From positions 186,001-250,000 of the forward strand of contig NW_005201102.1 of NCBI RefSeq assembly GCF_000372725.1: a stretch of DNA of 64,000 bases. Reading direction: 5' to 3'. The stretch is from Emiliania huxleyi CCMP1516. Lineage: Eukaryota. Shown one piece after another: positions 1 to 64,000 of this stretch (the first letter of the stretch is position 1; each line of letters opens with the position of its first letter). Made by a program: the position numbers and the translations under genes. A model generated the notes under the pieces. It was not told where the DNA came from. It made no database searches and worked only from the letters and a program-made list of their open reading frames with translations.

Positions 1-51
1 CACGTGGGGCTCTGGCGCGCGTGTTAGTGTCAGTCAGCAGTGCGCGAGAAG

Positions 52-93
52 AAATCCCTGTGTGGTGGCAGCGTGCCGTTCTCCCAACCCTCC
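52..93 (-). repeat. Partial inverted copy of dispersed intergenic repeat R1
   Basis: Reverse complement GGAGGGTTGGGAGAACGGCACGCTGCCACCACACAGGGATTT matches the copy at ~48772-48814. Confidence 0.75.
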
Positions 94-339
94 TACTTGA
101 CGGAGGTTGACGGCTCTAGCCTCTACCTACATCTCGTGTATATGCCGTACCGTGCGCAAGGCGCATGCGCGTATCAACTATCGACTATCGTGTACTCCAG
201 AACTGTATGCACCACCATTCACGGATGAGAGGCAGAGCTTAGAATACGCTGAACATGATGTGCATCTAATTGAACAGACCGGTCCGTGAGCAGTCTTCGC
301 CGTCAGGCGCCGTTCTCTTACACGTGGCTGGCGAACCGA

Positions 340-3300
340 CTACTCGCGGTCGAGGTCGAGGTCGTCGAGGCCGAGGTCGTCGAGGTCGCTCGCGCCCTCC
401 TCGGCGTCGGAGATACTGCTCGCATCCGAGGCCCTCGACGCGTCGAGGTCGTCGAGGTCGTCGAGGTCGAGGTTGAGGTCGTCGAGGTCGAGGTCGCGCC
501 CGGTAAACTTGTGCGTCTGGTCGACCTGAATAGTCCACGTCTTCTTCCCCTTCTCGCCACGCTCGTCCAGCTCTTTGCGCAGCCGCTCCGCGCGGCGGCG
601 ATAGGCATCCCTCAGCAAGGCGGCCTCGGCCTTCATGATCCCATTGTCGTTGAGCTGTAGCGACGTGAGCGTCGAGTTCGATTTGAGCGCGTCGCCCAGC
701 GCGGCGCAGCCGGCGCCGAGCGCGCAGTAGTTCAGCTCGAGCTCTCGCAGCGACGCATTTTTCGCGATACCGGCGGCAAGGTCAGCGCACGCGTCGGGGC
801 CCAGCTTGTTCTCCGACAGGTCGAGCTGCGTCAGCGAGGTGCTCTCGCCGATCGCGCGCAGCGCGGGAGCCACGCCCGCGCTCAACTTGTTGTCGCTCAT
901 CTTGAGGACCTGGAGCGTGGTGTTGCCCCTGAGCGCCTCGAGGACGGCCGCGCCGCCCTCGTCGCCCAGCGCGCAGTCGCTGAGCTCAAGCTCCGTCAGC
1001 GACGTGCTGGCGGCGAGGCCCTTGCCCAGCGCCACGCCGCCCTCCTCGATCAGGTTAGACTGGATGTCAATCCTCTTGAGCGTCACGCTGCTGGCCAGCG
1101 CCTCGCCGAGCGCGTTGGCAGCAGCCGCGTCCAGCTCGTTGCTGGAGAGGTTGAGCTCAGTGAGGCCGCAGTCGCCGACGGCGGCGCAGATGGGCAGCGC
1201 GCCCGACCCCAGCTCGCAGGAGTCGAGCTGCAAGCTGGTGAGCGCCGGGTGGCCTTTCAGGCGCTGCGCCAGGCCCGCGCCAATGTGGGGCCCGCACTCG
1301 GCGCAGGAGAGGTTGAGCGTGGCCAGCGACTTGCAGTCCAGCAGCGGCGGAAGCAGGCCGCTGGCCTCGCCATTCTTCCACTCCTGCGAGGAGAGGTCGA
1401 CGCTAGTGAGGCTCTTGCTGCGCCCCACTGCCGAGGCGATGGCCTTGGCGACGGCTGGGATCTCGGCAGGGCGCATCAACTCGAGGTTGCAGTTGGCCTC
1501 GAGCACCAAGAGCGAGGGCGCGTCCTCGACCATCCTCGCGAGGGCGATCCAGCCCGCCTCTTGCATCGCCGAGTCGTTGAGCTTGAGCGTCTTGAGCCGC
1601 TTGTTCCCGGCGAGCGCGGCGCACAGCGCCGTGGTGCCGTCGGCCAGGATGTAGTTTGCCGACACGTCGAGGCTGGTGAGGCTCGAGTTCTTGGCGAGCA
1701 GCTTACAGAAGGTGCCGAAGTGCGTGCCGTTGTACGCCTCCCGCTCATCTGCGGCCTCGATGCCGCACAGCTTGTTGTTCGACACGTCGAGCTCCGTGAT
1801 CGAGGTGGCGCCCGCGATGCCGTGGCCGAGGTACACCGCGCCTTCCGGCCCCATCTCCTCGCCGCTCGCCTTCAGGCTGTGCAGCGCCTGCGAGCAGCAC
1901 ATGAGCACGGAAAGCGCACCTGCGCCGCCCGCCTTGAGGTTGCTCTTCATCGACCTCACGTTGAGGTCCGAGGCCGACAGCAGCGCCGGCAGGTTGGGCG
2001 CCGCCATCTGCAAGCGCTCCCATCCGTTAGGCAAATCGCTAACCGCGTTCTTCGCCTGCACCGCATCCTTCATTCGCATCAGCATGTTGGCTTCGTTGTT
2101 GTAGTGCTCGGGCGGATGCGACGTCGACTCGGCCAGCATGTCTCGCAGCACGCTCTTCGCATAGCCGGGCAGATCGAAGGCCGCCTCCGCCCCGTCGGTG
2201 AGCTCCCTGAGCTCGGACCACGCCGTCTGCGTCATCTCGTGGGCCAGTTCGAGCTGCATCGACTCGCACATGTCCATGCACAGCTTGCGCCGCCGTGAGA
2301 CGACCTATCAACAACATTTCGACCGCATCGCTCGTATCCGATCGCTCTGACCTCTCTGCCCTCTCGGAGACGACCTGCTCGATGGTCAGCGCGGTGAGGT
2401 TGACCGAGAGGCGCGTCTCGACAACGATGACGCCGCTCTCCACCCTCGTGCCGAGCACCTCGAGTCCCGTCATAGGGGCGAAAAGGATTTCGGACTCGTG
2501 AGGGTATTGGCTCAGCCACGAGAGCGAGGCGCCGCGATCCACCATCCCCATCTGAATCTCGAAGCAGAGACCCGCCCCGCCGCTCCCCCCGTAGTGGAGC
2601 GCCACCTCCTTGTCGAGCGTGGTCGACATGAACGCGAACTCGACGCCGCCCGCGACGTTCCACTCGTTCTTGGCCCAAAACTCGCTCGGCAGCACGCCGC
2701 CGCTCACGCCGCGGTAGACCTTTTGCGCGGTCATGATCTTGGAGAGCTTGACGCACGCTGAGTTGATGATGTGCAGCGTCGTCGTGTAGTTGTTGCCCAA
2801 GCACAGCTGCTCCAGCTTCTGCACAAAAAAGGGAGCCTTCCCGCCCAGGCCGCGCAGGATCGCGTTGTATCTGCGCGCGGGGTCGGAGGAGGAGGGGGGG
2901 TGGGGAGGGGGCTGTGGGCTGGCTGAGTGGGGGGGCTGGGAGCTGGCTGGGAGGTGGAGCCGGCGCAGCGGTGGCTCACTTGATGAACATTGGCCCGGTG
3001 TACAGCCGCGCTCCCCAGAACTCCTCATCGCAGAGCGAGGTGCAGTCCTGCGTCGCAAGCTGCTCGTTGACCCGCTGCAAGTCGATCGCGAAGTCAGAGA
3101 GCGGGCGGGGCTTGCGGCAAAGGCTGCGCGTGTCCTCCCTCTCGCGCAGCTTGGTGTCCTCGGGCCACGGGTGCTTGCTGCCCGGCCCAAAGTCGGTGTG
3201 CTCCGGGTCGACCACGAAGTGATACTCCGTCTTCGCCGTCGTCGTTGTCCCATAGTTGCCCGCGTTGAAGGGGAGCCCGGAATCGGCCGAGTCACAGTGC

Positions 3301-3992
3301 TCCCGCTTCATCGCCTCCCGCAGCTTGGGGTTGGGCGTCCCGATCAGGCCCTCCAGCCCGCCGAAGAAGGTGTCCAGCCCTCCGTACGACATGGTGAAAG
3401 ACTCGCCCTCCTGCACGAACTTTGCGTGTAGCTCTGCTCCGGTGGCGCCGCCCGAGGCGATGAGGGTCGACGCGCCGTCCCAAACAGCGTCGGCGATGCG
3501 GTCGAGCAGGTGAGGACCAGCCTGGCGGAGGAGCGCGGCCACCGACTCGCGTGAGCCGAGCTTACCTAGCGCGCGCACGAAGGGTAGCGCCAGCGATGCG
3601 TCGGCCGAATCGAGCGCCAGTGATGCGTCGGCCGAGATTGGCGAGAGGAGCGCGGCGGCGATGGCGTCGTTCAGCCCGAGTGAGTTTAGCCATTGCCCCA
3701 TCTGCCACTCCTGGCTCGGGTCGCCCTGTGCCGATGGGGCGGCGAGCCTGGCTTCCGCCACGATCCGAAGTATGTCGGCCGACTGCTCCGCCCGCTGGAC
3801 ATCATGGACCAGCTGCATCGGCCCTCGGGCTTGCTTGCTTGCCGCAGAGCCCATCTCCGCGTCGGCCGCATCGTCCTGCCGCTTCGCTATCGCGTCGTCA
3901 AGCTCCGGATTATCTGGCTTCAGCTGCTGTTGCTGCAGCGAGACGGACTTGCTTGAGAGAGAGCCCGGCTTACTTCTGCGGAGCAAGCCCAT
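340..3992 (-). CDS. NAD+:arginine ADP-ribosyltransferase (R-S-E class) domain fused to RNI-like leucine-rich repeats, with an acidic DLD-repeat tail; 3 exons (3992-2980, 2870-2375, 2304-340)
   Basis: Three ORFs join in frame across GT-AG introns 2871-2979 and 2305-2374. ART motifs: LYTGPMFIK/YNAILRG, VYRG, FAFMSTT, SQYPHESEILF. Many LxxLxLsxNxL repeats of ~28 aa follow (e.g. SLTSLDVSANYI, TLTSLQLNDNGI). Confidence 0.85.
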
Positions 3993-4204
3993 CCCTCACG
4001 GCTCTCGTTCGAGCGCTCTTGAAGTTGAGAAGCTGTCGGGTCTGAGTGTCGGGCGATTGCCGAGCAGCCGCATGAATGACACTGTCACGTCCCGAAAAGA
4101 AGAAAAAGCTTGCCCGAATTCCGGCGTTTTTCACATTTCTCGTCCTATTACACTATTAGTACCGTGTGCTCTCGAGAGCCGCATCATGGCTTAAGTCTGC
4201 GGAC

Positions 4205-4355
4205 TAAAAAAGAAAGAAAACAGACTCCAAGTGCCCCAACTCTAGCAGGGATGGGAGGACGGCACGCCGCCACCACACAGGGTTAAGGAGAGGGGTGTGA
4301 TGCGCTAGCCGTCGCCCACCCTTGGGCGTCCGCCTCTTCCTATCTCTCTTCGCAG
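4205..4355 (+). repeat. Dispersed intergenic repeat R1 (SINE/MITE-like, non-coding)
   Basis: GGACGGCACGCCGCCACCACACAGGG...AAGGAGAGGGGTGTGATGCGCTAGCCGTCGCCCACCCTTGGGCGTCCGCCTCTTCCTATCTCTCTTCGCAG is nearly identical to ~19915-20015 and similar to ~48785-48895. A short partial copy lies at ~4878-4940. Confidence 0.85.
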
Positions 4356-4667
4356 GTCCCTCGACCTGTAAAGAATTTAGACAATGCAGACAGGCTCGAC
4401 ACCTGTAAAGAATTTTCCAATGCAGGGACTTCAAAAAGGGAGAGGTGTGTCCAATGTATGTGGCTCTTACGTACATTCCCGGAGGAGGACTGCTGACAGG
4501 GTTTGCGATGAGGAGTGACCCGAAGGGTTGCTCGGGGTTAGTGCACCACTAACCGCCTCTGCAAGAGCACTGCGCCTCAGCGCTCAGCGGGCTCATACTA
4601 GCACCCACCTATTGGTTCTTGTAGGGTTTGACCAGAGAAACTTTTTCTTCCGATGTCCACCCCGCCG

Positions 4668-4700
<33 letters not shown>

Positions 4701-5169
4701 CTCGCCAGACGCCACCGCCGCCGCCGCCGCCGCGCCCTCGCCAGACACGCCGCCGCCCGCCCGCCTCCTCGACCTCCCCACCGATACAATTCCACACAAC
4801 ACGGTTGAATTCTCTTATTCTATGTCGCTGTCGTGGGATCGCTTGTCATGTGAGAGAGTGCGTTGTCTTCTTGAAATAAAGAAAACAGACAACCCAAGGG
4901 AGGGATGGGGAGGACCGGACACGGCACCACGTCGCCACGATCACGAGGGAGCAGTGTCTGCCAGACCCAGCTCGCTCACACGTCACAGCTGGAGAGGGGC
5001 CAGCTCAGTGCATGTGCGTGAGCCGTGACTGCGCCGGTGTGCTGTGAAGTGTGATGAAGCTCCTCGCCTCTCTCGCGCCTGAGAAGGCGTCGGTGAACTG
5101 TGTTTCTTTGTTGTTTTTGCTACTTCGTACTTGCAATCACGAGTGTAGGTTCCCCGCGGCCCGCGCCGG

Positions 5170-5270
5170 ATGTATAGAGCTCTACAGCTCTACAGCTCTA
5201 CACACTACAGCGCTCTACAGCCCTGCAGCTCTACAGCGCTCTACACTCTACATCCTCTACACCCTCCCTC
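5170..5270 (+). repeat. Degenerate tandem repeat of (G)CTCTACA
   Basis: gctctacagctctacagctctacacactacagcgctctacag...ctctacactctacatcctctacac. Confidence 0.8.
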
Positions 5271-5289
5271 AGGGTGGGTCATGGCGCGG

Positions 5290-7347
5290 TCATACACTGC
5301 TCACCGTAACACTGCCCCCGTCGATCGAGGAGGACTTGCGGTGCTCGCGCAGCTGCTCCCGGTTATGTGGGAGAGAGAGATGCCAGGTGCGTCGCAGCTC
5401 GCCGAGGCTGCGACGGGTGCGTCTGTCGATCAACAGCGCGAGCCTGGGCGAGAATGGTGCGCGCGAGTGTCGAGACTCGCGCAAGAGGGTGTGTGTGCGC
5501 GGGGGTAGTGGTGGTGGGGTTTGGCCGATTGTTTGGGAGACGCCGAGGGGGGTGCGGTGGGACGCCGCGCACCGTCCTGCCTGCGCCGCGTGTCGCCTCC
5601 ACCGAGACCGCAACGTGAACACCTTCCATGCGTCCATGCACGAGCGCAGCCGCACCGCCGCGCCGGCGCGCAACCGGACGCAATGGCCGACTCCAGACGC
5701 GCCAGCGGCGGCCGCATCAGCGGAGGCCCCGACACCGCCGCCAGCCGCCGCGAGCCCGCCGTCGACAGCGCGTCGCAGCTGCTCATTCTCGTGGAGCAGC
5801 TCCGACAGCGCATCCCACTCCGCCACGCGAGCCTGACGCGAGGGCACGGACGCGTGTCAAGGGGGCAGCTGGTCAGCTGGTCGAGGTGGCCGCTGGTCAA
5901 GGGGGCCGCTGGTCAAGGGGGCCCTCCTCCCGATGCCTCCCTCCCGATTCCGACAGGGAGCGAGCGAGCCTGCAGGAAGGCTCGGCCTGCCATACCTCCA
6001 GAGTGGTCGAATCCAGTGTGGGTTTAGTCCCGTGGGTGGTGCGGTGGCCTGCGAGAAGGCTCGGCCGTCCACGAAGCCGTCGCCGCCGCGCCCCTCCCTC
6101 CCGTCTCGGACCGCTGTCTCGAGTTGCGGCTGCGTCAGTACCTCGACGCTCCCGTCCAGGTACCGCACATGGAAGCGGAGCGCCTGCAGGAAGGCTCCAG
6201 GAAGTGTCTAAGAGCTGTCTAGGAGGTGTCGAGGTACCGCACACGGAAGCAGGACGCCTCTGCCGCACCAGCGGCGACGCCGCCACCCTCGCCGCCGACA
6301 CCCAGCCCGCCGCCGCCGAGCCCGCCGCCGCCCTCGCCTCCGCCGCCGCCGCCGCTGCCTCCAAGAGGCAGCGACAACGTCACCCGGTCCACGACCCTCC
6401 CTCGCGACGCGCTTGCACTCTCTCCTTGAGCCCCGTCCGCCGGGCCGGCACAGAGAGGCCCGCCGCCCGCTCGAGGGCTGCGCGCATCGCGGCTGCTGCT
6501 GCGGCACACCTTTGTGGCGTCGGTCGGGCTGGCGGCTTCCGTCGGGCTGGGCGGCCCACCGCTCGATACGGACGGCCCCTCTTCTAGCCGCAAGGTGGCG
6601 GCGCGGCGCGACCGCTCGGCCTGCCTCTGCTCCCGGTGCGACTGCTCGAGCTGCCACTGGCGCTGCTGCAGGAGGGCGAGCCCCCGCCTACCATACCTCC
6701 ATAGTCTCGAATCCGGTGTGGGTTTAGTCCTGTGGGTGGTGCGGTAGCAGGGTGGCGAGCCCCCGCCTGAGGAGGCTGGAGGAGGCTAGGGTGGGTGGGT
6801 GGAAAGGGGCGGGGCCCGCCGCGAGCGGGCAACACCGCGGGCAGCCAGTGAGGCGGCGGCGGCGGCTTGGGGCTGGAGAGGAGTGCGCGCCGCTGCTGCT
6901 GCCGCCGCTGCCGTCGCTGAGCTTCGAGGTGCTCGACCCGCCTATCGAACCGTAGGGCGTGAGCACGAGAGCACGCCGTTCCTGCCTTCTGTGCGCGGGC
7001 GCCTCTGCGCTCGCAGCACCGCGGCGGTCGCCTCAAGCTGCCGCCGCCAGAGCTCGTGTCGCTGGCTGTCGACACTCGCACTCAAAGATTGCGCCGCCGC
7101 CGCCGGCGGCGGCGGCGGCGGCTGTGTGACCGGTTTAGGCGGTGCTGCCGCCCGACTGGCGGCGGCGGCGGCGCGCTCGGCAGCCGCCGCATCACGCCGC
7201 ACCGCCTCGCGCCGCACGGCAGAGCAGTGGTGCTCTCGGGCAGCAGAGTCTGACGACGCCGTCGAGAGTCCACGCCGCTCGAAGCACCTCGCCTCCGTCG
7301 AGGCAGCCCGAGTCCCTCGAAGCTCCCGATAGCGCTCCAACGCCATT
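5290..7347 (-). CDS. Hypothetical multi-exon low-complexity/coiled-coil protein; ends approximate
   Basis: ORF pieces join across predicted GC-AG introns 6688-6766, 6184-6257 and 5987-6065 (...SLLR/RGLALLQQRQWQLEQSHREQRQAER...; ...AAE/ALRFHVRYLDGSVEVL...; ...ARVAEWDALSELLHENEQLRRAV). No recognisable domain. Confidence 0.45.
5990..6044 (-). mobile_element. Introner-like ~55-nt element, family A, copy 1 (in predicted intron 5987-6065)
   Basis: + strand CCATACCTCCAGAGTGGTCGAATCCAGTGTGGGTTTAGTCCCGTGGGTGGTGCGG, flanked by a ~20-nt exon duplicate (gcctgcaggaaggctcggcc / gcctgcgagaaggctcggcc). Confidence 0.75.
6691..6744 (-). mobile_element. Introner-like element, family A, copy 2 (in predicted intron 6688-6766)
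   Basis: + strand CCATACCTCCATAGTCTCGAATCCGGTGTGGGTTTAGTCCTGTGGGTGGTGCGG, flanked by the duplicate ggcgagcccccgcct. Confidence 0.75.
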
Positions 7348-8464
7348 CGGCCCCTCCCCCTCTCCCGCGACGCCCCCCCTTCCTCGTCCACGCCGCCCCC
7401 CCCCGCTGCCTCCCCCCTTCCCGTCCCGCGCCCCGAGCCCGGGCGCCTCCTCTCCACACCCCGCGCACAGCACCCCCCCATTCGCGGAGAGCACCCACCC
7501 CGTCCTCTTCATGCAGCCCCGGGCTGTCCGTCCCGTCCGTAGGCGTGCCGGAGGTAGAATATTGCGACCATGCTATCACGCCTTGCGACAGCCTGTCGGC
7601 GCTGCTGACCGTGCCATGAGGCACAATTGATCACCTGCATAGCTCGCGGCTAGTATCCAGCATTCAGTAGGTAGGTAGGTAGTAAGGTGAAGAACAGCCA
7701 GGCTCGGACTGGACACCAACGCGGTATGGGTGGACGCTGGACAGATGATGACGACACGCACGAGCGACACACAGACACAAACAAGCTCACAAGACACATT
7801 CAGTGACGACCTGATCGTACGGCCAGTAGGAAGGTGTCCTTCCAGCGCGTGCACGCTTCTGACGCAATGCGCGTCACAAACTGCCTCGGATTGGCTGCTG
7901 GCACTCTCGCTCGAGGCTGTGCCTACACAGCCTCGCGCGCATGGGCAGTCAAGAGGGACCATGCACCTTCTCACGACAGCGCCGGTGCCTCTCTCTTGGA
8001 CCGGCAAACGTGGGGGTCTCGTGTCACCAATGTGGGACCAGTGCGGCATCGCGCCATCGACAGCTCTGAACTGCGCCTCACCACTGACCGGGAAGGCCGC
8101 CAAGTGGGCCAGCACCGGTCACACATTGTGGCAGCAGTCAGCAGTGCATGGCTGATAGCTAGAGCAGCAGCGTCAGGGTCGCAGGGTCGGATCGTGTCAA
8201 GCCTCTCGCCCGGCCGGCCGCGTGCAGACGTCGGCCTGTCTGCTGTCTGGAGTGATCTGTCGGCGGTCAGTACGACCGATCAGGTTGGAGTTTTCTGGTT
8301 AGATGGTCTATCTGTATGTACTCCTTGAGATATCTCCAAATCTGCCCTCTGATTAATCGTGCTTAATCGGGAAGTCGGTGCTAACGGAGACTAGCGGAGC
8401 CGGGGCCCGCCGTTTCCGCACTGCGGCGCGGCGCACGGTGCCTCCGGGGGCCCCCGCCTCCCCC

Positions 8465-8680
8465 CAGAGCCCCAGCCAGTTCTTGGTGGTCCAAGTCACC
8501 TCATCGAGGTACTGGGCCCGAGTCAGCTTGTTCTGTAGTACGTTTCGCCGCCTTCCAGAGGATCTCGCCGACCCCCTTCCCGAACCCACCGAACCGATTC
8601 GAACAGCAGCAGCTGCACGTCTCCCTGGCGTAGCGAACCGGTAATCGCCGCCGTAAGTAGACGGTACGTGGCGGTCGCCG
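8465..8680 (-). mobile_element. Frameshifted relic resembling the C-terminus of a non-LTR (RLE-type) retrotransposon ORF
   Basis: With two +1 shifts it reads DVQLLLFES-FGGFGKGVGEILWKAA-NVLQNKLTRAQYLDEVTWTTKNWLGL, homologous to the peptide at ~36085-36222. Confidence 0.5.
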
Positions 8681-9001
8681 CCCACCGCCCTGCCCCCCCT
8701 GGAATCGTGGTATGCCAGCGAGCGACCCGTCCCTTGCCCTCTCTCGCCCTTGCTCTTCCTCTCCCCCTCCATGCCCCCCCCCCCCCCTTCGCAGTAGGGC
8801 CCATGCCCCTCAACAATGTTCAGGATGAAAAAAGAACATAAAAAAATAAAGTTTTTAAAACAACAACCGCGCGACAGAATTCTTTTATTCCTCAGCGTAA
8901 AATTCTTTTATTCCACCACAGCCCGGCGCCAAACGGCCCGGCCGCTCGCCGGAGCCGGAGCGCCTGTCCTCCGCGCGCCTCGTCGCCCCCGGGCGGCTCC
9001 C

Positions 9002-12000
9002 ATGATCCAGGCCGGCCAGCGGTACAAGCTCTCGGGCCTGGCCGCGGCGCACCTCAACGGCAAAACGTGCAAGATTCGGCGGTACGACGAGGAGAAGAAG
9101 CGGTGGATTGTGGACCTGGATGCGGATCTCGAGAAGAACAACGATGCGCCAAAGGCGCTCCGCGCGGAGAACCTCAAGCCCATCACCGAGCCTCCGCTCG
9201 GAGGCCCCTCCACCCCTCCGCCAGCCGCAGCGCAGCCATCCGTTGCTCCGTCGGCGGTGGCGGGAGGAGGGGGAGGCGCGGCGACGACGCCGACGCAGAC
9301 GGGCGCGGGGCTCTCAGCGAACGAGCCCACCGAGATCACGGGCGAAGAGTTCCGGCGTAGCGTCGCGGCGAAGGCCAGCATGGCGCCTCCGCTGACGCCG
9401 CCGTCGGCGGTTGTGGGCGCGGGCGGCGCGGCGGCGCGAGGCGGCGCGCCAGCCGCCAAGCGACGGGTGGTGCCGACAGTGGTGCCGACGGCCTCGGCCG
9501 CGGCCGCGGCATCGGTCCCAGCACCGCCGCCCGCCGCCTCTGCCGGTGGCGATGCTGCTCGCGTGGCGGGCTGCTCCAGGGTCGCTGCTGCTGCGAGGAG
9601 CCCCGCCTCCGTCTCCAACATGGACTTGGACGAGGAGGAGGAGGGGGAGGAGGAGGAGGAGGAGGAGGAGGGGGAGGAGGAGGAGGCTGCGAGCGAGGAC
9701 GGGGATGCGGCCGACGGCGCGCCTCCTCGGCGCGCCGCCGACGAAGCAGGGCGCGAGGTGCCGCTATGGGGAGATGTGGGGAGACGTGGGGAGATGTCGG
9801 GAGGGCGCGAGGTGCCTCGCTAGCCGCATCTCAGCTGCACTGCCAATCCCGCCGCCGCCTCCTCCTCCTCCGCCTCCGCCGCCGCCACCGCCGCCGCCAC
9901 CGCCGCCGCCGCCGCCGCCTCCACCGCCGACCCCACCCAGCCCGCCACCACCCTCCTCCCCGCCTCCCTCCCCGCCGCCACCCTTTCCGTCCGCACACCA
10001 CCGCCCCCGCCACCCCTCCTCCCCGTCCGCCCCTCCTCCCACTCCGCAGGCGCTGGTCCGGCGGCTTCTCGACGCGCAGAACCGGGAGCGCGAGCTCGCG
10101 GCCCTTCTCGAGGACGGCGCCGTCGGACGCGCCCTCGGCGACGATGACGGCACCGGACGCCTAGAGCCGGACGCCTAGAGCCGGACGCCTGGAGCCGGAC
10201 GCCTGGAGCCGGACGCCTGGAGCCGGACGCCTGGAACCGGGACGCCTAGACGCATGTCTTCCAACCCGCGCCCGAGAGGGCACGGACTCCGCTGCATCTC
10301 CCCACACCTCCGCTGCATCTCCCCATCTCCGCCACATCTCCGCTGCATCTCCCCGCATCTCCCCACATTTCCGCTGCATCTCCCCGCATCTCCCCGCATT
10401 TCCGCTGCATATCCCCGCATCTCCCGCATCTCCCGCATCTCCCAGCATAGGCTCCGGAGTCTCGGCCGAGAGGCTCAAGGCGGAGGAGCGGCTCCTCGCC
10501 GCCGCTGCAGACGAGGCCGCCGAGAAGGCGCGCGGCTCTACCGCCGAGCAGATGCTGCGCGACATGGAGGCGATGGCGTCCGGCGGGGGGGCGGCTGTCC
10601 CTCCGGCGGATAGCGGGCGGGGGGGCGGCGCGGCGTCGTCTGCGGCGGACGACGAGGAGTACTCGCCGGCGGTTGCGGCGGCGGCGGGCGAGGCGCTTGC
10701 TGCGGAGGTTGCCGGGTGGCGTGTGGAGTATGACGAGGCGCTCGAGCTGGTGGCCGAGCTGGAAGATGCGCTCGAGGCGAGAGGCGGCCGAGAGACAGCC
10801 GAGAGGCGGCCGAGAGACAGCCGAGGGACAGCCGAGGTGCGGCCGAGGGACAGCCGAGGGACAGCCCGTGTCCCCCCCCCCCCCCCCCTCCCGCCCAGGC
10901 GTCGGGCGTGTCGATCCTCGAGTTTGAGAGGGCGGCCGCCGCCGCAGACGCCGACGGCGGGTTCGGCGAGGGCGGCGCCTCGCAGGAGCCGCCCGCCGCA
11001 GACGCCACGCCGCGGTGCGAAAAGTGCCGCGCGCGACCGGCACTTTCCCTTGCGGCCGGCGGCGGAGGCGGCGGCGGCGGCGGCGGCGGCGGAGGCGGCG
11101 GCGGCGGCGGAGGAGGCGGCGCTGACAGGGCGCGGCCGCAGTCGCTTTGCTGGGTGTGCTCGGCGGACGCGGAGCTGGACGAGCGGCGTCCGCTCAAGTC
11201 GAAGCACGGGCAGAAGCAGGCGGCGGGCGCGTCTGGGTTCACCGGGTGGACCGCCGGCCTCCGCCGCACCGCCGACGCCAGGGCGCTCAAGCAGATGTAC
11301 AAGGTGGAGCGGCCGCAGCAAATCGGCAGGCTGGCGCCGCTGCTGGAGGACGAGGAGACGCTCGAGGTAGACGAGCTTGCGTCGGAGGGGGAGGGGGAGG
11401 AGGAAGAGGAGGGGGGGCGGCCCGCCAAGCTGCCGCGCCTCTTCTCCCACGCGCGTGCGCGCGCGCGCGCTGCGAGGGCGGCCGATGAGGAGTCCCTTTC
11501 GGGCGACTCGTCGTCCGAGGGCGAGGGCGGGCTCGGCGGAGGCGGAGGGCTTTCCGAGGCGAAGCTGGCGCGCGCGTGGCGGGAGGAGCTCAGGCACGAG
11601 GCGGAGGGTGGCCGCCGGCTGGCGCCGCGCGTGCGGAAGGGCGGCCACGACGCCAGGGCGGGCTCGCTGCTGCAAAAGTGCTCGGTCTGCCGCCACCCGT
11701 TCTTCGAGTGCGCGCAGGTGTACGCGCACCCGCAGCTCGGCGTCCCCCTCTGCCACTACTGCCACGAGGCGGTGGTGGAGGAGGAGGGCGGCGGAGGCGG
11801 CGGCGGCGGCGGCGACAGCGCGATGCCGGAGGCGCCGCCAGCCGCAGCAGGCGAGGGCGAGGAGGGCGCGGCAGAGGAGGAGAACGAGGAGGAGGAGGAG
11901 GTGGGGGAGGTGTGCGTGTGGTGCGCCGGGCTCAACCACACCGGTGGCGGCGAGGGCGGCGAGCCGGACGTCTTCCTCAACAACATGCTGCGAGCCGCGT

Positions 12001-15000
12001 CTCTTCACACCTCCTGCTGTGAACAGGCGAGCCGGACGTCTTCCTCTGCGACGCGGCCGGCTGCGGGCGGGCGGTGTGTGAGCGGTGCATCCGCTCCAAC
12101 TTGGGAGGCGAGGCGGCCGACGCAGTGCGCGAGGCGGAGCCGTGGCTGTGCTATGTTTGCGAGCCGGCGCCGCTCGCCCGTCTCGCCAAGCGATGCGCCG
12201 CGCTCGTCGCGCGGCGCAACAAGATCTCGCTCAAGCGCAGCCGCCGCGAGGCTCGCTGGCATGCGGCGGCCCCCGCCGGTCGCGGCGTGTCCGACCTCCC
12301 CTCCCGCGCCTTCACCTCCTCCCAAGACCTCGACGACGTCGACGACGCCGCCGCCGGGGGCGCCGCCCTGCCTGCGGGCGACGGCCGAACGGGCGGCGAC
12401 AGCCGAACGGGCGGCGGCGGCGGCGGCGCGCGCGCAAAGTCCGCCGCGGAGCTGGCACACGAGGCGCAGGAGGCGACGGCGGCGGCGATCGCCGCCGCCG
12501 CGGCGGAGGAGGAGGAGGAAGACGCGCGGGCGCGCGTCATCACGCTGTGGGCGGCTCGTGGCGAGGCCGGCGCGGTGACGGTGCTGCCGCGGCTGGCGCG
12601 GCAGCTCAAGCCGCACCAGGAGGAGGGCGTCCACTTCTTGTGGGGGGCGTGCTTCGGCTCCAAGCGGGCTGACAATGCGAAGCGGCGCGAGCACGGGTGC
12701 GTCCTCGCGCACTCGATGGGGCTCGGCGAGACGTTTGTTTGCCTCCTCCCCGCCCCGCCCCCCCCCCCCCCCTCTTCACACCTCTCCGCTGTGAACAGGC
12801 AAGACGCTCACCGTGATCTCCTTCCTCCACACCGCCCTCACGCGCGCTCGCACGGTCGAGGGGCGCTTCTACGCGCAGATGGGGCGCAACGCGGCGGTGG
12901 CCTAGTGCCCGCCGACGGCGGTCCTTTAGTGAGCAGCGTCTCTTCACACGTCTAGCCGTGAACAGGTGGCCGACGGACCGCCGACGGCGCTGGTGCTCGT
13001 GCCCAAGAGCGTCGCCACGCAGTGGGAGAGCGAGTTCGGCAAGTGGCTGCTCGACCAGTGCGGCAACCAGGCCGCGAGCAACCCGAGGAACCTCCGCTGG
13101 CAAAAGTTCCCCGACGCGGGCGCGCTCAAGCGGTCTCACTCGGGAGACGGGCGCGGCGGCGGGCTCGAGCAGCAGCGGCTGCAGGCGCTGCGCCGCTGGC
13201 GGAGGGAGGGCGGCGTGATGGTGATGGTGCACGACACGTACCGCTCCGTCCTCTCTTCCGCAAAGAACGACGGCGCGGAGCGGCAGGCGCGGGCGGCCGC
13301 CCAGACGGCCGCTGCCGCCGGCAGCGCCTCCGAAGCGTATGGCGGCACGAACGGTGAGGCCGTGGCGGCCTTCAACGCGGCGGTGGCGGCGGCGCAGGCC
13401 GCGCGCGCCGCAGCGGACGCAGCGGGGCAGGAGAGGGAGCGAGAGCTGGCGGAGTACCGGCGGCTGCTGCAGGACCCCGGTCCGGACGTCCTCGTGATCG
13501 ACGAGGCGCACGTGATCAAGAATGAGAAGAACCAGCTGCGCGCGGTCCTCGCCGGCGTGCGCACGATGCGGCGCGTGTTGCTGACGGGGACGCCGCTCCA
13601 AAACAACTTGCGCGAGTACTTCCACATGGTGGACTACGCGTCGCCAGGTTCCCTCCTCTCCTCTTCTCTTCTCTTCTCTTCTCTTCTCACATGGTGGACT
13701 ACGCGTCGCCAGGCGAGCTCGGCGACCTCGACACCTTCAAGAGGCTGTACGAGAGCACCATCACCGACGGCCAGTTCCGGTACGGCGAGGACGACGACGA
13801 GTCGCGCTCGCAAAGGGCAAAGACGCGGCGCGAGGTGTGTCCGAGCCACTTCCGGCACACTTCCGGCACACCTGCCGGACACTCCCTAGGCAAAGAAGCG
13901 GCGCAAGGACATGTCCAAGCGTATCTGGGCCCTCACGCGCAAGCTCGACAAGCTGGTGCAGCGGCGGGGCGTCGAGGTGCTGCAGCGCGACCTGCCGCGC
14001 TCGCAGCAGTACGTGATGGTCCTGCGGCCGACGCCGACGCAGCGCGCGCTCTACAACGCCAAGGTCGAGTCGATGGCCGGGCGGCAGCAGCTCTTCGAGT
14101 TCATGACCGACATGCTCCGCATCTACAACCACCCCGCGGCCCTCCTCGACCCAAAGACGCTCGCCCCGAACGCCAAGCTCGTCGCGAAGGCCGCCGCCGC
14201 CGCCAGCATCGACGCCGCCGCCGCCGCCGCCGCCGCCGGGGCCGCCGCCGGGGGCGCGCCGTCCCCGCACTTCCCGCCGGCCGCGCCGGCCGGCGGCGCG
14301 GGGGTGGGGGTGACGTGGCTCGAGCGGGCGTGGCCCGCCTCGCGGCGCGGCAACCCTGCGGCTGCCTTTGGCCCGGAGGTGTCGTCGAAGGTCGCGGTGG
14401 CGCTGGCGCTGCTGCAGCAGGCGGCGCGCGCGGGCGAGCGCATCTTGCTCTTCTCGCAGTCGCTCGAGTCCCTCGACGCGCTGCAAGTGGCGCTCCGCTA
14501 CGCGCCCTCGCCCCGCCGCGCGCGCGCGGCCAAGGCTTTCTCGCCGGGCGGCCCGCCGCCGCCGCCCTCGCCGGGCGACGGCGGCGAGGGCGGCGTGGGG
14601 TGGCAGCCGGGCCTCGACTACCTGCGCCTCGACGGCAAGACGTCGGGGGACGAGCGCGACGGGATGGTCAGGCTGTGAACGGCGTCTCTTCACACCTCAC
14701 GCTGTGAGCAGGTCGGGGGACGAGCGCGACCAGATGGTCAAGCAGTTCAACGCGCGCGACTCTGCGATCCGGCTCTTCCTCATCTCGACCAAGGCGGGCG
14801 GCCTCGGCCTCAACCTCGCCTCTGCCTCGCGCGTGATCCTCTTCGACGCCTCTTGGAACCCGTCGTCGGACGTGCAGGCCGTCTTCCGCGACACTTCCTA
14901 GGCACTCCCTAGACACTTCCTAGACGCCTCTTGGAACCCGTCGTCGGACGTGCAGGCCGTCTTCCGCGCCTACCGCTACGGCCAGCGGCGGACGGTCTAC

Positions 15001-16434
15001 GTGTACCGCCTCATCGCGCAGGGCTTCGAGGAGTGCCTGTACCGGCAGCAGGTGGTCGAGCTGCAGCTCGCAGGACAGACACGCCGACGGCACGTCGCTG
15101 ACACGTCCCTCACGCGTGTGTCCCCCTCCCCCCCTCCCCCCCCACGTCCCGTAGGTGGTCAAGCTGCAGCTCGCCGGCCACATCATCGACGACACGCACG
15201 CGGAGGCGATGTACACCGAGGAGGAGCTCAAGGCGTACTACGCGCCGCTCCCCGCCGTCGACGCGGTTGCCGGCGCGTCCGACGCCTCGCGCCCCGGTGC
15301 CTCCCCCCCCCCCCNNNNNNNNNNNNNNNNNNNNNNNNNNNNNNNNNNNNNNNNNNNNNNNNNNNNNNNNNNNNNNNNNNNNNNNNNNNNNNNNNNNNNN
15401 NNNNNNNNNNNNNNAGAAGGCCCCGGGAGAAACAAAGATAGGGGACGGGCATGAACAATGGTAAATGCAATGGGGCAAAGAGGCTGCTGGAACTATAGTC
15501 GAACAAGACAATTCAGGTTTTGAAAAGAGGTTTCATGTAAAGAAACCTTATGTGCCATCTCTGCCAGCCCGCCTCTCCCTCCTCCCACCCCCTTCCGACC
15601 CGACCGCCTGCCTCACGCCGCGCCGTGCCGCCAGGCGCCGACCTCGCGACCGAGTCGTGGCTGCCCGCGCTCGCGCAGAGCGGCCAGGTCGGCCCGCTCC
15701 TCGCGTCCGTCGAAGACCACGACGCGCTGCGGCTCGGCGAGGCAGAGGAGCTGCTCACCGTCCGCGAGATGGAGGACGCCGCCAACGAGCTGCTCGAGGC
15801 GAGCCTCGACCAGCCGCGCGACCTCTACTTCTCGGACCTTTCCTAGACCTTTCCTGGAAGCTTCCTGCAGGCGAGCCTCGACCAGCCGCGCGACCTCACC
15901 TTTTGCGACAAGTGCAACGCGCAGCTGCACAAGCTCTCGTACAAGCAGTTTGGCTACCGCTGCGGCCAGTGCGGCCACGACGGCCTCGTGCCGCCGGCGC
16001 CGCCCGTGGTGACGCGCAACGACCCGACCACCAAACTGGCCGTCGAGCCGCGTTCGATCACCTGGAAGCTGCACGGCGAGTCGGGCGACAAGAGCGCGAT
16101 CAATACCACCGTGCTCGCCACGGGCGGCGCCTACCACGTGCAGTGGCGCGTCGCGCCCGTCGACGAGGAGGGCAATGCGCTGCAGCTCGGCGAGAACGAG
16201 GGGTGGACCGACGCCAAGAAGCCCATCAGCGGCGGGCGGCTGATCGCCAAGAAGCAGATCGACCACACGGTCGCCTACCAGGCCCGCGTGCGCGCGCGCA
16301 TGAGCGCCTGCTCGTGCTCGCTCTCGAGCACCCCGCTCGCGTTCGTCACCGAGTGCCGGTGCCCTTGGACGCCGTGGTCGCCTCCGTCCGTCAAGGCGAC
16401 GCCAACCGCGCCCGACGAGGAGCCGGCGGCGTGA
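9002..16434 (+). CDS. ATRX-like SNF2 chromatin remodeller: N-terminal SH3/KOW-like module, ADD zinc finger, SNF2 ATPase and HELICc, C-terminal Zn-ribbon and FN3-like domain; about 13 introns; spans an assembly gap
   Basis: ADD: CSVC...HPQLGVPLCHYC...CVWC...VFLCD...CGRAVCERCIRSNLG...WLCYVC. Helicase motifs after splicing: LKPHQEEGV, LAHSMGLG/KTL, VIDEAHVIKN, LLTGTPLQNNLREYF, LLFSQSL, YLRLDGKT, FLISTKAGGLGLNL, FDASWNPSSDVQAVFRAYRYGQ. Predicted introns: 9758-10049, 10150-10450, 10777-10898, 11959-12026, 12726-12798, 12897-12965, 13648-13712, 13817-13889, 14642-14711, 14878-14955, 15052-15154, ~15297-15634, 15799-15870. Confidence 0.9.
15315..15414. other. Assembly gap (100 N)
   Basis: Run of n characters after a poly-C tract. 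Confidence 1.
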
Positions 16435-18241
16435 TTGCGGCGGGCCCTCTTCTTCCTCTCCGCTTTTCTCCGTCGGCACACATCCTTGAAGCTGCACACG
16501 GCGCGAGACGTCGTGACCTCTGGCGGCGCGCCTCTGCGGGGGGCGTACACGGGCGTCCTTTTTCAGCTGCCCTCGCTGCGCCGCGACGCGCCATCGAGGC
16601 GCGCCACAGTACGCATTTGTTTCGTACGTTGATACATGCGCGACCGCGCGAGAGCGGCCGCTCCAACCGCGCAAAAAACGACCACGCCGCACGCGCCTCG
16701 CCTACTCTCGCGCCTGTGGCTGTGCTACCTAGAGAGGCTCTGGACGCGTACGCTACGGGAGGGTGAGGACTGAGTTCAGAGTTGACCCAAGCAAGGGGTT
16801 GTGCGCCGGGGCGGGCCCTCCTGCTCGGCTCCAGCCAGTAGACCAGTGTTGTCATCAACAGAGTAGACGGATCTGACCTCGGGGCCGATGTGACCAAGCG
16901 CTGGTAGCGTGGTTTTACCTGACACCCATGGTCTCACAGTGTGCCGGCGACTAGCAAGGTCAGGTAGGTCCAGCCGACCAGCCCTGGGTGAGCCGGGTTG
17001 TGACATTTGGCGATTCCGCGGCTTACTGGGTCCCTGAGCCGCTCCCCGTGTCTTGTGGCCCAGGCATGGTACTCTGATAGTAAACGGGTCAGAACCGGCC
17101 AAACACAGGCTACAGCCCCACACACGCGCCCGCCATAGCTCCTGGAGAGCATGCGCGAGTGACGCGCTACAAGCCGCGAGAGTGGCATCAGAGGCAGGAA
17201 CGACGTGCTCTTGCTGCACCTCGCAGCTGCACCAAGTGTGCTCGCAGTGTATGCCTGTGCGTAGCCGCGGGCAGGTGGCAGTGCACAGCCGCACACCGGC
17301 TGTGGCGGCTCGAATGCCCCCGGCAGCAATGCTGGTCATTAACTTGCGTATTGGGGCCGCAGCAGACTGCTGCTGTGGCAACAGCAGCAGCCTGCTGCTG
17401 CCTGATTCAGTCAAGCCAGCGGTGCAGCGAGGCGTGCAGAATTCGCGCGGTTTGGTACATCCTGAGGCTAAGCGCGTTCAGAACCGGTGACCGGAGTTGG
17501 ATGGTACCACGCGTCTCACTGAGCGTGAGGTGGCGAGCGGAGAGATGTACCGCAAGACGAGAAAAACACGGATCTGACGCGATGTCATCGGGCATCTGCC
17601 TCTGCCCCCTCGCCGCATCGACGAGCGCGCTCGTGTCAGCTCGCCGCTGCTCCTAGTGCCGCTGCTTGGCCGCCGCGCTCGCACTCGCTCCGCTCAATGA
17701 CATCGTGAGGCTGCAACGGTCTGCGAGCTCAGCCCGTCGCTGAAGGCCACAAACGGACACTCTACCGACCTTTACATCCCTAGACATTTAACCCCGACTA
17801 GCATACGGTGTCGGCCCGACCGCCCTGCGGCCCCAGCTACCAGCTGGCGCCGCTCGGCCCGGCTCGAGGCGCCTGGGGCGCCTAAAATCGCGGAGCCGGC
17901 GACGTCCTCTGGCCAGCAGCCGGATCGGGCGTCCGACCCGCCCGCCCCTCGGCGACCCGAGATGGTCCTCCCCGACCCCCGAGGCTTGGCGCACCGCGGG
18001 AGGGGGGCAGCGACCTTGCACTCAACACTGAGGCCGGCAATGAGACTGAGACCACAAATGTGTGAAGGGGAAGGGAGGCGTTCATGTGCCGAAGATTGCC
18101 GACCCGGCTGTTAGCCAGAGTCAGGCCCACACCGATACCTCGTCCGTCGTCTGCTCCCCCTCGGCTTCACCCTCTACAATAGGAAAGCACGCCGTCCGTG
18201 CTCCACGTCAAAACTGCGTCAAAACTGGCGTCATTCTCCGG

Positions 18242-19664
18242 CTACCCGCGCGAGATGTGATCGGCGCCAGGGCCAGGAGGTTTGCGCGTTCGCGTTTGCC
18301 TTGGCGGCGTGCGGCCGAGTAGTCTGGACAAGCCCGCCAAGTCGACGTGCATCCCATCGCGGCTCCTTATCCCGTGGTGAATGGACGGGTCGCGCGCGTC
18401 AAGGAGCACCTCGTGTCTCACGTCACTGTCGCGCAGACTGGAGTGAAAACTGGTGCCGTCCTCATTCTCCGCATTGAATCGGTTTGGAGTCACCTGTGAG
18501 CATACCGCCACATAATGGCTGGGTGTCTACGTACGATCGTGACTAGACAGCTATCAACGATGCCTCCACGAGGAGGCTTCCTCGCGGCGCAAAGAGTGCA
18601 CTCGCCCACTGCTGTCCGTGAGGGGATACGAACAGGCTGGCGCCCGTCCACATCTTAAGCTGCTCACACGGGCTCTTGTCCGACTGGGCGTACAAGGACG
18701 GGGTCGGTGTCACGCAGGGTGGCGTGCGGGAGCGAGGGCGCGCGAGAGTGACAGGTATAGTACAGGGGGAGAGAAATGGGGGGCAGGGCAGAGGCATCAG
18801 GCAACGGGGGCGGGATACTCCATTCCTCGCCTCGCTGGTGGTGGTCCGATTCTCGAGGCGCCACCCGAGGGTGTTGAAGAACCGCGAGAGTGTGAGCTCG
18901 CTGGTCGGGTCCAGGTTTCCTCTCGCCGATCCGCCGCGCCTGATGAGAGCGGCCACGCGTGGCACGAGCGCAGCTTGCTCCGACACGTTGCACAAAACGT
19001 AGGCTGATCGGCGAAACGCCCGGTGAGCGGCCTGCGCAATCGCGCGGGCTTCTAAAGACCCACCATCCACACCTCCAAAGAAGGTGCGGCCGGGTTCGAC
19101 GGTCAGCACATCCACGCAGCAGCGGTGGGGCCGCTCGAGCTGATGAAACAGGTCGATGTTGCCGCAAGTTCGCACCTCGCCCGACTCGTCGATGGCAGAG
19201 TGCGGGAGCGCCGCAGTAAGGAAGGTGCGGCTCCATCCGAGCAGGCGTAGGTTGCGAAGCACGATCCGCTCCGGTGCCCCTCCCATACGAAAGCTGCTGG
19301 CGAACGCATATGTGATCAGCTCCTCTTGGTGTCCAATGTGTTGCTGATACCACGGTGCGAGCCTGCCGTTTTGGCGGCAGTCGTGGTACTCCGGGTGGCA
19401 GTCGCCAATCACCAGGCAGAGATTCGGCTGTACAGGCAGGTGTGTGTGGTGCCTCCTCTCAGAAGAGGTGCTGTGAGTGAGTTGGGGTAACGGTGTTCGT
19501 GTTTGATTGCTAGGCGTTGGCATGTGAGTGCGACTCCTGCTCGCACAGCGGTATCGCTTCAGCCAGGCTCGAGAGTGCCCTTCTGTGTTCGCGCACTCGG
19601 GGCGCGGCTGCAGCGCCGCGCCCGCCAGCAGCAGTTGCAAGTAGCAGATGCGACAGGCCACCAT
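18242..19664 (-). CDS. Putative glycosyltransferase family 61 (DUF563)-like protein, multi-exon
   Basis: Hydrophobic N-terminus (MVACRICYLQLLLAGAA). C-terminal EQLKMWTGASLFVSPHGQQWASALFAPRGSLLVE resembles the GT61 HGAxxxNxxF...GxxxxE motif. Last exon from ORF 18242-18511. Confidence 0.6.
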
Positions 19665-19729
19665 CGGTGTTTTTGGCTTCGCCACCGTGTTGGCGCGAGT
19701 CAGTGGCAACAGACCCGTGTGAGTGAGTG

Positions 19730-19746
19730 ACACAGACACAGACACA

Positions 19747-19840
<94 letters not shown>
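19730..19840. repeat. (CA)n microsatellite
   Basis: Long acacac run. Confidence 0.98.
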
Positions 19841-19841
<1 letters not shown>

Positions 19842-19874
19842 CAGACCCCCTGTTCAGGTAGGAGGCGGAACCCA

Positions 19875-20113
19875 AAAAAGAAAGAAAAAACCGACAACCC
19901 AAGGGAGGGATGAGGACGGCACGCCGCCACCACACAGGGATTTTAAGGAGAGGGGTGTGATGCGCTAGCCGTCGCCCACCCTTGGGCGTCCGCCTCTTCC
20001 TATCTCTCTTCGCAGTCTCTCGCAGATTCTCGCTGCGACCTTCATGCCACCTCGCGGTCGCCCCCTTCTCGTCGTTCTTTCCCTTGTCTCTTCTTCTTCT
20101 GTCGCGTCGCTCT
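19875..20113 (+). repeat. Dispersed intergenic repeat R1, long copy between divergent genes
   Basis: Colinear with 48744-48995 from AAGAAA...ACAACCCAAGGGAGGGATG to TCTGTCGCGTCG. Confidence 0.85.
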
Positions 20114-20185
20114 CCTCTGCTTCGTTCTGCGGAACCCAGAGGTGGCATCCATGGTTTCCTCTTCATTTTACCATTCAAGGCGCAA

Positions 20186-22233
20186 ATGGCGCGCCGAATG
20201 TTGGTCCTACTGCCGGTGATAGCGGCGGCGGTGGCCACTCCCGAGGGCAGCCGCTCCCGCTCGCCCGCGACCCTGCCGGTGATAGCGGCGGCGGTGGCCA
20301 CTCCCGAGGGCAGCCGCTCCCGCTCGCCCGCGACCAAGGCGGCGGTGGAGAGCACCCAGGCGGTGTACGACAGCGCTGCAAAAGACAAGGAGGCCACCGA
20401 CACCGAGCTCGTCAGTGCGCTCTCGGATGCCATCGCTGCGGACCTCTCGGCTGCCAACTCGAAGGCGGCTGCGACCCTCTCGTCGGCGGCGGCTGACTGG
20501 ACACCGGATGACCCATCTCCGTCGCCGCCGCCTTGGTACACGTCGTACCCCAAGGCTGATGCTGCCTTTGCCCCGCCCGCCGAGAAGGAGGAGGCTGTCG
20601 CGGGCGAGGGCGCCAAGGCGCGCGGCGGCTGGATGCCGTTCGCGCAGCAGGGCGCCGCCACGGGCGGTGGCTTTGCCGCGCAAGGCACCGACACCGCCTG
20701 GCGCTTCTTCACGGACCCGAACTTCGACTTCCAAAAGGAGGGGCAGGCGTACCAGGCGTCGGGCGCGGCCACGGGCAACGCGTTCGGCGGCCTCTCGCAG
20801 GGCATGATGCCAACCGCGCCGGCGGCGGCGGCGCCGGCGGCGGCGGCGCCGGCAGAGAAGGCGTCTCGCTCGGTGTCTTCCGCCACGAGCGCCGCTGCGG
20901 CGGCGAGCGCGGCAGACGCGGCTGACAGCAGTGCCGAGAGAGCGAACGCGGAGCTCGCGGAGGCGGCAAGCAACGCCGCAAACGCAAACTCGCTGGCGGT
21001 CACGACACGCCTGGCGGCCAACTTTGCGTGGGCGGCCGACGACGGCTCCATCGACGGCACCGCCGCCGCCTCCGCCAAGACATCCTCCGCCGCCGACAAG
21101 GCTGGCGAGCGGCCGGCAAAGTACCCCTACCAAACCCGGTCCCCAAATCCAAGGAGTAAAATAGGCCGGCGAGCGCGCCGCCGCCGCCAACGAGCGGCTG
21201 GCGGCGGCGATGGACAATGCGGCGAATGCGAACGGTGTGGCGACGCAGCGGCTCGCCTAATCAATCAATCAATCAATCAGTTCATTGATTCATTGATTAA
21301 GGTGTGATGGTGACGCAGCGGCTCGCCGCCAACACGGCGTTGAGCCGCTGACTGCCTTCACGCCTTACGACCCCTCCCCCCCTCTCCTTTCAGGTGGGCG
21401 GGGGGCTCTTGCCTTCGGCTGAGCCGGAGGCGGCGGAGCTGCGTGTCGACGTGACCGACGGCCGCCTTCTCCTAGATGCGGAGCACGGGCCACATCTCCC
21501 CACATCTCCCCAGATCTCCCCAGATCTCCCCAGATCTCCCCAGATCTCGAGGCCTAGATGAGGCTTCCAGATCGTCGTGCTCCAACTCGCACTCGAGAGG
21601 ACACACCTCCCCATATCTCCCCATATCTCCCCATATCTCCCCCATATCTAGCACTCGAGAGGAGACATACGCTACGTCCCACGTCCTCCGCCGCACTGCA
21701 CTGTCTTCACACCACTCGCAGCCCGCGTCTCCCCGCGGCGCTCCGAGCACTTGGCACGAGGAGAGCGTGCTCGCGCCCCGAGGGCCGGCGTGTCCTCGTT
21801 AGGCCGCGCCTACTCCAAGGCAGACTTTGTCTCCTTCTACGGCGGGACGGCCGAGTGGGAGAGAAGCCCCGTCTACCACCCCCCCGCGGGGCCGGGCGGC
21901 GCCGCCCCCTCCGAGCACCACAAGTCGGCAACCGAGGCAAAGGCGGAGGCGCTGCTCCACTCAAAGACGGGACAAAAGATGCAGGCGGCTGCCGCTGACT
22001 GGGGCCTGCCCGCCAGCTCCGAGGACGCGGCAGAGCTCGACAAGCAGGCCGCCTCCTTCCTCGGCTCGTTTGTGACCGCCGCGCCCGCCTCCGCCTCGCG
22101 GCCCCCGCGGCGCGGAGTGCCGGCGCTGGCTGTCGCCGGAGCCGCCGGCCTCGCGGCCGCCGCTCTCGCCGCGGCGTGGAAGGTGTCGGCGCGACGCCCA
22201 GCTGCGAGTCCGGCCGGCCCGTCGCTCGTCTGA
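20186..22233 (+). CDS. Hypothetical Ala-rich secreted or single-pass membrane protein, multi-exon
   Basis: Signal-peptide-like MARRMLVLLPVIAAAVA; C-terminal hydrophobic ALAVAGAAGLAAAALAAAW. Predicted introns include 21101-21164 and 21461-21802; the latter restores the motif ELRVDVTDG/RAYSKADFVSFYGGTAEWE. Confidence 0.55.
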
Positions 22234-23869
22234 GCGGCTCCCTCGACCCCCCGGGGCGGGCCTGGTTGTCAGGCCAGGCAGGTGTGCCAGGATGCCGGAG
22301 GGCGGATCGCATACGGAAGGCGTGCATGCCAAAACCCCAGCGCTCGTGCGTCAACCACATGCAACATGCACATGCACATGAGATGTGCATGTCTCGCCAC
22401 TCTGGTCCTGTGCTGTTGTGTCGGGGAAATCCATGCTTGTGTAGAGTAGAAGTCGGGTGCGTGCCTCTCGCTCCACAGCGCTTACTTACGCGTTACGGCT
22501 CGTAAACTTGCGATGTGTCGTGCTTTAGCGAGCGAAGTGGGTGAGACTGATGATGCTCATTCGCCTTACATAGGGAGCGTTCAGCTGCACTGGGCGGGCT
22601 TCACAGGCATCAGGGTGGTGCTAACGGTACGGTGTAAGTCGGTAAGGTACGCGAAAGGAATCGACGCGATGTGCAACCGGCGCAGGGCGAGACGAGGGAG
22701 GGAGCAGCGAGGACTTTGCGGAGATCAGCAGGAGGATGTACGAAGAGAGAGATTAGGAGCAGCAGGGACCCGAGGGACCATGTGGAAGACGGCTAGTGCT
22801 AGTGCCTAGTCCGACACCCCCATCGGGAGGACGACCCCGGCTAGTCGCCGACCACTGAGACACCCACAAAGAACCCTCGCCTGCACAAAGATCGCACGGG
22901 TGGGGACCTGTTCCTTTTTACCCCTCTCACAGAGAGTGCGCTTCTTGGGGCACTTGGAGTGCGGTTGGTAACCGCACGCCCAGGGCCCCGGAGGGCCGGC
23001 GGGCCCGCGGGCCGGGGAGCTAAGAAGCGCACCCAGCGGGCCGGATGGTCGGGATTGCGGGCTAGAGAGCCCTAGCCCTGGGGGAGTGCGCGGCGGCAGG
23101 GCCATAACACGGGTCTTCGAGGGATACTCCGCGCTTTGGGTGTCCCCAGCGGCGGAGCGTCTTTATTATTTTATTCGTTATGCTCTGCAGCTGGCTTTCG
23201 GTGGAAGAGAGATGGCAGATGCCGTGCGCTCCCTCAAAGCTCAATCACGGGACGACAGACTTTGAGCTCTGGGAAGACACACCCGGCCAACGACCATGAC
23301 ACCGTAAAGCGTAATGCACACAACACTGTCAACAGCAGGGGCAGAGCTCAACTTAACTGTGAACGTTGAAGGCACATGGCACAATTAAGATGCGGTGGGC
23401 TCCGCACTGACTCTCATGACTTGCTACTTCACACTGTGCGTAGTCAGAATGTCTCTCTCGCGCAGATTACGCTAGGTCTCAGACTTCCTAAGTCATACGG
23501 ACCCGAGACTAACGCAAACCAGGCAGAGAGCAAGCCCCCTGCAAATCGCAAGCCCACAGTGGCGCTCTAGCCGTTGCGGCCTCTCCGAGCTGCGCAGACA
23601 CCTCAGCGTCCCCTCAGCGGCACCCTCACCACCATACTTGATGTGCCTCGCCCAATCTTTTGCTTCACCGCCCGCGCCTCCTCCTGCGGCCCGGCGCGCT
23701 TGAACGATGGCGACCGCGGAGTGTTCTCATCCGGGGGGGGTGTCATACACAACAAAACACGGGGCTTGCTACAACAACAAAGACGCCGTTCACTAGTGGG
23801 GTGTCATCGCGGTGGTTCGTTCAAAAGCGATCGCTGGCCCCCGCGACATCCGCCGCCTTTGAGATCACG

Positions 23870-24150
23870 ATGGCGTACAAGGCGCCCGCCTCCGCCCCCA
23901 CTCGAGTCCTCACTCTGCTCGCGGAGCGTCGGGCGGCGCGCGCAAGCGATCATCCCGCCGCTTCATCCCGCACCGCAGGAGGGAGAGTGGACCGTCGGCC
24001 CGTGGGACTGCTGCAGCGACCCGAGCGCGGGCTGCCTCGTGCGTGTGCTGCTGCGCGCCCTGCGCCGTCGGCCAGGTCAAGGAGATGGTCACGACGGGGA
24101 ACGCGTCGCCCTCGTTCACCGGAGACATGACGACGTGCGCCTGTATGGTG
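23870..24150 (+). pseudogene. PLAC8-family Cys-rich protein remnant (frameshifted, 3' truncated)
   Basis: GEWTVGPWDCCSDPSAGC continues in another frame as CVCCCAPCAVGQ. This matches the PLAC8 start (W..G..DC.....C....CPC...GQ). Confidence 0.55.
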
Positions 24151-25397
24151 GAAAGAGTCGTGATGTCTGATGAACGAAGCCCGAGTACGGGGGCCAGGCC
24201 GCAGGCGCGGCACAGTCTGACCCACAGCGCTTGGCCGCTTTTGCGGCTTGGCGACATTGGTCACGCCCATGTGCCATGAGCCATGTGTGCGCGGTAAATA
24301 AAGCTTGTTCAATGTTCAACAACGAACAACAACAAAATGTTGACATATGTGATAGTTGGCGTCCAGTCGATGGCGGAAGTTGAGATGACATATCTTGTTC
24401 TTGTAAAGCCGTATCTTGACAACCGTTGTACGGTAGTACCTAGTGGTAGTAGTGGAACGTAGCGGCAACGGGATGTTCCAGGAAAGCGCGGACATGATTC
24501 ACGAGAAAATCGCCGCCATCCGAGCCGCGATCGAACTCCCTGTCTGTGCGTGCTCGCCTCTCACACTCGCCTCTCACACTCGCCTCTCACGCCCTTCCCC
24601 CCCCCCCCCCCCTCACGCAACCGCAGGCGGGGCGGCATGAGAAGCCGGCATGCCGCGGCTCAGCTTCAGGTGAGTTCATCTTGCCGGCGGTACCCGACGC
24701 TGCTCGAACGGCAGTTGTCGACCGCCGGCAGTTGACCGGCAAGAACCAAGATGAAGTCCACCGCACTCACAATCGGGATGTCCTGAACCGCCTCGCCGAG
24801 GCGCACAATAGTCCTCAGTCTGGCGAAGGCCAACTCTGTCATCCCGGGCCGCCGCTTACATCTCTCCCGCGACCGGTACCTCGCTTGGGAGGTACCGGGC
24901 AAATCGAGGTACTCGGCTTGAAATGAGCGGTACTGCATACCTTTACTTGTTTACAGGGTAGGGGGTAAGCGAGTCCGTGGGGGGGGGGGGGGGGGCTAAA
25001 GGGACGGCATGGACACAAAAGGCCGTGCGCGGTGCGAATCGCCGCGGAGCAGCCTGTGAAGCCCGAACCAACAATGCGCGAGATCGGCCATGCCATCGGC
25101 GATGCCATCAGCGATGCCATTGACGCCGCACTTCCTGTCCTCGCTCACATGAGAGCTTGGTCGGAAACCGTTTTTTCTCTGCTGGCCGCAGATCTATTCC
25201 AGTGTGATGTGCTGCTCTAGCTCCATACACTTGCCGTTGTCGCAGCTGTGGTATACGCAGGCCGCAACGTGTGGCGCGAATCCCGCGATCTCGCTCTCCT
25301 CTATCTGGCCTTCATGTTCCTGCTTCCCCGAATGACGTGTGAGTGTTAGAGTTGTTTGGTATTGCTAAAAATCTCCCTCTCAACAATAGATCGATGG

Positions 25398-25471
25398 TAC
25401 GTGCCTCCCTGTGTTTCTGGCCTGGCGTTTGTGCCCCGTTTGTGCCGCGTGCCGTGCCCCCGAGTTCATAT
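25398..25471 (+). repeat. ~75-nt dispersed repeat R2 (probable retroelement 3' end)
   Basis: TACGTGCCTCCC...GCCTGGCGTTTGTGCCCCGTTTGTGCCGCGTGCCGTGCCCCCGAGTTCAT is the reverse complement of 35955-36028. Confidence 0.8.
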
Positions 25472-26342
25472 TAATCAATAGATCTATGTGTGTGGTGGCG
25501 CCACAGCTGGCTATGCGCGGGCCTGCCGCTCGCCGCCGCCCTCTTTGCCGTCGTCCGCTCGCAGCTCTTCTTGCTGTCTAACCCTCGTAAAATTCTTTTG
25601 AGGCTAAGATTCTGTATGCATATCTGTGCGACCGCCTTTGGTTGTAAAATTCTTTTGCAAGCGCGCCAGTCTCGCCCAGTGTATAAATAAATAAATGGAG
25701 CAGACATCTCGCCCAGTGTTGTGCGAGGGAGTTTGCTGTGTATCGCGCGCCTTGCGGGGGGGGCGCGGAAAAGAGGAACCTCTTAGCGCCATCGCCACGG
25801 TGCTGCATGCAGCGCCGGGCGACGACGGCTTACCGCCTCCCGGTCCCCCTCGGCACACCTCCGCTGCTCAATGTTTGACGGCTCGAACCCGTGAAGCTTC
25901 CCCGTGCGCGGGTTACCCCGCACACGGGTCTGCCTGCCAGCCACGTATCCACGCAAGCGTGGTCCGCGTGCATGGCATACAGGCGTCCGCCAGACAGCGC
26001 AGAGGCTAGGCGACCGGGGAAGGACTAGCTCAAGGGCAACACAGCGTCACCAGCCGTTGGCGCGCAGAACGAGTCTGCGGCCCTCGGTTGGGACGAGTGC
26101 GCGACGCGGTTGAACCGCTCAATATGGCCGGCAGCTCGCGAATTGCTTGAAAATTCTTTTGCAAGGCGTCTCTTCGCCGCACGAGGCATCCCAAAATCAC
26201 ATGCTGAGCTGACGCTCGCCCGCCGTAGCTGCGCCAACGCCTCTCGCACCTCGTCGCGGAGCTCGTCCTGTCACGTCGACGTAGGCGCTCCTCATCAGCC
26301 TCGACGTCGGCCGCTCTCGCTCCCCATCCTGAGCGTCGTCTC

Positions 26343-28295
26343 ATGCTCTGCATGCTGCTTTTCATCGCGTCCGAGGCTCGACCGCCAGCAGGCATTGCGT
26401 CATCATTCAAGGAGCATGGCTATGTTGTCTTGCCTAATTTCTTTGTCAGCTCAGAGCTCACACTCATCCGAAAGCTCATACACTCCAGCCTGGATGTGCT
26501 CCCTTGGGAGCGCAGCATCCAACCAGGCAAAACGTGGGGCCTCACGGCTCCCGACCTCGTCGGCAGCCATGGCACATTTGCGCCACTGCTTCCGGCGGTC
26601 AGCCTATCACTTGGCAAGCCGCGGCTGCACGACGCGCTCCGCGCCGCACTCAGCGGGTCAAGCTACGTATTTGCCGACATGGGCGAGCTGCAGATCAATC
26701 GCACAAGCGGTTGGCACCGCGACATCCTGCATGGGGCCGATGCGTCCGCGTACACAAACTACGATTTGTGGGCGGAGCCAGGTTCGGGCGAAGCCTATAA
26801 CATGGTGCGACTCATCGTCTACTTTGAGGACCACGATGGCGATGGCGGCGGACTGCATGTGTACCCAGGCTCGCACCAACAAAAGGGCTGCAAATCAAGG
26901 CGCTGCAGTGGTGCACAGCCGTTTATCGAGGTGCCGCAAGAGTTACTCAAGGTGGCCACACCGACGATACTGCGGCTGCACGAAGGCGATGCTGTGCTCT
27001 TTGATATGCGCCTAATTCACCGCGACCTCTTTGACCCCGCCACGGGAGGCGAATGCACGTCCTTACAGCTGACATTTGGGGCGCGCAACGTATTCACCGA
27101 GGAGTGGCGCGCCGGAGACAAGCTGAGGAGGGCGCGCGTCCTAGCGAAAGCAATTGAGAAAGGCGCTGCAACTACGCCACTTCTTCAGGCGAATGCGGCC
27201 GGGGGCGAGGAAAGAAATACAGGAACGTGCAAACTCGTGAGGCAGGCAAGCGTCGCGCCGTGCGAGCTCGGCCGCAGCTTCGGGTGTGACGCTGCGAACG
27301 GCAGCATGTGGGTCGCCAACTGTCGCGGAACGTTTCGCTGCGCAGGGATCAAGGTGCCCTGCGGGTATCCTCCCGGTCGTCCAGCGTACAACTGCTCGTG
27401 CGCTACACCTGCTCGTGCGCAGGGCCGACGGGCGATGCGGCAGGCGAATCAGCGAACGCATTTGCGTGGCCGTGTCGTCGCGATCTGCGGCCCCGCTAGT
27501 TACGTCTCTTCATCGAGCGACGCAATGGGCATAGCACACCTCAGCAATGCGGTGGAACACGTTGTGCACCTGAACACGCGCGTAGAGGCCGGGCGGATGC
27601 GATTGCCGCCTGGGTGCTCAACGCGCTCCGACACCGTGTATCACGCCGGGGCAGTGCTTGGCGTCAAGGTGGGGGGCGTAGATCGTGCCACTGCGTACAA
27701 CGCGCTCACCGCCGAAACCGTGCGTGCCTACTACGACGGCGGGGTCCAGGAGATCGTCCTCGCCGTCGAGTCTAGAAGTGTCCAACGCACAGTCAACTTC
27801 GATGCGCTCAGCCGTGGGTTCAGCGGGTCAGGCATGCGCTTCCGCAAGCTCAAGCCTTCGGATGTTGGCGGCGACGAGCATCGACACTTGCGCACTGGCA
27901 TGAAGGCTCTGCTTGATGTGCTGCGGCAGCGCCCCGCCGCGGTGCTCTTGTTCGGCTTCGACTTCTATAGCGGCACCGACTTGGGCTTTTCAGACTATTA
28001 TCGCGGCGTCAGCTCGCCTCTATCGTCATTCCACTCTACACGGGATGAGCTGCTACTCTTCCGCCGTCTGCTGAGGCAGCATCGCAACACTCTCTTCATC
28101 GACAGCAAGCTGGCTCGAGTGCTCGAACAGCACTTTGCATTACCTTTTACCTATGCCCGCACGAGCCCGAACGCTACACTGCCGTCTTTTCTCGCGCGTG
28201 ATGTAACGCCCACCGCTTTCGTTTGGCTGTCGCCACCCGTCGCGCCGCCGGCGCCGCGGCCGATCCTTCGGTACGCTCACCGACGACCCGAATAG
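26343..28295 (+). CDS. Phytanoyl-CoA dioxygenase (PhyH)-like Fe/2OG domain, Cys-rich linker, and sialyltransferase/GT29-like domain
   Basis: FKEHGYVVLPNFF, GWHRD (HxD), GGLHVYPGSH, GDAVLFDMRLIHR. The C-terminal part has LRGRVVAICGPA...VVHLN...RTGMKALLDVL...VLLFGFDFY. Confidence 0.7.
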   Translation: MLCMLLFIASEARPPAGIASSFKEHGYVVLPNFFVSSELTLIRKLIHSSLDVLPWERSIQPGKTWGLTAPDLVGSHGTFAPLLPAVSLSLGKPRLHDALRAALSGSSYVFADMGELQINRTSGWHRDILHGADASAYTNYDLWAEPGSGEAYNMVRLIVYFEDHDGDGGGLHVYPGSHQQKGCKSRRCSGAQPFIEVPQELLKVATPTILRLHEGDAVLFDMRLIHRDLFDPATGGECTSLQLTFGARNVFTEEWRAGDKLRRARVLAKAIEKGAATTPLLQANAAGGEERNTGTCKLVRQASVAPCELGRSFGCDAANGSMWVANCRGTFRCAGIKVPCGYPPGRPAYNCSCATPARAQGRRAMRQANQRTHLRGRVVAICGPASYVSSSSDAMGIAHLSNAVEHVVHLNTRVEAGRMRLPPGCSTRSDTVYHAGAVLGVKVGGVDRATAYNALTAETVRAYYDGGVQEIVLAVESRSVQRTVNFDALSRGFSGSGMRFRKLKPSDVGGDEHRHLRTGMKALLDVLRQRPAAVLLFGFDFYSGTDLGFSDYYRGVSSPLSSFHSTRDELLLFRRLLRQHRNTLFIDSKLARVLEQHFALPFTYARTSPNATLPSFLARDVTPTAFVWLSPPVAPPAPRPILRYAHRRPE

Positions 28296-28341
28296 CGCAA
28301 CGCCGCCGTGGACCGCGTGCCGCTGCAACCTCGGTGCGGCC

Positions 28342-29591
28342 GTGCGTCTCAGCTCCGCTGGCGCGCTGGACCGGGCGCTGCGCGTGCACGCGCCGCCGGA
28401 TTGGAGCCCGAGCGCAATCGCGCCGCATCGACACCGCCATCCCAACTCCACGCTAGTCAACGTCGCGCAGCCGGGGTCGCCGCTCGGCGTGTACCGGACG
28501 TGCACGCGGCAGCTCGTGCCGCCGCGCGCCGACGTCATCGTAGTCGACGCGGCGGTCATCGACGAGCAGCGCTCCAACCTGGAGAATGTGCTGCGGCGGC
28601 TGCTCGCGCTGCAGGGCGCGCCGGCGGTGATCCTCGCCAACTTCGTGCGCTGGTGCGACCCCGAGGTTGGGCCGTGTGACGCCCGTTGCCAGCGCATGCC
28701 GGAGCACGTGCGCCTCAAGTCCAACCGCCAGATGGCCGCAGATGGTTCGTGCTACCAGCAGCCGTACCTCAACTCGAGCCTCGCGCGGGCGGCGCGGCGC
28801 GAGGCTCCGCTGAACGAGCTGGCAGACCACTACGACCTGCCCGTCCTCTCGGCGCGCGCCGCCTTCTCCGACGCCGTCGCGCGCGGCCTCGCCGGCTTCG
28901 ATCCGCGGAACCTCACGAGCGACAGCCTGCACCCGCCCTTTTGCACGCTGGACGACTTGGAGCGCGGCGGGCACGGCGCCTGCCGCGGTTCGCTGCTCCT
29001 GAGCAGCCTGGTGGTGTCGTACGTGCACTCCGTGTTCGACGCCGCCCGCTCGCCTCACGCGCACGGCGGTGGCGGAGGGGCGAGCGCCCGCCCGCTGCCG
29101 CCGCTGCTGTGGCAGCGCCGCGTAACCAGCGGCGGGGCGACGAGATCGACCAGGCGTGCTTCGCGTGGGGCGCGTCGCGAGCGAAGCCGCCCCCCGTCGT
29201 CGCCGCCGACGGCTTCCGCTACACGGAGACGGATACGGCGACGGAATGGGAGGCCGCGCCGGGGCCCGCCCGTCGGCCAAAGCCCGGGAGTCGACTGACG
29301 CTCCGCTTGGATACATCGGCGCTCTGCGCGGCGGACGCGCGAGGGCGTTGCACCGTCGCTCCGGCGCGCAGAATCTCGATCGCGCTGATGTACCTCTCGT
29401 CCTATTCGGCGATGGGACAGGGTGCAGTCACGTGCGACGGCGGCTGCTCGTGCGAGCGCACCGAGTTTGACGCGTACCGAGGCGCCGAGGCGAGCCAGCG
29501 CGACGTGTCGCTGTGGCAGGAGGTCGCCGTCGGATCGGTTGTGATGCGACCGTCCGCGGAGAGTGATCAGGCCGTAGCCTCTCGCCTCTAG
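28342..29591 (+). pseudogene. SGNH-hydrolase-like protein, frameshifted and lacking an evident GDS/GGS block
   Basis: HPNSTLVNVAQPGS, DVIVVDAAV, LENVLRRLLALQGAPAVIL, LADHYDLPVLS, DSLHP (DxxH). The C-terminal LMYLSSYSAMGQGAVTCDGGCSC lies in a second frame. Confidence 0.55.
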
Positions 29592-29799
29592 ATGAGCACT
29601 GGGTGAGTGGGATGTGGTCGTCAGACAGTGCATTGTAGACGGCGTTTGCTCGATGGCCAAGCAGGCTGCCCGCCGAGGCGGCCAAGGCCGGTGCACTTCG
29701 CGAGCTCCCCAAATATCGCAGCCTCACCGTCCCACTGCGCCGCCAAGTCGCCGGCCGTTGCGCTCTCCGCCTTTGCGCCATCGCACGAGGCCGCCGCCG

Positions 29800-32196
29800 C
29801 CGCCGTACCAGCGGTGGAGAGCGAGATGGGCAGGGCGCTCTCGCGGCTGCCTCCCGCGGCGCGCCAGCCGCACGTCGAGGCGGCCGTGCTGTCGGTGCTG
29901 GAGGACCTCACCGGCGCAGGCGGCCTCACCGCCGACACGCCGCTCATGGAGGCGGGCATCGACTCGCTCCGGCTCCCTCGTCAAGCTCAGCGTCGACCGA
30001 GCGGCTCGCGTGGCCGTGCTCGAGCTGAACGACCCCGAGCACTTCAACGCCATCAGCGCTGAGATGGCGGACGACATGCTGCGGGCGGTGCTGTGGCTTC
30101 GCTCGCAGCCGCCGACTCGAGTCAAGGCGGTGGTTCTGCAGGGGCGAGGGTCGCACTTTTGTCCAGGCGGCAATACGCACCGGCTCGGCCGAGACACCTT
30201 CAAAACCTCGACGGCGGCGGCGCGGAGGTCATCGACCTGTTTGCCGGCTTTGTCGCGCTGCGCACGCTGCCGGTCCCAGTCATCAGCGCGGTGCACGGCA
30301 CCGTGCTGGGCGGCGGCATGGCGATCGCGCTGCTCACGGACTGCATCGTCGCCTCTGAGGACGCCACCTTCCAGTACGGCGAGCTTTCGCGCGGCCTCAC
30401 GCCGGCCGGCCTCTTCACGCGCAGCCTCTCCGAGGTGGTGGGGCACGCCACTGCGATGCAGCTCTACCTGCGCGATGATAAGCTGAGCGCGTCGCAGGCC
30501 CGAGGCGTCGGCCTCGTGCAGCACGTGTGCACGACGGCGGCGGCGCAGGGTGCCGCCGGCTCGCTTCGCCTTCGAAGGCACCACGGGCGTTGCAGCCGTC
30601 GAGCTGACTGGCGTGCGGGCCTCGCTTCTCGCAAGGCAGCTCGAGGCGGCCCTTCAGGAGCTGCTCGGCATCTCGAGGCAGCAAGGCGCGCGCGCGCTTG
30701 TGCTGACTAGCACCGGCTGGAAGGGCTCTGCTAACGACTCGTCCACCGAGCTGAGTGCCGCCCTCGCCGGCCTGCTGGCACTGCATATCCCGCTCGTCTG
30801 CGCGTTGCACGGCGAGGTGAGTGGACCGGGGATGGTGCTGAGCGAGGCCGCAGATTACCGGGTCGCCGAGGCGGAGAGCAGTGCGGCTCGTGGCAGCCTG
30901 TCTCAAGAGAGCAGGCAGGGCGTCGAGGCCGCCTCGGAGCGAGCGCTCGAGTTTGCTGCGTGGCTGGCGGTACAATCGCGGGTCGGGCTGGCAGGGACGC
31001 TCGGGCTGATGCGGCAGCCCTCGCAGCGCCTGAGCCCGACAGTGCTCGCTCGTCAGCCGCTGAGGGCGGCACTAGACGCAGCTGTCCCGCGTGATGATGC
31101 CGCAGAGCCATCGGGGAGGCCCGTGGCCTACACGCTGATGCGAGCGACCGAGAGCGGGAGCGCGCCTCCTGCGGCAGCAGCAAACGAGGCACAGGTTGAG
31201 GTGAGTGGGCTAGCCTTGAGCCTCGTTGCTGCCATCGCGGAGGAGCCCAGCGTCGACCCGCTCGAGGCTCTGAGGGCGGTGTGGCAGGACCGTCGCCGCA
31301 CAACCACTCCCGATGACGACCCTCCCCCGCCTGCCCACGCCGACGAACGAGTCCAGCCCTCGGTCGTCGACCCTCGCCACCCGAGCCTCCTCCTCCTGCG
31401 GCGCGCCAAGGCAGCCTCGAAGCAGCCCCCGCTTGTCATTGCCCACGGCCTTCTCGGCGACCACCGCGGCTACGGGAGGTTGTGGAGCGGCGCCCTCGAG
31501 ACGTGCGACGTCTATGCACTCCGGAACCGTGGCCTCGACGGCTCAGAGGCTTTCGCCCTCGACCCGGCTGGCGCGGCGGCAATCTATGGTCAGCGAGTAC
31601 GCGGCTGCTCTGGTCGCTGTCTTTGCTGAGACGCCCTTTGACCTGCTCGGCGCGTCTTTTGGCGCGGTCCTCGCGCAGCACGTCGCCAACGCGGCGCGCG
31701 AGAAGGGCGGCTCTCCTCGCCGCGTGGTGCTCCTCGACCCGCCTCCCGCGTGGAGCTGCCGGTGCCCAAGATGCTCACCAGCCTCCGCCTCGCCGCCATG
31801 GGCGTGCTTCTCATACACCTCCGCGTAGAGATGGGCGCGGATGTGTGGACGCGCTTTCCCCAGCTGCGGTCTCTGCCAGAGGGCGCACTGCCTCACTTTA
31901 TCGCCGCGCAGCTCCTTCCGGCCGGGGCGTCGAGCGAGCAGGACCTCAAGGCGCTGGTCGTGCAGTTTGAGCGGCTGCTGCCCGTGTACCGCCAGTGCCG
32001 CCACGCGCTGCACATGCTCGCCGCCAACGCCAAGCCCTTCTCCACCCGCGGCGGCGGAGAGCCGGCGGTGCTGATGCCGCTCTCGACTGGCCGCTGGCCT
32101 ACCTGGCTCGAGATGTTTCCCGGCGTCACAGAGGACAGCCTCTCGCCCTACGGGCCCGCGGTCGCGCTGCGCCTCGACGTCATTAGCCGAGACTAA
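29800..32196 (+). pseudogene. PKS-type C-terminal modules: truncated ACP, enoyl-CoA hydratase (ECH), degenerate second ECH, thioesterase; multiple frameshifts
   Basis: ACP TADTPLMEAGIDSL; ECH ELNDPEHFNAIS, VVLQGRGSHFCPGGN, PVISAVHGTVLGGG; ECH2 IPLVCALHGEVSGPG; TE PPLVIAHGLLG, PFDLLGASFGAVLA (GxSxG), VVLLDPPP. Pieces are spread over about 6 ORFs without clear introns. Confidence 0.75.
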
Positions 32197-33170
32197 TCCT
32201 GGGGGAAGCAACCTTCTATGTCTATCTCATGCTTCATGACACGACACGCGGTGTGGTGGGAGCTGGTGGAGCTGTCAGCTGATCGATCCAAGCGGGTGGG
32301 GAGTGGGGGGCATGGCTGGGCATGCAAGTCCGCCAGTCGGCCCGGCCTCTGACGTGGTGCTGCCGCTGCATTCCAGCATTCGCTGAAAAAGAGAGGTGCG
32401 ACTTGATTGGAGGCACTGGAGGCGAGGCGAAGGGAGGTTGGGCCGGGCCGTGAGGGGCTGATGGCGCTGGCCAGCGCGGGGTGTGAGATGTCGTCGTCGT
32501 CGTATACTGCTGGCCCTCGCCCTCAGTTGCCAGCGAGGGCTGTGGGCTGCAGAATTGGCGTCTGTGGCGTCTGCGCAGGCTCTGCAGCGTGATGGCTGGC
32601 GGGACTGCGAGGCTGGCGGCAGCGGAAGGAGAGCTGGGCACGAGCCAGGAACAGGCTGGCCAGGTCCGCAGGTAGCTGCGCTCGGGCGAGGCGCGCGCGC
32701 GCATGGCAGGCCGAGCAGGCTCGGCATATGGTGAACCCCCGATGTCGCGATAGCGGTGCCGCTTTTCCCGCGATCATTTCGTCCGTCCAATCGAAAAGGA
32801 AGCTGGATCGCCCATGTTATGAGCCCTCGGGACGAAGAGAGGGGAGGCGGCCCCCCTCACTGCCTGCGGGGCGGCTCCGCCGCATGCTAGAGATAACCAG
32901 ATAAGGCGTCCCGGTGTGAACGTGTTCCACCTCGGAGAGAGGAGCCGCCCTCCCTTCCTCCGGTCTCCGTGTCTGTCCCGCGCACATTGTCATGGAAGGT
33001 TGAGCGCGCACATTGTAGCGACGTCATACTTAGTCCTTTTTACTGTTTACGATTCCCGACATGGTACCTCCGCGTGAGATGATCATCGTGTGTATCTCTC
33101 TCCGTACACGGACTACAGTGTAGTGTTTTGACAAACTTCTCACCATGGCATACACATAATGTTACAGTAA

Positions 33171-35823
33171 TCACAACTTCGATGGCACCGCCGGCTGCCG
33201 CGACAGCTCGGCGAGGCACAGCTCGGCGATCTTCACGTCCTGGATCGCGACGCCCGTCGAGTCGAAGACCACGAGCTCGGGGCGACTGGGCTTCGAGCCG
33301 CGCCCCCACCCTCCCTCCGCGATGCACTCGCCGAGCTCCCTCGCCTCTTCCGGGTCGAAGCCCGCTGCGACGGCGTGCTGGAGCTCGCCCTTGTCGACGC
33401 ACTGCGCCCGCGAGTCGACGACGACCAGGTCGGCCTCGATCAGCGCGCCCGCCTCGAGCTCTTGCTTGCCGGCCGAGTCCGCGCCGATCGCGAGTACGAC
33501 CACTGGCCGGCGCAGCCACGCCGTCCGGACGATGGCCGACCTCGCTGGCGTGACGGTGAGGACGATGCCCGCACCGCGGCACGCAGCCTCCGCCGACGGC
33601 GCTACCTCGGCCGCCCACCCCGCCGGCCCGCCGTCGAGCTCCGCCGCCAAGGCGCGCGCCTGCTCGGGTCGCCGCGACCACAGACGAACGGCGCGGCAAG
33701 GCGTGACCGCGGCGAGCATCCCCAGCTGGTACCGCGCCTGCACGCCGCATCCGATGACGGCGATGTGGTGCGGCTCCGCCGGCGCGAAGAGCGACGCGGC
33801 GAGCGCCCCGGCGGCGGCGGTGCGGAGCTCGGTCAACAGGCCGCCGTCGAGCAGCACGGCGAGCGGCGCGAAGGTGCGCTGCGAGAAGACGAGCACGAGG
33901 CCCGAGTTGTTGCCGCCGCCGCCGCTCGCCACCTTGGCGACGAAGACCTCGCCCCCCTCCTCGTAGGCCGACTTGATGCACGCCTGCCCGTCGCCCTTGC
34001 TGTCGCCCGAGAACCGTCCCAGCGGGGGCTGGCCCAGCGTCTGGATCGGAGGCACCGACACGCGGCCCTGCGAGTAGCTAGTGAAACCCGCGGCCAGCGC
34101 GTCGAGGATTGCACGCGGCGCAACCCGCCCCATCGCCGCCGCAACCTCTCTCTCCGAGTAGACCCGAGGAGGCGGCGACACAGCCGCCGCCACCGCCGCC
34201 GCCGCCTCCGCCTCCACCGCCTCCCCCGCCGCCTCCGCCTCCACCGCCCGCTTGACCTCGCTCGCCCACGCCTCGAGCTTGAGCTGTCGGCTCGCCGCCT
34301 TCGGGTCGCGGAGCCGGCGGAACTTCTTCGGCTTGCGCTCGAGCGCCGCGACGCGCGGGTCGTTGCACACGGCTGCGGGTAGGCCGGCCGCCGCCACGGC
34401 CTCCTCAAACTTGGCGGGGTGCGCGGTCAGCACGCAGACGACCCGCCCGCCCTCGCACGCGGCGCGGACGGACTCGACGTGGTCGAGCGCGTGCACGCCT
34501 AGTCCCATACCTCCAGAGTACCGAATCCAGAGTGTAGGCTCAGTCCGGGGGGTGGTGCGGAGCGCGTGCACGCCGATGGCGGAGTGCGGGTCCAGCGCGT
34601 ACCCGTCGGCTGCCCAAACCTCGCGCATCGTCTGCAGCGTCTGCGCGTCGCTCACGGCGCAGGAGACGAAGGTGTCCTGGACGGCGTGCAGCAGCGGCGG
34701 AGGCAGCGCGACGGCTCGGTCCGCCTCGAGCGTCGCCATGAGTGCGGCGACCGCCGTCGCGTCTCCGCCCGAGCAGAAGTAGAGGAGCCGCTCGACGTTG
34801 TACGCGAACTGGATGTCCATCGCCGGAGAGACAGTCTGCTGGTTTGCGCGCATCGACATGTCGCCCCTCGAGATGGTCCGATGCACGACATCGTTGGAAT
34901 TCGTCGCGCAGACGATCCTGCCGACCGCGCCGCCGAGCCGCTTGGCGAGCAGCCCGCCCGCGGCGTTGCCAAAGGCGCCGGTCGGGACGACAAAGTGGAC
35001 GGGCCGGTCGGAAGCGGGCGAGACCTGTTGGCACGCCCACAGGTAGTAGCCCGCCTGCACGAGCACGCGCGCCCAGTTGATCGAGTTGATCGAGCAGACG
35101 GAGTGGCGCCGCATGAAGGCCGCGTCTTCGAAGACGCGCTTGAGCGCCTCGGCCTGCTCGTCGGTGTCGCCCTCCGTGCGGTAGACGAAGACGTTCGGGC
35201 TGTCCACGGTCACCATCTGCAGCTCCTGCACGCGCGACACGCGCCCCTCCGGATACAGGCAGAAGATGCGCACCTGATCTCGGGTGATCTCGGGTGATCT
35301 CGGGTGATCTAGGGTGGCACCGCGGGTACAGGCAGAAGGAGCGCACCGCCTCGCAGCCTCGCACCGCCTCGATGGCGGCGGGGCCCGTGTCTCCGGACGT
35401 CTCGACCACGATGGTGGCGCGCTCGCCGCGCCCGCCGAGCACGTGGTTGAGCAGCCGCGCCACGACCTGCTGCCCGATGTCCTTGAAGGCGAGCGTCGGC
35501 CCGGCGCCCGTCTCGAGGAGCAGCCGCCGGCCCGCCCGCACCAGAGGCAGAGCTGGCTCGAGCCCGTTGTTGAACGAGAGGAAGGCGGCCGCGCAGATCT
35601 CCTCGCAGTCGGCGAGCGCGATGCCGGTGAAGGGCTCGAGCACGCGTGCCGTCACCTGCGCAAGCGTCATGCCCGGGTGTAGCCCGGCGATGTGGTTTGG
35701 CATCGTCGACAGTTCGGGCACGAAGAGGCCGCCGTCCGGCGCATAGGCGGAGAGCAAGATGTCGGAGAAGTCGAGGCCGTGCACGCCTCCGCGCGTGGAC
35801 TGATAGCGGACCCGTGACGGCAT
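33171..35823 (-). CDS. Fusion of a threonine-synthase-like (THNSL2-type) PLP enzyme and an ornithine cyclodeaminase/mu-crystallin domain, with C-terminal PTS1 (SKL); introns 35274-35346 and probably 34499-34573
   Basis: TS motifs: RYQSTRG, APDGGLFVPE, GPTLAFKD (PLP Lys), TSGDTGPAA, NSINWARV, VPTGAFGN, SPAMDIQ...NVERLL, DPHSA, TAHPAKF. OCD motifs in the same frame: LTELRTAAAGALA, IGCGVQAR, AIGADSAGKQEL, FDSTGVAIQD. Ends PSKL-stop. Confidence 0.9.
34505..34560 (-). mobile_element. Introner-like element, family A, copy 3 (75-nt in-frame predicted intron 34499-34573)
   Basis: + strand CCATACCTCCAGAGTACCGAATCCAGAGTGTAGGCTCAGTCCGGGGGGTGGTGCGG, between two copies of gagcgcgtgcacgcc (GVHAL is duplicated in the ORF). 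Confidence 0.8.
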
Positions 35824-35949
35824 GGCGGCGGCGACGACGGAGGGGGAGGGCTTGGGGGCGGCACTCGGTGGCGCAAGCGCGACTTTTTTTGTGTGATTTG
35901 GGCTGCATAGTAAAATTCTTTTGCTGAGGCTAATATATTAAGAATTCTT

Positions 35950-36222
35950 TTTTATAATGAACTCGGGGGCACGGGACGCGGCACAAACGGGGCACAAACG
36001 CCAGGCTAAAAAGACGGGGAGGCACGTAGTGACGCAGGGGAGTCTAGGCGACGGACGGCGGCGGGCGTCCTCCGACGCCGCGGCGAGCCTGAGCTCGGTC
36101 GCAATCTCTTCCGCCGCCGCGAGCTGCAGCGCGACTGACATGCGCTGGGCCTGCAGCGACAGCCACGACCGCGTCGACCAGCTCGCCTCGTCCTCGTGCT
36201 GCCGCTTCGAGAGCTTTTGCTG
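35950..36222 (-). mobile_element. 5'-truncated non-LTR retrotransposon-like relic: ORF C-terminus, R2 3' segment and A-rich tail
   Basis: Reads QQKLSKRQHEDEASWSTRSWLSLQAQRMSVALQLAAAEEIATEL, then the R2 repeat, then GAGTTCATTATAAAAAA. QRxSVALQ-like helices end RLE-type non-LTR ORFs. Confidence 0.55.
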
Positions 36223-37394
36223 TGTTTATCTGAGAGCTGGTCTGGGCCAAAATCTGAGGCGAAACCGAGGAAAACCGGCAAAATACCTGGGCCCAAACCA
36301 GCCTCAGACTCGGCTCAGAGCCCGTGAAATTGACGATTTTTGCGGAGTTTCATCGGGAAACTAGAGAGGAAACGAGAGGGTGCTGTAGAGAAACAAACAC
36401 GGAAAGGAAACACGAGACGGGGTGAGCGAGGAAACATGGGTTCAGCCTAAGACAAACAATCGAAAGTGGTTGGTTGGCAGCGCGCGAGACGAGCTCAGCT
36501 ATCGACGAATAGTGGGCGCACCCGTACGCGTACGTGCTATCCATGCCATCCGATGGGACGCGTTGAATTGCGCATAACCAGTCACGTGGAAGGAGAAGTG
36601 CGACGCAGCAAGGACGCACGTCGGCAAGGCGAGACTAACTTCAGCTCACGGGTGCTGGCAGTAACCATCAGGTCCGCACATGGGGCCCGCATTTGCGTCG
36701 AGTATTGGTGGGCGTCTTCCACCCCTCAACTGTGCCGTCAAGGGTGTCATCAATGTCTGCAGCCGCGATCTCTGTGCCAGCACTAGTATCAGGGATCATG
36801 GCCTCCAGCTTCACCTTCTCAACCTGGCTCGTTGGTTCCGCCCATAGGGTGTTAAGGCGCACGTGCTCCTGGTTCGTCAGTTGCGCACTCTCCGCCGCGC
36901 TCACAGCCGTGACTTGACAGCGAATCTTTGCGTTGCCACCAACGACCACTTCATCGTTCTCCCACGTGAACACGGGCACCGTGTTTGGAGGATCTGTCGT
37001 CCCCGCTCTCGAGCTGTTCAGATCCCTCGACGGGTCTCCCGAATCGGGCCGGCCCTTCGTACACCCCATACGACACTACTGGTCGCGGTACGAACCTATC
37101 CCCCACCCACTTGTTTGGCATGTCTCTCCCTCCATCCCCCATCCGTCGCAGCGAGGTGCGTGAAGGGCCGCGCTCTGTGCAGTGCGAGGCATATCCTGGC
37201 AACCTCCGCGTTGAGCTCACGGCCCTTCTCCGAGCCAAGCGGCTCTCTATCCTTGCCCATCATGACCTGCGTCCCGTTTCTGTCGGACAGCGCCCGTGTC
37301 CCGACCTCAAACTCGTCCCACCGCAGCAGGAAGCGCGTAAGCGGATCCTCCTGGAGTTTGGCGTCTCTTACCCACGCGCCGTGCCAGTTTCTAT

Positions 37395-37398
<4 letters not shown>

Positions 37399-37481
<83 letters not shown>
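37399..37481. repeat. (CA)n microsatellite
   Basis: Long cacaca run. Confidence 0.98.
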
Positions 37482-37485
<4 letters not shown>

Positions 37486-37734
37486 CAGACACCACCACCA
37501 GATACACACTACTATCGACGTACGTATGCTAGTCGACCGCGTACGCCCTACTCCTCTCCACTTGACACCCTATCCAGTGCTCAAGTGCTCAAAAGTACGT
37601 TTACTGAAATTCATCGCCAAAAGCCGAGCATCGAGGTTGAGCGGAGATTCCGGGAGATGGAATTGCCAACTTGGGTAATTCGGAGACCGACTGAAGCCTG
37701 GCGCCACGACCTGCAGAGCTGCTATCTCTGCCGA

Positions 37735-39491
37735 ATGCGCTCGTGGAGGGCGCTTCTGCTCTCGCTACCGCATTCGCTGGGCGACCATGAGCCGCACGGC
37801 AGGACCGGAAGCGGGAAGCGACGCCGTTTGGTCACGCTCTGCGACGACACCTGTACGTTCACGAATCGCAAAGGGACGCAGGAGAGGGCGTCTGAACTAC
37901 TGAACCCCGCCACACAGGATGGGACAGGAACGTGGGGCGAGTTTCTGGCGGCGGAGGGTATTCAGATAGAGCCCCTAATCTCCTATTCCTATGGACCGAA
38001 CCACGGAGAAGTTGCTCGCGAGAAACCTGCCCGACCTGTCAAGGATGGCTACTGCGACGACGGTGGTGCTGATGCCCTTTCTGCAAGCTGCGATTATGGC
38101 ACGGACTGTGCGGATTGTGGACCTCGCGAATCCACCGAGTGGGTCGACTTATCGCCCCCAACGCCGCCCCTTCCGCCAACGCCACCCTTGCCGCCGTACA
38201 GCAGAGCGCAGGTCTGGAACTCGAACTTGTTCAGCATGGACGACGTCTTGTGCGGATCAGGGGAAGGGCACATGAGTGCTAAAGATCAGCATGAGCCAGA
38301 CGCATTCCTGCGCGAGTTAGAGATTGAGGCCTTCATGACGCTGCTCCAATACCCCCAATGGAAAAGGGAGGAGGGAAAGCAGCGGGCATTCGGAGGTGCT
38401 TTCGAGGAAAGGGAGCCCGACATCCTAAGCTTTGAGAGTGAATGTGCAAGGTTCTGCATTGAATACGCGGAGGCGCACGGATACGCCCGTGATGCCCCCT
38501 TCTGCTGCGAGTCGAACAAGATGGGAAACAGCGGAAGCAACTGGGACCCGCTCCAGCTCGTTACTGACAAGGCACGGGCGAAGTTCGCCGGTAAGGTCGG
38601 TGCGCCAGGGCCCGCAACCAACCCAGACGATGTCGGCGACGTCTATCGTTACAGGTCAGGGGCCCCAGATACGCGAGGAAGATGCGTCATCGGCAAAGCG
38701 GGGAGCACGAAGCGAACCTCGAACGAAAAAGTAGGCCCGGGCCATGACAACCGAGCCGTCAAGAGCGTTATTCTCACCCTCGACGACGTGTACGCCGCCT
38801 TCCCATCGTACAATGCATATTGCACGAACGATTGCCTGCGCCTCAATCCCAACGCCAACACGGGCCCGACCGAGAACGCCTTAGACGGCAGCAGAGGCAA
38901 CGGCGTATGCGAAGACGGCGGCCCTGGGGACGAAACGAACTTCAAGGAGCGATACGGCTGGCCGCGCTGCCAATACGGGTCCGACTGCGCAGACTGCGGC
39001 CCGCGGCCCGGTCCCCCTTCCCCTCCCCGCAGCCTTGCCAGCAGCGACTCCCCGCCGCCACCGCTGCCACTGGCTACAGCTCCGCCACCGGCGTCTATGC
39101 CCTCAGCGTCTTCACCACCCGCGTTTGCGTCGCCGCCCAGAGCTGATGCTAAGGCGCGTTGCGACGCTGCCTCTCTTGCATGCGCAAAGGCAGAGGCGGA
39201 CACACTTGTCTCGGGTTTGAGTAGGTGCTCCAAGACCCCCACTTGTACTTTGCGTATGGCGGACGCGCTGACTTCCGCGGCCGCAATGGCGCCTTCTACA
39301 GCTTCCTTTCCGCGCCGGGTCTAGCGGTCAACGTCAAGATTGAGGAGGCGCTTTTCACGCTTCACGACGGCGCGCTCACGGTCAACGGCTCCTTCATCAC
39401 CGAGGCGCATGTGCTGGCGCGAGGCATCGAAGATCGCCAAGTCAGCGCCTCCTTCTTCTCCAAGGAGCTCGACGAGCTCAACTCGGGCTAG
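37735..39491 (+). CDS. Putative secreted Cys-rich protein with two CxDGG...CxYGxDCADCGPR repeats, Pro-rich linkers and a C-terminal 'QDPH...GGRADFRG' domain (possibly 3'-truncated)
   Basis: MRSWRALLLSLPHSLG start; CDDGGADALSASCDYGTDCADCGPR and CEDGGPGD...CQYGSDCADCGPR. Predicted GC-AG intron 39154-39224 joins to VLQDPHLYFAYGGRADFRG. Confidence 0.6.
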
Positions 39492-39838
39492 GCGCTTTAT
39501 CCACCCTATATTCTTCTCTCTATCCTCTGCCCGTGCCTTGGTCTTGTCGTTGTATAAATAAAATAAATAAAACGGACACACCAAACAAGCAAAACAAATC
39601 TCTCTCTCTCTCTCCCAAACAAGGGGTGGGAGAAGGACAGGGTGGTCCCCACCTGCGCGAGCAGGATCTTGTAAGGACGATCAGGGACATAGGGGAACGG
39701 GAGCGGGGAGCGCATCGCGACACGGAGGGGGGCTGGGCAGGGTTCACCCACACGACAGGGTCCCAGGGATTCCCCTCTTGGCGTTGTTTCTTTGCAAGTG
39801 AGTGAGAGTTGGGCTGTCTAAATTCTTTGCAAGCCGAA

Positions 39839-40321
39839 ATGCTCGCCCGGCCGACGAGGCCATGTTGCCGCGCCGCGCCGTACGCCGCTGCGCTCCTGTG
39901 CACGTCCGCGGGCCGCCGCCCTCCGAGAGGGAGGCACGACCCGACCGCGCGCCGGCCGACGAGCGTGTGCGACCCGTATGAGAACAACGGCAAGCCGCTC
40001 TCGCAGGAGCAGTGCGCGAAGCTGCTGCCGAGCGTGAGCGACTCGTGGGCGCTCGTCGACGATGGCACGGCCCTCATGCGCGAGATCGAGGTCGCCGACT
40101 TTGTGCAGGGCTCCAGGCTCGTCTCGACGCTCGCAGCAGTGGCCTTCAACAACAACCACTACCCAGTGCTGACGCTCGAGCGGCGGCTGAGCGAGAGGCG
40201 GCGCTGGCAGGAGCTGGTGGTGGTACGGTGCCAAACGACGGTGCTGGGTGGGCTCAGCTACCAAGACTTCACGCTCGCCATGCTGATGGACGTCGAGCTT
40301 GGAAGGGATAGAGAGTGGTAA
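39839..40321 (+). CDS. Pterin-4a-carbinolamine dehydratase-like protein with an Arg/Ala-rich organellar targeting peptide
   Basis: KPLSQEQCAKLL...W...LMREIEVADFVQG...VAFNNNHYP...T.VLGGLSYQDFTLAMLMD matches the PCD fold pattern. The canonical HHP is NHYP here. Confidence 0.75.
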   Translation: MLARPTRPCCRAAPYAAALLCTSAGRRPPRGRHDPTARRPTSVCDPYENNGKPLSQEQCAKLLPSVSDSWALVDDGTALMREIEVADFVQGSRLVSTLAAVAFNNNHYPVLTLERRLSERRRWQELVVVRCQTTVLGGLSYQDFTLAMLMDVELGRDREW

Positions 40322-40707
40322 AAGGTAAGGTGTAAGGCCCAAACGTCTCCACACACACAAAGTGAGGTGGGGCAAGGGGGGGCGACCCTCGCATCTCCAC
40401 GCCCGGACACGGGCAGGAGCCCCACGGCATTCAAAGTGCAAGCACCGGCCCGGTGCCGTGGGTGAGCAACCCGCAGCCACCCCACTCCCTCCCCCAAGCG
40501 CAGGGGCCGCGGGAGTCGGGAGAACGTCGTGCTGGCCTGCTGACGCACGCATTCCGCATCGACCCGACGCCCCACGCCGCATGCGAGATGCCGGAGATAC
40601 GCCGTCCGGGACAAAAGTTATCAGAGTGCCAGTCAGTTAGTTGGACAGCTCGGAGCTCGCTTTGTCGGGCGGGCGAAACGGTCTCCGGACTCCAATCGAC
40701 GTTTATC

Positions 40708-43276
40708 ATGCATGCTGGTGTCGAGCGGCTCGCGTCGGTGGGGCGGGCGCTCGACAAGGTCCAAACGGGACTGATGCTCGTCGACACCGTGCTCAAGATC
40801 GGCGAGGGCGCCGGGCTGCCTCTTGTTCCGGTGGTGTGCGGCGCGGCTCGCGGCGTCCTTCAAGTCGTGCAAGAGTCGCGAACTGTGATCAGCGATGTGC
40901 TATCGGCTGCCCAGCGCACGATTGACGTCCTCGAGCTGCTGCAGCTCATGGCTAAAAACGTGAAACGCATGGACGCGACGAGCCGCGCGAGCGTCGAGGA
41001 CCGGATGCGCGAGTTGCAGCGGCTGCTCGATGACGTACGCTCCGCAGTCGCTGCCTTTGGCAAGAAGGGCTGGCTGCGGCAAGCGCTCAAGAGGCGCAAC
41101 GCCTTCTCACAGCTCGACTCGGAAATCACCAGCCAGCTCGACCTGCTGCTCAAGTTCTACAACCTCGCCCGCGACGCGGACATCCTCGACCGGCTGCAGG
41201 CGCGCGAGTACGCTGTGGAGGCGGAGGTGGAGCGGCAGGTGGCCGAGCGGAAGGCGCTGGGCGAGGCTGTCGACGCGGATGCGCTCGAGAAGGACTGCGA
41301 GGTCGTGCGCGGCGTTGCTGTCGCCTCAGGCGTGTCCGACGCCGAGTTCCAAGAGGAGTTGACGCGTGAGATGCGCGAGGGCTTTGCACAGCAGGGCCTC
41401 AAGCTCGATAAGATCATCGCGATGATGGCGACCCTCTCGGCAACGGGCATTGGCAACGCGGAGCCGGACCGCAGCTCACGGATGCCGCTCTACGCGTACG
41501 ACCGCAAACCGGACGCGCCCGTCGGCCAGAAGGACAAGCTCGCTGCGCGGCTCGGAAAGGGCTCTTTCGGTGTCACCTACCGGATGCGCAAGGTTGCTGG
41601 GATCGATGCAAGGCTGTACGCGGTCAAGATGATCGAGTCGGAGGAGCTGGACAGCGCCGGCTTGGAGAAGGAGGCGCGTCTACTCTCGACGATCGAGCAC
41701 GAGAACACGCTGCGCTTCTACGACGCCTTCTGGCACGACACCGACGACGGCCGCCTCTTCGTCATCGTCACGGAGCTGCTCACCGGCGGCTCCCTCTGCG
41801 ATAAGATCGACACCGCGCCGCCGCCGCCCGAGGTTGCAGCGCTGATGCGGCAGGTCGCGTCCGGGCTCGCGTACATGCACTCGCTCAACCTGCATCACCG
41901 CGACCTCAAGCCGGCCAACGTGATGCTCGACTCGGCGGGCCGCGCAAAGATCATCGACTTCGGGCTCGCTTGCGTCGTCTTCGCCTCGCGCCGCTCGCGC
42001 ACCAAGACCAAGGTGGGCACGGACGCGTATATGTCGCCCGAGAAGGCCGTCGGCAAGCGGTACGGGCCGGCGGACGACGTTTGGGCCGCCGGCTGCATCC
42101 TCGCCGAGCTTCTCCTCGGCCGCACGATCGGCAACGTAGCGCTCGACGCGGCAAAGCGGCAGCGCGCGATCGCCGAGGGCAAGTCCGCGAGCGAGCGGCT
42201 TGGCTCGTGGGTCGAGGGCTGTCTCCAGGAGAGCCCGGGGCGGCGGCCGGCGGCGGCGGTGCTGGAGCAGGGGCTGGCGTCGGGTGGCCCGGATGCGCAC
42301 GAGGCGGAAGAGCGGCGTCTGCGTGAGGCAGCAGCGGCTGCAGCAGCGGCAGATGAGAAGGAGCGCGTGCGCCACGAGGCGTGGCGTGCGCCTGCAGGCG
42401 AGGAGTGGATATGTACAGTTTGCACGATGATCAACGCGGCGGCCAGCAAGGTGCTTGGACCTAGACGCTGGACACGGATCTTTGTATTCCAACTGGGGCG
42501 CGTATCCGCTGTATCGGCCGTATCTACTGGGTTCACGCGGTGCTCCGAGTACACTGCACGACACCGCATCCCCACCCTCACATTGGTGTACCCCCTCACG
42601 TGAGGCGTGCGACGCTTGCGGTTCGCCCCGCGGACCTGCTGCGCCGTCTGGCAGCGCCAAAGAAGCGGGCGAAACGGGGGGCGAAAGCAGCTCCGACCTG
42701 TCCGAGGTGTCTTCCATTACGAGGGAGATTGTCTTGGAAAGGGGTCGCGAGAATGTCTTGGCGCGGAAAGGGGCTGACGGCATCAACCGCATCAAAGTCA
42801 GCGCCGATGGAAAGGTGACCGAGACAAAGGAAACTACCAGCGGCCGCATCGTCAGCTTCGCGACTGGGAACGTGACACCAGAGGGCGATATCATCACCAA
42901 TGTTACGCACTGCCCAAAGACGCACCAAATGGAAGAACGACGGACTGGGAGCTCGGGCAAGCCACGCTGCGACACGTGCGCGGTCAAGATTGAAAAGAAC
43001 TCGCCATACCTCGTCTGCCGCGAGTGCGACTGGGTCGTCTGCAAAGGCTGCTACGGTCCCTTCGTCTGGTGTCAGCTCGCAAAGGTTGTCCAGATCAGCG
43101 AGGGCGAGTTTGCCATCAGCGAGGGCGATGGCACTCTGCCAGTTAAATCAATCGTCATGGATCACCGTGTCGGACGCGATGCCCCTCAACATCTGAGGGT
43201 CTGTGCGGCTCAAGCGCCGCAACGTTTGAAGGTCGAGAAGAAGCTGCTGCGTGTGACGACGACGCCTTGCTCGTAA
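40708..43276 (+). CDS. Ser/Thr protein kinase with N-terminal MLKL-NTD-like helical domain, RanBP2-type zinc finger and C-terminal ZZ/C1-like zinc finger; intron 42451-42604
   Basis: Kinase: LGKGSFG, YAVK, HRDLKPAN, DFG, GTDAYMSPE, DVWAAG. Splicing gives WICTVCTMINAAASK/ACDAC, an exact W-x-C-x2-C-x3-N-x6-C-x2-C. Later CPKTH...CDTC...CRECDWVVCKGC. Confidence 0.85.
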
Positions 43277-43668
43277 CAGCCACCGGACAACCATTAGTCT
43301 AATGGGAGAGGATGACCTGTCCTGTGGTGAGTCCGGTGTCTGTGTGACCCTTGCCCAGCCCCCGCCTTCGTTAGTACTACTACTTTTAGCTTAGCTCTCT
43401 CTCGTTGTGTCGAGCCTGTCTGCTGTGAGAGAGAGTTCTTTTGTTTAAACTCTCTCGTTGTAAAGTCGATCTTGTCAACACCAGCGGGCCGGATGATCGG
43501 GATCGGGCTGCGCAGGGCAGAAAGAAAGAAACAGAATCACAGGGGGAAGAAAAGGGGAATCTTGTCCGTTCCCTTCTAGAAAAAATTCTTTTTACCTGGC
43601 CGTAAAATTCTCTTTTTCAGAAATCCAACGCCCCGCCGGCGCGACCGGCGGAGCACACAAACACACAT

Positions 43669-46648
43669 ATGCCGCTCATGGTGACTTCTCGTCAGCGCAG
43701 GACGCTCCGCGAGGCGGAGCCGCCCTCTCTCCCGGCCGCGCTGGCGGCCACGCTCGCCGCCAACCACGCAAGGGTGCTCGACCTATTCCGTGCTCTTGAC
43801 CGGAACGAGGATGGGCTCGTCTCACGCGGTGAGTTGCGGAGCAAGCTGATGGGGCTGGGCCTGCAGGTGTCGCCGCACGAGCTCAACGAGCTCTTCTACG
43901 CCCTCGATCCCGACGGCTCTGGCGCCATCGACTATGAGGAGCTCCGCCGCGCTCTGCTCGAGGCTGGCCGAGGCCCTCCCAAGCGATGGGCGTCGCCACC
44001 GCCGCGGTCGGGCGCGGTGCGGTCGTCAGCGGGCGTGGCGCTGCCGGTGGCAGTGGCGGAGGAGCTCCGATCGCAGGTGGCCGATGTGCAGTCGCAGGTG
44101 CGCGAGCTGCTGCACGCCGTGCACGCGCAGCTCCGCTCGCTGCACGACCAGAACCAGGCGGGACTCCGCGCGGCGGCAGAGGCGGCGGCCGCTGCCGCGA
44201 CGGCGGAGGCGCGCGAGCGCGAGGCCGCCCTCGCGGCGGAGTTGCGCGCCGTCGCCGCCGCAGCCAAGCAGGATGCGGCGGCGGCGGCCACCGCCGCCGC
44301 CAGAGCAGCCGAGGCGCTCGACGGCGGAGGCGGAGGCGGAGGCGGCGGTGGTGGACGAATGGAGCGGCTGGAGCGGCTGGCGAGGGAGGTGGAGGCGCTG
44401 CAGCGCGAGGCGCCGCGGGCGCGGGAGGCGGCGGCGCGCGCGGCGGAGGAGGCGGCTGCCCGTCAGGCGGCAGCGGTGGAGAAGTGCATGCATGAGCGGC
44501 TGCAGGAGGCCCTCGCTTCGAGTGACCTCGCTTCGGCGCCCCGCGAGGCGGAGCTGGCGGCGCAGAGGGAGGAGGTGCGCGCGTTTGCGTCGGCGACCGA
44601 GCGGTCGGTGGCGTCGCTGGCGGCGGCGCTCGAGGAGCAGGCGTCGCTCATCAGCGGCCGGCTCGCGGCTCTCGAGGCCGAGCAAGAGGCCGCCGCATCA
44701 CACGCGCGCGAGCGGGACGCCGAGCAGCGCGCGGCGGTGTCAGCAGCCGAGCGGGAGGGTGCGGCTGCGGCGGCGGCGCACAAGGCGGCGGTGGCGGAGG
44801 TGCGCGAGGAGGTGCGTCGCGTGGCGAGCACCGAGGCGTCGCTGCACCGCGCCGCGGACGCGCGCGCCCAGGCGGCGGAGGAGGAGGCCGCCGCGTCGAA
44901 CCGCCGGCTGATTGCGCTTGAGGAGGCGGTGGCGACGGCGCTGCCGCGGAGCGAGGCGGCGGCGGCGGCGGCGGCGGAGGCTGCGGGCCGCGCGTCGAGC
45001 CTCGAGGCCTCTCTCGCCGCGTTGTCTCCGCGTGTGGCTGCGGATGAGGCTGCGCGCGCGGCGCTCGAAGGCGCGGTGCGGGAGCTGGCGGCGGCGGTGG
45101 AGGCGGTGCACCACAAGGCGGTCGGCGCTTGCTCCGAGCTGCGCAGCGAACTCGAGCCGCGGCTCGCTGCAGCAGAGCAGCGGCTGGAGGCCACGGAGGC
45201 GGAGCTGCAGGCTGTCGCAGACGAGGCGCAGGGCGCGGCCGCCAGCGCGGCGCGCGGCGCGGCGCAGGCGAGCCAGGCGCAGGAGGCGGCGGCGAGGCGC
45301 ATCGGAGCCGTCGAGGCGGCGGCGACGGCTCAGGCGGCGGCGCTCGAGGCGATCCATGCGGAGTGGCTGCCCGAGATGGCGCCGCGGGCGGCGGTCGAGG
45401 AGCTGCGCGCGCGGCTGGAGCGGTGCGCGCTGCGAGAAGAGGTCGGCGAGGCGGCCGAGCGTGCTATCTCCGCGGCGCGCCACCCGCTAGCCCCCTCCCC
45501 AGGCACTCCTCCTGCTAGAGCACTTCCTAGAAGGGCGTCGTGGGGCAGAGAGAGCCGAGAGGTTCCAGAGCCGAGGGGGGGGGGGGGGGGGAGAGAACCT
45601 GAGACAGGCCCTCGCGTGAGTCGCGCGCCGTGAGTCTCTCCGGCGGTGGTAGGCGCGCCTCGACGCGATGCGCGGCACTCACCGCGCCATGGAGGCGGGG
45701 CTGCACGTCCTCGGCGCCGACCTCGCCGAGTACGCGCAGATCGCGCCGCACGGCGGAGACCCGATCGCGCCCAGCCGCCGCCAGAGCTTCGGTACACCCC
45801 CCCGGGGCGCTCCCCCGACCGACGCGCTCGCCGATGGCGCCGAGTGGGGCAGCTGGCCGCCGAGCGGACCTTCGGGCGCGCGCGTCGCTGTGGCGGCTTG
45901 CGCCGCGCACCGCTCCACTGCTCCGTGGCCGCCCTCGCCGGGCTTGGTCTCGCCGCCCGACCCGCACTCGCCTCCACCGCCGCCGCCACAGCCGCCGCAG
46001 CCGCAGCCGCCGCAGCCGCCGCAGCAGCCACCGCAGCCGCAGCCGCCGCAGCAGCCGCCGCAGCAGCCGCAGCAGCCGCCGCAGCAGCAGCCGCAGCCGG
46101 CAAGGCACGCCAGCCTCCCTGGACGCCTCGAGCCGCGGACTCCGCCTTCTGCGGTGGGGCCTCCAAGGCGCCAGGGCGGCGTGGCTCCGTTTGCCTCGTC
46201 GCCGCTCTCCCCCCACCACCTCTCCCCCCACCACCTCTCCCCCCACCACTCGCCGCCTGCCGGCGAGCTCGCGGCGGCTGCATCGTCCGCGAGCGCAGCT
46301 GCTCCGCCGCACGTGGCGCCGCCGGCGCACGCGGCGCAGCTCTCGCACAGTCACGCGCCGCACGAGCAGCGCCACTGCGGCCACTTCGCCGGCGGCTGTG
46401 GGGACGCGCCAGAGCATGCGAGCTCTGCGTCTGTGGGCGAGGCGAGCGCCGGGCCTTCCTCGCCGTGCGTGGAGCAGCGGTCCCCGCCCCAGCGGTTCGC
46501 GCCGCCCGACTCTCAGGCGCCGGCGCCGGGGGAGAGGGCCGCGGACGCAGAAGGCAGCTATGGCGCGCTGCACGCGCGCGTCGAGGAGCAGCTCGCGCGC
46601 TGCTCCGCCTTGCTCGGCTCCCAGCCCAAGGGAGATGCCGAGTGCTGA
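43669..46648 (+). CDS. EF-hand pair, long Ala/Glu coiled coil and Pro/Gln-rich tail; predicted intron 45475-45652
   Basis: DRNEDGLVSRGE and DPDGSGAIDYEE EF loops. ORFs 43669.. and 45668.. join in frame over a GC-AG intron. Confidence 0.75.
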
Positions 46649-47060
46649 TTGCCGGGCTGGTGGCTCGTGAGCGTTGACGCCGGCGTGCTTTTGCGAGCAG
46701 ACAAGGGCGTGCAGGGAACGTGCTCTGCACAGGCCGCGGGGGCTGGAGAGTGAGGCGGGTGGGATCCGTAAGTGCATGCGTGCTTAGCTGTGGCTTAGGG
46801 AGAGCTCTTTACGTACCTGAAGCAATCAAGCTCCCGAGATAAAAAAGAAACTTTGCTTTGCTCACAACGCAAACCACCACATATATGGACCTGCACAGGA
46901 TATGTGCCCGAGCGTTCCGAGGCGCGACTCGCTTCACCTTCAGCCTTCACCCTCCGACGCTCCACCCGCCGGCCTGTGTGTGTTCCAGCCCCGCGCACCG
47001 CTCACGCATTGCACAGTTGACACTCCCCCCCCCTCGGCCGGCCCGCCGGACACACACAGA

Positions 47061-48491
47061 TCAGACGCGGGCTGGTAGCTTGAACATGGCGAAAGAGCGC
47101 ACGTGTGCAGCCTCGAGTTCGTGCGCCAGGGCTTCGAGGTCTTTGGCCGTCGTGAGGGGCGCGCCCGGCCCCTCGCCCAGCACCTCCTTGATTCGCTTGC
47201 CCTCGTACACCTGGAGCGTGCCCGGCGTCTCGCCCTGCGGGTAGTGGAGCACCCGCCCCACGTGGTCGAACCGGATCATCACCTCGACGAGGGTCTCCAC
47301 GTCCTTGCTCCCCTTGACCTGCATGTACGCCTCGCGCAGGCCGTCGCGCGCGCTGAGCGCCCTCGCGAGGAGCCGCTTCAGGTAGCTCGGCAGGTGCACC
47401 TTGGTCCCGACCTCGTCGACCGCCTTCTCCACCAGCATCGGCATCGACAGCTCGAGCACCTCGTTCAGATAACCCAGGCAGCCAGGCAGCCGCGGCACCA
47501 CGTCGACGCCGTACACGACGTTGACTGCGTTGGCGTTGAGGTCGGCGAGGATCGCGTGCGACTCGCCGTGCACGTCCGGGTCGAGCTGCGCGAGCGAGGG
47601 CTCCGAGAGAATGGTCATCGGTGCGGCGAAGCCGAGGGTGGAGACGTGCACGCCGCGGTCGAGCTGGTTCCACGGCGCCGCGCCCTGCTCAATCTGGCCG
47701 CGCACGAAGAGGTGGCCGACGTGCGCGAGTCCCCCCGCGAGGGAGTGGCCGGTCAAGATCATCCGCTGCACCTTGTGCTCCAGCATCAGGGAGACGATTC
47801 TGCCTTCGTGGGCGGCGAGGTCGTTCTCGCAGAGCGAGACGTATGCGCCGTGCGCTCGGATCGGGCTCTTCCCGTCCCTGGACCAGCGGCGGGAGACGAC
47901 TGGCGTCGCGTCGACGTCGGAGACCCAGTCCATGATCGTGTGCGAACCGCGCCAGAGGAGCAGCATCGTGGAGACGCCGCCCATCTGCACGACGGCGTAG
48001 CCAAACGGCGGCAGCGAGACGTCGAGGACGCCGTGCACCTCCAACGTCGCGGAGGCCCACTGGATACTCTCGACGTGGGCCTCGATCGGAGCGAAGAGGA
48101 CGCGTGCGTCCGCTGCGGCGGTGTCAAGCTCGTACATCGACGCCACCATTGTGGCGCAGGCCTCGACCACCTCCCTTGTGAGCGGCTTGACAGCCTCGGC
48201 GAGGGTGACCGGCACGGCCGGCGATGCGGCAGGAGCGAGCTCGCGGCTCGCTGGCGAAACGGCCTTGCCGAGGAAGCTTGCGATCTCCCTCTGCTTGCGA
48301 GCCACCTCTGGCTCCACGCCATCGCCATGATCGACTTCGATGACGTCGCTCGGCGACTCTGGGCGAGGGCTCTTTGGGCCCTGGAATCTGGCTCTGAGGA
48401 ACGCAATCGGCGACGAGAGCGGGGACGAACTGAGGCTTCGCTTGCCCGGAGCCACCGTTACGGCGAGCTTGTTGCTCCTTCCCTGAGGCAT
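47061..48491 (-). CDS. Class 3 lipase (alpha/beta hydrolase)
   Basis: LLWRGS...DWVSD, AHGAY, ILTGHSLAGGLA (GxSxG), GFAAP, DVVPRLP, HVG, C-terminal His. Confidence 0.9.
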   Translation of the reverse strand: MPQGRSNKLAVTVAPGKRSLSSSPLSSPIAFLRARFQGPKSPRPESPSDVIEVDHGDGVEPEVARKQREIASFLGKAVSPASRELAPAASPAVPVTLAEAVKPLTREVVEACATMVASMYELDTAAADARVLFAPIEAHVESIQWASATLEVHGVLDVSLPPFGYAVVQMGGVSTMLLLWRGSHTIMDWVSDVDATPVVSRRWSRDGKSPIRAHGAYVSLCENDLAAHEGRIVSLMLEHKVQRMILTGHSLAGGLAHVGHLFVRGQIEQGAAPWNQLDRGVHVSTLGFAAPMTILSEPSLAQLDPDVHGESHAILADLNANAVNVVYGVDVVPRLPGCLGYLNEVLELSMPMLVEKAVDEVGTKVHLPSYLKRLLARALSARDGLREAYMQVKGSKDVETLVEVMIRFDHVGRVLHYPQGETPGTLQVYEGKRIKEVLGEGPGAPLTTAKDLEALAHELEAAHVRSFAMFKLPARV

Positions 48492-48743
48492 GGTAATGGC
48501 GCGCGAAATGACAGGAACTAGAGCAAATGGGGGGGCGGACTTCAGCTGGGTCCTTTTGTGGCTCTTTCTTTTCTTCGTCAGGCGGATTTCTTTCTTGCGG
48601 AAGTCGTCTGTCGTTAATCGTCAAGGAGAGAGAAACATGGAAGCTGCCTCTCTCACAGCGGCACACTGGCACAACAAAGGGTGTGGACTGGCGCACCCTT
48701 TTCCACTAGTACACTAATCGGCACACCACCGGAGCCGAGGGCA

Positions 48744-48995
48744 GAAGAAAGAAAGAAAACACACAACCCAAGGGAGGGATGGGAGAACGGCACGCCGCCA
48801 CCACACAGGGATTTTAAGGAGAGGAGGGTGTGATGCGCTAGCCGTCGCCCACCGGCCACCCTGGGGAGTCTGCCTCTTCGTATCTCTTTTCGCAGTCTCT
48901 CGCCGCTTCTCGCTGCAACCTTCATGCCACCTCGCGGCCGTCCCACTCTCGTCGTTCTCTCCCTTGTCACTTCCCCCTCTGTCGCGTCGTTCTCT
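48744..48995 (+). repeat. Dispersed intergenic repeat R1, long copy between divergent genes
   Basis: Colinear with 19875-20113 and 4205-4355. Confidence 0.85.
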
Positions 48996-49066
48996 GGGGG
49001 CTGAAAATTCCTCCAAAAAATTCTTTCTCGCCGCCAGGGACAAGACGCGGCGGCTGCGCGTCAGGC

Positions 49067-49258
49067 ATGCGGCTGCTGGGACCTGCGCTGGCTTGCTGGT
49101 GCGTGTCGAGCGTGTCGGCGAGCGGCTACCGGTTCGATGCCATCCAGTCGAAGCGGGGCGTTCAGCACGCCGACATCCAGCCGCTTCTGTCGGATAACGC
49201 CGTCGTCGGGCTGATCATGATGCTGTTCCTCGTGCTCTTTTGCTTCGGCAAGCAGTAG
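49067..49258 (+). CDS. Putative 63-aa small membrane protein (signal peptide and C-terminal TM helix)
   Basis: ATG start, MRLLGPALACWCVSSVSA signal-like, AVVGLIMMLFLVLFCFGKQ hydrophobic tail, tandem TAG stops, AATTCTTT motif ~48 nt upstream. Confidence 0.5.
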   Translation: MRLLGPALACWCVSSVSASGYRFDAIQSKRGVQHADIQPLLSDNAVVGLIMMLFLVLFCFGKQ

Positions 49259-49608
49259 TAGGGGTGCGGCGCGCACCGGCGCGCGTAGCACCAAATCGCA
49301 TTGTGTCGCCTTGGTCACGTACTACGACTCGAGCAGATGCGTCAGCGCGGGGCGCAGGCGAGCGCCGCCTGGGGACCTTAGCCGGCGAGGCAGTTTGGAT
49401 CGCCGACCACGCATCCGGCGGAGCGTGTGGCGAGGGCAGAGAGAAAAGGTTGCATCTGCGATCTGGTTGTGTGCGCGCGCACCCTGGCCCTCCATGATCT
49501 CTTCCTTCTTGGCAATGCCGGCGGATTGGGGTTTTTTGCGTTTCGTCTGAGCTCCCCAGCTCGGCTGACGGCTCCTTTCTACTGTACATACACAGATCAC
49601 AGAAAATG

Positions 49609-51036
49609 CTATGTGGTCCATGCGCCCAGCGAGAGGAGAGACCCGGCCGTGAGGCCCGAGTTGAGGGCGAGCACGAGGAGCGCGCCGGCGGCAGGGCGGT
49701 CTCGCTCCTCCACCGCGCGCGGCGCTCGCACAAAGATGGCGGTGGTGAGCCAGCCGTTGGAGAGGGCAAACAAGTGCAGCGCCAGCGCCGGCAACGCGTC
49801 CGAATGCGCGCGCGCCGCCTCGCTTCGCCGGAAGGCGACGAAGAGTGGCGCGAACAGCAGCCGGCCCGCGGCGAAGAGGAGGAGGCTGCGCGACTCGCGC
49901 GGAATGCAAAAGGGAAAGGCGCGGCCGAGCATGTCGCCCGCGTTGAAGTTGAGGAAGGAGAGCGGGACGTAGAGGGCCCTACACGCCAGATGTAGCCGAA
50001 GTGTGGCCGAGGTGTGGCCGAGGTGTGGGCGAGGTGTGGCCGGGATCTAGCGGCGCCTCCACTCGCACGAGGAGGGGGCTGCTTCGCTCGCGCGGATGGC
50101 CGAGGTGAGGGTGGGGAAGACGAAAAGAGTGACGCCAAAGCAGAGGAAGAGGGCCGCCTCCCACCCCAGCAGCGCCCTTGCCAGCCGCAGCAACGCCACC
50201 ACAGGCCCGCTGCCGCCCTCGCCCTCGCCGCCGCCGCCGCCGCTGCCACCCTTGGCGCCGCCCTCCGGTCCACGCGGTCTATGCCGCGCGTCGAGGGCGA
50301 CGAAGGCTGCGGCGCAGCAGGCTGCGACGGCGCAAGACGCGCCAAAGTACAAGGCCGCGCCCACCAGCGCGCCACGCCCGCCCGCGCCGCCGTCGTCCTC
50401 CGTCTCGCCGGCGGAGCCGGCGCAGCGGCGGCGGGCGGCGGCGGCCTCGCGCGCGAGGTTGATGAGCGAGACGACCACCCCTGCGGCGGCCTGCCCGCTG
50501 CTGAGCGCCGACATTTGCTGCGGCGCAAACGCGGTCGCGTACCCCGCCAGCGACGCCGTGAGCACCGCCTGGCTGACGCTCGCGCCGGCCGCAGAGGAAA
50601 GGAGCAGCGCGGCGCTGGCGGCCGGGCTCGGCGCGCTGCCGCTGCCGTGGAGCAGCGGCCACAGCGCCAGCAGACAGGCGCCGCCGAACGCGACGCCGAT
50701 GGCGCCGAGCGAGACCAGGACGCGGCGGCGCGCTGTGACGAGGTGGAGGAGTGGCTGCAGCGCGAGGATCGAGACGAGGCCGACGAGCGTGAAGGAGCTG
50801 GTGAGGGTTGGAAGGAAGGTGTCCTCCCAGCGCGTCCCCTCGAAGAGCAGGGCGTAGAAGCTGGTTGGCGTGATGAAGGCGTTCCAGGCCCACAGGCTTC
50901 CCACGCCTAGTGCGAAGAAGGCTGGCACAGACCAATGTTCGCCGGGTCGCTCGCCGCTCGCGGAGGAGGGGGCGCTCGAGCTAGTGCTGTCCTCGGCGAG
51001 AGGAGCGAGCTCCGATGTGCTGTGCCCTTTCGGCAT
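49609..51036 (-). CDS. Equilibrative nucleoside transporter (ENT/SLC29 family); intron 49979-50056
   Basis: FFALGVGSLWAWNAFIT, SGQAAAGVVVS, FGVTLFVFPTLT, FNAGDMLGR, RLLFAPLF, LFALSNGWLTT; many TM segments. Confidence 0.9.
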
Positions 51037-52306
51037 GGGCGAGGCGCAAATGTTCGTGCAAGCACGTGATCGCGAAACATATTTTTCCTCATCAAGCCCA
51101 AATCGCGCTGCAGGCCCAAATGTTGGTTCTAACGAGCTAAAGTGAGCGAGACGATCGAGCGAGGGGTCCCGTACCATGCGGAATCGACCCTATCCAGTGC
51201 TCAAGTGCTCAAGCTTAAAGTGCTCCAAGTGCGAGCCTGGCCGCTATGGTGTATGGAGGCCACGCAGCGAGGGTGGCCACCATACGTGTACATCTATTAC
51301 TTGTGCTCTTTTTTTTCTACACAAGTCCGCTGGCACGTATGGGACAAAACAATCTCTCTCTCTCTCGTATGGAGCTTGCACAGACCCCGAAGGTTGGACG
51401 ATCAAAGGTAAGAAGTACTGGTTGAAAAATGATGGCAGTGGTGTCGACACATCCCTGACGGAGTCGAGTTCTACCTCGAACCTTGCCACGAGGGTGAGAC
51501 CATAACCCAGGAACAGGTCTCTCTTGCCCGTTCTGAGTGCACATCAGCAGCACATCAGAGGGAGTGAGGGGGCCGCCACGGCTGGGGTTCGGCGCGCGGG
51601 ACCGTGATCCGCTCCGGGTCTGCGACCAATCCTCGTTCAGCGCGTGCGATGCGTTGCGATATGGGGGAGCCGGGAGGGGGGAGGGAGTGAGGGGGCCGCC
51701 ACGCGAGGGCTGGTGCTCTAGGAAATACCACCACTCCATTGCTCTTACCATTATACCACCCTCCCCCCAGGTGCCAGGAGAATCAAATAAGTTGTAAACC
51801 ACCCATTTTATCAGTAAATCGTCAAATGGCCAGCACTCTGACACTCTGCTCATTCGCCAGAGCACGCAGCTCCCACGCAGGGACCAGTTCTAGTGGCTGC
51901 TATGGCCTATACCACATACACATAACTCGTTTCAAACTCGGTATCGTACCACCGGCCCGACGCGCGCTCTCACAATTAGCGACGCCGGCCCACAAGCTCA
52001 GAGATCCGGATTTGAGGGTGGCTGGCTCATCTCCACTCTCATGTTTGCGTTCGTGTGGCTTCTCGCGTGGGTGCCCGAGGCCAAGGCCAACCTCATGACG
52101 GGCAAGCCGCTGTCCTCAACGCAGCCGAGGTCGATAGCACATTCCAATGCCACCGACGGGCTGCTGGCGCCAGCCATGCAGGCTGGCCGACCGCATCCGG
52201 GTTAGTTTTTGCAGCCCCGCTCGTCGCCGAGATCACGGTGCAGGCGTCTCCTGGCGCTGGCCCTCTGTGCACCCTCCCGTGCCACCATAGCTGATCCTGC
52301 GAGAGC

Positions 52307-52693
52307 TCATCCAGCCATGCTCGTTTCTGCTGTGGAGATCAAGGACTGCTTTGTGCGTATGGCGGAGTCATGCTTGCTCGACAGCTCCTCGAGCACGCCC
52401 GGCAGAGCCTCCCTCGCCGCCTCCACACTGTCGTCGCTGTGCGCGATTGCCATTCGCGCTATATGACTGCGAAACTCGGCCAGGCCCATGGTTGTGTCGG
52501 ATCCGAATGTGATCACGCCCCGCAGTTCCTGCTTGTCGAGCTTGCCATTCATGTCGACGTCGAGCTTGTTGAAGAGTTCCTTGATGCTGACCGTGTAGCC
52601 CTCCGTGACGTCGTCGAAGTGCTGCTGCTTGCGACGCAGCGCGGCGGCGGCGGCGGCGGCGGCGTATTCCCCCTTTGGACGCACGGGAGCCAT
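52307..52693 (-). CDS. Small EF-hand protein (possibly partial)
   Basis: ELFNKLDVDMNGKLDKQELR canonical EF loop; second loop degenerate. Confidence 0.55.
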   Translation of the reverse strand: MAPVRPKGEYAAAAAAAALRRKQQHFDDVTEGYTVSIKELFNKLDVDMNGKLDKQELRGVITFGSDTTMGLAEFRSHIARMAIAHSDDSVEAAREALPGVLEELSSKHDSAIRTKQSLISTAETSMAG

Positions 52694-53171
52694 TCAGGGC
52701 AGCAGCGCCACGACAGAGCGAGTGTCGCCCGTTCGGCGTATTGCAATACTCGACCGACGCGCGACGACCGTCGTAGATCTATCTGTGGCTTGCGTCCTTT
52801 TCGAGCTTTGAGAAATATTACGAAGTAAAGTTTAACTGAAAACGACTCAAGTGGACACAAAGACAAGTATAAGGTGGGGAAGACCAAGTCAGTGATTCCC
52901 AAACATGCGCTTGCAGGGTGATCACAAAAAAGAAAAGTCAAAGACCGCTCAGCGTGCAGGGCGGAGACACATGTCCCTAAATCCCATCTCGTCTCAGAGT
53001 CGTTGTGCGTTTTTTAATTTTTACGGCAGTTTGGGGAGAGAGAGAGAGAGAGATTTATTAACTTTTCTTGCAGTTTGGCTAATTCCATTTCACTCTGACA
53101 CGCTAATCTTGAAAACGTCTCCAACGGAGCTCCGTGTTGCTTCCAGCGCCCTCCCCCGCGTCCCTGCGGCC

Positions 53172-54750
53172 ATGGCCGATGCTCCTAGTATGAGAGGTCA
53201 TCTGGCTACCGCGAGCGCGACCCAACTCGTTGACGTCGTCCGATGGTTGTGCCTCAAAGTCAGCCTTCGGAGGCTATCGTGGGGTCGAGCCGGCGGCGGC
53301 TGTTACATGTGGTTCCACCACCCCTCGTAGGCTTTGCCTCTGACCGCCACCGTTCCCAGGCTGCCTAATGGGATGGAAAGGAAGGCTCGGCGAGCGTCTA
53401 GAAGCGTTCGAAGGCCCCCGCACGGGGGGTCCCGGCCGACGTCATGCGCGTCCGCCAAGGGTCCGGGGTCGCCCAGGCAAGTCGTCTTGGCAAGTGGCCC
53501 AAATCCGATGAGTTTTCCAGGTGTGAACAGCTGTTGAGAGGTGTGAATTCATCCCGGGCGGGGTGCGGGGCGGTAGTCCCGCAGAGAAAATTTTGCGTGC
53601 TGGGGCACTGAGATCGCAGTTTTATTAGTCCACGGCGGATGCCAGCTGCAGCTGCGAGGAGACACGCAGTGCCTCATTTGAGCATGAATCAGCGTCCTTT
53701 CTGCTGGCATCACGCATAGGAGAAGCCGAGAGGCACGAGGTCCTCCAATTTGCCGTACCGACGTCGCGCCTAGAGAAGATCACGGCCGCTGCCAAGCAGG
53801 CCAAGCTCGATCTCGACCGCGACCGCGCCTCTGCCGCCCTCCCCCCTGCGCCCGCCGCAGCTGGCCTTGCGTCCGGCGTCGCTGCCACCGGCCCCGCCGG
53901 CCTTGCGCCCGGCGCCGCTGCCACCGGCACCGGCACCGGCCCCGCCGCTTCTGACACCGCCGCGTCCGCCGCGCCCGCCGCCGACCCGCCGACGGAGTCG
54001 CCGCTCACAATTGCAACACCAATGCTCGAGATCAGCACGAACGTTGTGATCGCCACGTACGACAGCGCGGGTAGGTTCGACTGGTGGTGCGGCCGCGTGC
54101 AGCAGATGCTCTGCAAGTCGGGCGGCAAGAGGGGGAGCTACGTGCGGACCTATCTCCCCGTGCCGTTCGACGAGGCTAAGGCAGCCAACTATAAGATCCA
54201 CTGCAACTTCTACGCCAAGTCGGGCGCGGACGGCGACTACACCTTCAAGTACAACGTCGACGATTCCGCCCCGTACCACATGGAGTCGGTGCTCGGCCTC
54301 CTCGACCTCAACCTCCCCACCGACGAAGGAGTCTACGTGCCGCGCGATCAACAGGCCGGCTGGAAGTTTGACGAGGCGCTTAAACTGATCACGCCGGCCG
54401 CGGACTCTGCTCCCCACCGCAAGCGGAGTACCGCCGACGACGAGGCTGGCGGCTCCTCTGGCGCGAAGAAGCGCGCCCTAACGCTGACGCTCACACGCAA
54501 GGGCGGGACGCTTGGAATCTCTGTCGACCCCAACAACCACCAAATCACCAACGTGGTCGAGGGTGGCGCTGGCGACACCGCCGGGCTTTGCGTGGGCGAC
54601 TTCATCGCCGAGGTCAACGGCAAGTCGACGACCGGCGGCTCCTTTGGCAAGCTGCTGCCTGCTGCAGCGACGGCGGAGATTAGGCTGCGGCTCATCCGAG
54701 TGCAGGTGGTTGAGCCCGACCATCTACACCTCCCTGACCTACTAGCATAA
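53172..54750 (+). CDS. Hypothetical protein with a C-terminal PDZ domain; predicted intron 53259-53628
   Basis: LTLTRKGGTLGISVD...ITNVVEGGAGDTAGLCVGDFIAEVNG is a PDZ signature. The frame is open back to TTTTATTAG at 53628, and a 29-codon exon from ATG 53172 joins in phase. Confidence 0.7.
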
Positions 54751-55290
54751 GTGTCTTCCCCTCCCCCTCGCACACAGGATTGACGCTGCTCTCGGCGCTC
54801 GCTCCCTCCTCGCCGCCGCGGACCAGGCGTGCCCGCGGGGGCTCTGCAGAGAGACGGCTCCGCGCGATCGGACCGACTTTTTTCAGACTGGACTATTCTG
54901 GATACTAAGGGTATGTGCAGCTAGATCTCACTGAGCTGAGCTCATATCTGCCCTCAGTATCCTGTTTTGAGTTCGGGAATGCCTTCAGTATCCTGTTTCC
55001 GTGTACGGAGGGCCGCGTCCGGACGCGCATGACGTCGGCCGGGACCCCCCGTGCGGGGGCCTTCAGCGTTCTCGACCTCATCGTGGCAACCACGCAGGAC
55101 ATTCGTTTTTGGCGCAAGAGAAGGAGAGGTCAGTGTAGTATTACAACTCAGGTGAGAAGTGACTAATTCCGCCCGAGTACATGAACAACTCCGCCCGAAA
55201 GGACGTCGCAATCATGTGACGGAAAGTGCGCTCCTCCTGACAAAGTGCGCTCCACCTCTCCTGGTCCTTCCCCTCTCTGGTCGTGGTGCG

Positions 55291-56208
55291 ATGCTGTCGA
55301 CCGCCCTGCTGCACCTCTGCCCGCTCGCGGCCGCCGTGCCGTCACCGACACCGTGTGAGTGCGGTCGCTCGGATGCCAAAGCTTCCACGTGCTCCGTCGA
55401 GCAGTTCCTCGACGCGACGTACTTTTGGGACTCCGTCGACCCAATCCCTGTCGACCCAAACTGCGCCAAGGACCCATACTCGGCGATGGGGTCTGAGATT
55501 ATTCAGGGCTTCAAAGCTTCCGACGACGGCAACTACAGCATCATTCAGGGCCCGTCCCCCTTTCCGCCGGGCACCTGCGGTTCGCGCTCCTCTTCAGATC
55601 CGCGTGTGTTCGGGCCGCACTTCTGGAAGACGTTCCACACAATGGCTGTGAACTATCACTCACCACCGACCAAGGCTGCACTCGGAGCTTGCTCCGCCTT
55701 CATCAAGGCCCTGCCTTACATGATCCCCTGCACTCACTGTGCCTGGGACCTAGGACAGTTCATCCAAACGAACATTGAAAACAGCGGCAAATACAACGAG
55801 ACCTGCATGGGAGCTACCTCGGAGCATTTTGATGAGTCCTTGTGCTTTGCACCCGAAGAGGCCTGCAAGTCGCAACGCTCGCTCGTCAGCTTCTTTGTTC
55901 GCGCGCACAACAACGTTAACAGCCACACGAACCCGTGCCGACCGCGCTTTACCATCAAGCAGGGCTATGACATGTACAAGAACTCCTCGCCAGACTTCTG
56001 CGCGCGTGACATCGTTTGGGGCTCGAAACAGATTTGTGGTGGCGGGTACTGCGCCCCGCGGGGACCGTGTGAAGAGATGGTTGGGCCGGTAGGAACCGGG
56101 ACAGGAAGCGGGCCTTCGGAAAACGACTACTTCGGAACCGACGAGACAGAGGGTTGCACCCTCGACACTGCTCTTTCCTGCGGCAGCGTGGCCTGCAAGG
56201 CGGCGTGA
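55291..56208 (+). CDS. Erv1/ALR-family FAD-dependent sulfhydryl oxidase, secreted-type, Cys-rich, intronless
   Basis: DPRVFGPHFWKTFHTMAVNY...P, LPYMIPCTHC (CxxC), FFVRAHNNVN; signal-like MLSTALLHLCPLAAA. Confidence 0.88.
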   Translation: MLSTALLHLCPLAAAVPSPTPCECGRSDAKASTCSVEQFLDATYFWDSVDPIPVDPNCAKDPYSAMGSEIIQGFKASDDGNYSIIQGPSPFPPGTCGSRSSSDPRVFGPHFWKTFHTMAVNYHSPPTKAALGACSAFIKALPYMIPCTHCAWDLGQFIQTNIENSGKYNETCMGATSEHFDESLCFAPEEACKSQRSLVSFFVRAHNNVNSHTNPCRPRFTIKQGYDMYKNSSPDFCARDIVWGSKQICGGGYCAPRGPCEEMVGPVGTGTGSGPSENDYFGTDETEGCTLDTALSCGSVACKAA

Positions 56209-56635
56209 AAAGTGCTATAAGAAGAGAGGGGGAGGATAGACAGTATATGATAGATGCGATCGCCAGCTAGGCGCCCAAGATAGAGGCCCATTCCGAATAG
56301 CGAATTAATTAACAGCTGTTGAGAGAGATTCTTCTCTCTCTGTCGCAGCTGCCTATCTGGAAGGCACCGAGAGGTACAAAATGGCGCAAATGGTCAAAAT
56401 CAAAGTTTTGTAACGCGAGCTGTGCCACAGTGAAATGGAACTAGCCTTTATCATCCGGGTGCACGCGGTGGGTCTGGACTTTCCTGACACGCGACGCCCC
56501 CGAATGCTGCAAGAGACGGGGGCAATTTAGCGTGAGAGGCCCGCCCAGACGGCTCGGCGGCATCGGGCGCCCGACCCGCGGCGCGGGACGCGGCGGGGAC
56601 AGGAGGGCGAGCCCCGCGGCGTTGTCCCCTCCCCT

Positions 56636-59600
56636 CTAGTCGGTCGCCTCCTCCTCGGCGAGGCGCGCGGCGAGGATGGCCTTGGCCGTCGCCTATTCTC
56701 CGCCAGCTGTCGGTTTCTGCGCGAGTTCTTCTTGTCGCGCCAGCTCTGGTCTTAAGCGTCGCCTCCATGCAGAGCGCCTCCTGCTCGTCCTTGACGCCGC
56801 ACCTAAAAAAGAAAAAACAGGTCCGAAAAGGAATACAGCGCCCCCTGCTCGTCCTTGACGCCGCACATCTTTGGGAGGAAGGAGTCGTCCTCGAACTGCG
56901 CGACGCCGAACGGCGCGAGCCTGCAGTGTGAATGCGCCAGCACTAACTAATTAATCAATTAAGTCGTTTGACGGGCGCGAGCCTGCAGTGTGAATGCGCC
57001 AACACCATCGGGGCGGGGCGACGGCAGGGCGCAGCGTCTCCAGAGCACCGCGAGAGTGAGAGCGATGCGAATACCGCGAGCACGGCTCGACTACTACGTG
57101 TCCTCTCGAGCGCGACGTGGCATGCAAGAAGACGTCTTCCGCTTCTCTAAGCGGCGCGAGCCCCGTTCGCGCGACGCGGCCGAGATATGGGGAGATATGG
57201 GGAGATATGGGGAGATATGGGGAGATATGGGGAGATATGGCGCGAGCCCCGTCCGCGCGACGCGGCCGACGAACTGCCGCAGCGTGTTAGCCGAGTGGTT
57301 GGCGATGAAGTCGCGGTCGACGAGCACCTGATGGAGAGTGAAATGAGTGAATGAACTAGCTCGTGTCGTTTGAGCGCGAGGACGGACGACATCGGAGGGG
57401 CGACCTGCTCGTACTCTCGGGTACTCTCGGGTACTCTCGGGTACTCTCGGGTACTCTCGGGTACTCTCGGGTATCCTCGGGTACTCTCGGAGGGGTGGCC
57501 TGCGCAGAAACAAGGGAGGCGACTCTGTCCTCCGACGCCTCTCCGAGGTGGTGGCCGACGCTACATCGACGAGCACCGACGTGCAGGGCACGTTGGCGCC
57601 GTACGTGAAGTCCTTGGTCACGCCGCAGACGGCGAGCGCGCCCTTCTCCATCTGGTCCGCGACGTAGTTTGTGTAGGCGATGTCGCCCTTTGGGTTGAGC
57701 GACGGCTCGAGCGGCATGTGCGCCGCCACGCCTACCGACAGGGGGCATGGCGACGCTCGGGGCTCCCTTCCTCTCGGCTCGAGCGGGCGTGTGCGCTTCC
57801 GCGCCCGAGAGGAGCAGCGAGCGCCACGTGTCGTCCACCGGCAGCGAGTCCACCTTTTTGAAGTCGCCGGTCGACGGCACCGACCGGTAGAAGGCGCCGT
57901 CGAACTGGTTGACCATTTGCGGCGCGAACTTCTTGAGGTGCGCCTTGGAGTGTTGTCGACGCGGGCATGAGTGAGAAAGAGTGCGTGGCTGCTTCTGAGG
58001 TGCGCGCCTTGGAGTTGGTCGACGCGGGCAGGAGTGAGAAAGAGTGAGTGCGTGGCAGCTTCTTGAGGTGGCAGCGCCTTGGAGTTGACAACGCAGTCCT
58101 CGGGGATCTTGAGCAGACCCGACGACTCGGAGAGGCCTACAGACACGGACGTCTCGACGCTGCAGGAGCGAGACCCTGTGCGGGCAGCGGCGGGAGAGGG
58201 GGGGGGTGCGAGGACCCATGTCGCGCAGCTTCGCGGCGATGATCTCCTCGACGCGGTCCTCGCCCCCCTTGACCTGCGAGAAAAAGAATTCTTTTGGCGA
58301 GGGAGAGTCTCGACGTCCCACCTCGGTTTCTGTGCTCAGAGTGTCGTGACCTTCTCCGCCTCCTTGCGGATGTTGCTCATCACCTGATTCAGTCATGCAA
58401 TCAATAGACTCCATTCAATACACGTCCTTCATTCGCAGCTTGCGGGCATGTGGGACATCACCTTCTCCGCGGCGGCCTCCTCCGCTTCGAGGTCCTTGTT
58501 CAGCTTCTTGAGCGACGGCATCTCGGCGATCAGCGCCTAGAAGACAGAACCCCGCCCACCAATCTTTCTTTTTTCTTCGTGGGCGGCGGCATCGCGGCGA
58601 CCCGCGCCCCGGACTGCACCATGATCTGCTTGTGCGGCTGCGCGGACACGGTGAGCGTCATGCCGGGGAAGTGGTGCGCGTTGCCCAGCAGCAGCTGCTC
58701 GGTCGAGTACGGCGGGAAGATCGCCTTCTGCATGTTCGTCGACGGCGTGCAGAAGGCCTTGATCAGCGCCGCGTCGCCGCACTCGCACAGCGTCTGGAGC
58801 ATGTAGCTCGCATAGTGGCGCAGCGTCGAGTGCGACAGCTTGGACAGGTCCGAAAAGTGGTCGTCCACCGCCGTCACCGTGAAGCCCGCCCGCTGAGCGT
58901 GCGCCGCGACGTCCTCCTCCTCGAGCCGGTCCTACAAGAACAAGAGACGGCGCGCGCTGCCTTGCAGGCGCGGCGTGTGGCGCCCGCGCGGCTCGTGAGA
59001 TCCGCTCGCGCCTGCATCGAGACGATCGCCTGCGCGGTGTACGCCTTGAGCAGCAGCGGCTCGACCTGGAGGCGAGGTCACCCGAGATCGCCCGAGATGG
59101 CCCGAGATGGCCCGAGATGACCTTGAGCAGCAGCGGCTCCACCTTGAGCCGCCCCACGAAGTCGGCGAGCGCTTGCGCCGGCTCCTCGGCCTCGGCGACC
59201 ATCGAGTGCGGCAGCGCGACTTGCCCATTCGCCTTGACGAGCAGGACGCCGACGTTGAGCTGCATCGACACGAGCTCGGCGACGCCGTCAGCGTCCTCGA
59301 CGATGTTGAACCGCTCCTTGACGCAGTAGCAGCAGCAGTGAGAATGATTATCACTCCCGGTGATGATTATCATCACTACTGGTAGTGATGATGTTGATCC
59401 GCCCCTTAGTAGCAGCGGCAAGAGGACGGATCATAGTGCTGCTGGTAATAACGATACTGATGATCTCGATCCGCTCCTTGAAGTATCCAATCGGCGTCTG
59501 CAGGTACGCGGCCGCCGGCAGCGTCGCCGACATCCAAACTGTCTTATACGGCGCCTGTGGACATGTCTCGGACATGTCCCGGACGTGTCCCGGTCGCCGC

Positions 59601-59938
59601 CTCTCCAGCCCTGTGTCTTGTGCGCGCGTCGAGCATGCCCGACACCATCGCATGCGTGAGCGTGCCTGGCCCGAGCGCCTGCCCGCCGCCCTGGTCGGCG
59701 CCCATCGTCGGCTCGTCGATGATGAGCACCGTCTTGTGCGGGTCCATCTGCATCGAGAGCCAGGAGCAGGACGCGACGTCCGTCACGAACATGCGCGGCG
59801 GCCGAATCACCTGCGCGCCGACTCCGTGGTGAATCCGCTGGCCAGTCCTCTCATTGGCTGCTTGGGCACGAGCCGCCGATCACTACTAGACTGCTCGCCT
59901 GCCTGACGCTGGCACCATTGCCGCTGCTGCTGCTGCTG

Positions 59939-60014
<76 letters not shown>

Positions 60015-61547
60015 TGCTGCTGTTACTGCTGCTGCTCGCCTGCACGTGCCGCTTGCGCGCGCGCTGGTTCGAGAGGCCGCCCGTGGTCTCCTGGATCCGC
60101 TCCACGCCAAGCCGCAGCTTCTCCTCCATCTGAGCCTAGGAGACAGGACCTCGCCCGCCTCGGAAGGAGGAGACGCCGCGGTGTCGCCGCTCGCCCCTCC
60201 GTCGTCTGTGCCATCGAGTTGGAGGTGGAGGAGCCGCGCAGGCCGCACAGCCAGGAGCAGGTGATCTGCTGGTTGTGCACCCACGCGAACGGGATCCCCA
60301 TGTTGTACAGCGTCTGGGCAACCTCGAGGTTGACGCGGCGCGCGAGGCAGCAGAAGACGACGCGGTGCTCGGGAAACAGCTCCGGCAGCGCCGGCGCGAG
60401 CGACGTCTTCCCCGTGTCGGGGGGCGATCGGAGGAGGACGAGCTGAGGCCCGGGCCGCGCGACCGCCTTGAAGAGCTGCACTTGGGAGGGGTACGGCTGC
60501 AGGAACTTGGACGCGTGCCGAGCCTTGAACTGGGACGAGGAGAGCAGCGCCGGGTGCTTGCGCAGGCACCTAGTACCATACCCCCACAGTATCGAATCCA
60601 GCGTGGGTTCAGTCCCGCCGGTGGTGCGGCAGGCACTTGTGCACTGTGAACTTGACCTTGACCTTGAGCGAGGCGAGGACGTGGCGCGCGTCGGCGAGGA
60701 TCTGCAGCGGCGGCAGCTCCTCGACCCCGTACCGCATCTTGTACTGCGTCTCGAAGATGACCACCGCGTCCGCCAGGTTGCGCACCGTCTTGTAGCGCGC
60801 CTCCTCCGAGTCCTTGTCGCCGTCGCTCTTCTTCTTGGCGAGCTGGCCGGCGGCGGTGCCCATCTCCTTGGCGAGCTGGAGCTCCCACGGCGCGTCGAGC
60901 ACCAGGTTCTTGCCCGGCTCGAGCGCCTCGAGCCAGCCCACCGCCCGGTCCCCAACCTGCACCTTTTTGAGCGTGTTGGACTTTGCCGCCTCGCCGTTCA
61001 TGATCCGCATCACGTTGTCAATCTTGATCTGCGTCTTGGTGTTGACGCCGCCGCCGCCGCCGCCCTTGCCGCCGCCGCCGCCCTTTTTGCCGCCGCCCTT
61101 GCCGCCGCCGCCCTTCTTGCCCTTCTTGCCCTCAGCGGCCGCCTCCTCTGGCAGGTCGAGCGGCAGCGCGGCCAGCTTCGGCCGGATGTGCGTCTTGTAG
61201 CACCAGGAGGCAAAGTCGTCCATCTCGGCGAGCATGTCGCCGAGGAACTTGCCGTTCGAGTCGTCCAGCTGCATCTCGCCCTTGGTGCGGATCTGCGAGC
61301 ACGCGCGCCGCAGCATCTCGGCGACCGTCTTCTTCTGGTACGAGAGCGCCGCCTCGATGTTCTTCCACTCCATCTTGTTGACCGAGTCCATGAGCAGGTC
61401 CGACGCGCCGAACCCCTCCGGCTCGGCCTCCGGGTCCGCGGCCGGCGCCGGGGGAGCGCTGCTGGAGGCGGCGGCGGACATTGTCGGCTGGTCGTCGCGC
61501 GAATGAGACGACGCGGGCTGAGACTGAAAAGAGAATTTGCTCGTCAT
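56636..61547 (-). CDS. Multi-intron superfamily 2 (Ski2-like) helicase; start at 61547 or 61481
   Basis: Motifs in order: LQPYPSQ (Q), SPPDTGKT (I), VVFCCLARRVN (Ia), IIDEPT (II), WMSATLP (III), TKDFTYGANVPCTSV (V), LRQFVGRVARTG (VI). Terminal exons join through introns 56921-57247, 56803-56866 and 56693-56762 to TAG at 56636-56638. Confidence 0.8.
59922..60035. repeat. (CTG/CAG)n microsatellite inside a predicted helicase intron
   Basis: About 37 near-perfect ctg units. Confidence 0.95.
60576..60629 (-). mobile_element. Introner-like element, family A, copy 4 (in predicted intron 60570-60636)
   Basis: + strand CCATACCCCCACAGTATCGAATCCAGCGTGGGTTCAGTCCCGCCGGTGGTGCGG flanked by the duplicate gcaggcac. 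Removal restores FTVHK/CLRKHPALL. Confidence 0.8.
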
Positions 61548-61660
61548 GCAAGGGGAAAGCTGGAGGGCGGTACTAACCCTCGGAGACCCGTGTTTACTTT
61601 ACGGCCCTTTCCCTCCAAGTACTGCTTTGCCTGCGCTTTCTGTTTCTTCTTTCTGGCGGC

Positions 61661-63418
61661 ATGAGCGGCGCCGCGAGCCCAACTCTGCCCCCTGGGGGGC
61701 TGCCCAAGCTGGCGGTTGGCGACCTGGGCTCGCTGCGCGCCTTCCTCTCCGGGCGGCGGACGCGCGGCACGTCGCCCACGGCCCAGCTCGACGCGCGGCA
61801 CGACACCGAGAAGCAGGACACGCTGCTCACCTGGGCCGCTCGGCACGGGCAGGCCGAGGCGGTGCGGCTGCTGCTCGAGGGCGGCGCGAGCGTCGGGGCG
61901 ACGACTGGCGGCGGCGCGTCCGCGCTGTATATCGCGTGCCAGAACGGCCACCTCGAGTGCGCCCAGCTGCTCCTCGAGGCTGGCGCGGCGGTCGACCAAG
62001 TCGTCCAGCAGAACGGCGCCACGCCGCTGCTCATCGCGAGCCAGAACGGCCACCTCGAGTGCGCCCGGCTGCTTCTCGAGGCCAGCGCGGCGGTCGGCCA
62101 AGCCAACACCAGAGGCGGCACGCCGCTGATCGCCGCGTGCTTCCAAGGCCACCTCGAGATCGCCAAGCTGCTGCGCGACGCGGGCGCTTTGATCAACCAA
62201 GCCAGGGACGACGGCGTCACACCGCTGTTCATTGCGTGCGAGAAAGGCCGCGTCGAGTGCGCCAGGCTCCTTCTCAAGGCGGGTGCGGCGATCGACCAAG
62301 CCGATGAGGACGGCACCACGCCGCTGAGCGCTGCGAGCCTGGCTGGCGAGGTCGACTGCGTTCGGCTGATGATCACCGCCGGCGCTGCGGTGAACCAAGC
62401 AGATTCTGACGGCCACACGCCGCTGTGCGTCGCGTGCCAGGAGGGGCACATCGAAGTCGCCCGGCTGCTCCTCGAGGCCAGCGCTTCGGTCGACCAAGCT
62501 CGCCACGATGGCATCACGCCGCTGTACATGGCGTGCCAGAACGGCCACCTCGAGATCGCCCGGCTGCTCCTCGAGGCCAGCGCTGCAGCCAACCAAGCAA
62601 ATTCTAGCGGCTTCAATCCGCTGTTCGTCGCGTGCGGCAGGGGCCACCTCGAGATCGCCCGGCTGCTCCTCGAGGCCGGTGCGGCGGTCGGCCAAGCTGA
62701 TGAGGACGGCACCACGCCGCTGTTCAAGGCGTGCGATAAGGGCCACCTCGAGATCGTCCGGCTGCTGCTCGAGGCCAGCGCGGCGGTCAACCAAGCCCAT
62801 GTCAGTGGCGCCACGCCGCTGCTCAAGGCGTGCCAGAAGAGCCACGTCGAGATTGTCAAGCTGCTCCTCGAGGCTGGCGCAGTGGTCGACCAAGCCAGCG
62901 GCAACGGCGTCACGCCACTGATCATGGCGTGTCACGAGGGCCACCTCGAGGTCGCCAAGCTCCTCTCCTCCTACGGCGCCTCCCGCGCCGCTACGGCCCT
63001 CTGCACGCCCGAGGAGGCCGCAAACAGCGCAGGCCACGCCGACCTCGCCGCCTGGCTGGTCGCCAGCCGCGGCTGGACGCCGCTCGCGCACCTTGAGAGC
63101 CTCACCGCCGCCCGCGCGCTCTCCCTGCTGCGCAGCGGCGCAAGCCTGCACGAGGGCGAGCCGACGCCGCTGCAGCGCGCCGCGGGCGGCGAGGGCGAGG
63201 CGGCGGCGCTGATCCGGCGGGCGGCGGCGCCGTGGTCGCCGGCAAGCCACTCGCTCTTCCCCGCGGCGGCCCGCGCGCGGGCGGCGCTCCTCGTCGTCTC
63301 GCTCTACGAGATCCACGAGCGGTACCACCTCGACTCGGCAGGAGCCACGAACGGCATCGCGGCGCGCGACTTTGTCACGTGCGTGCTGCGCTTCGCGATC
63401 ACGCGCGAGACGGAGTAG
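61661..63418 (+). CDS. Ankyrin-repeat protein (about 12 repeats) with C-terminal WSPASHSLFP helical region; head-to-head with the helicase
   Basis: Repeated GxTPLxxACxxGHLEIARLLLEAxAxVxQA 33-aa units in one intronless ORF. Confidence 0.95.
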   Translation: MSGAASPTLPPGGLPKLAVGDLGSLRAFLSGRRTRGTSPTAQLDARHDTEKQDTLLTWAARHGQAEAVRLLLEGGASVGATTGGGASALYIACQNGHLECAQLLLEAGAAVDQVVQQNGATPLLIASQNGHLECARLLLEASAAVGQANTRGGTPLIAACFQGHLEIAKLLRDAGALINQARDDGVTPLFIACEKGRVECARLLLKAGAAIDQADEDGTTPLSAASLAGEVDCVRLMITAGAAVNQADSDGHTPLCVACQEGHIEVARLLLEASASVDQARHDGITPLYMACQNGHLEIARLLLEASAAANQANSSGFNPLFVACGRGHLEIARLLLEAGAAVGQADEDGTTPLFKACDKGHLEIVRLLLEASAAVNQAHVSGATPLLKACQKSHVEIVKLLLEAGAVVDQASGNGVTPLIMACHEGHLEVAKLLSSYGASRAATALCTPEEAANSAGHADLAAWLVASRGWTPLAHLESLTAARALSLLRSGASLHEGEPTPLQRAAGGEGEAAALIRRAAAPWSPASHSLFPAAARARAALLVVSLYEIHERYHLDSAGATNGIAARDFVTCVLRFAITRETE

Positions 63419-64000
63419 GGGAGCACTGTGGTGGCCCTGCTCTCACCTTGGAACCGCCGCGACGGTCCCTCTCCTGTTGTTTAAGATAGTACTCGCAACT
63501 GGATCGGACTGCCGTCTCCGTTTATCTCGCAACGTTCCAACGTAACGTACATTCTGTCGAGATATGGTTGTTTGTGGCCACTAAAGTCTCTGCACCATGC
63601 CATACCCTTTCGCAGGCGGTCCGTTTTCTTTTATGTTTTAAGTGTTGCCCGCCGTCGCAGCGGACCTTCACATTACAAGGTCAGTAGCAGTCGTGACGCG
63701 TGTCAACCCCGCTTCCTCGCCACCACCACCACCATCGGGTCCCGCTGCCCCACCCAGCCGTCGGGGCTCACGTCGGCGACGCCCACCTCTGCCCAGTCGG
63801 CCGAGTAGCGAAAGTGTGAGGTTAGTCAGAGGCTGCGCAGGCCGTCTCGTTTGCATGTTTGAAGAAAAAACGCTGATCCCACAACATGTGCCAAAACGGC
63901 GGCTCCGGCCGCGGCACCTCTCGATGGGTTCCACTTTCTACGCACACCCACACGCACAGGGGCCGAGAGGGGGGGTCTCACGTACATAGATCACATACCG

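Follow-up and report, generated by a model that had tools for sequence, protein, structure and literature searches.

Exon-copy introns in a window of the Emiliania huxleyi genome: a spliced pattern probably born by break repair

How does a gene come to possess introns that carry a copy of the exon next to them? The question is raised by a window of 64,000 nucleotides of the Emiliania huxleyi genome (the whole stretch of DNA analysed here), in which a sequence-only reading had listed 14 introns with copies of neighbouring exon sequence. All 14 begin with GT or GC and end with AG, and each shows a repeat on the diagonal that corresponds to the intron length, two of them being weak examples (56693-56762, with 8 nt perfect and about 18 nt with 4 mismatches, and 21101-21164, with a 13-nt copy containing 1 mismatch). 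The longest duplication is perfect over 46 nt (14845-14890 = 14923-14968); other perfect copies are found at 13623-13648 (26 nt) and 11958-11978 (21 nt). A count of repeats with a threshold of 17/20 matches, from which low-complexity sequence was excluded and the ankyrin gene at 61600-63450 omitted, gave 24 at offsets of 60-85 nt in the window versus 0.65 ± 0.85 (maximum 3) in 20 block shuffles. The four longer offset bands held 4, 1, 2 and 3 such repeats. Some of the 24 are coding repeats and not introns (1860, 20207, 39958 and 47567). All 24 loci lie inside hand-drawn genes, and none in the remaining ∼20.7 kb of DNA. The pattern had been claimed for at least seven unrelated genes; clear exon-copy introns occur in six, and a seventh and an eighth (near 45475 and 49981) show, when read by eye, short or decayed copies only. 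As also claimed, most introns are of 64-79 nt (22 of 23 single units), though copy lengths vary widely, and foreign filler, which separates the copies in every case, supplies the 3′ AG in most.

The gene at 56636..61481 (minus strand), a haptophyte gene whose 953-aa product has a P-loop-like motif and matched no family in Pfam, provided the test case. Its spliced product is identical over 796/796 residues to a transcript-derived protein, P0001, which fixes all of its 17 introns. RNA contigs skip 14/14 introns within 56500-59880, so that RNA bears out the junctions read from the sequence, and a loose end agrees with the 15th. These are spliceosomal introns, removed from RNA at GY/GA..AG ends, as are four more identified by length arithmetic (see below). 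A junction-anchored exon copy (score of at least 8) is present in 11/17 introns as against 0.7% of intron/exon swaps, and 0/100000 permutations reached the observed score sum; the test covered every one of the 17 introns, an unbiased set, of which six have little or no clear copy.

RNA skipping supports each of the following introns unless other evidence is given. Simple copies are seen at 56803..56866 (64 nt, GT-AG; 30-nt exon copy with 1 mismatch and 34-nt AT-rich filler; protein match in addition), 59066..59142 (77 nt; 22-nt exon copy and 10-mer satellite filler) and 60570..60636 (67 nt; 8-nt copy and filler family A; protein match). The copy is partly or wholly decayed at 56693..56762 (70 nt, GC-AG; 8 nt perfect across the junction, decayed further out; RNA joint 56694->56837 with 8 letters between, and protein match), 57732..57804 (73 nt; about 20-30 nt), 58384..58461 (78 nt; perfect over 8 nt and decayed over about 16; filler AT-rich) and 58537..58607 (71 nt; 33 nt with 6 mismatches). 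Just 6 nt are copied at 58274..58350 (77 nt) and just 4 nt at 59555..59627 (73 nt, with a 10-mer array); the copy is weak at 60136..60211 (76 nt; protein match only) and none is detectable at 58137..58215 (79 nt) or 58932..59011 (80 nt). The longer introns are those at 56921..57247 (327 nt; an original unit, a 5′-junction duplication with a 10-mer array and a 3′-junction duplication; RNA skip of 327 and internal boundaries), 57328..57576 (249 nt; three GY..AG units of 77, 95 and 77 nt, with an 11-nt perfect exon copy at the start), 57944..58077 (134 nt; two tandem units, 12 nt identical over the junction), 59317..59476 (160 nt, GA-AG; two units of 72 and 88 nt, 11 nt identical over the junction; protein match in addition) and 59811..60039 (229 nt; a CAG array, own 5′ junction repeated internally; RNA loose end at 59814 and protein match).

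Five of the 17 introns are stacked: long introns are stacks of later units, the nested ones being anchored at splice junctions, and the process is one that hits existing introns again at their junctions. One DNA contig, from run X2, lacks a 62-nt duplicate-plus-filler unit (56912..56973) that includes a 32-nt repeat of intron tail and exon start and is present in X7 and in the window; since this unit duplicates intron tail together with exon, its template was unspliced. In 14/17 introns of the gene the donor (9 GC, 7 GT and 1 GA among the 17; GC/(GC+GT) in the CDS is 0.75) matches the dinucleotide that opens the next exon (permutation mean 7.2, p 0.0009), in agreement with the idea that the duplicate supplies the donor.

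The SNF2/ATRX-like helicase gene (8983..16433, plus strand; ends set by eye, N gap at 15315-15414) was recognized by a Pfam SNF2-rel_dom match on the public model P0046, with an exon 100% identical. Removal of eight introns leaves one open frame across 11841-15310, in which HSMGLGKTL, DVFLCD and DGKTSG are regained, as had been predicted. Across two pairs of introns, one RNA contig lacks 142 (=73+69) and 138 (=65+73) nt of the window's length. Filler family B is present at 11959..12026 (68 nt; 21-nt copy; repeat diagonal and open frame), 12726..12798 (73 nt; 9-nt copy) and 12897..12965 (69 nt; decayed 25-nt copy), the last two resting on the RNA length arithmetic, and at 14642..14711 (70 nt; 29-35-nt copy; open frame, with an RNA piece that stops at 14641 and a DNA contig that spans the copy). 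At 13648..13712 (65 nt; repeat diagonal, RNA length and open frame) a 26-nt perfect copy of the upstream exon provides the AG. For 13817..13889 (73 nt; 20-nt copy; open frame), P0046 uses a later donor (55 nt) and keeps part of one copy; the RNA length supports 73. Predicted introns lie at 14878..14955 (78 nt; 46-nt perfect duplication containing both splice sites) and 15052..15154 (103 nt; 22-28-nt copy), both from the repeat diagonal and the open frame on removal, and, from the diagonal, at 15799..15870 (72 nt; 29-nt perfect copy).

In other genes introns are predicted on the minus strand at 2305..2374 (70 nt; 10-nt copy; open frame on removal, intact in three DNA runs), 6184..6257 (74 nt; decayed copy of about 30 nt; repeat diagonal) and 35274..35346 (73 nt; 25-nt copy and 10-mer satellite; repeat diagonal, open frame on removal), and on the plus strand at 21101..21164 (64 nt; 13-nt copy; repeat diagonal). 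Repeat and family match point to family A fillers, all on the minus strand, at 5987..6065 (79 nt; copy of about 20 nt), 6688..6766 (79 nt; 22-nt copy) and, in a PLP-enzyme (threonine-synthase-like) gene, 34499..34573 (75 nt; 15-nt perfect copy). Introns composed of an exon copy and filler are thus confirmed as a real, spliced pattern of this window.

When were they gained? Comparison of the test gene with nine distant haptophyte lineages gave 0/88 common positions, the closest near-misses being 415, 416 and 419 versus 417, and a genomic Chrysochromulina-type orthologue is intronless across 972 aa. The suspicion that these are not old introns shared with distant orthologues is therefore supported: in the one gene compared, and against distant lineages, no close outgroup having been found, they appear to be lineage-specific gains. 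Among the introns of other-haptophyte orthologues, 7/23 have the same copy-plus-filler anatomy and 5/23 have telomere-repeat arrays as filler, placed between duplicated target in L025, L026 and L028. The sister lineages L025 and L028 share intron site 442, where the copies differ from their own exon at 0/25 and 0/19 positions and from the other lineage's exon at 5/25 and 4/19. It follows that the copy may post-date the intron, or that the gains were parallel; the fit of each sister copy to its own exon means that an intron's age cannot simply be read from how far its copy has decayed. To read the series from perfect to decayed copies as an age gradient is hence unsafe, later units being moreover stacked at junctions. 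Within the few genotypes covered, no absence of a whole intron was seen (14/14 present in L027, 7/7 in L035, and X2, X4, X7 and X8 in the pieces listed); the one polymorphic unit is the nested one of 62 nt that is missing in X2.

By what mechanism were the introns made? Bulk creation by a duplicate-and-fill process is likely, and the process is probably DNA break repair: our main reading, with a probability of about 55%, is that the healing of a break in a transcribed gene involved a second copying of 8-46 nt of the target, with 30-60 nt of filler added, probably templated from other introns or satellites. Exact removal would be possible if the copy starts with GY and the filler ends with AG, or if the copy holds AG|GY; if only units of at least about 64 nt are spliced, survivors would accumulate at 64-80 nt. 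Donors drawn from GC-rich exon sequence would give GC-majority donors. The same event could strike existing introns again, and recombination between the repeats could double, renew or delete a unit. In related haptophytes, the frequent telomeric filler may point to end-joining and reverse-transcriptase fill-in. Staggered-break gain has been published for Daphnia pulex (PMC4202315; reviewed in PMC3443670), so this kind of mechanism is already known, and its mark, a direct repeat of adjacent exon above swapped controls, is what the test gene displays (11/17 against 0.7%). The long, variable duplications are a poor fit to introners with fixed target-site duplications (TSDs), and to this extent the earlier proposal of a non-introner mechanism stands. 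Genic-only repeat loci and junction-anchored nested units are not predicted by plain random break repair, and count against it. So do the presence of every whole intron in the DNA compared, the six introns of the test gene with no clear copy, the own-exon copies at site 442 and the lack of telomeric filler in the window.

The fillers bear on a live rival, live because several of them belong to recurring families: they may be introners, copy-paste elements that are not autonomous and are mobilized by an enzyme with variable TSDs such as a Replitron-1-like HUH transposase, or by a non-LTR retrotransposon through target-primed reverse transcription on intron 3′ ends. Family A has four copies in three genes, with a core of 54-56 nt, 80-91% identity, both ends conserved, all in sense orientation and flanked by repeats of 8, 15, 20 and 22 nt; family B has four copies in one gene, with a fixed AG end, a fuzzy other end and flanking repeats of 9, 21, 25 and 29 nt. 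Terminal inverted repeats were not obvious to the sequence-only reading; the termini of family A show a weak inverted match (7/10), and none were seen in family B. Every copy of A and B is in sense orientation and keeps one end fixed, as expected of a copy-paste element, which counts against break repair, and the idea of one-off filler fails for these families and the 9-11-mer satellites. Replitron-1 inserts orientation-specifically with a fixed and a fuzzy end and variable TSDs, a pattern that family B fits (splicing may impose the orientation), and two haptophytes have putative Replitrons (PMC10288648); non-LTR elements make up about 5% of classified introners (PMC12130899). Against this, the two families account for 8 of about 40 catalogued introns, the remaining fillers being satellites in either orientation or unique, so that only eight are introners in the broad sense of a multi-copy intron family at unrelated sites, and neither family has the fixed TSD length of a classical DNA-transposon introner. 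The folding of family A does not exceed that of shuffled sequences (z +0.65 to -1.29; double change in 1/17 pairs), there was no match in Rfam, and the fillers end in an intron-like AG and not in the 3′ poly(A) or simple tail of non-LTR elements. We consider the copy-paste explanation unlikely, though not far-fetched.

In an origin at the RNA level (a model named in PMC3443670), reverse transcriptase would, while copying a transcript, jump to the 3′ portion of a different intron and then return, after which the cDNA would be recombined into the gene. This would suit the strictly genic location of the repeat loci, the restriction of family B to one gene (4/4), the nested units anchored on junctions, the lack of introns in the test gene over its first 845 coding nt, and filler ends that resemble 3′ splice sites even where the copy gives the AG (14878, 15799). 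It is nonetheless improbable, given satellite fillers in both orientations, a polymorphic 62-nt unit requiring an unspliced template, and a gene (340-3993) with both its introns in the 5′ half. We are similarly doubtful that the introns predate the copies, junction duplication and conversion having overwritten the ends of existing introns of about 70 nt so that the copy marks renewal. Site 442, a total length that is constant regardless of copy length, the stacking and the lack of whole-intron polymorphism agree with this, but the lineage-specific positions mean that something gained the introns on this branch, one copy and one filler fully account for simple introns of 64-80 nt, and in Daphnia, AG|GT sites often gain introns in parallel (43/90; PMC4202315). 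As for assembly artefact or chance similarity, a GC-rich and repeat-rich genome invites the thought, which has next to no chance of being right: independent DNA contigs span the repeats and contain the duplications and the introns, which are therefore no artefact of assembly, RNA removes the introns, and shuffles and swaps yield far fewer copies. It is refuted for introns covered by independent DNA, RNA and control tests.

Of the known systems, Daphnia staggered-break introns and introners come closest. In Daphnia pulex, too, a new intron is flanked by a direct repeat of the end of the neighbouring exon, further staggered events occur within young introns, and one site can see parallel gains; its repeats, however, are of 4-12 bp (33 cases of 90 gains) and not 8-46 nt, and here about two thirds of one gene's introns are concerned, filler families recur, and relatives have telomeric fillers. 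Introners or ILEs (Aureococcus-type; Polarella classes, 10.1101/2020.10.14.339549) also carry one splice site and take the other, or both, from the duplication, and share GC/GA donors, repeated internal families and mass gain, but their TSDs (3-8 nt) are of one length per family and family members match from end to end, whereas the duplications described here differ in length among members of a family and the majority of fillers belong to none; a Chrysochromulina family has a 4-bp TSD and no TIR (10.1101/2022.06.06.494994). Replitron-1/N1 of Chlamydomonas (PMC10288648) resembles family B in its fixed and fuzzy ends, variable TSD and single orientation, and differs in being of kilobase size, with 6-bp terminal direct repeats and an RG target; it is not reported to make introns. 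Tandem genomic duplication of an AGGT-containing exon (PMC3443670) recalls 14878-14955 and 15799-15870, where both splice sites come from the duplicate, but in this window the copies are always separated by foreign filler, which in most cases brings the AG itself. Telomeric insertions at breaks sometimes duplicate their target (PMC2246262), and interstitial telomeric sequences are pervasive in Calcidiscus (PMC13518057); L025, L026 and L028 are comparable, the window has no telomeric-repeat filler, and the available parts of these sources do not describe such insertions as introns.

We may speculate, tentatively, that prymnesiophytes share a gene-targeted, transposase-free intron factory. When a transcribed gene breaks, it would re-copy a long piece of the target and add filler that is templated or reverse-transcribed, from telomere repeats in some lineages and, in E. 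huxleyi, from intron tails and 10-mer satellites; it would have built most introns of these genomes, go on renewing them at junctions, stack units that are spliced recursively, and have given E. huxleyi its GC-majority donors. Where most new introns come from, introner bursts apart, is still in question, and clear instances of break repair are few (the table in PMC3443670 lists 5). The footprint described here is long and frequent, and can be tested in an alga that grows in culture and has many genomes. Screens that require intron-to-intron similarity would miss most such introns, and the exon copies offer a reason why gene models fail at intron borders, as P0046 does. Finally, the GC donors of E. 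huxleyi (56-65%), which have been ascribed to GC content (PMC4028052), could be explained by recruitment of donors from exon copies.

The introns built from a copy of the flanking exon plus a short filler are a real, spliced and lineage-specific feature, and they probably represent intron gain through target duplication. That the listed introns carry a copy of the adjoining exon was borne out in 14/14 examples of the sequence-only reading, where a repeat is displaced by exactly the length of the intron. At offsets of 60-85 nt the window holds 24 repeat loci, a few of them coding repeats, compared with 0.65 for shuffled sequence and 1-4 for the longer offset bands. To avoid by-eye selection, the proposed comparison of intron ends with exons against controls was run on every intron of one gene (56636-61481, minus strand, hereafter the test gene), for which spliced alignment gave 17 introns and a product equal to the transcript-derived protein P0001 at 796/796 residues. 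A junction-anchored copy score of at least 8 was obtained for 11 of the 17 introns versus 0.7% of intron/exon swaps, and the observed sum of scores was matched by 0 of 100000 permutations; 6 introns have little or no copy. The copy is mostly that of the downstream exon and lies at the intron 5′ end (mean score 7.8, versus 2.0 at the 3′ end).

Removal of these segments from transcripts, implied by the initial intron predictions, is established by RNA contigs from two runs, labelled as different organisms, which skip 14/14 introns in 56500-59880, and by the SNF2-like gene (8983-16433, plus strand), where one RNA contig is 142 and 138 nt shorter than the window over two intron pairs (73+69 and 65+73). 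A 15th test-gene intron is fitted by an RNA loose end. The 55-nt version of one SNF2-gene intron in the public model is incompatible with the RNA length difference. The GA-AG intron at 59317-59476 is RNA-confirmed. Introns are found unspliced in DNA contigs of runs X2, X4, X7 and X8 and in two loci of the window's own species (L027 and L035). Repeats overwhelmed the first read placement, at 90% likeness: no intron joint figured among the joints listed, and only contig pieces were used; depth peaks over filler bins were not taken as copy numbers.

Homologues of the test gene (56.6-61.5 kb) come from haptophytes; it encodes a conserved protein, about 950-1000 aa long, that carries a P-loop-like motif and matches no Pfam family. 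Among 36 orthologous loci, 19 were spliced-aligned and the other 17 are uninterrupted and may be transcripts; two intron calls (38 nt in L023, 92 nt in L031) were discarded as alignment artefacts. In a presence/absence comparison of orthologues, the window's 17 positions are shared in 0 of 88 position-by-lineage comparisons (nine haptophyte lineages, one gene), the nearest misses being 415, 416 and 419 versus 417 in the window. Two long genomic contigs that match a Chrysochromulina protein have no intron across 972 aa. Since one gene and distant relatives only were compared, gain is assigned to a long branch. Other lineages have introns of their own, with the same kind of copy in 7/23 versus 3% in swaps. 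The sister loci L021 (1485-1552) and L022 (1450-1552) have introns whose positions differ by a single codon (aa 415 and 416), through either sliding or independent gain.

The proposal that perfect to decayed copies form a simple age gradient is called into question by the sister loci L025 and L028 (SH-aLRT 100 in a quick tree with SH-aLRT support only; third-position identity 0.74), which have an intron site in common at aa 442 (L025:51-121, L028:8147-8268). Their intronic copies show 0 mismatches to their own exon over 25 and 19 nt and differ from each other's exon at 5 and 4 sites, so that either parallel gains or renewed copies are involved. Another site (aa 608), like the former AG|GY, is common to the non-sister L025 (614-691) and L021 (2390-2496) and missing in L028, a distribution which suggests parallel gain.

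As had been stated, most introns measure 64-79 nt (22 of 23 single units) while copies span about 9-46 nt; this narrow total length was preferred to the copy-versus-filler correlation (rho -0.79), which is largely built in and was set aside. Filler family A, a 54-56 nt core of 80-91% identity in four introns of three genes, is flanked by repeats of 8-22 nt and has both ends conserved, a sense orientation in every copy, a weak terminal inverted match, and folding no better than shuffles. Family B has four copies, in the SNF2 gene only, whose AG end is fixed and whose opposite end is fuzzy. Satellite fillers of 9-11 nt occur in either orientation. Four scans of viral contigs with filler motifs gave 0, 1, 0 and 0 matches, the single one (L037) being an unrelated AT-rich chance match; no Rfam family was found in the window. 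In other haptophytes, 5/23 orthologue introns consist largely of telomere repeats (L025:51-121, 614-691 and 866-992; L026:802-883; L028:8147-8268); four adjoin a flanking-exon copy and one has both orientations, head to head. Such filler is absent from the window. The G. huxleyi telomere is given as TTAGGG in a section of 10.1101/2024.05.26.595999.

In the test gene, all five long introns consist of stacked units. At 57328-57576, three GY..AG units (77 + 95 + 77 nt) follow one another with no exon between, a candidate for recursive splicing, and 56921-57247 shows extra duplications over both junctions. One of these duplications, the unit 56912-56973, is present in X7 and absent from a contig of X2 (a DNA run by automatic guess) that retains the adjoining introns; this is a single-copy allele, reflecting either insertion or precise deletion. 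Because the unit duplicates intron tail plus exon, its template was unspliced. Absence of a whole intron was observed in none of the genotypes covered.

Our preferred mechanism is repair of breaks in which a long piece of the target is copied again and the filler is templated (probability roughly 0.55), because it accounts for copies of variable length, for mixed fillers and stacking, and for the telomeric form. This reading leaves unaccounted that 24/24 repeat loci lie in genes, as drawn by hand, and that nested units sit on junctions; both points speak for a transcription- or RNA-linked step, which we nevertheless consider improbable. Somewhat better placed, if still doubtful, is a copy-paste element with variable duplications, either Replitron-1-like or acting by target-primed retrotransposition, with which families A and B are compatible (Replitron-1 as outlined in part of PMC10288648). 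Renewal of copies without intron birth likewise seems to us improbable. Among known systems, excerpts describe Daphnia neointrons with 4-12 bp repeats from staggered breaks, with nested events and with gains in parallel (PMC4202315), dinoflagellate ILE classes with fixed TSDs of 3-8 nt (10.1101/2020.10.14.339549), and a Chrysochromulina introner with 4-bp TSDs and no TIRs (10.1101/2022.06.06.494994). Haptophytes are unnamed in main-text portions of a 2025 introner survey (PMC12130899). No account of the pattern in E. huxleyi was found by literature searches or in portions of PMC12130899, 10.1101/2022.06.06.494994, PMC12480563, PMC4028052, 10.1101/2024.05.26.595999 and PMC10290126, a negative that covers neither the 2013 genome paper nor the supplements of the introner surveys, where families from E. 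huxleyi may be listed.

Introns are strongly clustered in the window, with 17 in the test gene and about 13 in the SNF2 gene, an exon of which matches an Emiliania huxleyi-named protein at 100% identity across 97 aa; several other genes show none. Gene 340-3993 (minus strand), whose last 1.9 kb are without introns, presumably combines a stretch resembling ADP-ribosyltransferases with leucine-rich repeats after it. A single open frame at 33160-35823 (minus strand) fuses a threonine-synthase-like PLP domain to a further C-terminal half, which we take to resemble ornithine cyclodeaminase. By-eye reading places polyketide-synthase-like fragments (carrier, crotonase-like, thioesterase-like) at about 28300-32200, a region with no duplicate-plus-filler units. 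An A-run/ATTC/T-run motif, possibly a promoter element, occurs at about 8875-8910, 25587-25657, 35910-35950, 43580-43615, 49000-49025 and 58283-58295, close upstream of several genes and with one intronic copy. Copies of a non-coding repeat lie dispersed at about 4200-4340, 4870-4910, 19870-20120 and 48740-48990 and probably represent the end of a transposon; DNA runs reach very high depth at 4.2-5.6 and 7.5-8.9 kb.

In 14/17 test-gene introns the donor has the same two bases as the start of the following exon (permutation mean 7.2, p 0.0009), with 9 GC, 7 GT and 1 GA donors, and in coding sequence GC is three times as frequent as GT. In E. huxleyi, 56-65% of donors are GC, which a passage of PMC4028052 attributes to GC content; such GC-rich usage would be expected if donors were taken over from exon copies.

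Follow-up and report, generated by a model that had tools for sequence, protein, structure and literature searches.

Among sources of intron-gain bursts, introners are the best documented, and for most introner families we know of no mode of movement that has been worked out. For introners that co-opt one splice site from duplicated target sequence and carry the other, a general model was reportedly put forward by Huff, Zilberman and Roy in 2016. Fungal introner-like elements are said to have been described by van der Burgt in 2012, and Daphnia reportedly gained introns by repair of staggered double-strand breaks, with short direct repeats at the new introns (Li and co-workers, 2009).

In the sections of the literature drawn on here, the 2016 model is described in a review that also mentions double-strand-break repair as an intron-gain mechanism (PMC11282704), and family 1 of Symbiodinium microadriaticum is given as an introner that co-opts its 5′ and carries its 3′ splice site (Gozashti et al. 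2022, PMC9860276, Fig. 2B). Most classified introners are listed as elements with terminal inverted repeats (TIRs; PMC12130899). Reverse splicing is the route proposed for the spread of fungal introner-like elements, and the part of PMC9860276 that treats them reports neither target-site duplications (TSDs) nor TIRs. Emiliania huxleyi CCMP1516 has itself been catalogued: PMC9860276 lists 653 introners in five families, two of them with a mean length of 70 nt, and enters both TSD and TIR as '?'. Supplementary file 8 of PMC12130899 lists three E. huxleyi families, one of which (5 copies, ~69 nt) is recorded as 'co-opt 5′ carry 3′', with '10bp terminal direct repeats' and class Unknown. Here we consider four copies (c1 to c4) of a short element within one 64-kb stretch of this genome, referred to as the window.

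Results

A dispersed element family

An earlier note, made from the letters of the window, had proposed four copies. A profile search with nhmmer, built from these four copies themselves, re-found exactly these places, all on the minus strand: c1 at 5990..6044 (E 3.9e-18), c2 at 6691..6744 (E 3.8e-18), c3 at 34505..34560 (E 6.2e-17) and c4 at 60576..60629 (E 4e-18), the next best match in the window having E 3.6. Two sub-patterns of the element are each found in three of the four copies, with 0 matches in 100 shuffles. The alignment of the copies agrees with the proposed consensus. The element core is 54–55 nt long, reading CCGCACCACC...GGAGGTATGG in gene sense in c1, and an acceptor-type AG follows it within the expected 3–6 nt (3, 3, 6 and 6 nt; CAG, TAG, GACTAG and TACTAG in c1 to c4).

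The expectation of a multi-copy family is borne out by dispersed copies. In one metagenome scan 58 loci came up, profile matches (68 in total) fell in 56 of these, and 56 further distinct copies were thereby added; metagenome and window together hold 60, whose flanks are unrelated between sites. Only one of the 60 is truncated at its 5′ end. The metagenome search pattern required the putative branch motif, so conservation of this motif in the metagenome sample is biased. The claim that the element always lies in sense holds for all four window copies and does not extend to the wider sample, where a codon-usage test called 21 copies sense, 7 antisense and 32 unclear (n = 60).

The profile search found nothing longer with the element's ends in the 64-kb window. 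No tRNA was found, Rfam gave no match at the gathering score and only chance-level ones at E ≤ 10, and an unusually stable fold was looked for without success (z −0.4 to −1.2). Variable-length flanking duplications are shared with SINEs and other LINE-dependent retroposons; judging from the tRNA and Rfam searches, the element has no head derived from tRNA, 7SL or 5S RNA that would bring a Pol III promoter. As to the A-rich or simple-repeat 3′ tail and frequent 5′ truncation of such retroposons, the tails here are [TG]ACTAG and variants such as ACACGTAG, and the one truncated copy is that given above.

Splicing of the window copies

All four copies lie, as had been proposed, inside introns removed from transcripts of the same (minus) strand. 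The evidence comes from contigs of runs X1, X2, X6 and X9, presumed to be RNA (the label is a guess), for c1, c2 and c3, and from one transcript-derived protein for c4. The GC..AG skips at c1, c2 and c3 in these presumed RNA runs, together with the protein across the c4 junction, indicate removal as spliceosomal introns. All seven RNA-defined introns in the region are GY-AG on the minus strand, which is consistent with an E. huxleyi transcriptome in which 56–60% of junctions are reported as GC-AG and intron retention as frequent (PMC4028052, in part). The exons that follow these seven introns also all begin with GY, with or without an element; such exon starts being general in the region, the GY seen after the element's AG in 36 of 52 copies is not specific evidence for duplication.

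Copy c3 interrupts a threonine synthase / ornithine cyclodeaminase fusion gene, the flanking ORF having Pfam domains PALP, THR4_C and OCD_Mu_crystall. Its 75-nt GC-AG intron (34499..34573, minus strand) comprises the upstream duplicate without its first G, then the core, then GACTAG. The duplication measures 14–15 nt (34561-34574 / 34486-34499), and the first G of the downstream duplicate (GGCGTGCACGCGCT; 34486..34499, minus strand) completes the AG, the remainder being exon. A contig of X6 joins 34484 to 34560, leaving out 75 nt (slack of 15 nt) and reading GC..AG at register k = 14, while contigs of X1, X2 and X9 end at 34560, exactly the junction. Threonine synthase 4f4f_A is without the 25 residues of the c3 segment.

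Similarly, c4 lies in a conserved haptophyte P-loop protein gene that belongs to no Pfam family; the 'SF2 helicase' label it had been given finds no Pfam support. Its 67-nt GT-AG intron (60570..60636, minus strand) starts with the duplicate GTGCCTG, continues with the core and ends in TACTAG, the duplication being 7 nt long (60630-60636 / 60563-60569). Removal joins two frames as ...FTVHKCL|RKHPALL..., and a transcript-derived protein from another data set (P0013), 100% identical over the c4 exon, reads exactly across the predicted junction. Homologues P0001, P0005 and P0009 are continuous at this point.

The c3 and c4 introns consist of one host-sequence duplicate, a 54–55-nt core and a short AG-terminated tail. 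As the earlier note had predicted for these two copies, the upstream duplicate opens with the donor (GC or GT) and the element brings the AG; splicing would thus give back the message as it was before insertion.

At c1 and c2 the introns are larger. The 79-nt introns predicted there are ruled out by RNA contigs, which give GC-AG introns of 216 and 203 nt. The c1 intron (5833..6048, minus strand) has the element at its 5′ end, with donor CAG|GCCA followed by the core, and acceptor TCAG|GCTCGC. Its junction (5830->6047) is present in contigs of all four runs, with 5 nt of slack and a sole GY..AG register at k = 2; an unspliced contig (5806-6019) is also found in X1 and X2. The duplication covers 20 nt with 2 mismatches (6047-6066 / 5968-5987). 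Its upstream copy (GGCCGAGCCTTCTCGCAGGC; 6047..6066, minus strand) is exonic except for the last 2 nt, the donor GC, and its downstream copy (GGCCGAGCCTTCCTGCAGGC; 5968..5987, minus strand) is now intronic and holds the putative former donor CAG|GC. The acceptor in use lies 154 nt past the element's own AG.

The c2 intron (6688..6890, minus strand) has the element at its 3′ end, the acceptor GGTATGGTAG|GCGGGGG placing an AG directly after it. Contigs of three of the four runs (X1, X2 and X9) contain the junction (6684->6888; 4 nt of slack, register k = 3), and unspliced contigs span 6659-6917 (X1, X2) and 6670-6905 (X6). Here 22 nt are duplicated with 2 mismatches (6747-6768 / 6668-6689). The upstream copy (AGGCGGGGGCTCGCCACCCTGC; 6747..6768, minus strand) is intronic and begins with a putative former acceptor AG preceded by CCTCCTC, the downstream copy (AGGCGGGGGCTCGCCCTCCTGC; 6668..6689, minus strand) provides the AG in use and the exon start, and the donor in use is 124 nt upstream of the duplicate. 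Joined and unspliced contigs of c1 and c2 coexist within single runs, which means that those strains have the element and remove it from the RNA; the spliced transcript stays open for 381 codons across both junctions.

Two general claims of the earlier note apply in part: the upstream duplicate supplies the donor (its first GY) in c3 and c4 and not in c1 and c2, where RNA shows another donor in use, and the element-side AG is the acceptor of c2, c3 and c4 and not of c1. One splice site carried and the other co-opted from the target duplication is what we find in c3 and c4.

Element ends and flanking duplications

Direct duplicates flank all four window copies, as claimed (7, 14–15, 20 and 22 nt). 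Over the 60 distinct copies, an exact repeat of at least 8 nt right after the first AG is seen in 9 of 52, compared with 0.4% of mismatched pairs, and the flank-repeat score exceeds the 95th percentile of the null in 22. The remaining 38 score no better than chance, which leaves room for a short fixed duplication in the majority and counts against a variable stagger. Duplication lengths include 7, 9, 10, 12, 14, 17, 20, 22 and 36 nt, the significant repeats (7–36 nt) being offset from the core by 0–14 nt upstream and 1–12 nt downstream.

The element is not TIR-less, as had been thought. When one end is compared with the reverse complement of the opposite end, 7–10 of the outermost 12 nt agree in all 54 full-length copies (null P(≥9) 0.002), forming an imperfect inverted repeat with the same mismatches in most copies. 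The ends are ragged: CTA precedes the core in 28 of 60 copies and [TG]ACTAG follows it in 22, the rest being variable, and CTAGTACC...GGTACTAG is found at the ends of a minority.

Similarity that runs from donor to acceptor, and ends there, was observed in three locus pairs, one clear and two suggestive. In the clear pair (L013 and L046), the only shared stretch is 87 nt (95%) from donor G to AG, composed of the core and a leader of 31 nt before it; this leader duplicates the downstream sequence of L046 itself but not that of L013. Leaders differ between most copies, and shared 5′ leaders other than in this pair are about twice the control (11 vs 5 pairs, at least 8 nt), a count that speaks against our preferred explanation. 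Introns spread by reverse splicing would resemble one another over the full length between the splice sites and lack flank duplications; here 22 of 60 copies have them and the leaders mostly differ.

Discussion

We consider it probable that these copies belong to an intron-forming mobile family, an introner, that inserts with a variable stagger, either creating an intron from duplicate, core and AG tail (c3, c4) or landing on a splice junction (c1, c2). Its predicted branch site is a conserved GGACTGAACCC that lies some 40 nt upstream of the AG. Copies c1 and c2 look like insertions onto existing splice junctions: their 20–22-nt duplications would each have copied a splice site, CAG|GC in c1 and AG|G in c2, after which the spliceosome would have turned to the outer donor at c1 and to the element-side acceptor at c2, again leaving the mRNA unchanged. 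Insertion probably proceeded by break repair or a retroposition-like process rather than by a fixed-cut transposase; duplications of ~4 to 36 nt, ragged ends and at least one locus with the whole intron of another locus point in this direction. We also entertain, as an unlikely extension, that the excised intron itself is the transposition intermediate, the whole intron being copied via RNA and inserted with a variable duplication while retaining the earlier host-exon stretch. L046 would then be the parent type and L013 the daughter, and the start of each new duplication would become the next donor. If true, it would document on a genome scale that excised spliceosomal introns can be retroposed.

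The real, if imperfect, inverted repeat in every full-length copy argues against such routes, being the mark of a transposase-mobilised MITE. In an ordinary MITE-type introner a transposase would act on the inverted-repeat ends and leave a short fixed duplication, the long repeats being due to chance, secondary events or local tandem duplications. We regard this as doubtful and yet the alternative to be taken most seriously, as known introner TSDs are put at 3–9 bp and many introners are MITE-like in the parts of PMC9860276 and PMC11282704 consulted, the 38 copies lacking an above-chance flank repeat would be expected under it, and CTAGT[AC] before the core (4 of 60 copies) and [TG]ACTAG after it (22 of 60) would suit it. 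It accounts poorly for significant repeats whose lengths, offsets and ends vary in place of a fixed-length TSD at precise ends; no fixed short duplication is visible beside the CTA...CTAG ends when the flanks are read by eye, and the leader of host origin (31 nt) that passed from the L046 type to L013 is not part of the TIR.

Were the element a passenger that tends to settle in pre-existing introns and creates none, c1 and c2 would be typical, since each of their introns otherwise bears no relation to the element and has its second splice site far away from it. The c3 and c4 introns make this very unlikely, as they hold duplicate, element and tail alone, each splits conserved coding sequence, and their upstream duplicates are copies of coding exon sequence. 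Least probable of all is that the skipped segments are insertion polymorphisms in DNA, missing from the strains behind the RNA runs and never spliced. There are many SNPs between the runs and the window, the c3 gap is bridged by X6 only, so that c3 contigs alone cannot separate splicing from an empty allele, and at c4 it is a protein of a separate data set that supplies the evidence. Against this, c1 and c2 have the joined form and exon-into-element contigs in the same runs, the skips end in GY..AG and at c1 and c2 take in 120–150 nt of non-element sequence, and three runs have contigs that stop precisely at the c3 junction.

At ~70 nt this family is compact enough for the splice-site logic to be followed one base at a time and for two outcomes to be told apart, putative de novo introns within exons (c3, c4) and existing splice sites that were probably duplicated and taken over (c1, c2). 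Both the variable duplication length and the single clear case of a copied whole intron speak against a simple transposase model, and an RNA- or break-repair-based route becomes testable in a culturable, ecologically important alga.

We take the element to be an introner of the type that co-opts its 5′ and carries its 3′ splice site. It resembles Symbiodinium-type introners in being a short non-autonomous repeat with TIRs, spliced out of many unrelated genes of a marine alga, and in restoring the mRNA with an AG from the element and a donor from the start of the duplicated target. Two features set it apart from known introners, namely the widely varying duplication length and the one clear whole-intron locus pair. 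Published introners, in the sections consulted, have one short duplication length per family (3–9 bp in general, 4 bp in Symbiodinium, 3 nt in Micromonas), whereas the present family has significant duplications of 7–36 nt, ragged ends and mostly GC donors. Fungal introner-like elements share the donor-to-acceptor similarity seen in three locus pairs; unlike them, our family has flank duplications and TIRs and no unusually stable fold. As in Daphnia break-repair introns, direct repeats of variable length surround the new intron without a fixed stagger, but there the filler is unique to each site, whereas every insertion in this family is of one and the same 55-nt element.

The catalogued E. 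huxleyi families agree with ours in host, length of ~70 nt, splice-site logic and terminal direct repeats, compared by description, as the tables consulted are without sequences. The window's GC content, its GC-AG splicing and its haptophyte homologues fit this host. They are given 5 to 158 copies each in 168 Mb, against four in 64 kb here. Those catalogues draw on gene models that favour GT donors (PMC4028052, in part), while GC-AG predominates in this family; such copies will escape any gene model or introner screen with a preference for GT-AG, and this bias may explain the low published introner counts for Emiliania.

The ~55-nt element in the window

The four copies of the element, at 5990-6044, 6691-6744, 34505-34560 and 60576-60629 (c1 to c4, respectively), are present in the sequence where the earlier note had placed them, and a search of the 64-kb window with a profile of the four yields precisely these loci, all on the minus strand (E 3.8e-18 to 6.2e-17; next best match, E 3.6). 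Two sub-patterns each match three of the four copies and none of 100 shuffles. Read in gene sense, the core is CCGCACCACC..GGACTRAACCCAC..CTGGRTTCG..ACTCTGGAGGTATGG, with an AG 3-6 nt after its end, and the A in GGACTGAACCC is a predicted branch site. Every copy is flanked, as had been proposed, by a direct repeat of host sequence: ~20 nt in c1 and ~22 nt in c2, with two mismatches each, 14-15 nt in c3 and 7 nt in c4.

Searches for an origin in structured RNA or tRNA returned no Rfam family at gathering score and no tRNA anywhere in the window. Rfam matches around c3 are at chance level only (best E 0.37) and none of the four introns has an unusual predicted fold (z -0.4 to -1.2).

Splicing of the four copies

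Fourteen public runs share ~40% of the words of a 10-kb stretch, the RNA status of all 14 being a guess. Contigs of four runs from four studies (X1, X2, X6 and X9) were aligned to the window; canonical introns are missing from these contigs and intergenic bins have no coverage, so the four runs are taken to behave as RNA.

For c3, a 2.6-kb X6 contig connects 34484 to 34560 with 75 nt absent and a slack of 15 nt. The GC..AG register is 34499-34573 (minus strand), exactly the predicted sequence of duplicate, core and GACTAG. Contigs of X1, X2 and X9 terminate precisely at 34560, and the 25 extra residues are missing from the solved structure 4f4f_A, a threonine synthase that aligns to either side. 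Excision of 60570-60636 at c4 (67 nt, GT-AG, minus strand) fuses two frames into ...FTVHKCL/RKHPALL..., the slash marking the junction; the same junction is found in P0013, a transcript-derived homologue with 100% identity over the exon, and three more distant homologues are uninterrupted there. The splice model of the earlier note, in which the upstream duplicate provides the donor and the element its own AG, thus describes c3 and c4; it fails for c1 and c2, which lie in introns of 216 and 203 nt.

All four runs connect 5830 to 6047 across c1, and the single GY..AG register is a GC-AG intron at 5833-6048 (minus strand). Here the core starts 4 nt past the donor (CAG/GCCA-CCGCACC) and the acceptor in use is found 154 nt past the CAG of the element; a 79-nt intron, as had been predicted, is not seen in any of the four runs. 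Across c2, X1, X2 and X9 connect 6684 to 6888, giving a GC-AG intron at 6688-6890 (minus strand). It is spliced at the TAG that immediately follows the element, from a donor 124 nt upstream of the duplicate. Unspliced contigs occur in the same runs (5806-6019 in X1 and X2, 6659-6917 in X1 and X2, 6670-6905 in X6), and therefore the element is present in those strains and removed at the RNA level.

Probable insertion of c1 and c2 onto existing splice junctions

Without the element and one duplicate, c1 would be a 137-nt intron whose donor CAG/GC ends the duplicated 20 nt. Treated in the same way, c2 would be an intron whose acceptor CCTCCTCAG/G begins the duplicated 22 nt. With the former donor (c1) or acceptor (c2) inside the duplicate, both insertions would therefore have hit, and duplicated, a splice junction. 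The donor copy used in c1 is the upstream one and the acceptor copy used in c2 the downstream, element-side one, so placed that the mRNA would have been left unaltered at both loci. If the element supplies its own putative branch site, splicing of c2 at the downstream AG would be expected.

Host genes and genomic setting

The c1/c2 transcript, spliced according to the RNA contigs, has a 381-codon open frame spanning both junctions, with atypical codon usage (-0.12 bits per codon vs +0.5 to +0.9 in two other genes). The c3 host had been named as a threonine synthase / ornithine cyclodeaminase fusion, and Pfam PALP, THR4_C and OCD_Mu_crystall bear this out: a single reading frame at 33171-35651 (minus strand) encodes both threonine synthase (PALP, THR4_C) and an ornithine cyclodeaminase / mu-crystallin domain, with RNA contigs reading through the junction region except for a GCC-rich low-complexity stretch at 34176-34253. 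The SF2 helicase label of the earlier note is not supported for the c4 host, which has no Pfam family and is a conserved haptophyte protein (59886-61598, minus strand) of ~800-1000 aa, with a P-loop-like, Walker-A-like PPDTGKT motif and 41-69% identity across its haptophyte homologues (P0001-P0024), which come from Chrysochromulina, Pavlovales and Diacronema.

PMC4028052 gives E. huxleyi 65% G+C, 56-60% GC-AG junctions and frequent intron retention. The window agrees on each point: its G+C is 60-74%, five of the seven introns defined by RNA-run contigs around the copies are GC-AG (the other two GT-AG), and unspliced contigs are common. The host is accordingly taken to be E. huxleyi or a close relative.

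Other repeats were also seen. Tandem repeats of 10 nt (GTGATCTCGG, plus strand) make up most of a 73-nt GT-AG intron at 35274-35346 (minus strand), whose removal RNA contigs confirm. Comparable 10-nt arrays (GAGATATGGG, GTACTCTCGG) are located around 57.2-57.5 kb (57182-57251, 57411-57500), and a 14-nt array occupies 10139-10250. Ten tandem 99-nt units with a strong plus-strand coding signal (61912-63007, plus strand) are, judged by their period, likely ankyrin-type repeats. (CA)n microsatellites are found at 19743-19850 and 37399-37480.

A wider family in metagenome contigs

A metagenome scan with a single pattern, 20 specified bases from the 5' half of the core, returned 58 loci, 56 of which hold profile matches, the other two stemming from other samples. 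Merging repeat sightings leaves 60 distinct copies, including the four window loci (re-seen as L010, L009, L001 and L032); as the pattern fixes the 5' half, conservation of that half, putative branch motif included, is not measurable in this sample. No viral contig matched either of two patterns.

The base preceding the core is A in 51/60 copies and the next base out is T in 48/60. CTA precedes the core in 28/60 and [TG]ACTAG follows it in 22/60, with TACCAG and ACACGTAG as variants; in four copies CTAGT[AC] before the core mirrors the ACTAG after it. The element is consequently not TIR-less, as it had been called: each of the 54 full-length copies carries an imperfect inverted repeat, 7-10 of the 12 end positions matching the reverse complement of the opposite end (null probability of at least 9 matches, 0.002). 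One contig (L029) carries three copies within 650 nt (374-427, 563-616 and 969-1022), the middle one opposite in orientation to its neighbours; the 36-nt flank duplication of one of the three is the longest in the sample.

Orientation was scored with a codon-usage model built from three window exons and tested on an independent gene of the plus strand. An earlier fixed-window version left 37/60 copies unclear on both sides and was replaced by a local-segment test; choosing introns by the best codon-scored GY..AG pair was dropped, as it picked the wrong intron for the c4 control. All four window copies lie in the sense of their transcripts, in line with the earlier note, and among the 60 copies 21 are sense, 7 antisense and 32 unclear. 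An orientation bias exists, but these counts do not establish "always". The inverted repeat also gives many copies a reverse strand that ends in TAG.

Flank duplications

In 22/60 copies the two flanks score higher for local repeats than 95% of mismatched flank pairs; in the other 38 any duplication is indistinguishable from chance. A stricter test, in which an exact repeat must begin immediately after an AG at most 14 nt from the core (52 copies), gave repeats of at least 6 nt in 13/52 (null 4.5%) and of at least 8 nt in 9/52 (null 0.4%). Duplications in the 22 copies measure 7-36 nt. Fifteen of the 22 have at least one GY..AG register inside the repeat, yielding introns of 71-98 nt, and in 11 of these 15 the register begins 0-2 nt into the repeat. 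GY follows the element's AG in 36/52 copies, which is unspecific evidence, since at each of the seven RNA-defined introns nearby the exon begins with GY, element or not.

At the neighbouring RNA-defined introns the junction slack is 2-7 nt, and every downstream exon begins with GY. An element-free 74-nt GC-AG intron skipped in RNA contigs (6184-6257, minus strand) is also flanked by a direct repeat, ~25-31 nt with a few mismatches and an indel (GCGTCCTGCTTCCGTGTGCGGTACCT... / GCGCTCCGCTTCCATGTGCGGTACCT...), a hint that duplication-flanked introns may be common in this genome.

Two other descriptions of the flanks were discarded. The fillers between duplicate and core begin with old donors, by eye, in only ~3/7 cases, and a 3-nt CTA target duplication cannot restore the message and would not fit c3 and c4, which have no 5' CTA.

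Mode of insertion

The inverted repeat at the element ends points to a MITE. A transposase with a fixed stagger, however, sits poorly with the ragged ends and with duplications that vary both in length and in their distance from the core. Two metagenome loci with unrelated flanks, L013 and L046, have only 87 nt in common (95%), namely the core and the preceding 31 nt, and this stretch runs from the donor (GT in L013, GC in L046) to the AG and no further. The leader of L046 repeats 20 nt of sequence downstream in the same locus; no such repeat is present in L013. An entire L046-type intron, earlier host duplication included, would thus seem to have been copied to L013, and TIR-defined transposition would not carry such a host-derived leader into L013. 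Leader, core and tail are likewise held in common from GC to AG by L007 and L027 (86 nt, 96.5%) and by L039 and L052 (80 nt, 91%), the latter two 700 nt apart on one contig. Besides L013/L046, however, leaders are held in common only ~2x as often as in a control (11 vs 5 pairs).

The route that we favour, with moderate confidence, is break repair or a retroposition-like process, the stagger varying between insertions. Selection would then retain those insertions whose duplication begins with GY. An RNA (excised-intron) intermediate is conceivable.

Comparison with known introners

Introners that carry their 3' site and co-opt the 5' site from the duplication are known, e.g. in Symbiodinium with a 4-bp TSD (PMC9860276), and the family described here is a real introner family of this known kind. 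Full-text searches on introners and on intron gain in E. huxleyi turned up no paper with such a family as the subject of its title or abstract. For E. huxleyi CCMP1516, 653 introners in five families are catalogued in PMC9860276 (supplementary tables 5 and 6); two of the families have a mean length of 70 nt and a question mark for TSD and TIR. PMC12130899 (supplementary file 8) lists three families, one with 5 copies of ~69 nt, described as "co-opt 5' carry 3'" with "10bp terminal direct repeats" and class Unknown. Judged by the table descriptions of these catalogued families, the present family may already be among them, with families 1 and 3 of PMC9860276 and fam24 of PMC12130899 as the candidates. 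Published TSDs measure 3-9 bp (PMC9860276 and the review PMC11282704); the variant features of the present family are its long, variable duplications and the whole-intron copy.

Follow-up and report, generated by a model that had tools for sequence, protein, structure and literature searches.

Four introns of an ATRX-like gene, found in a 64,000-nucleotide stretch of the Emiliania huxleyi CCMP1516 genome (hereafter the window), belong to a genome-wide intron family. Our best explanation, to which we give about an even chance, is that these introns were made by the repair of staggered breaks, with a filler copied from the 3′-terminal part of an intron already present, often one close by. The origin of new spliceosomal introns is still an open question and few young examples are available. 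In E. huxleyi the scars of many introns are still nearly perfect, with a copied exon segment, a filler that can be traced and lengths confined to a narrow range. If true, the break-repair build would show the bulk making of new introns, and the same route would explain the odd donors of E. huxleyi.

The modelled part of the host gene (10899-15314, forward strand) encodes an ATRX-like SNF2 remodeller with an ADD finger, SNF2 and Helicase_C, as judged from Pfam, homologues and alignment; the gene probably runs on at both sides of the model, over roughly 9003-16434. Removal of the four family introns and five others leaves 3817 nt without a stop. In the comparison with ATRX orthologues that a sequence-only reading of the window had proposed, this spliced model aligns, without insertion at the sites.

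All four introns lie on the forward strand, with the bounds given in the sequence-only reading and lengths of 68, 73, 69 and 70 nt. Each begins with 8-29 nt copied from the start of the exon that follows, a component that the reading had missed. Intron 1 (11959-12026, GC-AG, phase 1) consists of an exact 20-nt copy (11959-11978) of exon 12027-12046 and, at 11987-12026, a 40-nt unit matching the consensus of our data at 36/40 positions. Intron 2 (12726-12798, GC-AG, phase 1) has a short exon copy (12726-12733, 7/8; 10/11 in the X1 allele), a C-rich middle not common to other strains (12734-12771) and a 3′ remnant of the unit (12772-12798). Intron 3 (12897-12965, GT-AG, phase 0, with in-frame stops) combines an exon copy (12897-12920, 20/24) with the unit (12926-12965, 33/40), whose first arm is intact in all five of the other DNA-like runs covering that arm. 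In intron 4 (14642-14711, GT-AG, phase 2) the exon copy occupies 14642-14670 (27/29) and the unit 14672-14711 (36/40). In all four, the AG acceptor is supplied by the last letters of the filler.

RNA contigs support the removal of these introns. Record 12 of X11 joins 14641 to 14712 exactly (intron 4), the length of record 11 is exactly that expected after removal of introns 2 and 3, and the 58 letters of the same record that remain unmatched upstream of 12026 are consistent with the removal of intron 1. The four introns have the G[T/C] donor and AG acceptor of U2-type spliceosomal introns. The branch point is predicted, from a TCAC that 28-31 of 31 diverged copies retain, to be the A 20 nt before the intron end.

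The shared 3′ end that first drew attention to these introns is real; it was incompletely described, at 26 nt instead of a unit of about 40 nt. Its motif matches exactly four times in the window (12001-12026, 12772-12798, 12940-12965, 14686-14711, all on the forward strand) and nowhere else in it, a looser pattern also finding these four only; 100 shuffles gave a mean of 0.00 matches and a largest count of 0. It is almost certainly not the consensus shared by 3′ splice sites throughout this genome. It does end in CAG and contains a branch-point-like TTCAC, but it is missing from the window's other exon-copy introns, and the resemblance extends over 40 nt with near-fixed letters. Nor is it private to the ATRX-like gene: a metagenome scan found at least 124 other sites, in at least 111 loci. 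Summed contig depth at 14696 is several hundred times that of the flanking exons, which is not a copy number; both copy number and clustering were judged from metagenome loci and contig depth. The unit has 55% GC and is built as arm, inverted arm, arm. Its ends are 11-nt direct repeats, without terminal inverted repeats, and are rather sharp (the unit measures 39-42 nt at 60/109 sites). Rfam gave no match to the unit in five loci (one hit lay elsewhere, E=0.84), and the motif was absent from the viral contigs searched.

A copy of the next exon is found at 75/130 distinct sites of the family (null 1.2%), and 58 of these 75 introns measure 65-72 nt, within an overall range of 59-78 nt. The duplication is variable in length, typically 20-33 nt, and 8-36 nt outside tandem arrays. 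The donor (GC, GT or GA) comes from the exon copy and the AG from the unit; among the 130 sites 63 donors are GC, 49 GT and 11 GA. For curated E. huxleyi genes the GC/GT/GA proportions are 56/40/4% (PMC4028052). Family introns are not similar from end to end: only the last 40 nt or so are common and the 5′ part is site-specific, an exception being L040 and L080, where unrelated genes have a whole 67-nt intron in common.

This build is not tied to one filler: it recurs with many that are unrelated, on either side, at 149 candidate sites in 220 kb of loci, against 0 in one shuffled set, and at some 20 separate places in the window. We conclude from this that a single process serves many fillers. 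Duplications crossing the junction are found on both sides (30/105). Several further introns of the host gene, all on the forward strand, have this build. Intron 13648-13712 is the mirror form, a pyrimidine filler followed by 25 nt copied from the end of the exon upstream; 13817-13889 has a 19-nt exon copy and a different, minisatellite-like filler; 14878-14955 is a 46-nt duplication across the splice site with a 32-nt filler; and 15052-15154 has a 20-nt exon copy and a different filler. RNA joints in X11 and X13 skip 78 nt at the third of these and 103 nt at the fourth. A probable intron at 15799-15870, predicted from sequence alone, has a 27-nt exon copy and again a different filler.

In the break-repair explanation, two nicks about 25-32 nt apart would be filled in, duplicating the exon segment between them, and a putative template-switching polymerase would insert the filler. 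Selection would retain products that start with G[C/T/A] and are about 60-78 nt long, and the arm, inverted arm, arm pattern would be a fold-back scar, not a working RNA hairpin. Break repair is reported to produce tandem duplications whose inserts, in either orientation, originate no more than 200 bp away (PMC7407515), and introns from staggered breaks are reported in Daphnia (PMC4202315). We count in favour of this route these precedents, the exon copies, the frame shared across fillers, the lack of detectable conservation of E. huxleyi intron positions with other eukaryotes (PMC3174169), and several traces of local copying. At L035 one filler reproduces 44 nt of the following intron exactly, in reverse complement (the best at other loci is 28 nt); inverted use of the unit is seen also at L055 and L117; three copies at L068 have one rare spacer in common; and 14/141 fillers match DNA no more than 600 nt away over at least 20 nt (null 2.8%). 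We count against it that the sharp unit ends look element-like, that whole introns copied in tandem account for most of the longest matches to nearby DNA, and that neighbours are no more alike overall or in the ATRX-like gene. The unit's AG is followed by G[C/T/A] in 123/130 copies, and 38/49 unit flanks read as sense coding DNA; these too count against break repair, since blind repair would also leave intergenic copies.

The main rival explanation is a tiny non-autonomous mobile element (an introner) of about 40 nt, spread by a putative integrase or by the target-primed reverse transcription of 3′ intron ends, with an unusually long target duplication and local hops. We regard it as rather unlikely. 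The defined 5′ and 3′ ends of the unit, the number of sites, the mostly sense orientation and the 67-nt intron shared by unrelated genes are all as expected of an element, and an acceptor on the element with a donor from the duplication is a described introner design (Gozashti et al. 2022, PMC9860276, type of Fig. 2B; sections cited). Introners of that type resemble our family in having many similar copies at intron sites, an element-borne 3′ splice site, a donor from duplicated host sequence and an unchanged mRNA; many similar copies at intron sites and precise removal from mRNA are what we find. However, their target site duplications are given there as 3-9 bp, compared with about 20-33 nt of variable length in our family, and neither a 3-9 bp duplication nor terminal inverted repeats, the marks of DNA-transposon-type introners, were found, the unit ends being direct repeats. 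What family members share is limited to the 3′-most 40 nt, unrelated fillers (AT-rich, minisatellite) occupy the same frame, and partial and inverted copies of neighbours exist. The supplement of the same paper has 653 introners in five families for CCMP1516. Three of these families have a mean length of 37 nt and 54-57% GC, and the entry for target site duplication is "?" for four and N for one. Judged by length and GC only, the ~40-nt family may already be among them.

The sequence-only reading proposed local propagation, in which the 3′ end of a neighbouring intron is the template for new ones, and a possible stem immediately before the AG. A strict version of it, with one ancestor in the ATRX-like gene copied to its neighbours and a stem that functions as RNA structure, is very improbable. 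All four window copies do fall in a span of 2753 nt (P=3e-4 under a uniform distribution), and family copies cluster within genes elsewhere too, with 14 strict neighbour pairs and, at distances of up to 600 nt from a copy, a density of 39-44 copies per 100 kb. But the family is genome-wide, which largely refutes the local-only part; the four copies are not each other's closest and have four different spacers, and their likeness is that of random pairs (P=0.90). The use of a neighbouring intron as template fares better, being seen directly at L035 and suggested at L055 and L068, although neighbours overall are not significantly alike (all 57 pairs, P=0.14; within 600 nt, a post-hoc subset, P=0.015). 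As for the stem, the inverted repeat is present and, taken in isolation, the 26-27-mers from introns 1 and 2 give z of about -2.2, but the pairing is weak, at -3.4 to -5.2 kcal/mol. Intact introns have no folding advantage over shuffled ones (z +0.55, -0.86, +1.35 and +0.91), 21/140 copies have an A-C mismatch in place of one stem pair (three of them compensated), and we see no covariation, which is under-sampled by a strict search pattern that fixes some stem letters. We have therefore rejected a functional hairpin. Two other ideas were not supported: a long satellite of 29-nt period as source (in-register extension past 40 nt in only 5/109, compared with 0-5 at other shifts), and a reading of CCTGTG-starting copies as antisense introns (1/5 vs 10/44).

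A further possibility, which we consider quite unlikely, is that the intron positions are older, that mRNA- or cDNA-templated repair overwrote their 5′ halves with exon sequence, and that gene conversion between introns spread the 3′ halves that they share. The existence of both mirror forms and the near-constant intron length agree with this, as do the strain data: wherever a DNA-like run covers one of the four introns, the intron is there, and the alleles of introns 2 and 3 differ between strains. Overwriting needs two processes, however, and leaves the junction-spanning duplications on both sides unexplained. Two orthologues, P0002 and P0003, have full-length gene calls on their metagenome contigs (weak evidence), and intron positions of E. 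huxleyi have no detectable conservation with other eukaryotes (PMC3174169, sections cited), which also argues against it. No intron-less allele appears among the joints listed (six DNA-like runs), a point counted against break repair, and the orthologous pairs L040/L062 and L003/L030 have no intron-sized difference at family sites; recent gain is therefore only inferred.

Several known systems resemble break repair as we envisage it (compared here with the sections of the papers cited). The staggered-break introns of Daphnia pulex (Li et al. 2014, PMC4202315) have a repeat of the adjacent exon at the far intron end and an insert between, as do our 75/130 sites. Their repeats are 4-12 bp (33 cases), several times shorter than ours, and the sources of their inserts are mostly unknown, whereas the fillers in E. 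huxleyi form families and one was traced to a neighbouring intron. In tandem genomic duplication (Hellsten 2011, via bioRxiv 051292; a potato case is given in PMC4974935) the duplicated exon supplies the splice sites. This fits intron 14878-14955 but not the family, whose acceptor comes from foreign filler, so that the two splice sites do not both derive from the duplication. Local propagation in Oikopleura, of unknown mechanism (Denoeud 2010, via bioRxiv 051292), likewise gives similar short introns near each other. A catalogue of E. huxleyi introner families exists; the long exon copy, and exon-copy introns of this species generally, we did not find described in the non-subscription literature searched.

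A wider version of the break-repair reading is tempting, and we hold it only tentatively, as somewhat improbable. Most E. huxleyi introns might come from one repair-like process, in which about 28 nt of exon is duplicated and the gap is filled from existing introns, often a neighbour. Introns would then seed introns in a chain reaction without a transposon, and the GC and GA donors would be nothing more than letters of the exon that the duplication happened to include. The introns of this species are reportedly rich in repeats. A length of about 28 nt resembles that of excision-repair tracts, Okazaki flaps or CRISPR repeats, a likeness that we do not use as support. Since exon copies blur the junctions, they may also be part of the reason for poor gene models in E. 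huxleyi.

The sequence-only reading had placed a shared 3' motif at the ends of four introns of the ATRX-like SNF2 gene and nowhere else in the window. This is what we find: exactly four occurrences, at the ends of introns 1 to 4 (11959-12026, 12726-12798, 12897-12965 and 14642-14711), versus 0.00 expected from shuffles. One further site in the window, 56067-56076 on the minus strand, has the left arm but no right arm. A palindrome at 53520-53550, both arms of which resemble those of the shared unit described below, lies outside the family B pattern. ADD, SNF2 and Helicase_C domains were identified in the host gene. The top long homologue is an ATRX of Prymnesium parvum, and one of the gene's exons matches E. 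huxleyi CCMP1516 EMIHUDRAFT_125542 with 100% identity across 54% of the exon's length, which points to E. (Gephyrocapsa) huxleyi or a very close relative as the organism. A nine-exon model (10899-15314) gives 3817 nt without a stop and, aligned with orthologues, has no insertion at the four intron sites. Among RNA contigs (X11), record 12 contains the exact junction 14641-14712. In record 11, the segments matching 12026-12724 and 12965-13630 are separated by exactly the length of the 98-nt exon 12799-12896, meaning that introns 2 and 3 were removed, and the record's 58 unmatched upstream letters are consistent with removal of intron 1. Splicing is thus demonstrated directly for intron 4 and by length for introns 1-3, in a single RNA run. 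Another intron of the gene contains a 100-N assembly gap followed by AT-richer sequence unlike its flanks (15315-15465), and the gene's probable longer introns (9758-10050, 10150-10451, 10770-10898) are filled with 10-11-nt minisatellites whose units have very high contig depth genome-wide.

Each of the four introns begins with a duplicate of the first letters of the next exon (the exon copy), matching at 20/20, 7/8, 20/24 and 27/29 letters in introns 1 to 4, respectively. The shared 3' unit (approximately 40 nt; a typical copy is metagenome locus L002:1373-1412) runs from an 11-nt arm through a degenerate inverted arm and a variable 5-nt spacer to a second copy of the arm, with AG at the end. 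In DNA-like runs of other strains, the first arm of intron 3 is intact in all five that cover it (X1, X3, X2, X4, X6), the exon copy of intron 2 is longer in X1, and contigs of X2, X4, X5 and X6 diverge from the window after 12733, in intron 2. The window alleles look eroded, or the C-run of intron 2 looks like an assembly quirk.

Family B is real, spliced and genome-wide. At 14696, contig depths sum to 19754, 25007, 193012 and 26060, compared with exon depths of about 45-57, 50, 260-420 and 50 in the same order; summed depth is not a copy number, and we read it only as "hundreds." A metagenome scan gave at least 149 matches in at least 124 stretches, representing at least 121 loci; removal of nine orthologous duplicates and one chance match left at least 124 sites in at least 111 loci. 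Among the matches listed, 130 distinct sites, the window's included, had sufficient flank for an exon-copy test: 75 score at least 8 (null 1.2%) and 47 at least 20, and many of the other 55 show a gapped or decayed copy by eye. Introns in this set measure 59-78 nt (65-72 nt in 58 of the 75 with an exon copy), and the two letters after AG are GC at 63 sites, GT at 49, GA at 11 and others at 7; the shares among curated E. huxleyi donors are 56% GC, 40% GT and 4% GA (excerpts of PMC4028052).

The sequence-only reading had proposed local propagation, with a neighbouring intron's 3' end as template. Copies do cluster: the matches listed contain 14 strict neighbour pairs, versus 1.1 or 5.7 expected at assumed densities of 1000 or 5000 sites per 100 Mb, and 48 pairs under a looser pattern (43 same-strand), with 39-44 copies per 100 kb at less than 600 nt versus 13-22 at 0.6-5 kb. 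Part of this clustering probably reflects greater intron density within genes, and the spread over so many other loci argues against a purely local origin. A neighbour does sometimes serve as template. At L035, the filler of one intron reproduces 44 nt of the intron that follows as an exact reverse complement, neighbour-specific letters included. L055 has a filler of inverted repeats with its neighbour's spacer variant (18 nt; two other loci match equally), L117 uses the entire unit in reverse, and three copies in L068 have a common spacer seen 3 times in the 130 sites. Among the matches listed, 14 of 141 fillers match DNA within 600 nt over at least 20 nt (null 2.8%), the longest mostly being whole introns copied in tandem; against this, 57 neighbour pairs are not more similar than random (P = 0.14), nor are the six pairs of window copies (P = 0.90), and the 32 pairs within 600 nt, a subset picked post hoc, give P = 0.015. 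A near-identical 67-nt intron occurs in two unrelated genes (L040:655-720 and the L080:301-367 region); given the similarity of its 5' part to the L080 exon, L080 is the probable source, assembly chimerism being possible. Tandem unit pairs surround a foreign 25-30-nt piece at L029:3562-3655, L055, L067:744-839 and L037, matching an exon of another locus at L055 and L037; these are true captures or assembly chimeras.

The suggested stem before the AG is weak: isolated intron ends give folding energies of -3.4 to -5.2 kcal/mol, the four whole introns are no more stable than shuffled sequences, and among the matches listed 21 of 140 copies have A-C at one stem pair, with compensation in 3. The inverted arm more likely acts as a branch-point region and preserves a trace of fold-back copying. 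At L015:735-813, an inverted unit is joined to a forward unit as a fold-back filler.

The reading that fits best, which we hold to be evenly balanced between right and wrong, is two-nick repair with filler from an existing intron end, viable products being kept. Nicks approximately 25-32 nt apart, once filled in, would duplicate an exon segment; the filler would be copied from the end of an existing intron; and survival would require a usable donor at the start of the exon copy and a total length sufficient for splicing. Repair products of this kind have been reported from rice and from synthesis-dependent end joining (parts of PMC7407515), as well as for Daphnia introns, with 4-12-bp repeats (parts of PMC4202315). 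The sharp ends of the unit, whose length is 39-42 nt at 60 of 109 sites among the matches listed, and the scarcity of copies outside introns speak instead for a tiny element, which we consider rather unlikely. That old introns were overwritten is more doubtful still; we retain it because the joints listed from six DNA-like runs show no intron-less allele. That E. huxleyi intron positions are without detectable conservation (passages of PMC3174169) weakens it. Family B works like introners, yet tests for short duplication, inverted ends and whole length came out negative for it. Five introner families of E. huxleyi are given in the available part of Gozashti 2022 (PMC9860276), their duplications unresolved or absent; the mean length of three of them is 37 nt, so that family B may be one of the five. 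The main text of a 2025 follow-up, in the portion available, does not name E. huxleyi (PMC12130899), and the word "intron" is absent from PMC13508280. We found no description of a long exon copy in the literature compared, which includes parts of bioRxiv 051292, PMC3488318, PMC4736243, PMC5583752 and PMC8469720; these repeats may already appear in Read et al. 2013 or the supplement to it.

The combination of exon copy and filler extends beyond family B: approximately 20 distinct places in the window show it (mostly 62-79 nt), five further introns of the ATRX-like gene among them. Loci among the matches listed give 149 candidates in 220,451 nt, whereas a single shuffled set gives none; family B accounts for 44. 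Of the remaining 105, some of which are family B taken from the opposite strand in error, 66 measure 65-74 nt. The fillers range from AT-rich text and 10-11-nt minisatellites to a second family (approximately 55-60 nt, 77-91% alike, both strands), found in exon-copy introns at 5970-6065, 6688-6766, 34499-34573 and 60570-60629 in the window and in L023, L040 and L062. Very AT-rich fillers of approximately 35-40 nt occur in the exon-copy frame in L059, L035, L090, L077 and L008 (several), in a genome of 67% GC. One ORF in the window (33174-35216, minus strand) joins a PALP/threonine-synthase-like part to an ornithine cyclodeaminase/mu-crystallin domain, possibly a fusion or two genes read through. 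Tandem arrays of the exon-copy and unit block, with a period of 65-77 nt, occur in L005, L020, L023, L087, L097, L100 and L118; some are deep in contig depth, hence their likeness to constant repeats with approximately 28-nt spacers.

What the first reader, a model, noticed from the sequence alone, without database searches (positions are those of the whole stretch)
33171..35823. Peroxisome-targeted fusion of a threonine-synthase-like PLP lyase with an OCD/mu-crystallin domain
Seen: one reading frame contains a complete fold-type II threonine-synthase-like domain, an Ala/Glu linker, a complete OCD/mu-crystallin domain and terminal SKL. The phosphate-binding loop is PTGAFGN rather than the usual xGNFG(N/D), closer to my recollection of animal THNSL2, a catabolic phospho-lyase. 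Known: fold-II PLP enzymes pair with OCD-family enzymes as separate genes in bacteria (SbnA/SbnB diaminopropionate synthesis; EutB/EutC hydroxyectoine catabolism), and mu-crystallin is an imine reductase. Inference: a two-step eliminase/imine-reductase channel in the peroxisome acting on an O-phospho- or hydroxy-amino acid. I do not know of this fusion being described.
Basis: partly seen in the sequence, partly recalled or inferred. Interest (0 to 1): 0.8.

Follow-up and report, generated by a model that had tools for sequence, protein, structure and literature searches.

The report
Peroxisome-tagged THNSL2-like/cyclodeaminase-family fusion enzyme
An Emiliania huxleyi gene joins a threonine-synthase-like PLP domain of the animal THNSL2 type to an EutC-like ornithine-cyclodeaminase-family domain and ends in the peroxisomal tag SKL; the same pairing arose at least three separate times in protists, so the two enzymes likely work together in one still-unknown, predicted peroxisomal amino-acid pathway.

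Summary
The fusion is real. On the minus strand, 35823..33171 is a three-exon Emiliania huxleyi gene. It has a 73-nt GT..AG intron and a 75-nt in-frame GC..AG intron that is often retained. It is not a single reading frame. The product is 834 aa, or 859 aa with intron 2 retained. It reads Thr_synth_N/PALP/THR4_C, an Ala/Glu linker, a complete OCD/mu-crystallin domain, then SKL. Contigs of public runs skip intron 1 exactly and bridge the linker.

The PLP half groups with animal THNSL2 and a protist clade, not with the sampled bacterial ThrC, and lacks the ThrC loop Asn (GAFGN). The OCD half sits among free-standing protist OCD-like proteins and most resembles bacterial EutC-type proteins.

Unfused orthologues of both halves mostly carry their own PTS1: 27 of 49 for the PLP half and 13 of 26 for the OCD half. 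Fusions of this kind occur in three lineages that are separate in both trees; AU tests reject a single clade.

This points to a conserved, undescribed two-enzyme peroxisomal module. The chemistry is untested. My leading reading is phosphate elimination followed by imine reduction.

The gene is already in public databases, mis-modelled and unstudied. I rate it a new variant of a known kind, interest 0.6.

The parts
35347..35823 (-). Exon 1 (159 codons from the ATG at 35823). It holds Thr_synth_N, the PLP-lysine motif TLAFKD (35496..35479; Lys codon 35484..35482) and TSGDTG (35400..35383). There is no N-terminal extension relative to the unfused homologues.
   Evidence: The N-terminus MPSRVRYQSTRGG aligns with the start of unfused P0003.
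35274..35346 (-). Intron 1, 73 nt, GT..AG. It shifts the reading frame. Its first 24 nt repeat the first 24 nt of exon 2 with 2 mismatches. It also holds three full tandem copies of AGATCACCCG followed by a partial copy.
   Evidence: A 'skips 73' joint appears in contigs of X1 and X13. The same junction is in the public model P0002. The repeat is confirmed.
34574..35273 (-). Exon 2: the rest of the PALP core, including the PLP-phosphate loop PTGAFGN (34985..34965).
34499..34573 (-). Intron 2, 75 nt, in frame, with no stop codon. It reads GC..AG in this register. It is flanked by the 15-nt direct repeat GGCGTGCACGCGCTC. If retained it encodes RTTPRTEPTLWIRYSGGMGLGVHAL.
   Evidence: Sequence. 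The insert is absent from at least 95% of the other 89 aligned homologues. 15-letter loose ends in X1, X3, X13 and X14 continue on the far side of the 75 nt, and unspliced 89-nt contigs are also present in all four runs. GC-AG donors made up 56% of 241 mapped E. huxleyi junctions, and intron retention is frequent (PMC4028052, passages read).
34248..34498 (-). Start of exon 3: the C-terminal part of the threonine-synthase-like domain (THR4_C).
   Evidence: THR4_C at residues 259-344 of the 700-aa ORF.
34176..34247 (-). Ala/Glu linker (AVEAEAAGEAVEAEAAAAVAAAVS). It takes the place of the C-terminal tail and PTS1 seen in unfused TS-like homologues.
   Evidence: X9 contig record 23 bridges 33146..34499 across it.
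33183..34175 (-). Complete OCD/mu-crystallin domain. Motifs: IKSAY Lys (33977..33963), TELRTAAA Arg (33833..33810), Rossmann IGCGVQA (33755..33735), GADSAGKQEL (33485..33456) and FDSTGVAIQD (33266..33237).
   Evidence: (K70, R120, G144, G146, A149, D235, K239 and E241 are invariant in 34 rows).
33171..33182 (-). C-terminal Ser-Lys-Leu (a PTS1-type tripeptide) followed by the TGA stop.
   Evidence: PTS1-like ends in orthologues.

Best explanation
This is a three-exon Emiliania huxleyi gene, found in spliced form in public assemblies, whose 834-residue product fuses a THNSL2-type threonine-synthase-like PLP domain to an EutC-like OCD/mu-crystallin NAD(P) domain and ends in SKL. It is predicted to be imported into peroxisomes, where the PLP half would likely eliminate phosphate from an O-phospho-amino acid and the OCD half would likely reduce the released imine or enamine with NAD(P)H.

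Shown here:
- the gene structure, the domain architecture, and intact catalytic motifs in both halves;
- placement of the PLP half with THNSL2 and of the OCD half among free-standing protist OCD-like proteins;
- PTS1-like ends on the unfused orthologues of both halves;
- at least three separate fusions of the same two kinds of enzyme.

Inferred:
- peroxisomal import;
- that the two halves catalyse consecutive steps;
- that step 1 is a THNSL2-like phospho-lyase reaction on an O-phosphohomoserine- or O-phosphothreonine-type substrate;
- that step 2 is an EutC-like or ketimine-reductase-like reduction. The net reaction would be reductive removal of a phosphorylated hydroxyl group, for example O-phosphohomoserine to 2-aminobutyrate.
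For: Architecture and motifs.

Transcript-like contigs:
- Intron 1 is skipped in X1 and X13.
- X9 record 23 bridges the domain junction.
- Cover is zero below 33114 in 3 of 4 runs.
- Intron 2 is skipped in 4 of 4 runs.

PLP half:
- 77 of the 79 positions conserved alike in bacterial ThrC and the protist clade are kept, including the PLP Lys.
- Eight positions are conserved in each group but differ between them. At 6 of these 8 the two THNSL2-type rows lack the bacterial residue, including the loop Asn.
- THNSL2 plus the protist clade has 99% SH-aLRT support.
- The murine THNSL2 homologue is reported as a phospho-lyase (PMC2748086, table footnote read; Donini 2006 seen only as a citation).

OCD half:
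- It lies inside a 26-row protist clade with 99-100% support.
- Its best NCBIfam models are PRK06823, PRK08291 and EutC.
- Its best annotated plasmid matches are eutC genes lying beside eutB, a fold-II PLP dehydratase.

Coupling:
- Six fused proteins fall into three lineages that are separate in both trees.
- AU tests reject a single clade: TS halves dlnL 244, p 7.7e-06; OCD halves dlnL 145, p 4e-04.
- All fused PLP halves are of the non-Asn type.
- All three lineages draw their OCD half from the same PRK06823/PRK08291/EutC-like sector.

Peroxisome:
- PTS1-like ends occur on 27 of 49 protist TS-like rows and 0 of 39 bacterial rows.
- 13 of 26 rows of the OCD clade carry a strict PTS1, and 9 more have near variants.
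- The fused proteins P0319 and P0330 end in SRL.
Against: - No enzymology exists for this protein or any protist member. The substrate is unknown, and no source of phospho-amino acids inside peroxisomes is known to me.
- OCD-family enzymes also act as cyclodeaminases, amino-acid dehydrogenases and opine-type oxidases. All NCBIfam matches of the OCD half fall far below their cut-offs, so sequence does not fix the reaction class.
- Imines released by PLP eliminases hydrolyse on their own (general knowledge), and the value of making 2-aminobutyrate is unclear.
- The role of EutB/EutC is itself only predicted. Deleting them did not impair growth of Halomonas on ectoine (PMC3187862, passages read).
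- Three of the six fused proteins (P0004, P0005, P0007) have no PTS1.
- The trees are quick LG+G4 searches with SH-aLRT support only. They contain no row known to be a fungal Thr4, plant TS or THNSL1, and only one of the two animal-type rows carries a name.
- The fused group was defined after the first trees had been seen.
- The runs laid are only guessed to be RNA.
- The PLP half passes the thrC equivalog cut-off (206.1 vs 167.1 bits).
Confidence: 0.4

Rival explanations
1. SbnA/SbnB-like logic. The PLP half would replace the phosphate of O-phosphohomoserine or O-phosphoserine with the amino group of a second amino acid, giving a secondary-amine (opine-like) intermediate. The OCD half would oxidise this with NAD+ to release a diamino acid (2,4-diaminobutyrate or 2,3-diaminopropionate) and a 2-oxo acid.
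For: Fold-II PLP plus OCD-family pairing is the SbnA/SbnB scheme. The nearest Atlas clusters by features are bacterial PALP+OCD fusions, one auto-named SbnA, but the score of 0.77 makes this only a lead. Recurrent fusion fits any obligatory two-step pair.
Against: The SbnB model is among the weakest matches of the OCD half (72.1 bits against a cut-off of 326.9). The PLP half is a threonine-synthase-type protein, not a CysK/SbnA-type one. Its only characterised close relative is reported as a lyase, not a replacement enzyme.
Confidence: 0.2
2. Two independent activities that merely share a compartment. The PLP half would be a stand-alone phospho-lyase or detoxifier. The OCD half would be a cyclodeaminase or ketimine reductase, for example lysine or ornithine to pipecolate or proline. 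Fusion would serve only co-expression and co-import through a single PTS1.
For: Both halves exist widely as separate PTS1-bearing proteins. The PDB matches of the OCD half include lysine cyclodeaminase and Pyr2C/ketimine reductases.
Against: Three separate fusions of the same two enzyme types are hard to explain without a functional link. Among the best 150 of the exhaustive search, no fusion of an OCD domain to an Asn-type ThrC was seen.
Confidence: 0.2
3. An ordinary threonine synthase fused to an ordinary ornithine cyclodeaminase, making threonine and proline.
For: The complete PLP half scores 206.1 bits on TIGR00260 thrC, above its 167.1 cut-off. UniRef names the two alleles 'Threonine synthase' and 'Ornithine cyclodeaminase'.
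Against: Haliotis 'threonine synthase-like 2' also passes that cut-off (188.4 bits), whereas a bacterial ThrC scores 303.9, so the model does not discriminate. The loop Asn is absent, and seven other positions conserved in ThrC are changed. The OCD-proper model PRK07589 scores 95.1 bits against a cut-off of 350. A PTS1 and the lack of any presequence would be an odd address for threonine synthesis in an alga (inference). I could not check whether the genome has a second, canonical TS.
Confidence: 0.1
4. A gene-model or assembly artefact: two neighbouring genes read through, or a pseudogene.
For: Both public models of this gene are wrong in places. The run type is not on record.
Against: The frame is open across the junction. 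A contig bridges 33146..34499. Five further proteins from other organisms have the same architecture. The catalytic motifs of both halves are intact.
Confidence: 0.03

Closest known systems
Animal THNSL2 (threonine synthase-like 2; the murine enzyme is reported as a phospho-lyase)
   Same: Same Thr_synth_N/PALP/THR4_C build. Groups with the protist clade at 99% SH-aLRT. Lacks the ThrC loop Asn (PTGGCGN/PTGACGN against PTGAFGN). Shares Tyr27, Phe81, Arg191 and Tyr317.
   Different: The two animal rows have no PTS1 and no OCD domain. Identity is only about 38%. The activity of the protist proteins is untested.
Bacterial EutB/EutC (predicted hydroxyectoine-utilisation dehydratase plus OCD-like protein)
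   Same: A fold-II PLP eliminase paired with an OCD-family protein. EutC is among the three best NCBIfam models. eutC genes beside eutB are the best annotated plasmid matches, at 37-40% identity.
   Different: These are separate genes. EutB is threonine-dehydratase-like, not threonine-synthase-like, and would remove water rather than phosphate. The EutC cut-off is not met (187.5 vs 471.65 bits). The roles of EutB and EutC are themselves only predicted.
SbnA/SbnB (staphyloferrin B 2,3-diaminopropionate synthesis) and bacterial SbnA-SbnB-type PALP+OCD fusions
   Same: A fold-II PLP enzyme that uses an O-phospho-amino acid, plus an OCD-family NAD enzyme. Fused PALP+OCD forms exist in bacteria (Atlas clusters, score 0.77, a lead only).
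   Different: SbnA is CysK-like, not threonine-synthase-like. The SbnB model scores only 72.1 bits against a cut-off of 326.9. These systems are bacterial and not peroxisomal.
Bacterial ThrC and yeast Thr4 (class II threonine synthase; PDB 4f4f, 1kl7, 3v7n, 1vb3)
   Same: These are the best solved-structure matches of the PLP half (E 1.9e-51 to 5.7e-26). The same three Pfam domains are present, and 77 of 79 shared conserved positions are kept.
   Different: The protein falls in a different clade. Eight positions conserved in each group are changed, including loop Asn to Ala. It also carries an OCD domain and a PTS1.
Archaeal alanine dehydrogenase (1omo), iminosuccinate reductase BhcD (6rqa), lysine cyclodeaminase (5yu0), Pyr2C reductase (6t3e) and mu-crystallin (4bv8, 2i99)
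   Same: These are the solved relatives of the OCD half (E 3.4e-30 to 3.1e-18). The Rossmann motif and the Lys/Arg/Asp motifs are shared.
   Different: None is close; every NCBIfam equivalog cut-off is missed by a wide margin. The protist clade has its own PIQTLGQPPL...AQACIKSAY block.

Membership tests
Threonine-synthase fold (Thr_synth_N + PALP + THR4_C) | All three Pfam domains present in order | tested here: met
   Thr_synth_N 44.7 bits (cut-off 25) and PALP 45 bits (cut-off 35). THR4_C scores 24.5 bits, just under its 27-bit cut-off. The precomputed Pfam list for P0002 names all three.
Threonine-synthase fold (Thr_synth_N + PALP + THR4_C) | PLP-binding lysine in the (T/S)xxFKD motif and the TSGDTG loop | tested here: met
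   TLAFKD at 35496..35479 and TSGDTG at 35400..35383. K114 and S143-G147 are conserved in both clades.
Authentic threonine synthase (ThrC, TIGR00260 equivalog) | Score above the curated cut-off of 167.1 bits | tested here: inconclusive
   The full PLP half (P0002) scores 206.1 bits. However, Haliotis THNSL2 also passes at 188.4 bits, while a bacterial ThrC scores 303.9. The cut-off does not separate TS from THNSL2-type proteins.
Authentic threonine synthase (ThrC, TIGR00260 equivalog) | Loop P-[ST]-G-N-x-G-[DNH], with Asn, as in 39 of 39 sampled bacterial rows | tested here: not met
   The protein has PTGAFGN, with Ala259 in place of Asn. Seven other positions conserved in the bacterial rows also differ.
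Authentic threonine synthase (ThrC, TIGR00260 equivalog) | Forms threonine from O-phosphohomoserine | not testable with these tools
   Needs an enzyme assay or thrC/thr4 complementation.
THNSL2-type proteins | Groups with named THNSL2 to the exclusion of ThrC | tested here: met
   A 51-row clade at 99% SH-aLRT in the 90-row tree. In the 93-row tree the non-Asn side holds 53 rows at 99%. Caveats: quick LG+G4 trees; no row known to be fungal Thr4, plant TS or THNSL1; only one named THNSL2 row.
THNSL2-type proteins | Phospho-lyase activity (O-phosphohomoserine to 2-oxobutyrate, phosphate and ammonia) | not testable with these tools
   The activity is known to me only for the mouse enzyme: a footnote in PMC2748086, and details recalled from Donini 2006, which I did not read.
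OCD/mu-crystallin family (PF02423) | Pfam match above cut-off, with the Rossmann GxGxxA and the conserved Lys, Arg and Asp motifs | tested here: met
   139.4 bits against a cut-off of 24. IGCGVQA, IKSAY, TELRTAAA and GADSAGKQEL are present. K70, R120, D235, K239 and E241 are invariant in 34 rows.
EutC (TIGR02992 equivalog) | Score above 471.65 bits | tested here: not met
   187.5 bits. The protein is EutC-like, not an EutC.
Ornithine cyclodeaminase proper (PRK07589) | Score above 350 bits | tested here: not met
   95.1 bits.
SbnB (TIGR03944) | Score above 326.9 bits | tested here: not met
   72.1 bits.
PTS1 peroxisomal matrix proteins | C-terminal [SAC]-[KRH]-[LM] tripeptide (consensus recalled) | tested here: met
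   The protein ends ...PAVPSKL. The same class of ending occurs on 27 of 49 protist TS-like rows, 0 of 39 bacterial rows, and 13 of 26 rows of the OCD clade.
PTS1 peroxisomal matrix proteins | Import into peroxisomes | not testable with these tools
   Needs a reporter-PTS1 localisation experiment or organelle proteomics.

The most novel reading that the evidence does not exclude
Eukaryotes possess an unrecognised peroxisomal two-enzyme pathway: a THNSL2-type PLP enzyme plus an EutC-like OCD-family dehydrogenase. It converts an O-phospho-amino acid into a non-protein amino acid, for example 2,4-diaminobutyrate by SbnA/SbnB-like logic or 2-aminobutyrate by elimination and reduction. The protist fusions would then act as a Rosetta stone that also reveals the long-orphan physiological role of animal THNSL2.
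Probability: 0.15. Interest if true: 0.85.

Novelty: new variant of a known kind. Interest (0 to 1): 0.6.

Why it matters
THNSL2-type proteins are widespread in eukaryotes, including animals, yet have no established physiological role. Protist peroxisome metabolism is also poorly mapped.

Three results here make a concrete, testable prediction that the two enzymes catalyse consecutive steps in peroxisomes:
- this PLP enzyme has fused at least three separate times to the same sector of the OCD family;
- the unfused versions of both partners carry their own peroxisomal tags;
- the catalytic motifs of both halves are intact.

A single recombinant protein assayed with a handful of phospho-amino acids and NAD(P)(H) could name the pathway. 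That would add a third type of fold-II PLP / OCD module beside SbnA/SbnB and EutB/EutC.

The case also shows that both public gene models of this locus are wrong: they retain an in-frame GC-AG intron and remove a real coding segment.

Tried and rejected
- Whole-genome search for a second, canonical threonine synthase: no genome is held for this window, so this stays open.
- Sequencing runs: no RNA holder is listed on record. All 14 holders are 'RNA? (a guess)'. I treat the spliced contigs as transcript-like by inference only.
- Complex prediction (PLP half against OCD half): the first attempt was not queued because the queue was full. The second was counted but not folded under a rule of the tool. 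There is no result either way, and I did not pursue the question with another tool.
- Trees under the mixture model (LG+C20 PMSF) did not finish in two 300-s calls. All trees reported are LG+G4 quick searches.
- A second AU test, holding only E. huxleyi with the P0004/5/7 trio, did not finish.
- A scan of GTDB prokaryote genomes with fused protein P0005 found no relative. This finds close relatives only, so it does not exclude bacterial fusions.
- The one metagenome locus (L001) shows only a eukaryote-type TRP-channel neighbour and large ORFs without a Pfam match. The organism behind P0004/5/7 was not identified.
- Protein Atlas: the best score was 0.77, below the level at which a hit counts as more than a lead.
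- Earlier findings of this scan: nothing.
- Literature: six full-text searches bearing on the fusion or its parts found no paper on it. The terms were 'threonine synthase'+'ornithine cyclodeaminase'+'fusion', THNSL2/'phospho-lyase', 'threonine synthase'+'peroxisomal'+'PTS1', 'ornithine cyclodeaminase'+'peroxisom'+'Emiliania', 'threonine synthase-like'+'phosphohomoserine' (0 papers) and THNSL1/THNSL2 names.
- Murakawa 2011 on threonine-synthase reaction specificity is not held. Any role of the loop Asn in reaction specificity is therefore recalled, not checked, and I do not rely on it.
- Considered and dropped: a link to DMSP or sulfonium chemistry, suggested by one TS-like protein fused to a DMSP_lyase-like cupin (P0040), and a cysteate-synthase-like role. 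No evidence bears on either.
Full report
WHAT IS THERE

The window is GC-rich eukaryotic DNA. The region matches Emiliania huxleyi CCMP1516 proteins XP_005774208 (EMIHUDRAFT_450832, 796 aa) and XP_005786905 (EMIHUDRAFT_455597, 922 aa).

The gene lies on the minus strand and starts at the ATG at 35823. Exon 1 (35823..35347, 159 codons) carries Thr_synth_N and the PLP-lysine motif TLAFKD. A 73-nt GT..AG intron (35346..35274) shifts the frame into the long ORF 35273..33171. That ORF carries PALP, THR4_C, an Ala/Glu linker, a complete OCD_Mu_crystall domain (E 1.7e-40) and a terminal SKL before TGA.

A SECOND, IN-FRAME INTRON

Residues RTTPRTEPTLWIRYSGGMGLGVHAL form an insert that is a gap in at least 95% of the other 89 aligned homologues. 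The 75 nt encoding them are flanked by a perfect 15-nt direct repeat. In the register 34573..34499 they read GC..AG.

In 4 of 4 runs laid there, 15-letter loose ends continue exactly on the far side of the 75 nt. This is my reading against the sequence. Unspliced 89-nt contigs are present in the same four runs.

GC-AG donors made up 56% of 241 mapped junctions in E. huxleyi, intron retention is common, and JGI junctions are often mispredicted (PMC4028052, passages read). The mature protein is therefore most likely 834 aa, or 859 aa with intron 2 retained.

IS IT ONE MESSAGE?

- Contigs of X1 and X13 (two studies) skip exactly the 73 nt of intron 1. In X5 and X9 the contigs break at the intron's repeat instead.
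- X9 record 23 runs from 33146 to 34499, through the OCD domain, the linker and THR4_C. It has 75 letters where the window has a 78-nt repetitive stretch.
- Cover is zero below 33114 in 3 of 4 runs and ends at 35851-35889 at the 5' side. This looks like transcript ends.
- The runs are not on record as RNA, so expression is inferred rather than shown.
- Both public models cut out 189 nt (34256..34068). That segment aligns with the N-terminus of free-standing OCD proteins and is bridged by the X9 contig. The modelled 'intron' is therefore an error.

THE PLP HALF

Its best solved relatives are bacterial and yeast threonine synthases.

For the first tree I kept 90 of the 190 proteins then held. 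I dropped everything under 440 aa, cluster members P0060-P0114, P0001 and P0059. The 90 rows split as follows:
- 39 bacterial-type rows whose loop is P-[ST]-G-N-x-G-[DNH];
- a 51-row clade (99% SH-aLRT) made of two animal-type rows plus 49 protist rows. One animal-type row is named 'threonine synthase-like 2' from Haliotis (loop PTGGCGN); the other is unnamed (PTGACGN). The protist rows have loop P-[ST]-G-A-x-G-N, mostly GAFGN.

Named protist members are Chrysochromulina parva, Epipyxis, Chromulina and the choanoflagellate Didymoeca.

E. huxleyi keeps 77 of the 79 positions conserved alike in both groups, including the PLP Lys. It shows the protist state at all 8 positions that are conserved in each group but differ between them. 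At 6 of these 8, the two THNSL2-type rows also lack the bacterial residue.

The thrC equivalog cut-off is passed by E. huxleyi (206.1 bits) and by Haliotis THNSL2 (188.4 bits), so it cannot tell the types apart. The murine THNSL2 homologue is reported to be a phospho-lyase (PMC2748086 footnote).

THE OCD HALF

It has the Rossmann GxGxxA and the conserved Lys, Arg and Asp/Lys/Glu motifs. Its best NCBIfam models are PRK06823, PRK08291 and EutC, all far below cut-off. Its best annotated plasmid matches are eutC genes next to eutB.

Free-standing protist proteins are 51-62% identical to it, Noctiluca among them. E. huxleyi sits inside a 26-row clade of these, with 99-100% support.

PEROXISOME

- 27 of 49 protist TS-like rows end in [SAC][KRH][LM]; 0 of 39 bacterial rows and 0 of 2 animal rows do.
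- In the 26-row OCD clade, 13 rows have a strict PTS1, 9 have near variants (GKL, PRL, GRL, HRL, SML, SAL x3, SSM) and 4 have none.
- In E. huxleyi the tail and PTS1 of the TS-like half have been replaced by the linker, and the OCD half supplies the SKL.
- There is no N-terminal extension.

Import itself is predicted, not shown.

RECURRENCE

The word-based search found fused proteins P0004, P0005 and P0007, which have no PTS1. The locus of P0005 looks eukaryotic.

The exhaustive search of 1.84 billion representatives listed 150 best hits. Among them the fused representatives are P0001, P0004, P0319 and P0330. P0319 and P0330 end in SRL.

In the 93-row TS tree and the 102-row OCD tree the three lineages stand apart, each beside unfused relatives. 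AU tests reject one clade of the six fused rows: TS dlnL 244.3, p 7.7e-06; OCD dlnL 144.6, p 4.0e-04.

All fused PLP halves are of the non-Asn type. All fused OCD halves hit the same three NCBIfam models best. This is the strongest evidence that the two activities are functionally linked.

MECHANISM

I commit, at about 0.4, to the following. The protein is imported into peroxisomes. The PLP half eliminates phosphate from an O-phospho-amino acid of the O-phosphohomoserine or O-phosphothreonine type. The EutC-like half reduces the released imine or enamine with NAD(P)H.

Rivals:
- SbnA/SbnB-like replacement followed by oxidative cleavage to a diamino acid (0.2);
- two independent activities sharing one import signal (0.2);
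- ordinary TS plus ordinary OCD (0.1);
- an artefact (0.03).

None of the chemistry is tested, and the EutB/EutC roles are themselves only predictions.

NOVELTY

The parts belong to known families, and the fold-II PLP / OCD pairing is known from SbnA/SbnB and EutB/EutC. Three things are new:
- the threonine-synthase-type partner;
- the eukaryotic, PTS1-marked setting;
- the repeated fusion.

The protein is in public databases but mis-modelled. Six full-text searches found no description of it.

Noticed in passing
window 35274-35346 and 34485-34574 (minus strand): Both introns carry boundary duplications. The first 24 nt of intron 1 repeat the first 24 nt of exon 2 with 2 mismatches. Intron 2 is flanked by a perfect 15-nt direct repeat with a 75-nt period. 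This looks like intron birth by tandem duplication or by insertion with target duplication. Intron 1 also holds three full copies plus a partial copy of AGATCACCCG. Contig depth in bin 35254-35360 is 4,770 to 36,665, against about 50-130 alongside, so that repeat is abundant elsewhere in those runs.
   Followed up: partly
window 34068-34256 (minus strand): Both public E. huxleyi models (P0002 = XP_005774208, P0060 = XP_005786905) splice out this 189-nt coding segment, which holds the linker and the OCD N-terminus. Both also retain the 75-nt in-frame intron.
   Followed up: yes
window 36668-37069 (minus strand): Part of this ORF (residues DSGDPSRDLNSS...QEH) is used as the N-terminal part of the 922-aa public model P0060. 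The transcript-like contigs of the fusion gene end at 35851-35889, so it is probably a separate upstream gene or a model error.
   Followed up: no
proteins P0040, P0024, P0350, P0400, P0421, P0426, P0411 (other organisms): Threonine-synthase-type domains occur fused to other partners:
- P0040: a DMSP_lyase-like cupin, ending SKL, non-Asn type.
- P0024: an N-terminal desulfoferrodoxin domain, ending ARL.
- P0350: a methyltransferase, Asn type.
- P0400: a HAD phosphatase.
- P0421: an APH-type kinase.
- P0426: a GHMP kinase.
- P0411: SURF1.

   Followed up: partly
window about 37400-37480 (plus strand): A long (CA)n microsatellite reads as a His-Thr repeat inside the mechanical ORFs 36863..37678 and 36985..39324.
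   Followed up: no
window 59075-59094 (plus strand): A second, imperfect copy (2 mismatches) of the AGATCACCCG dimer found in intron 1.
   Followed up: no
L001 1-18433: This is the metagenome contig that carries fused protein P0005. It has about 43-53% GC. Uninterrupted ORFs of 1771 and 1302 aa have no Pfam match, and one neighbour is a TRP-channel-like (PF06011) protein. It looks like an intron-poor eukaryote of unknown identity.
   Followed up: partly
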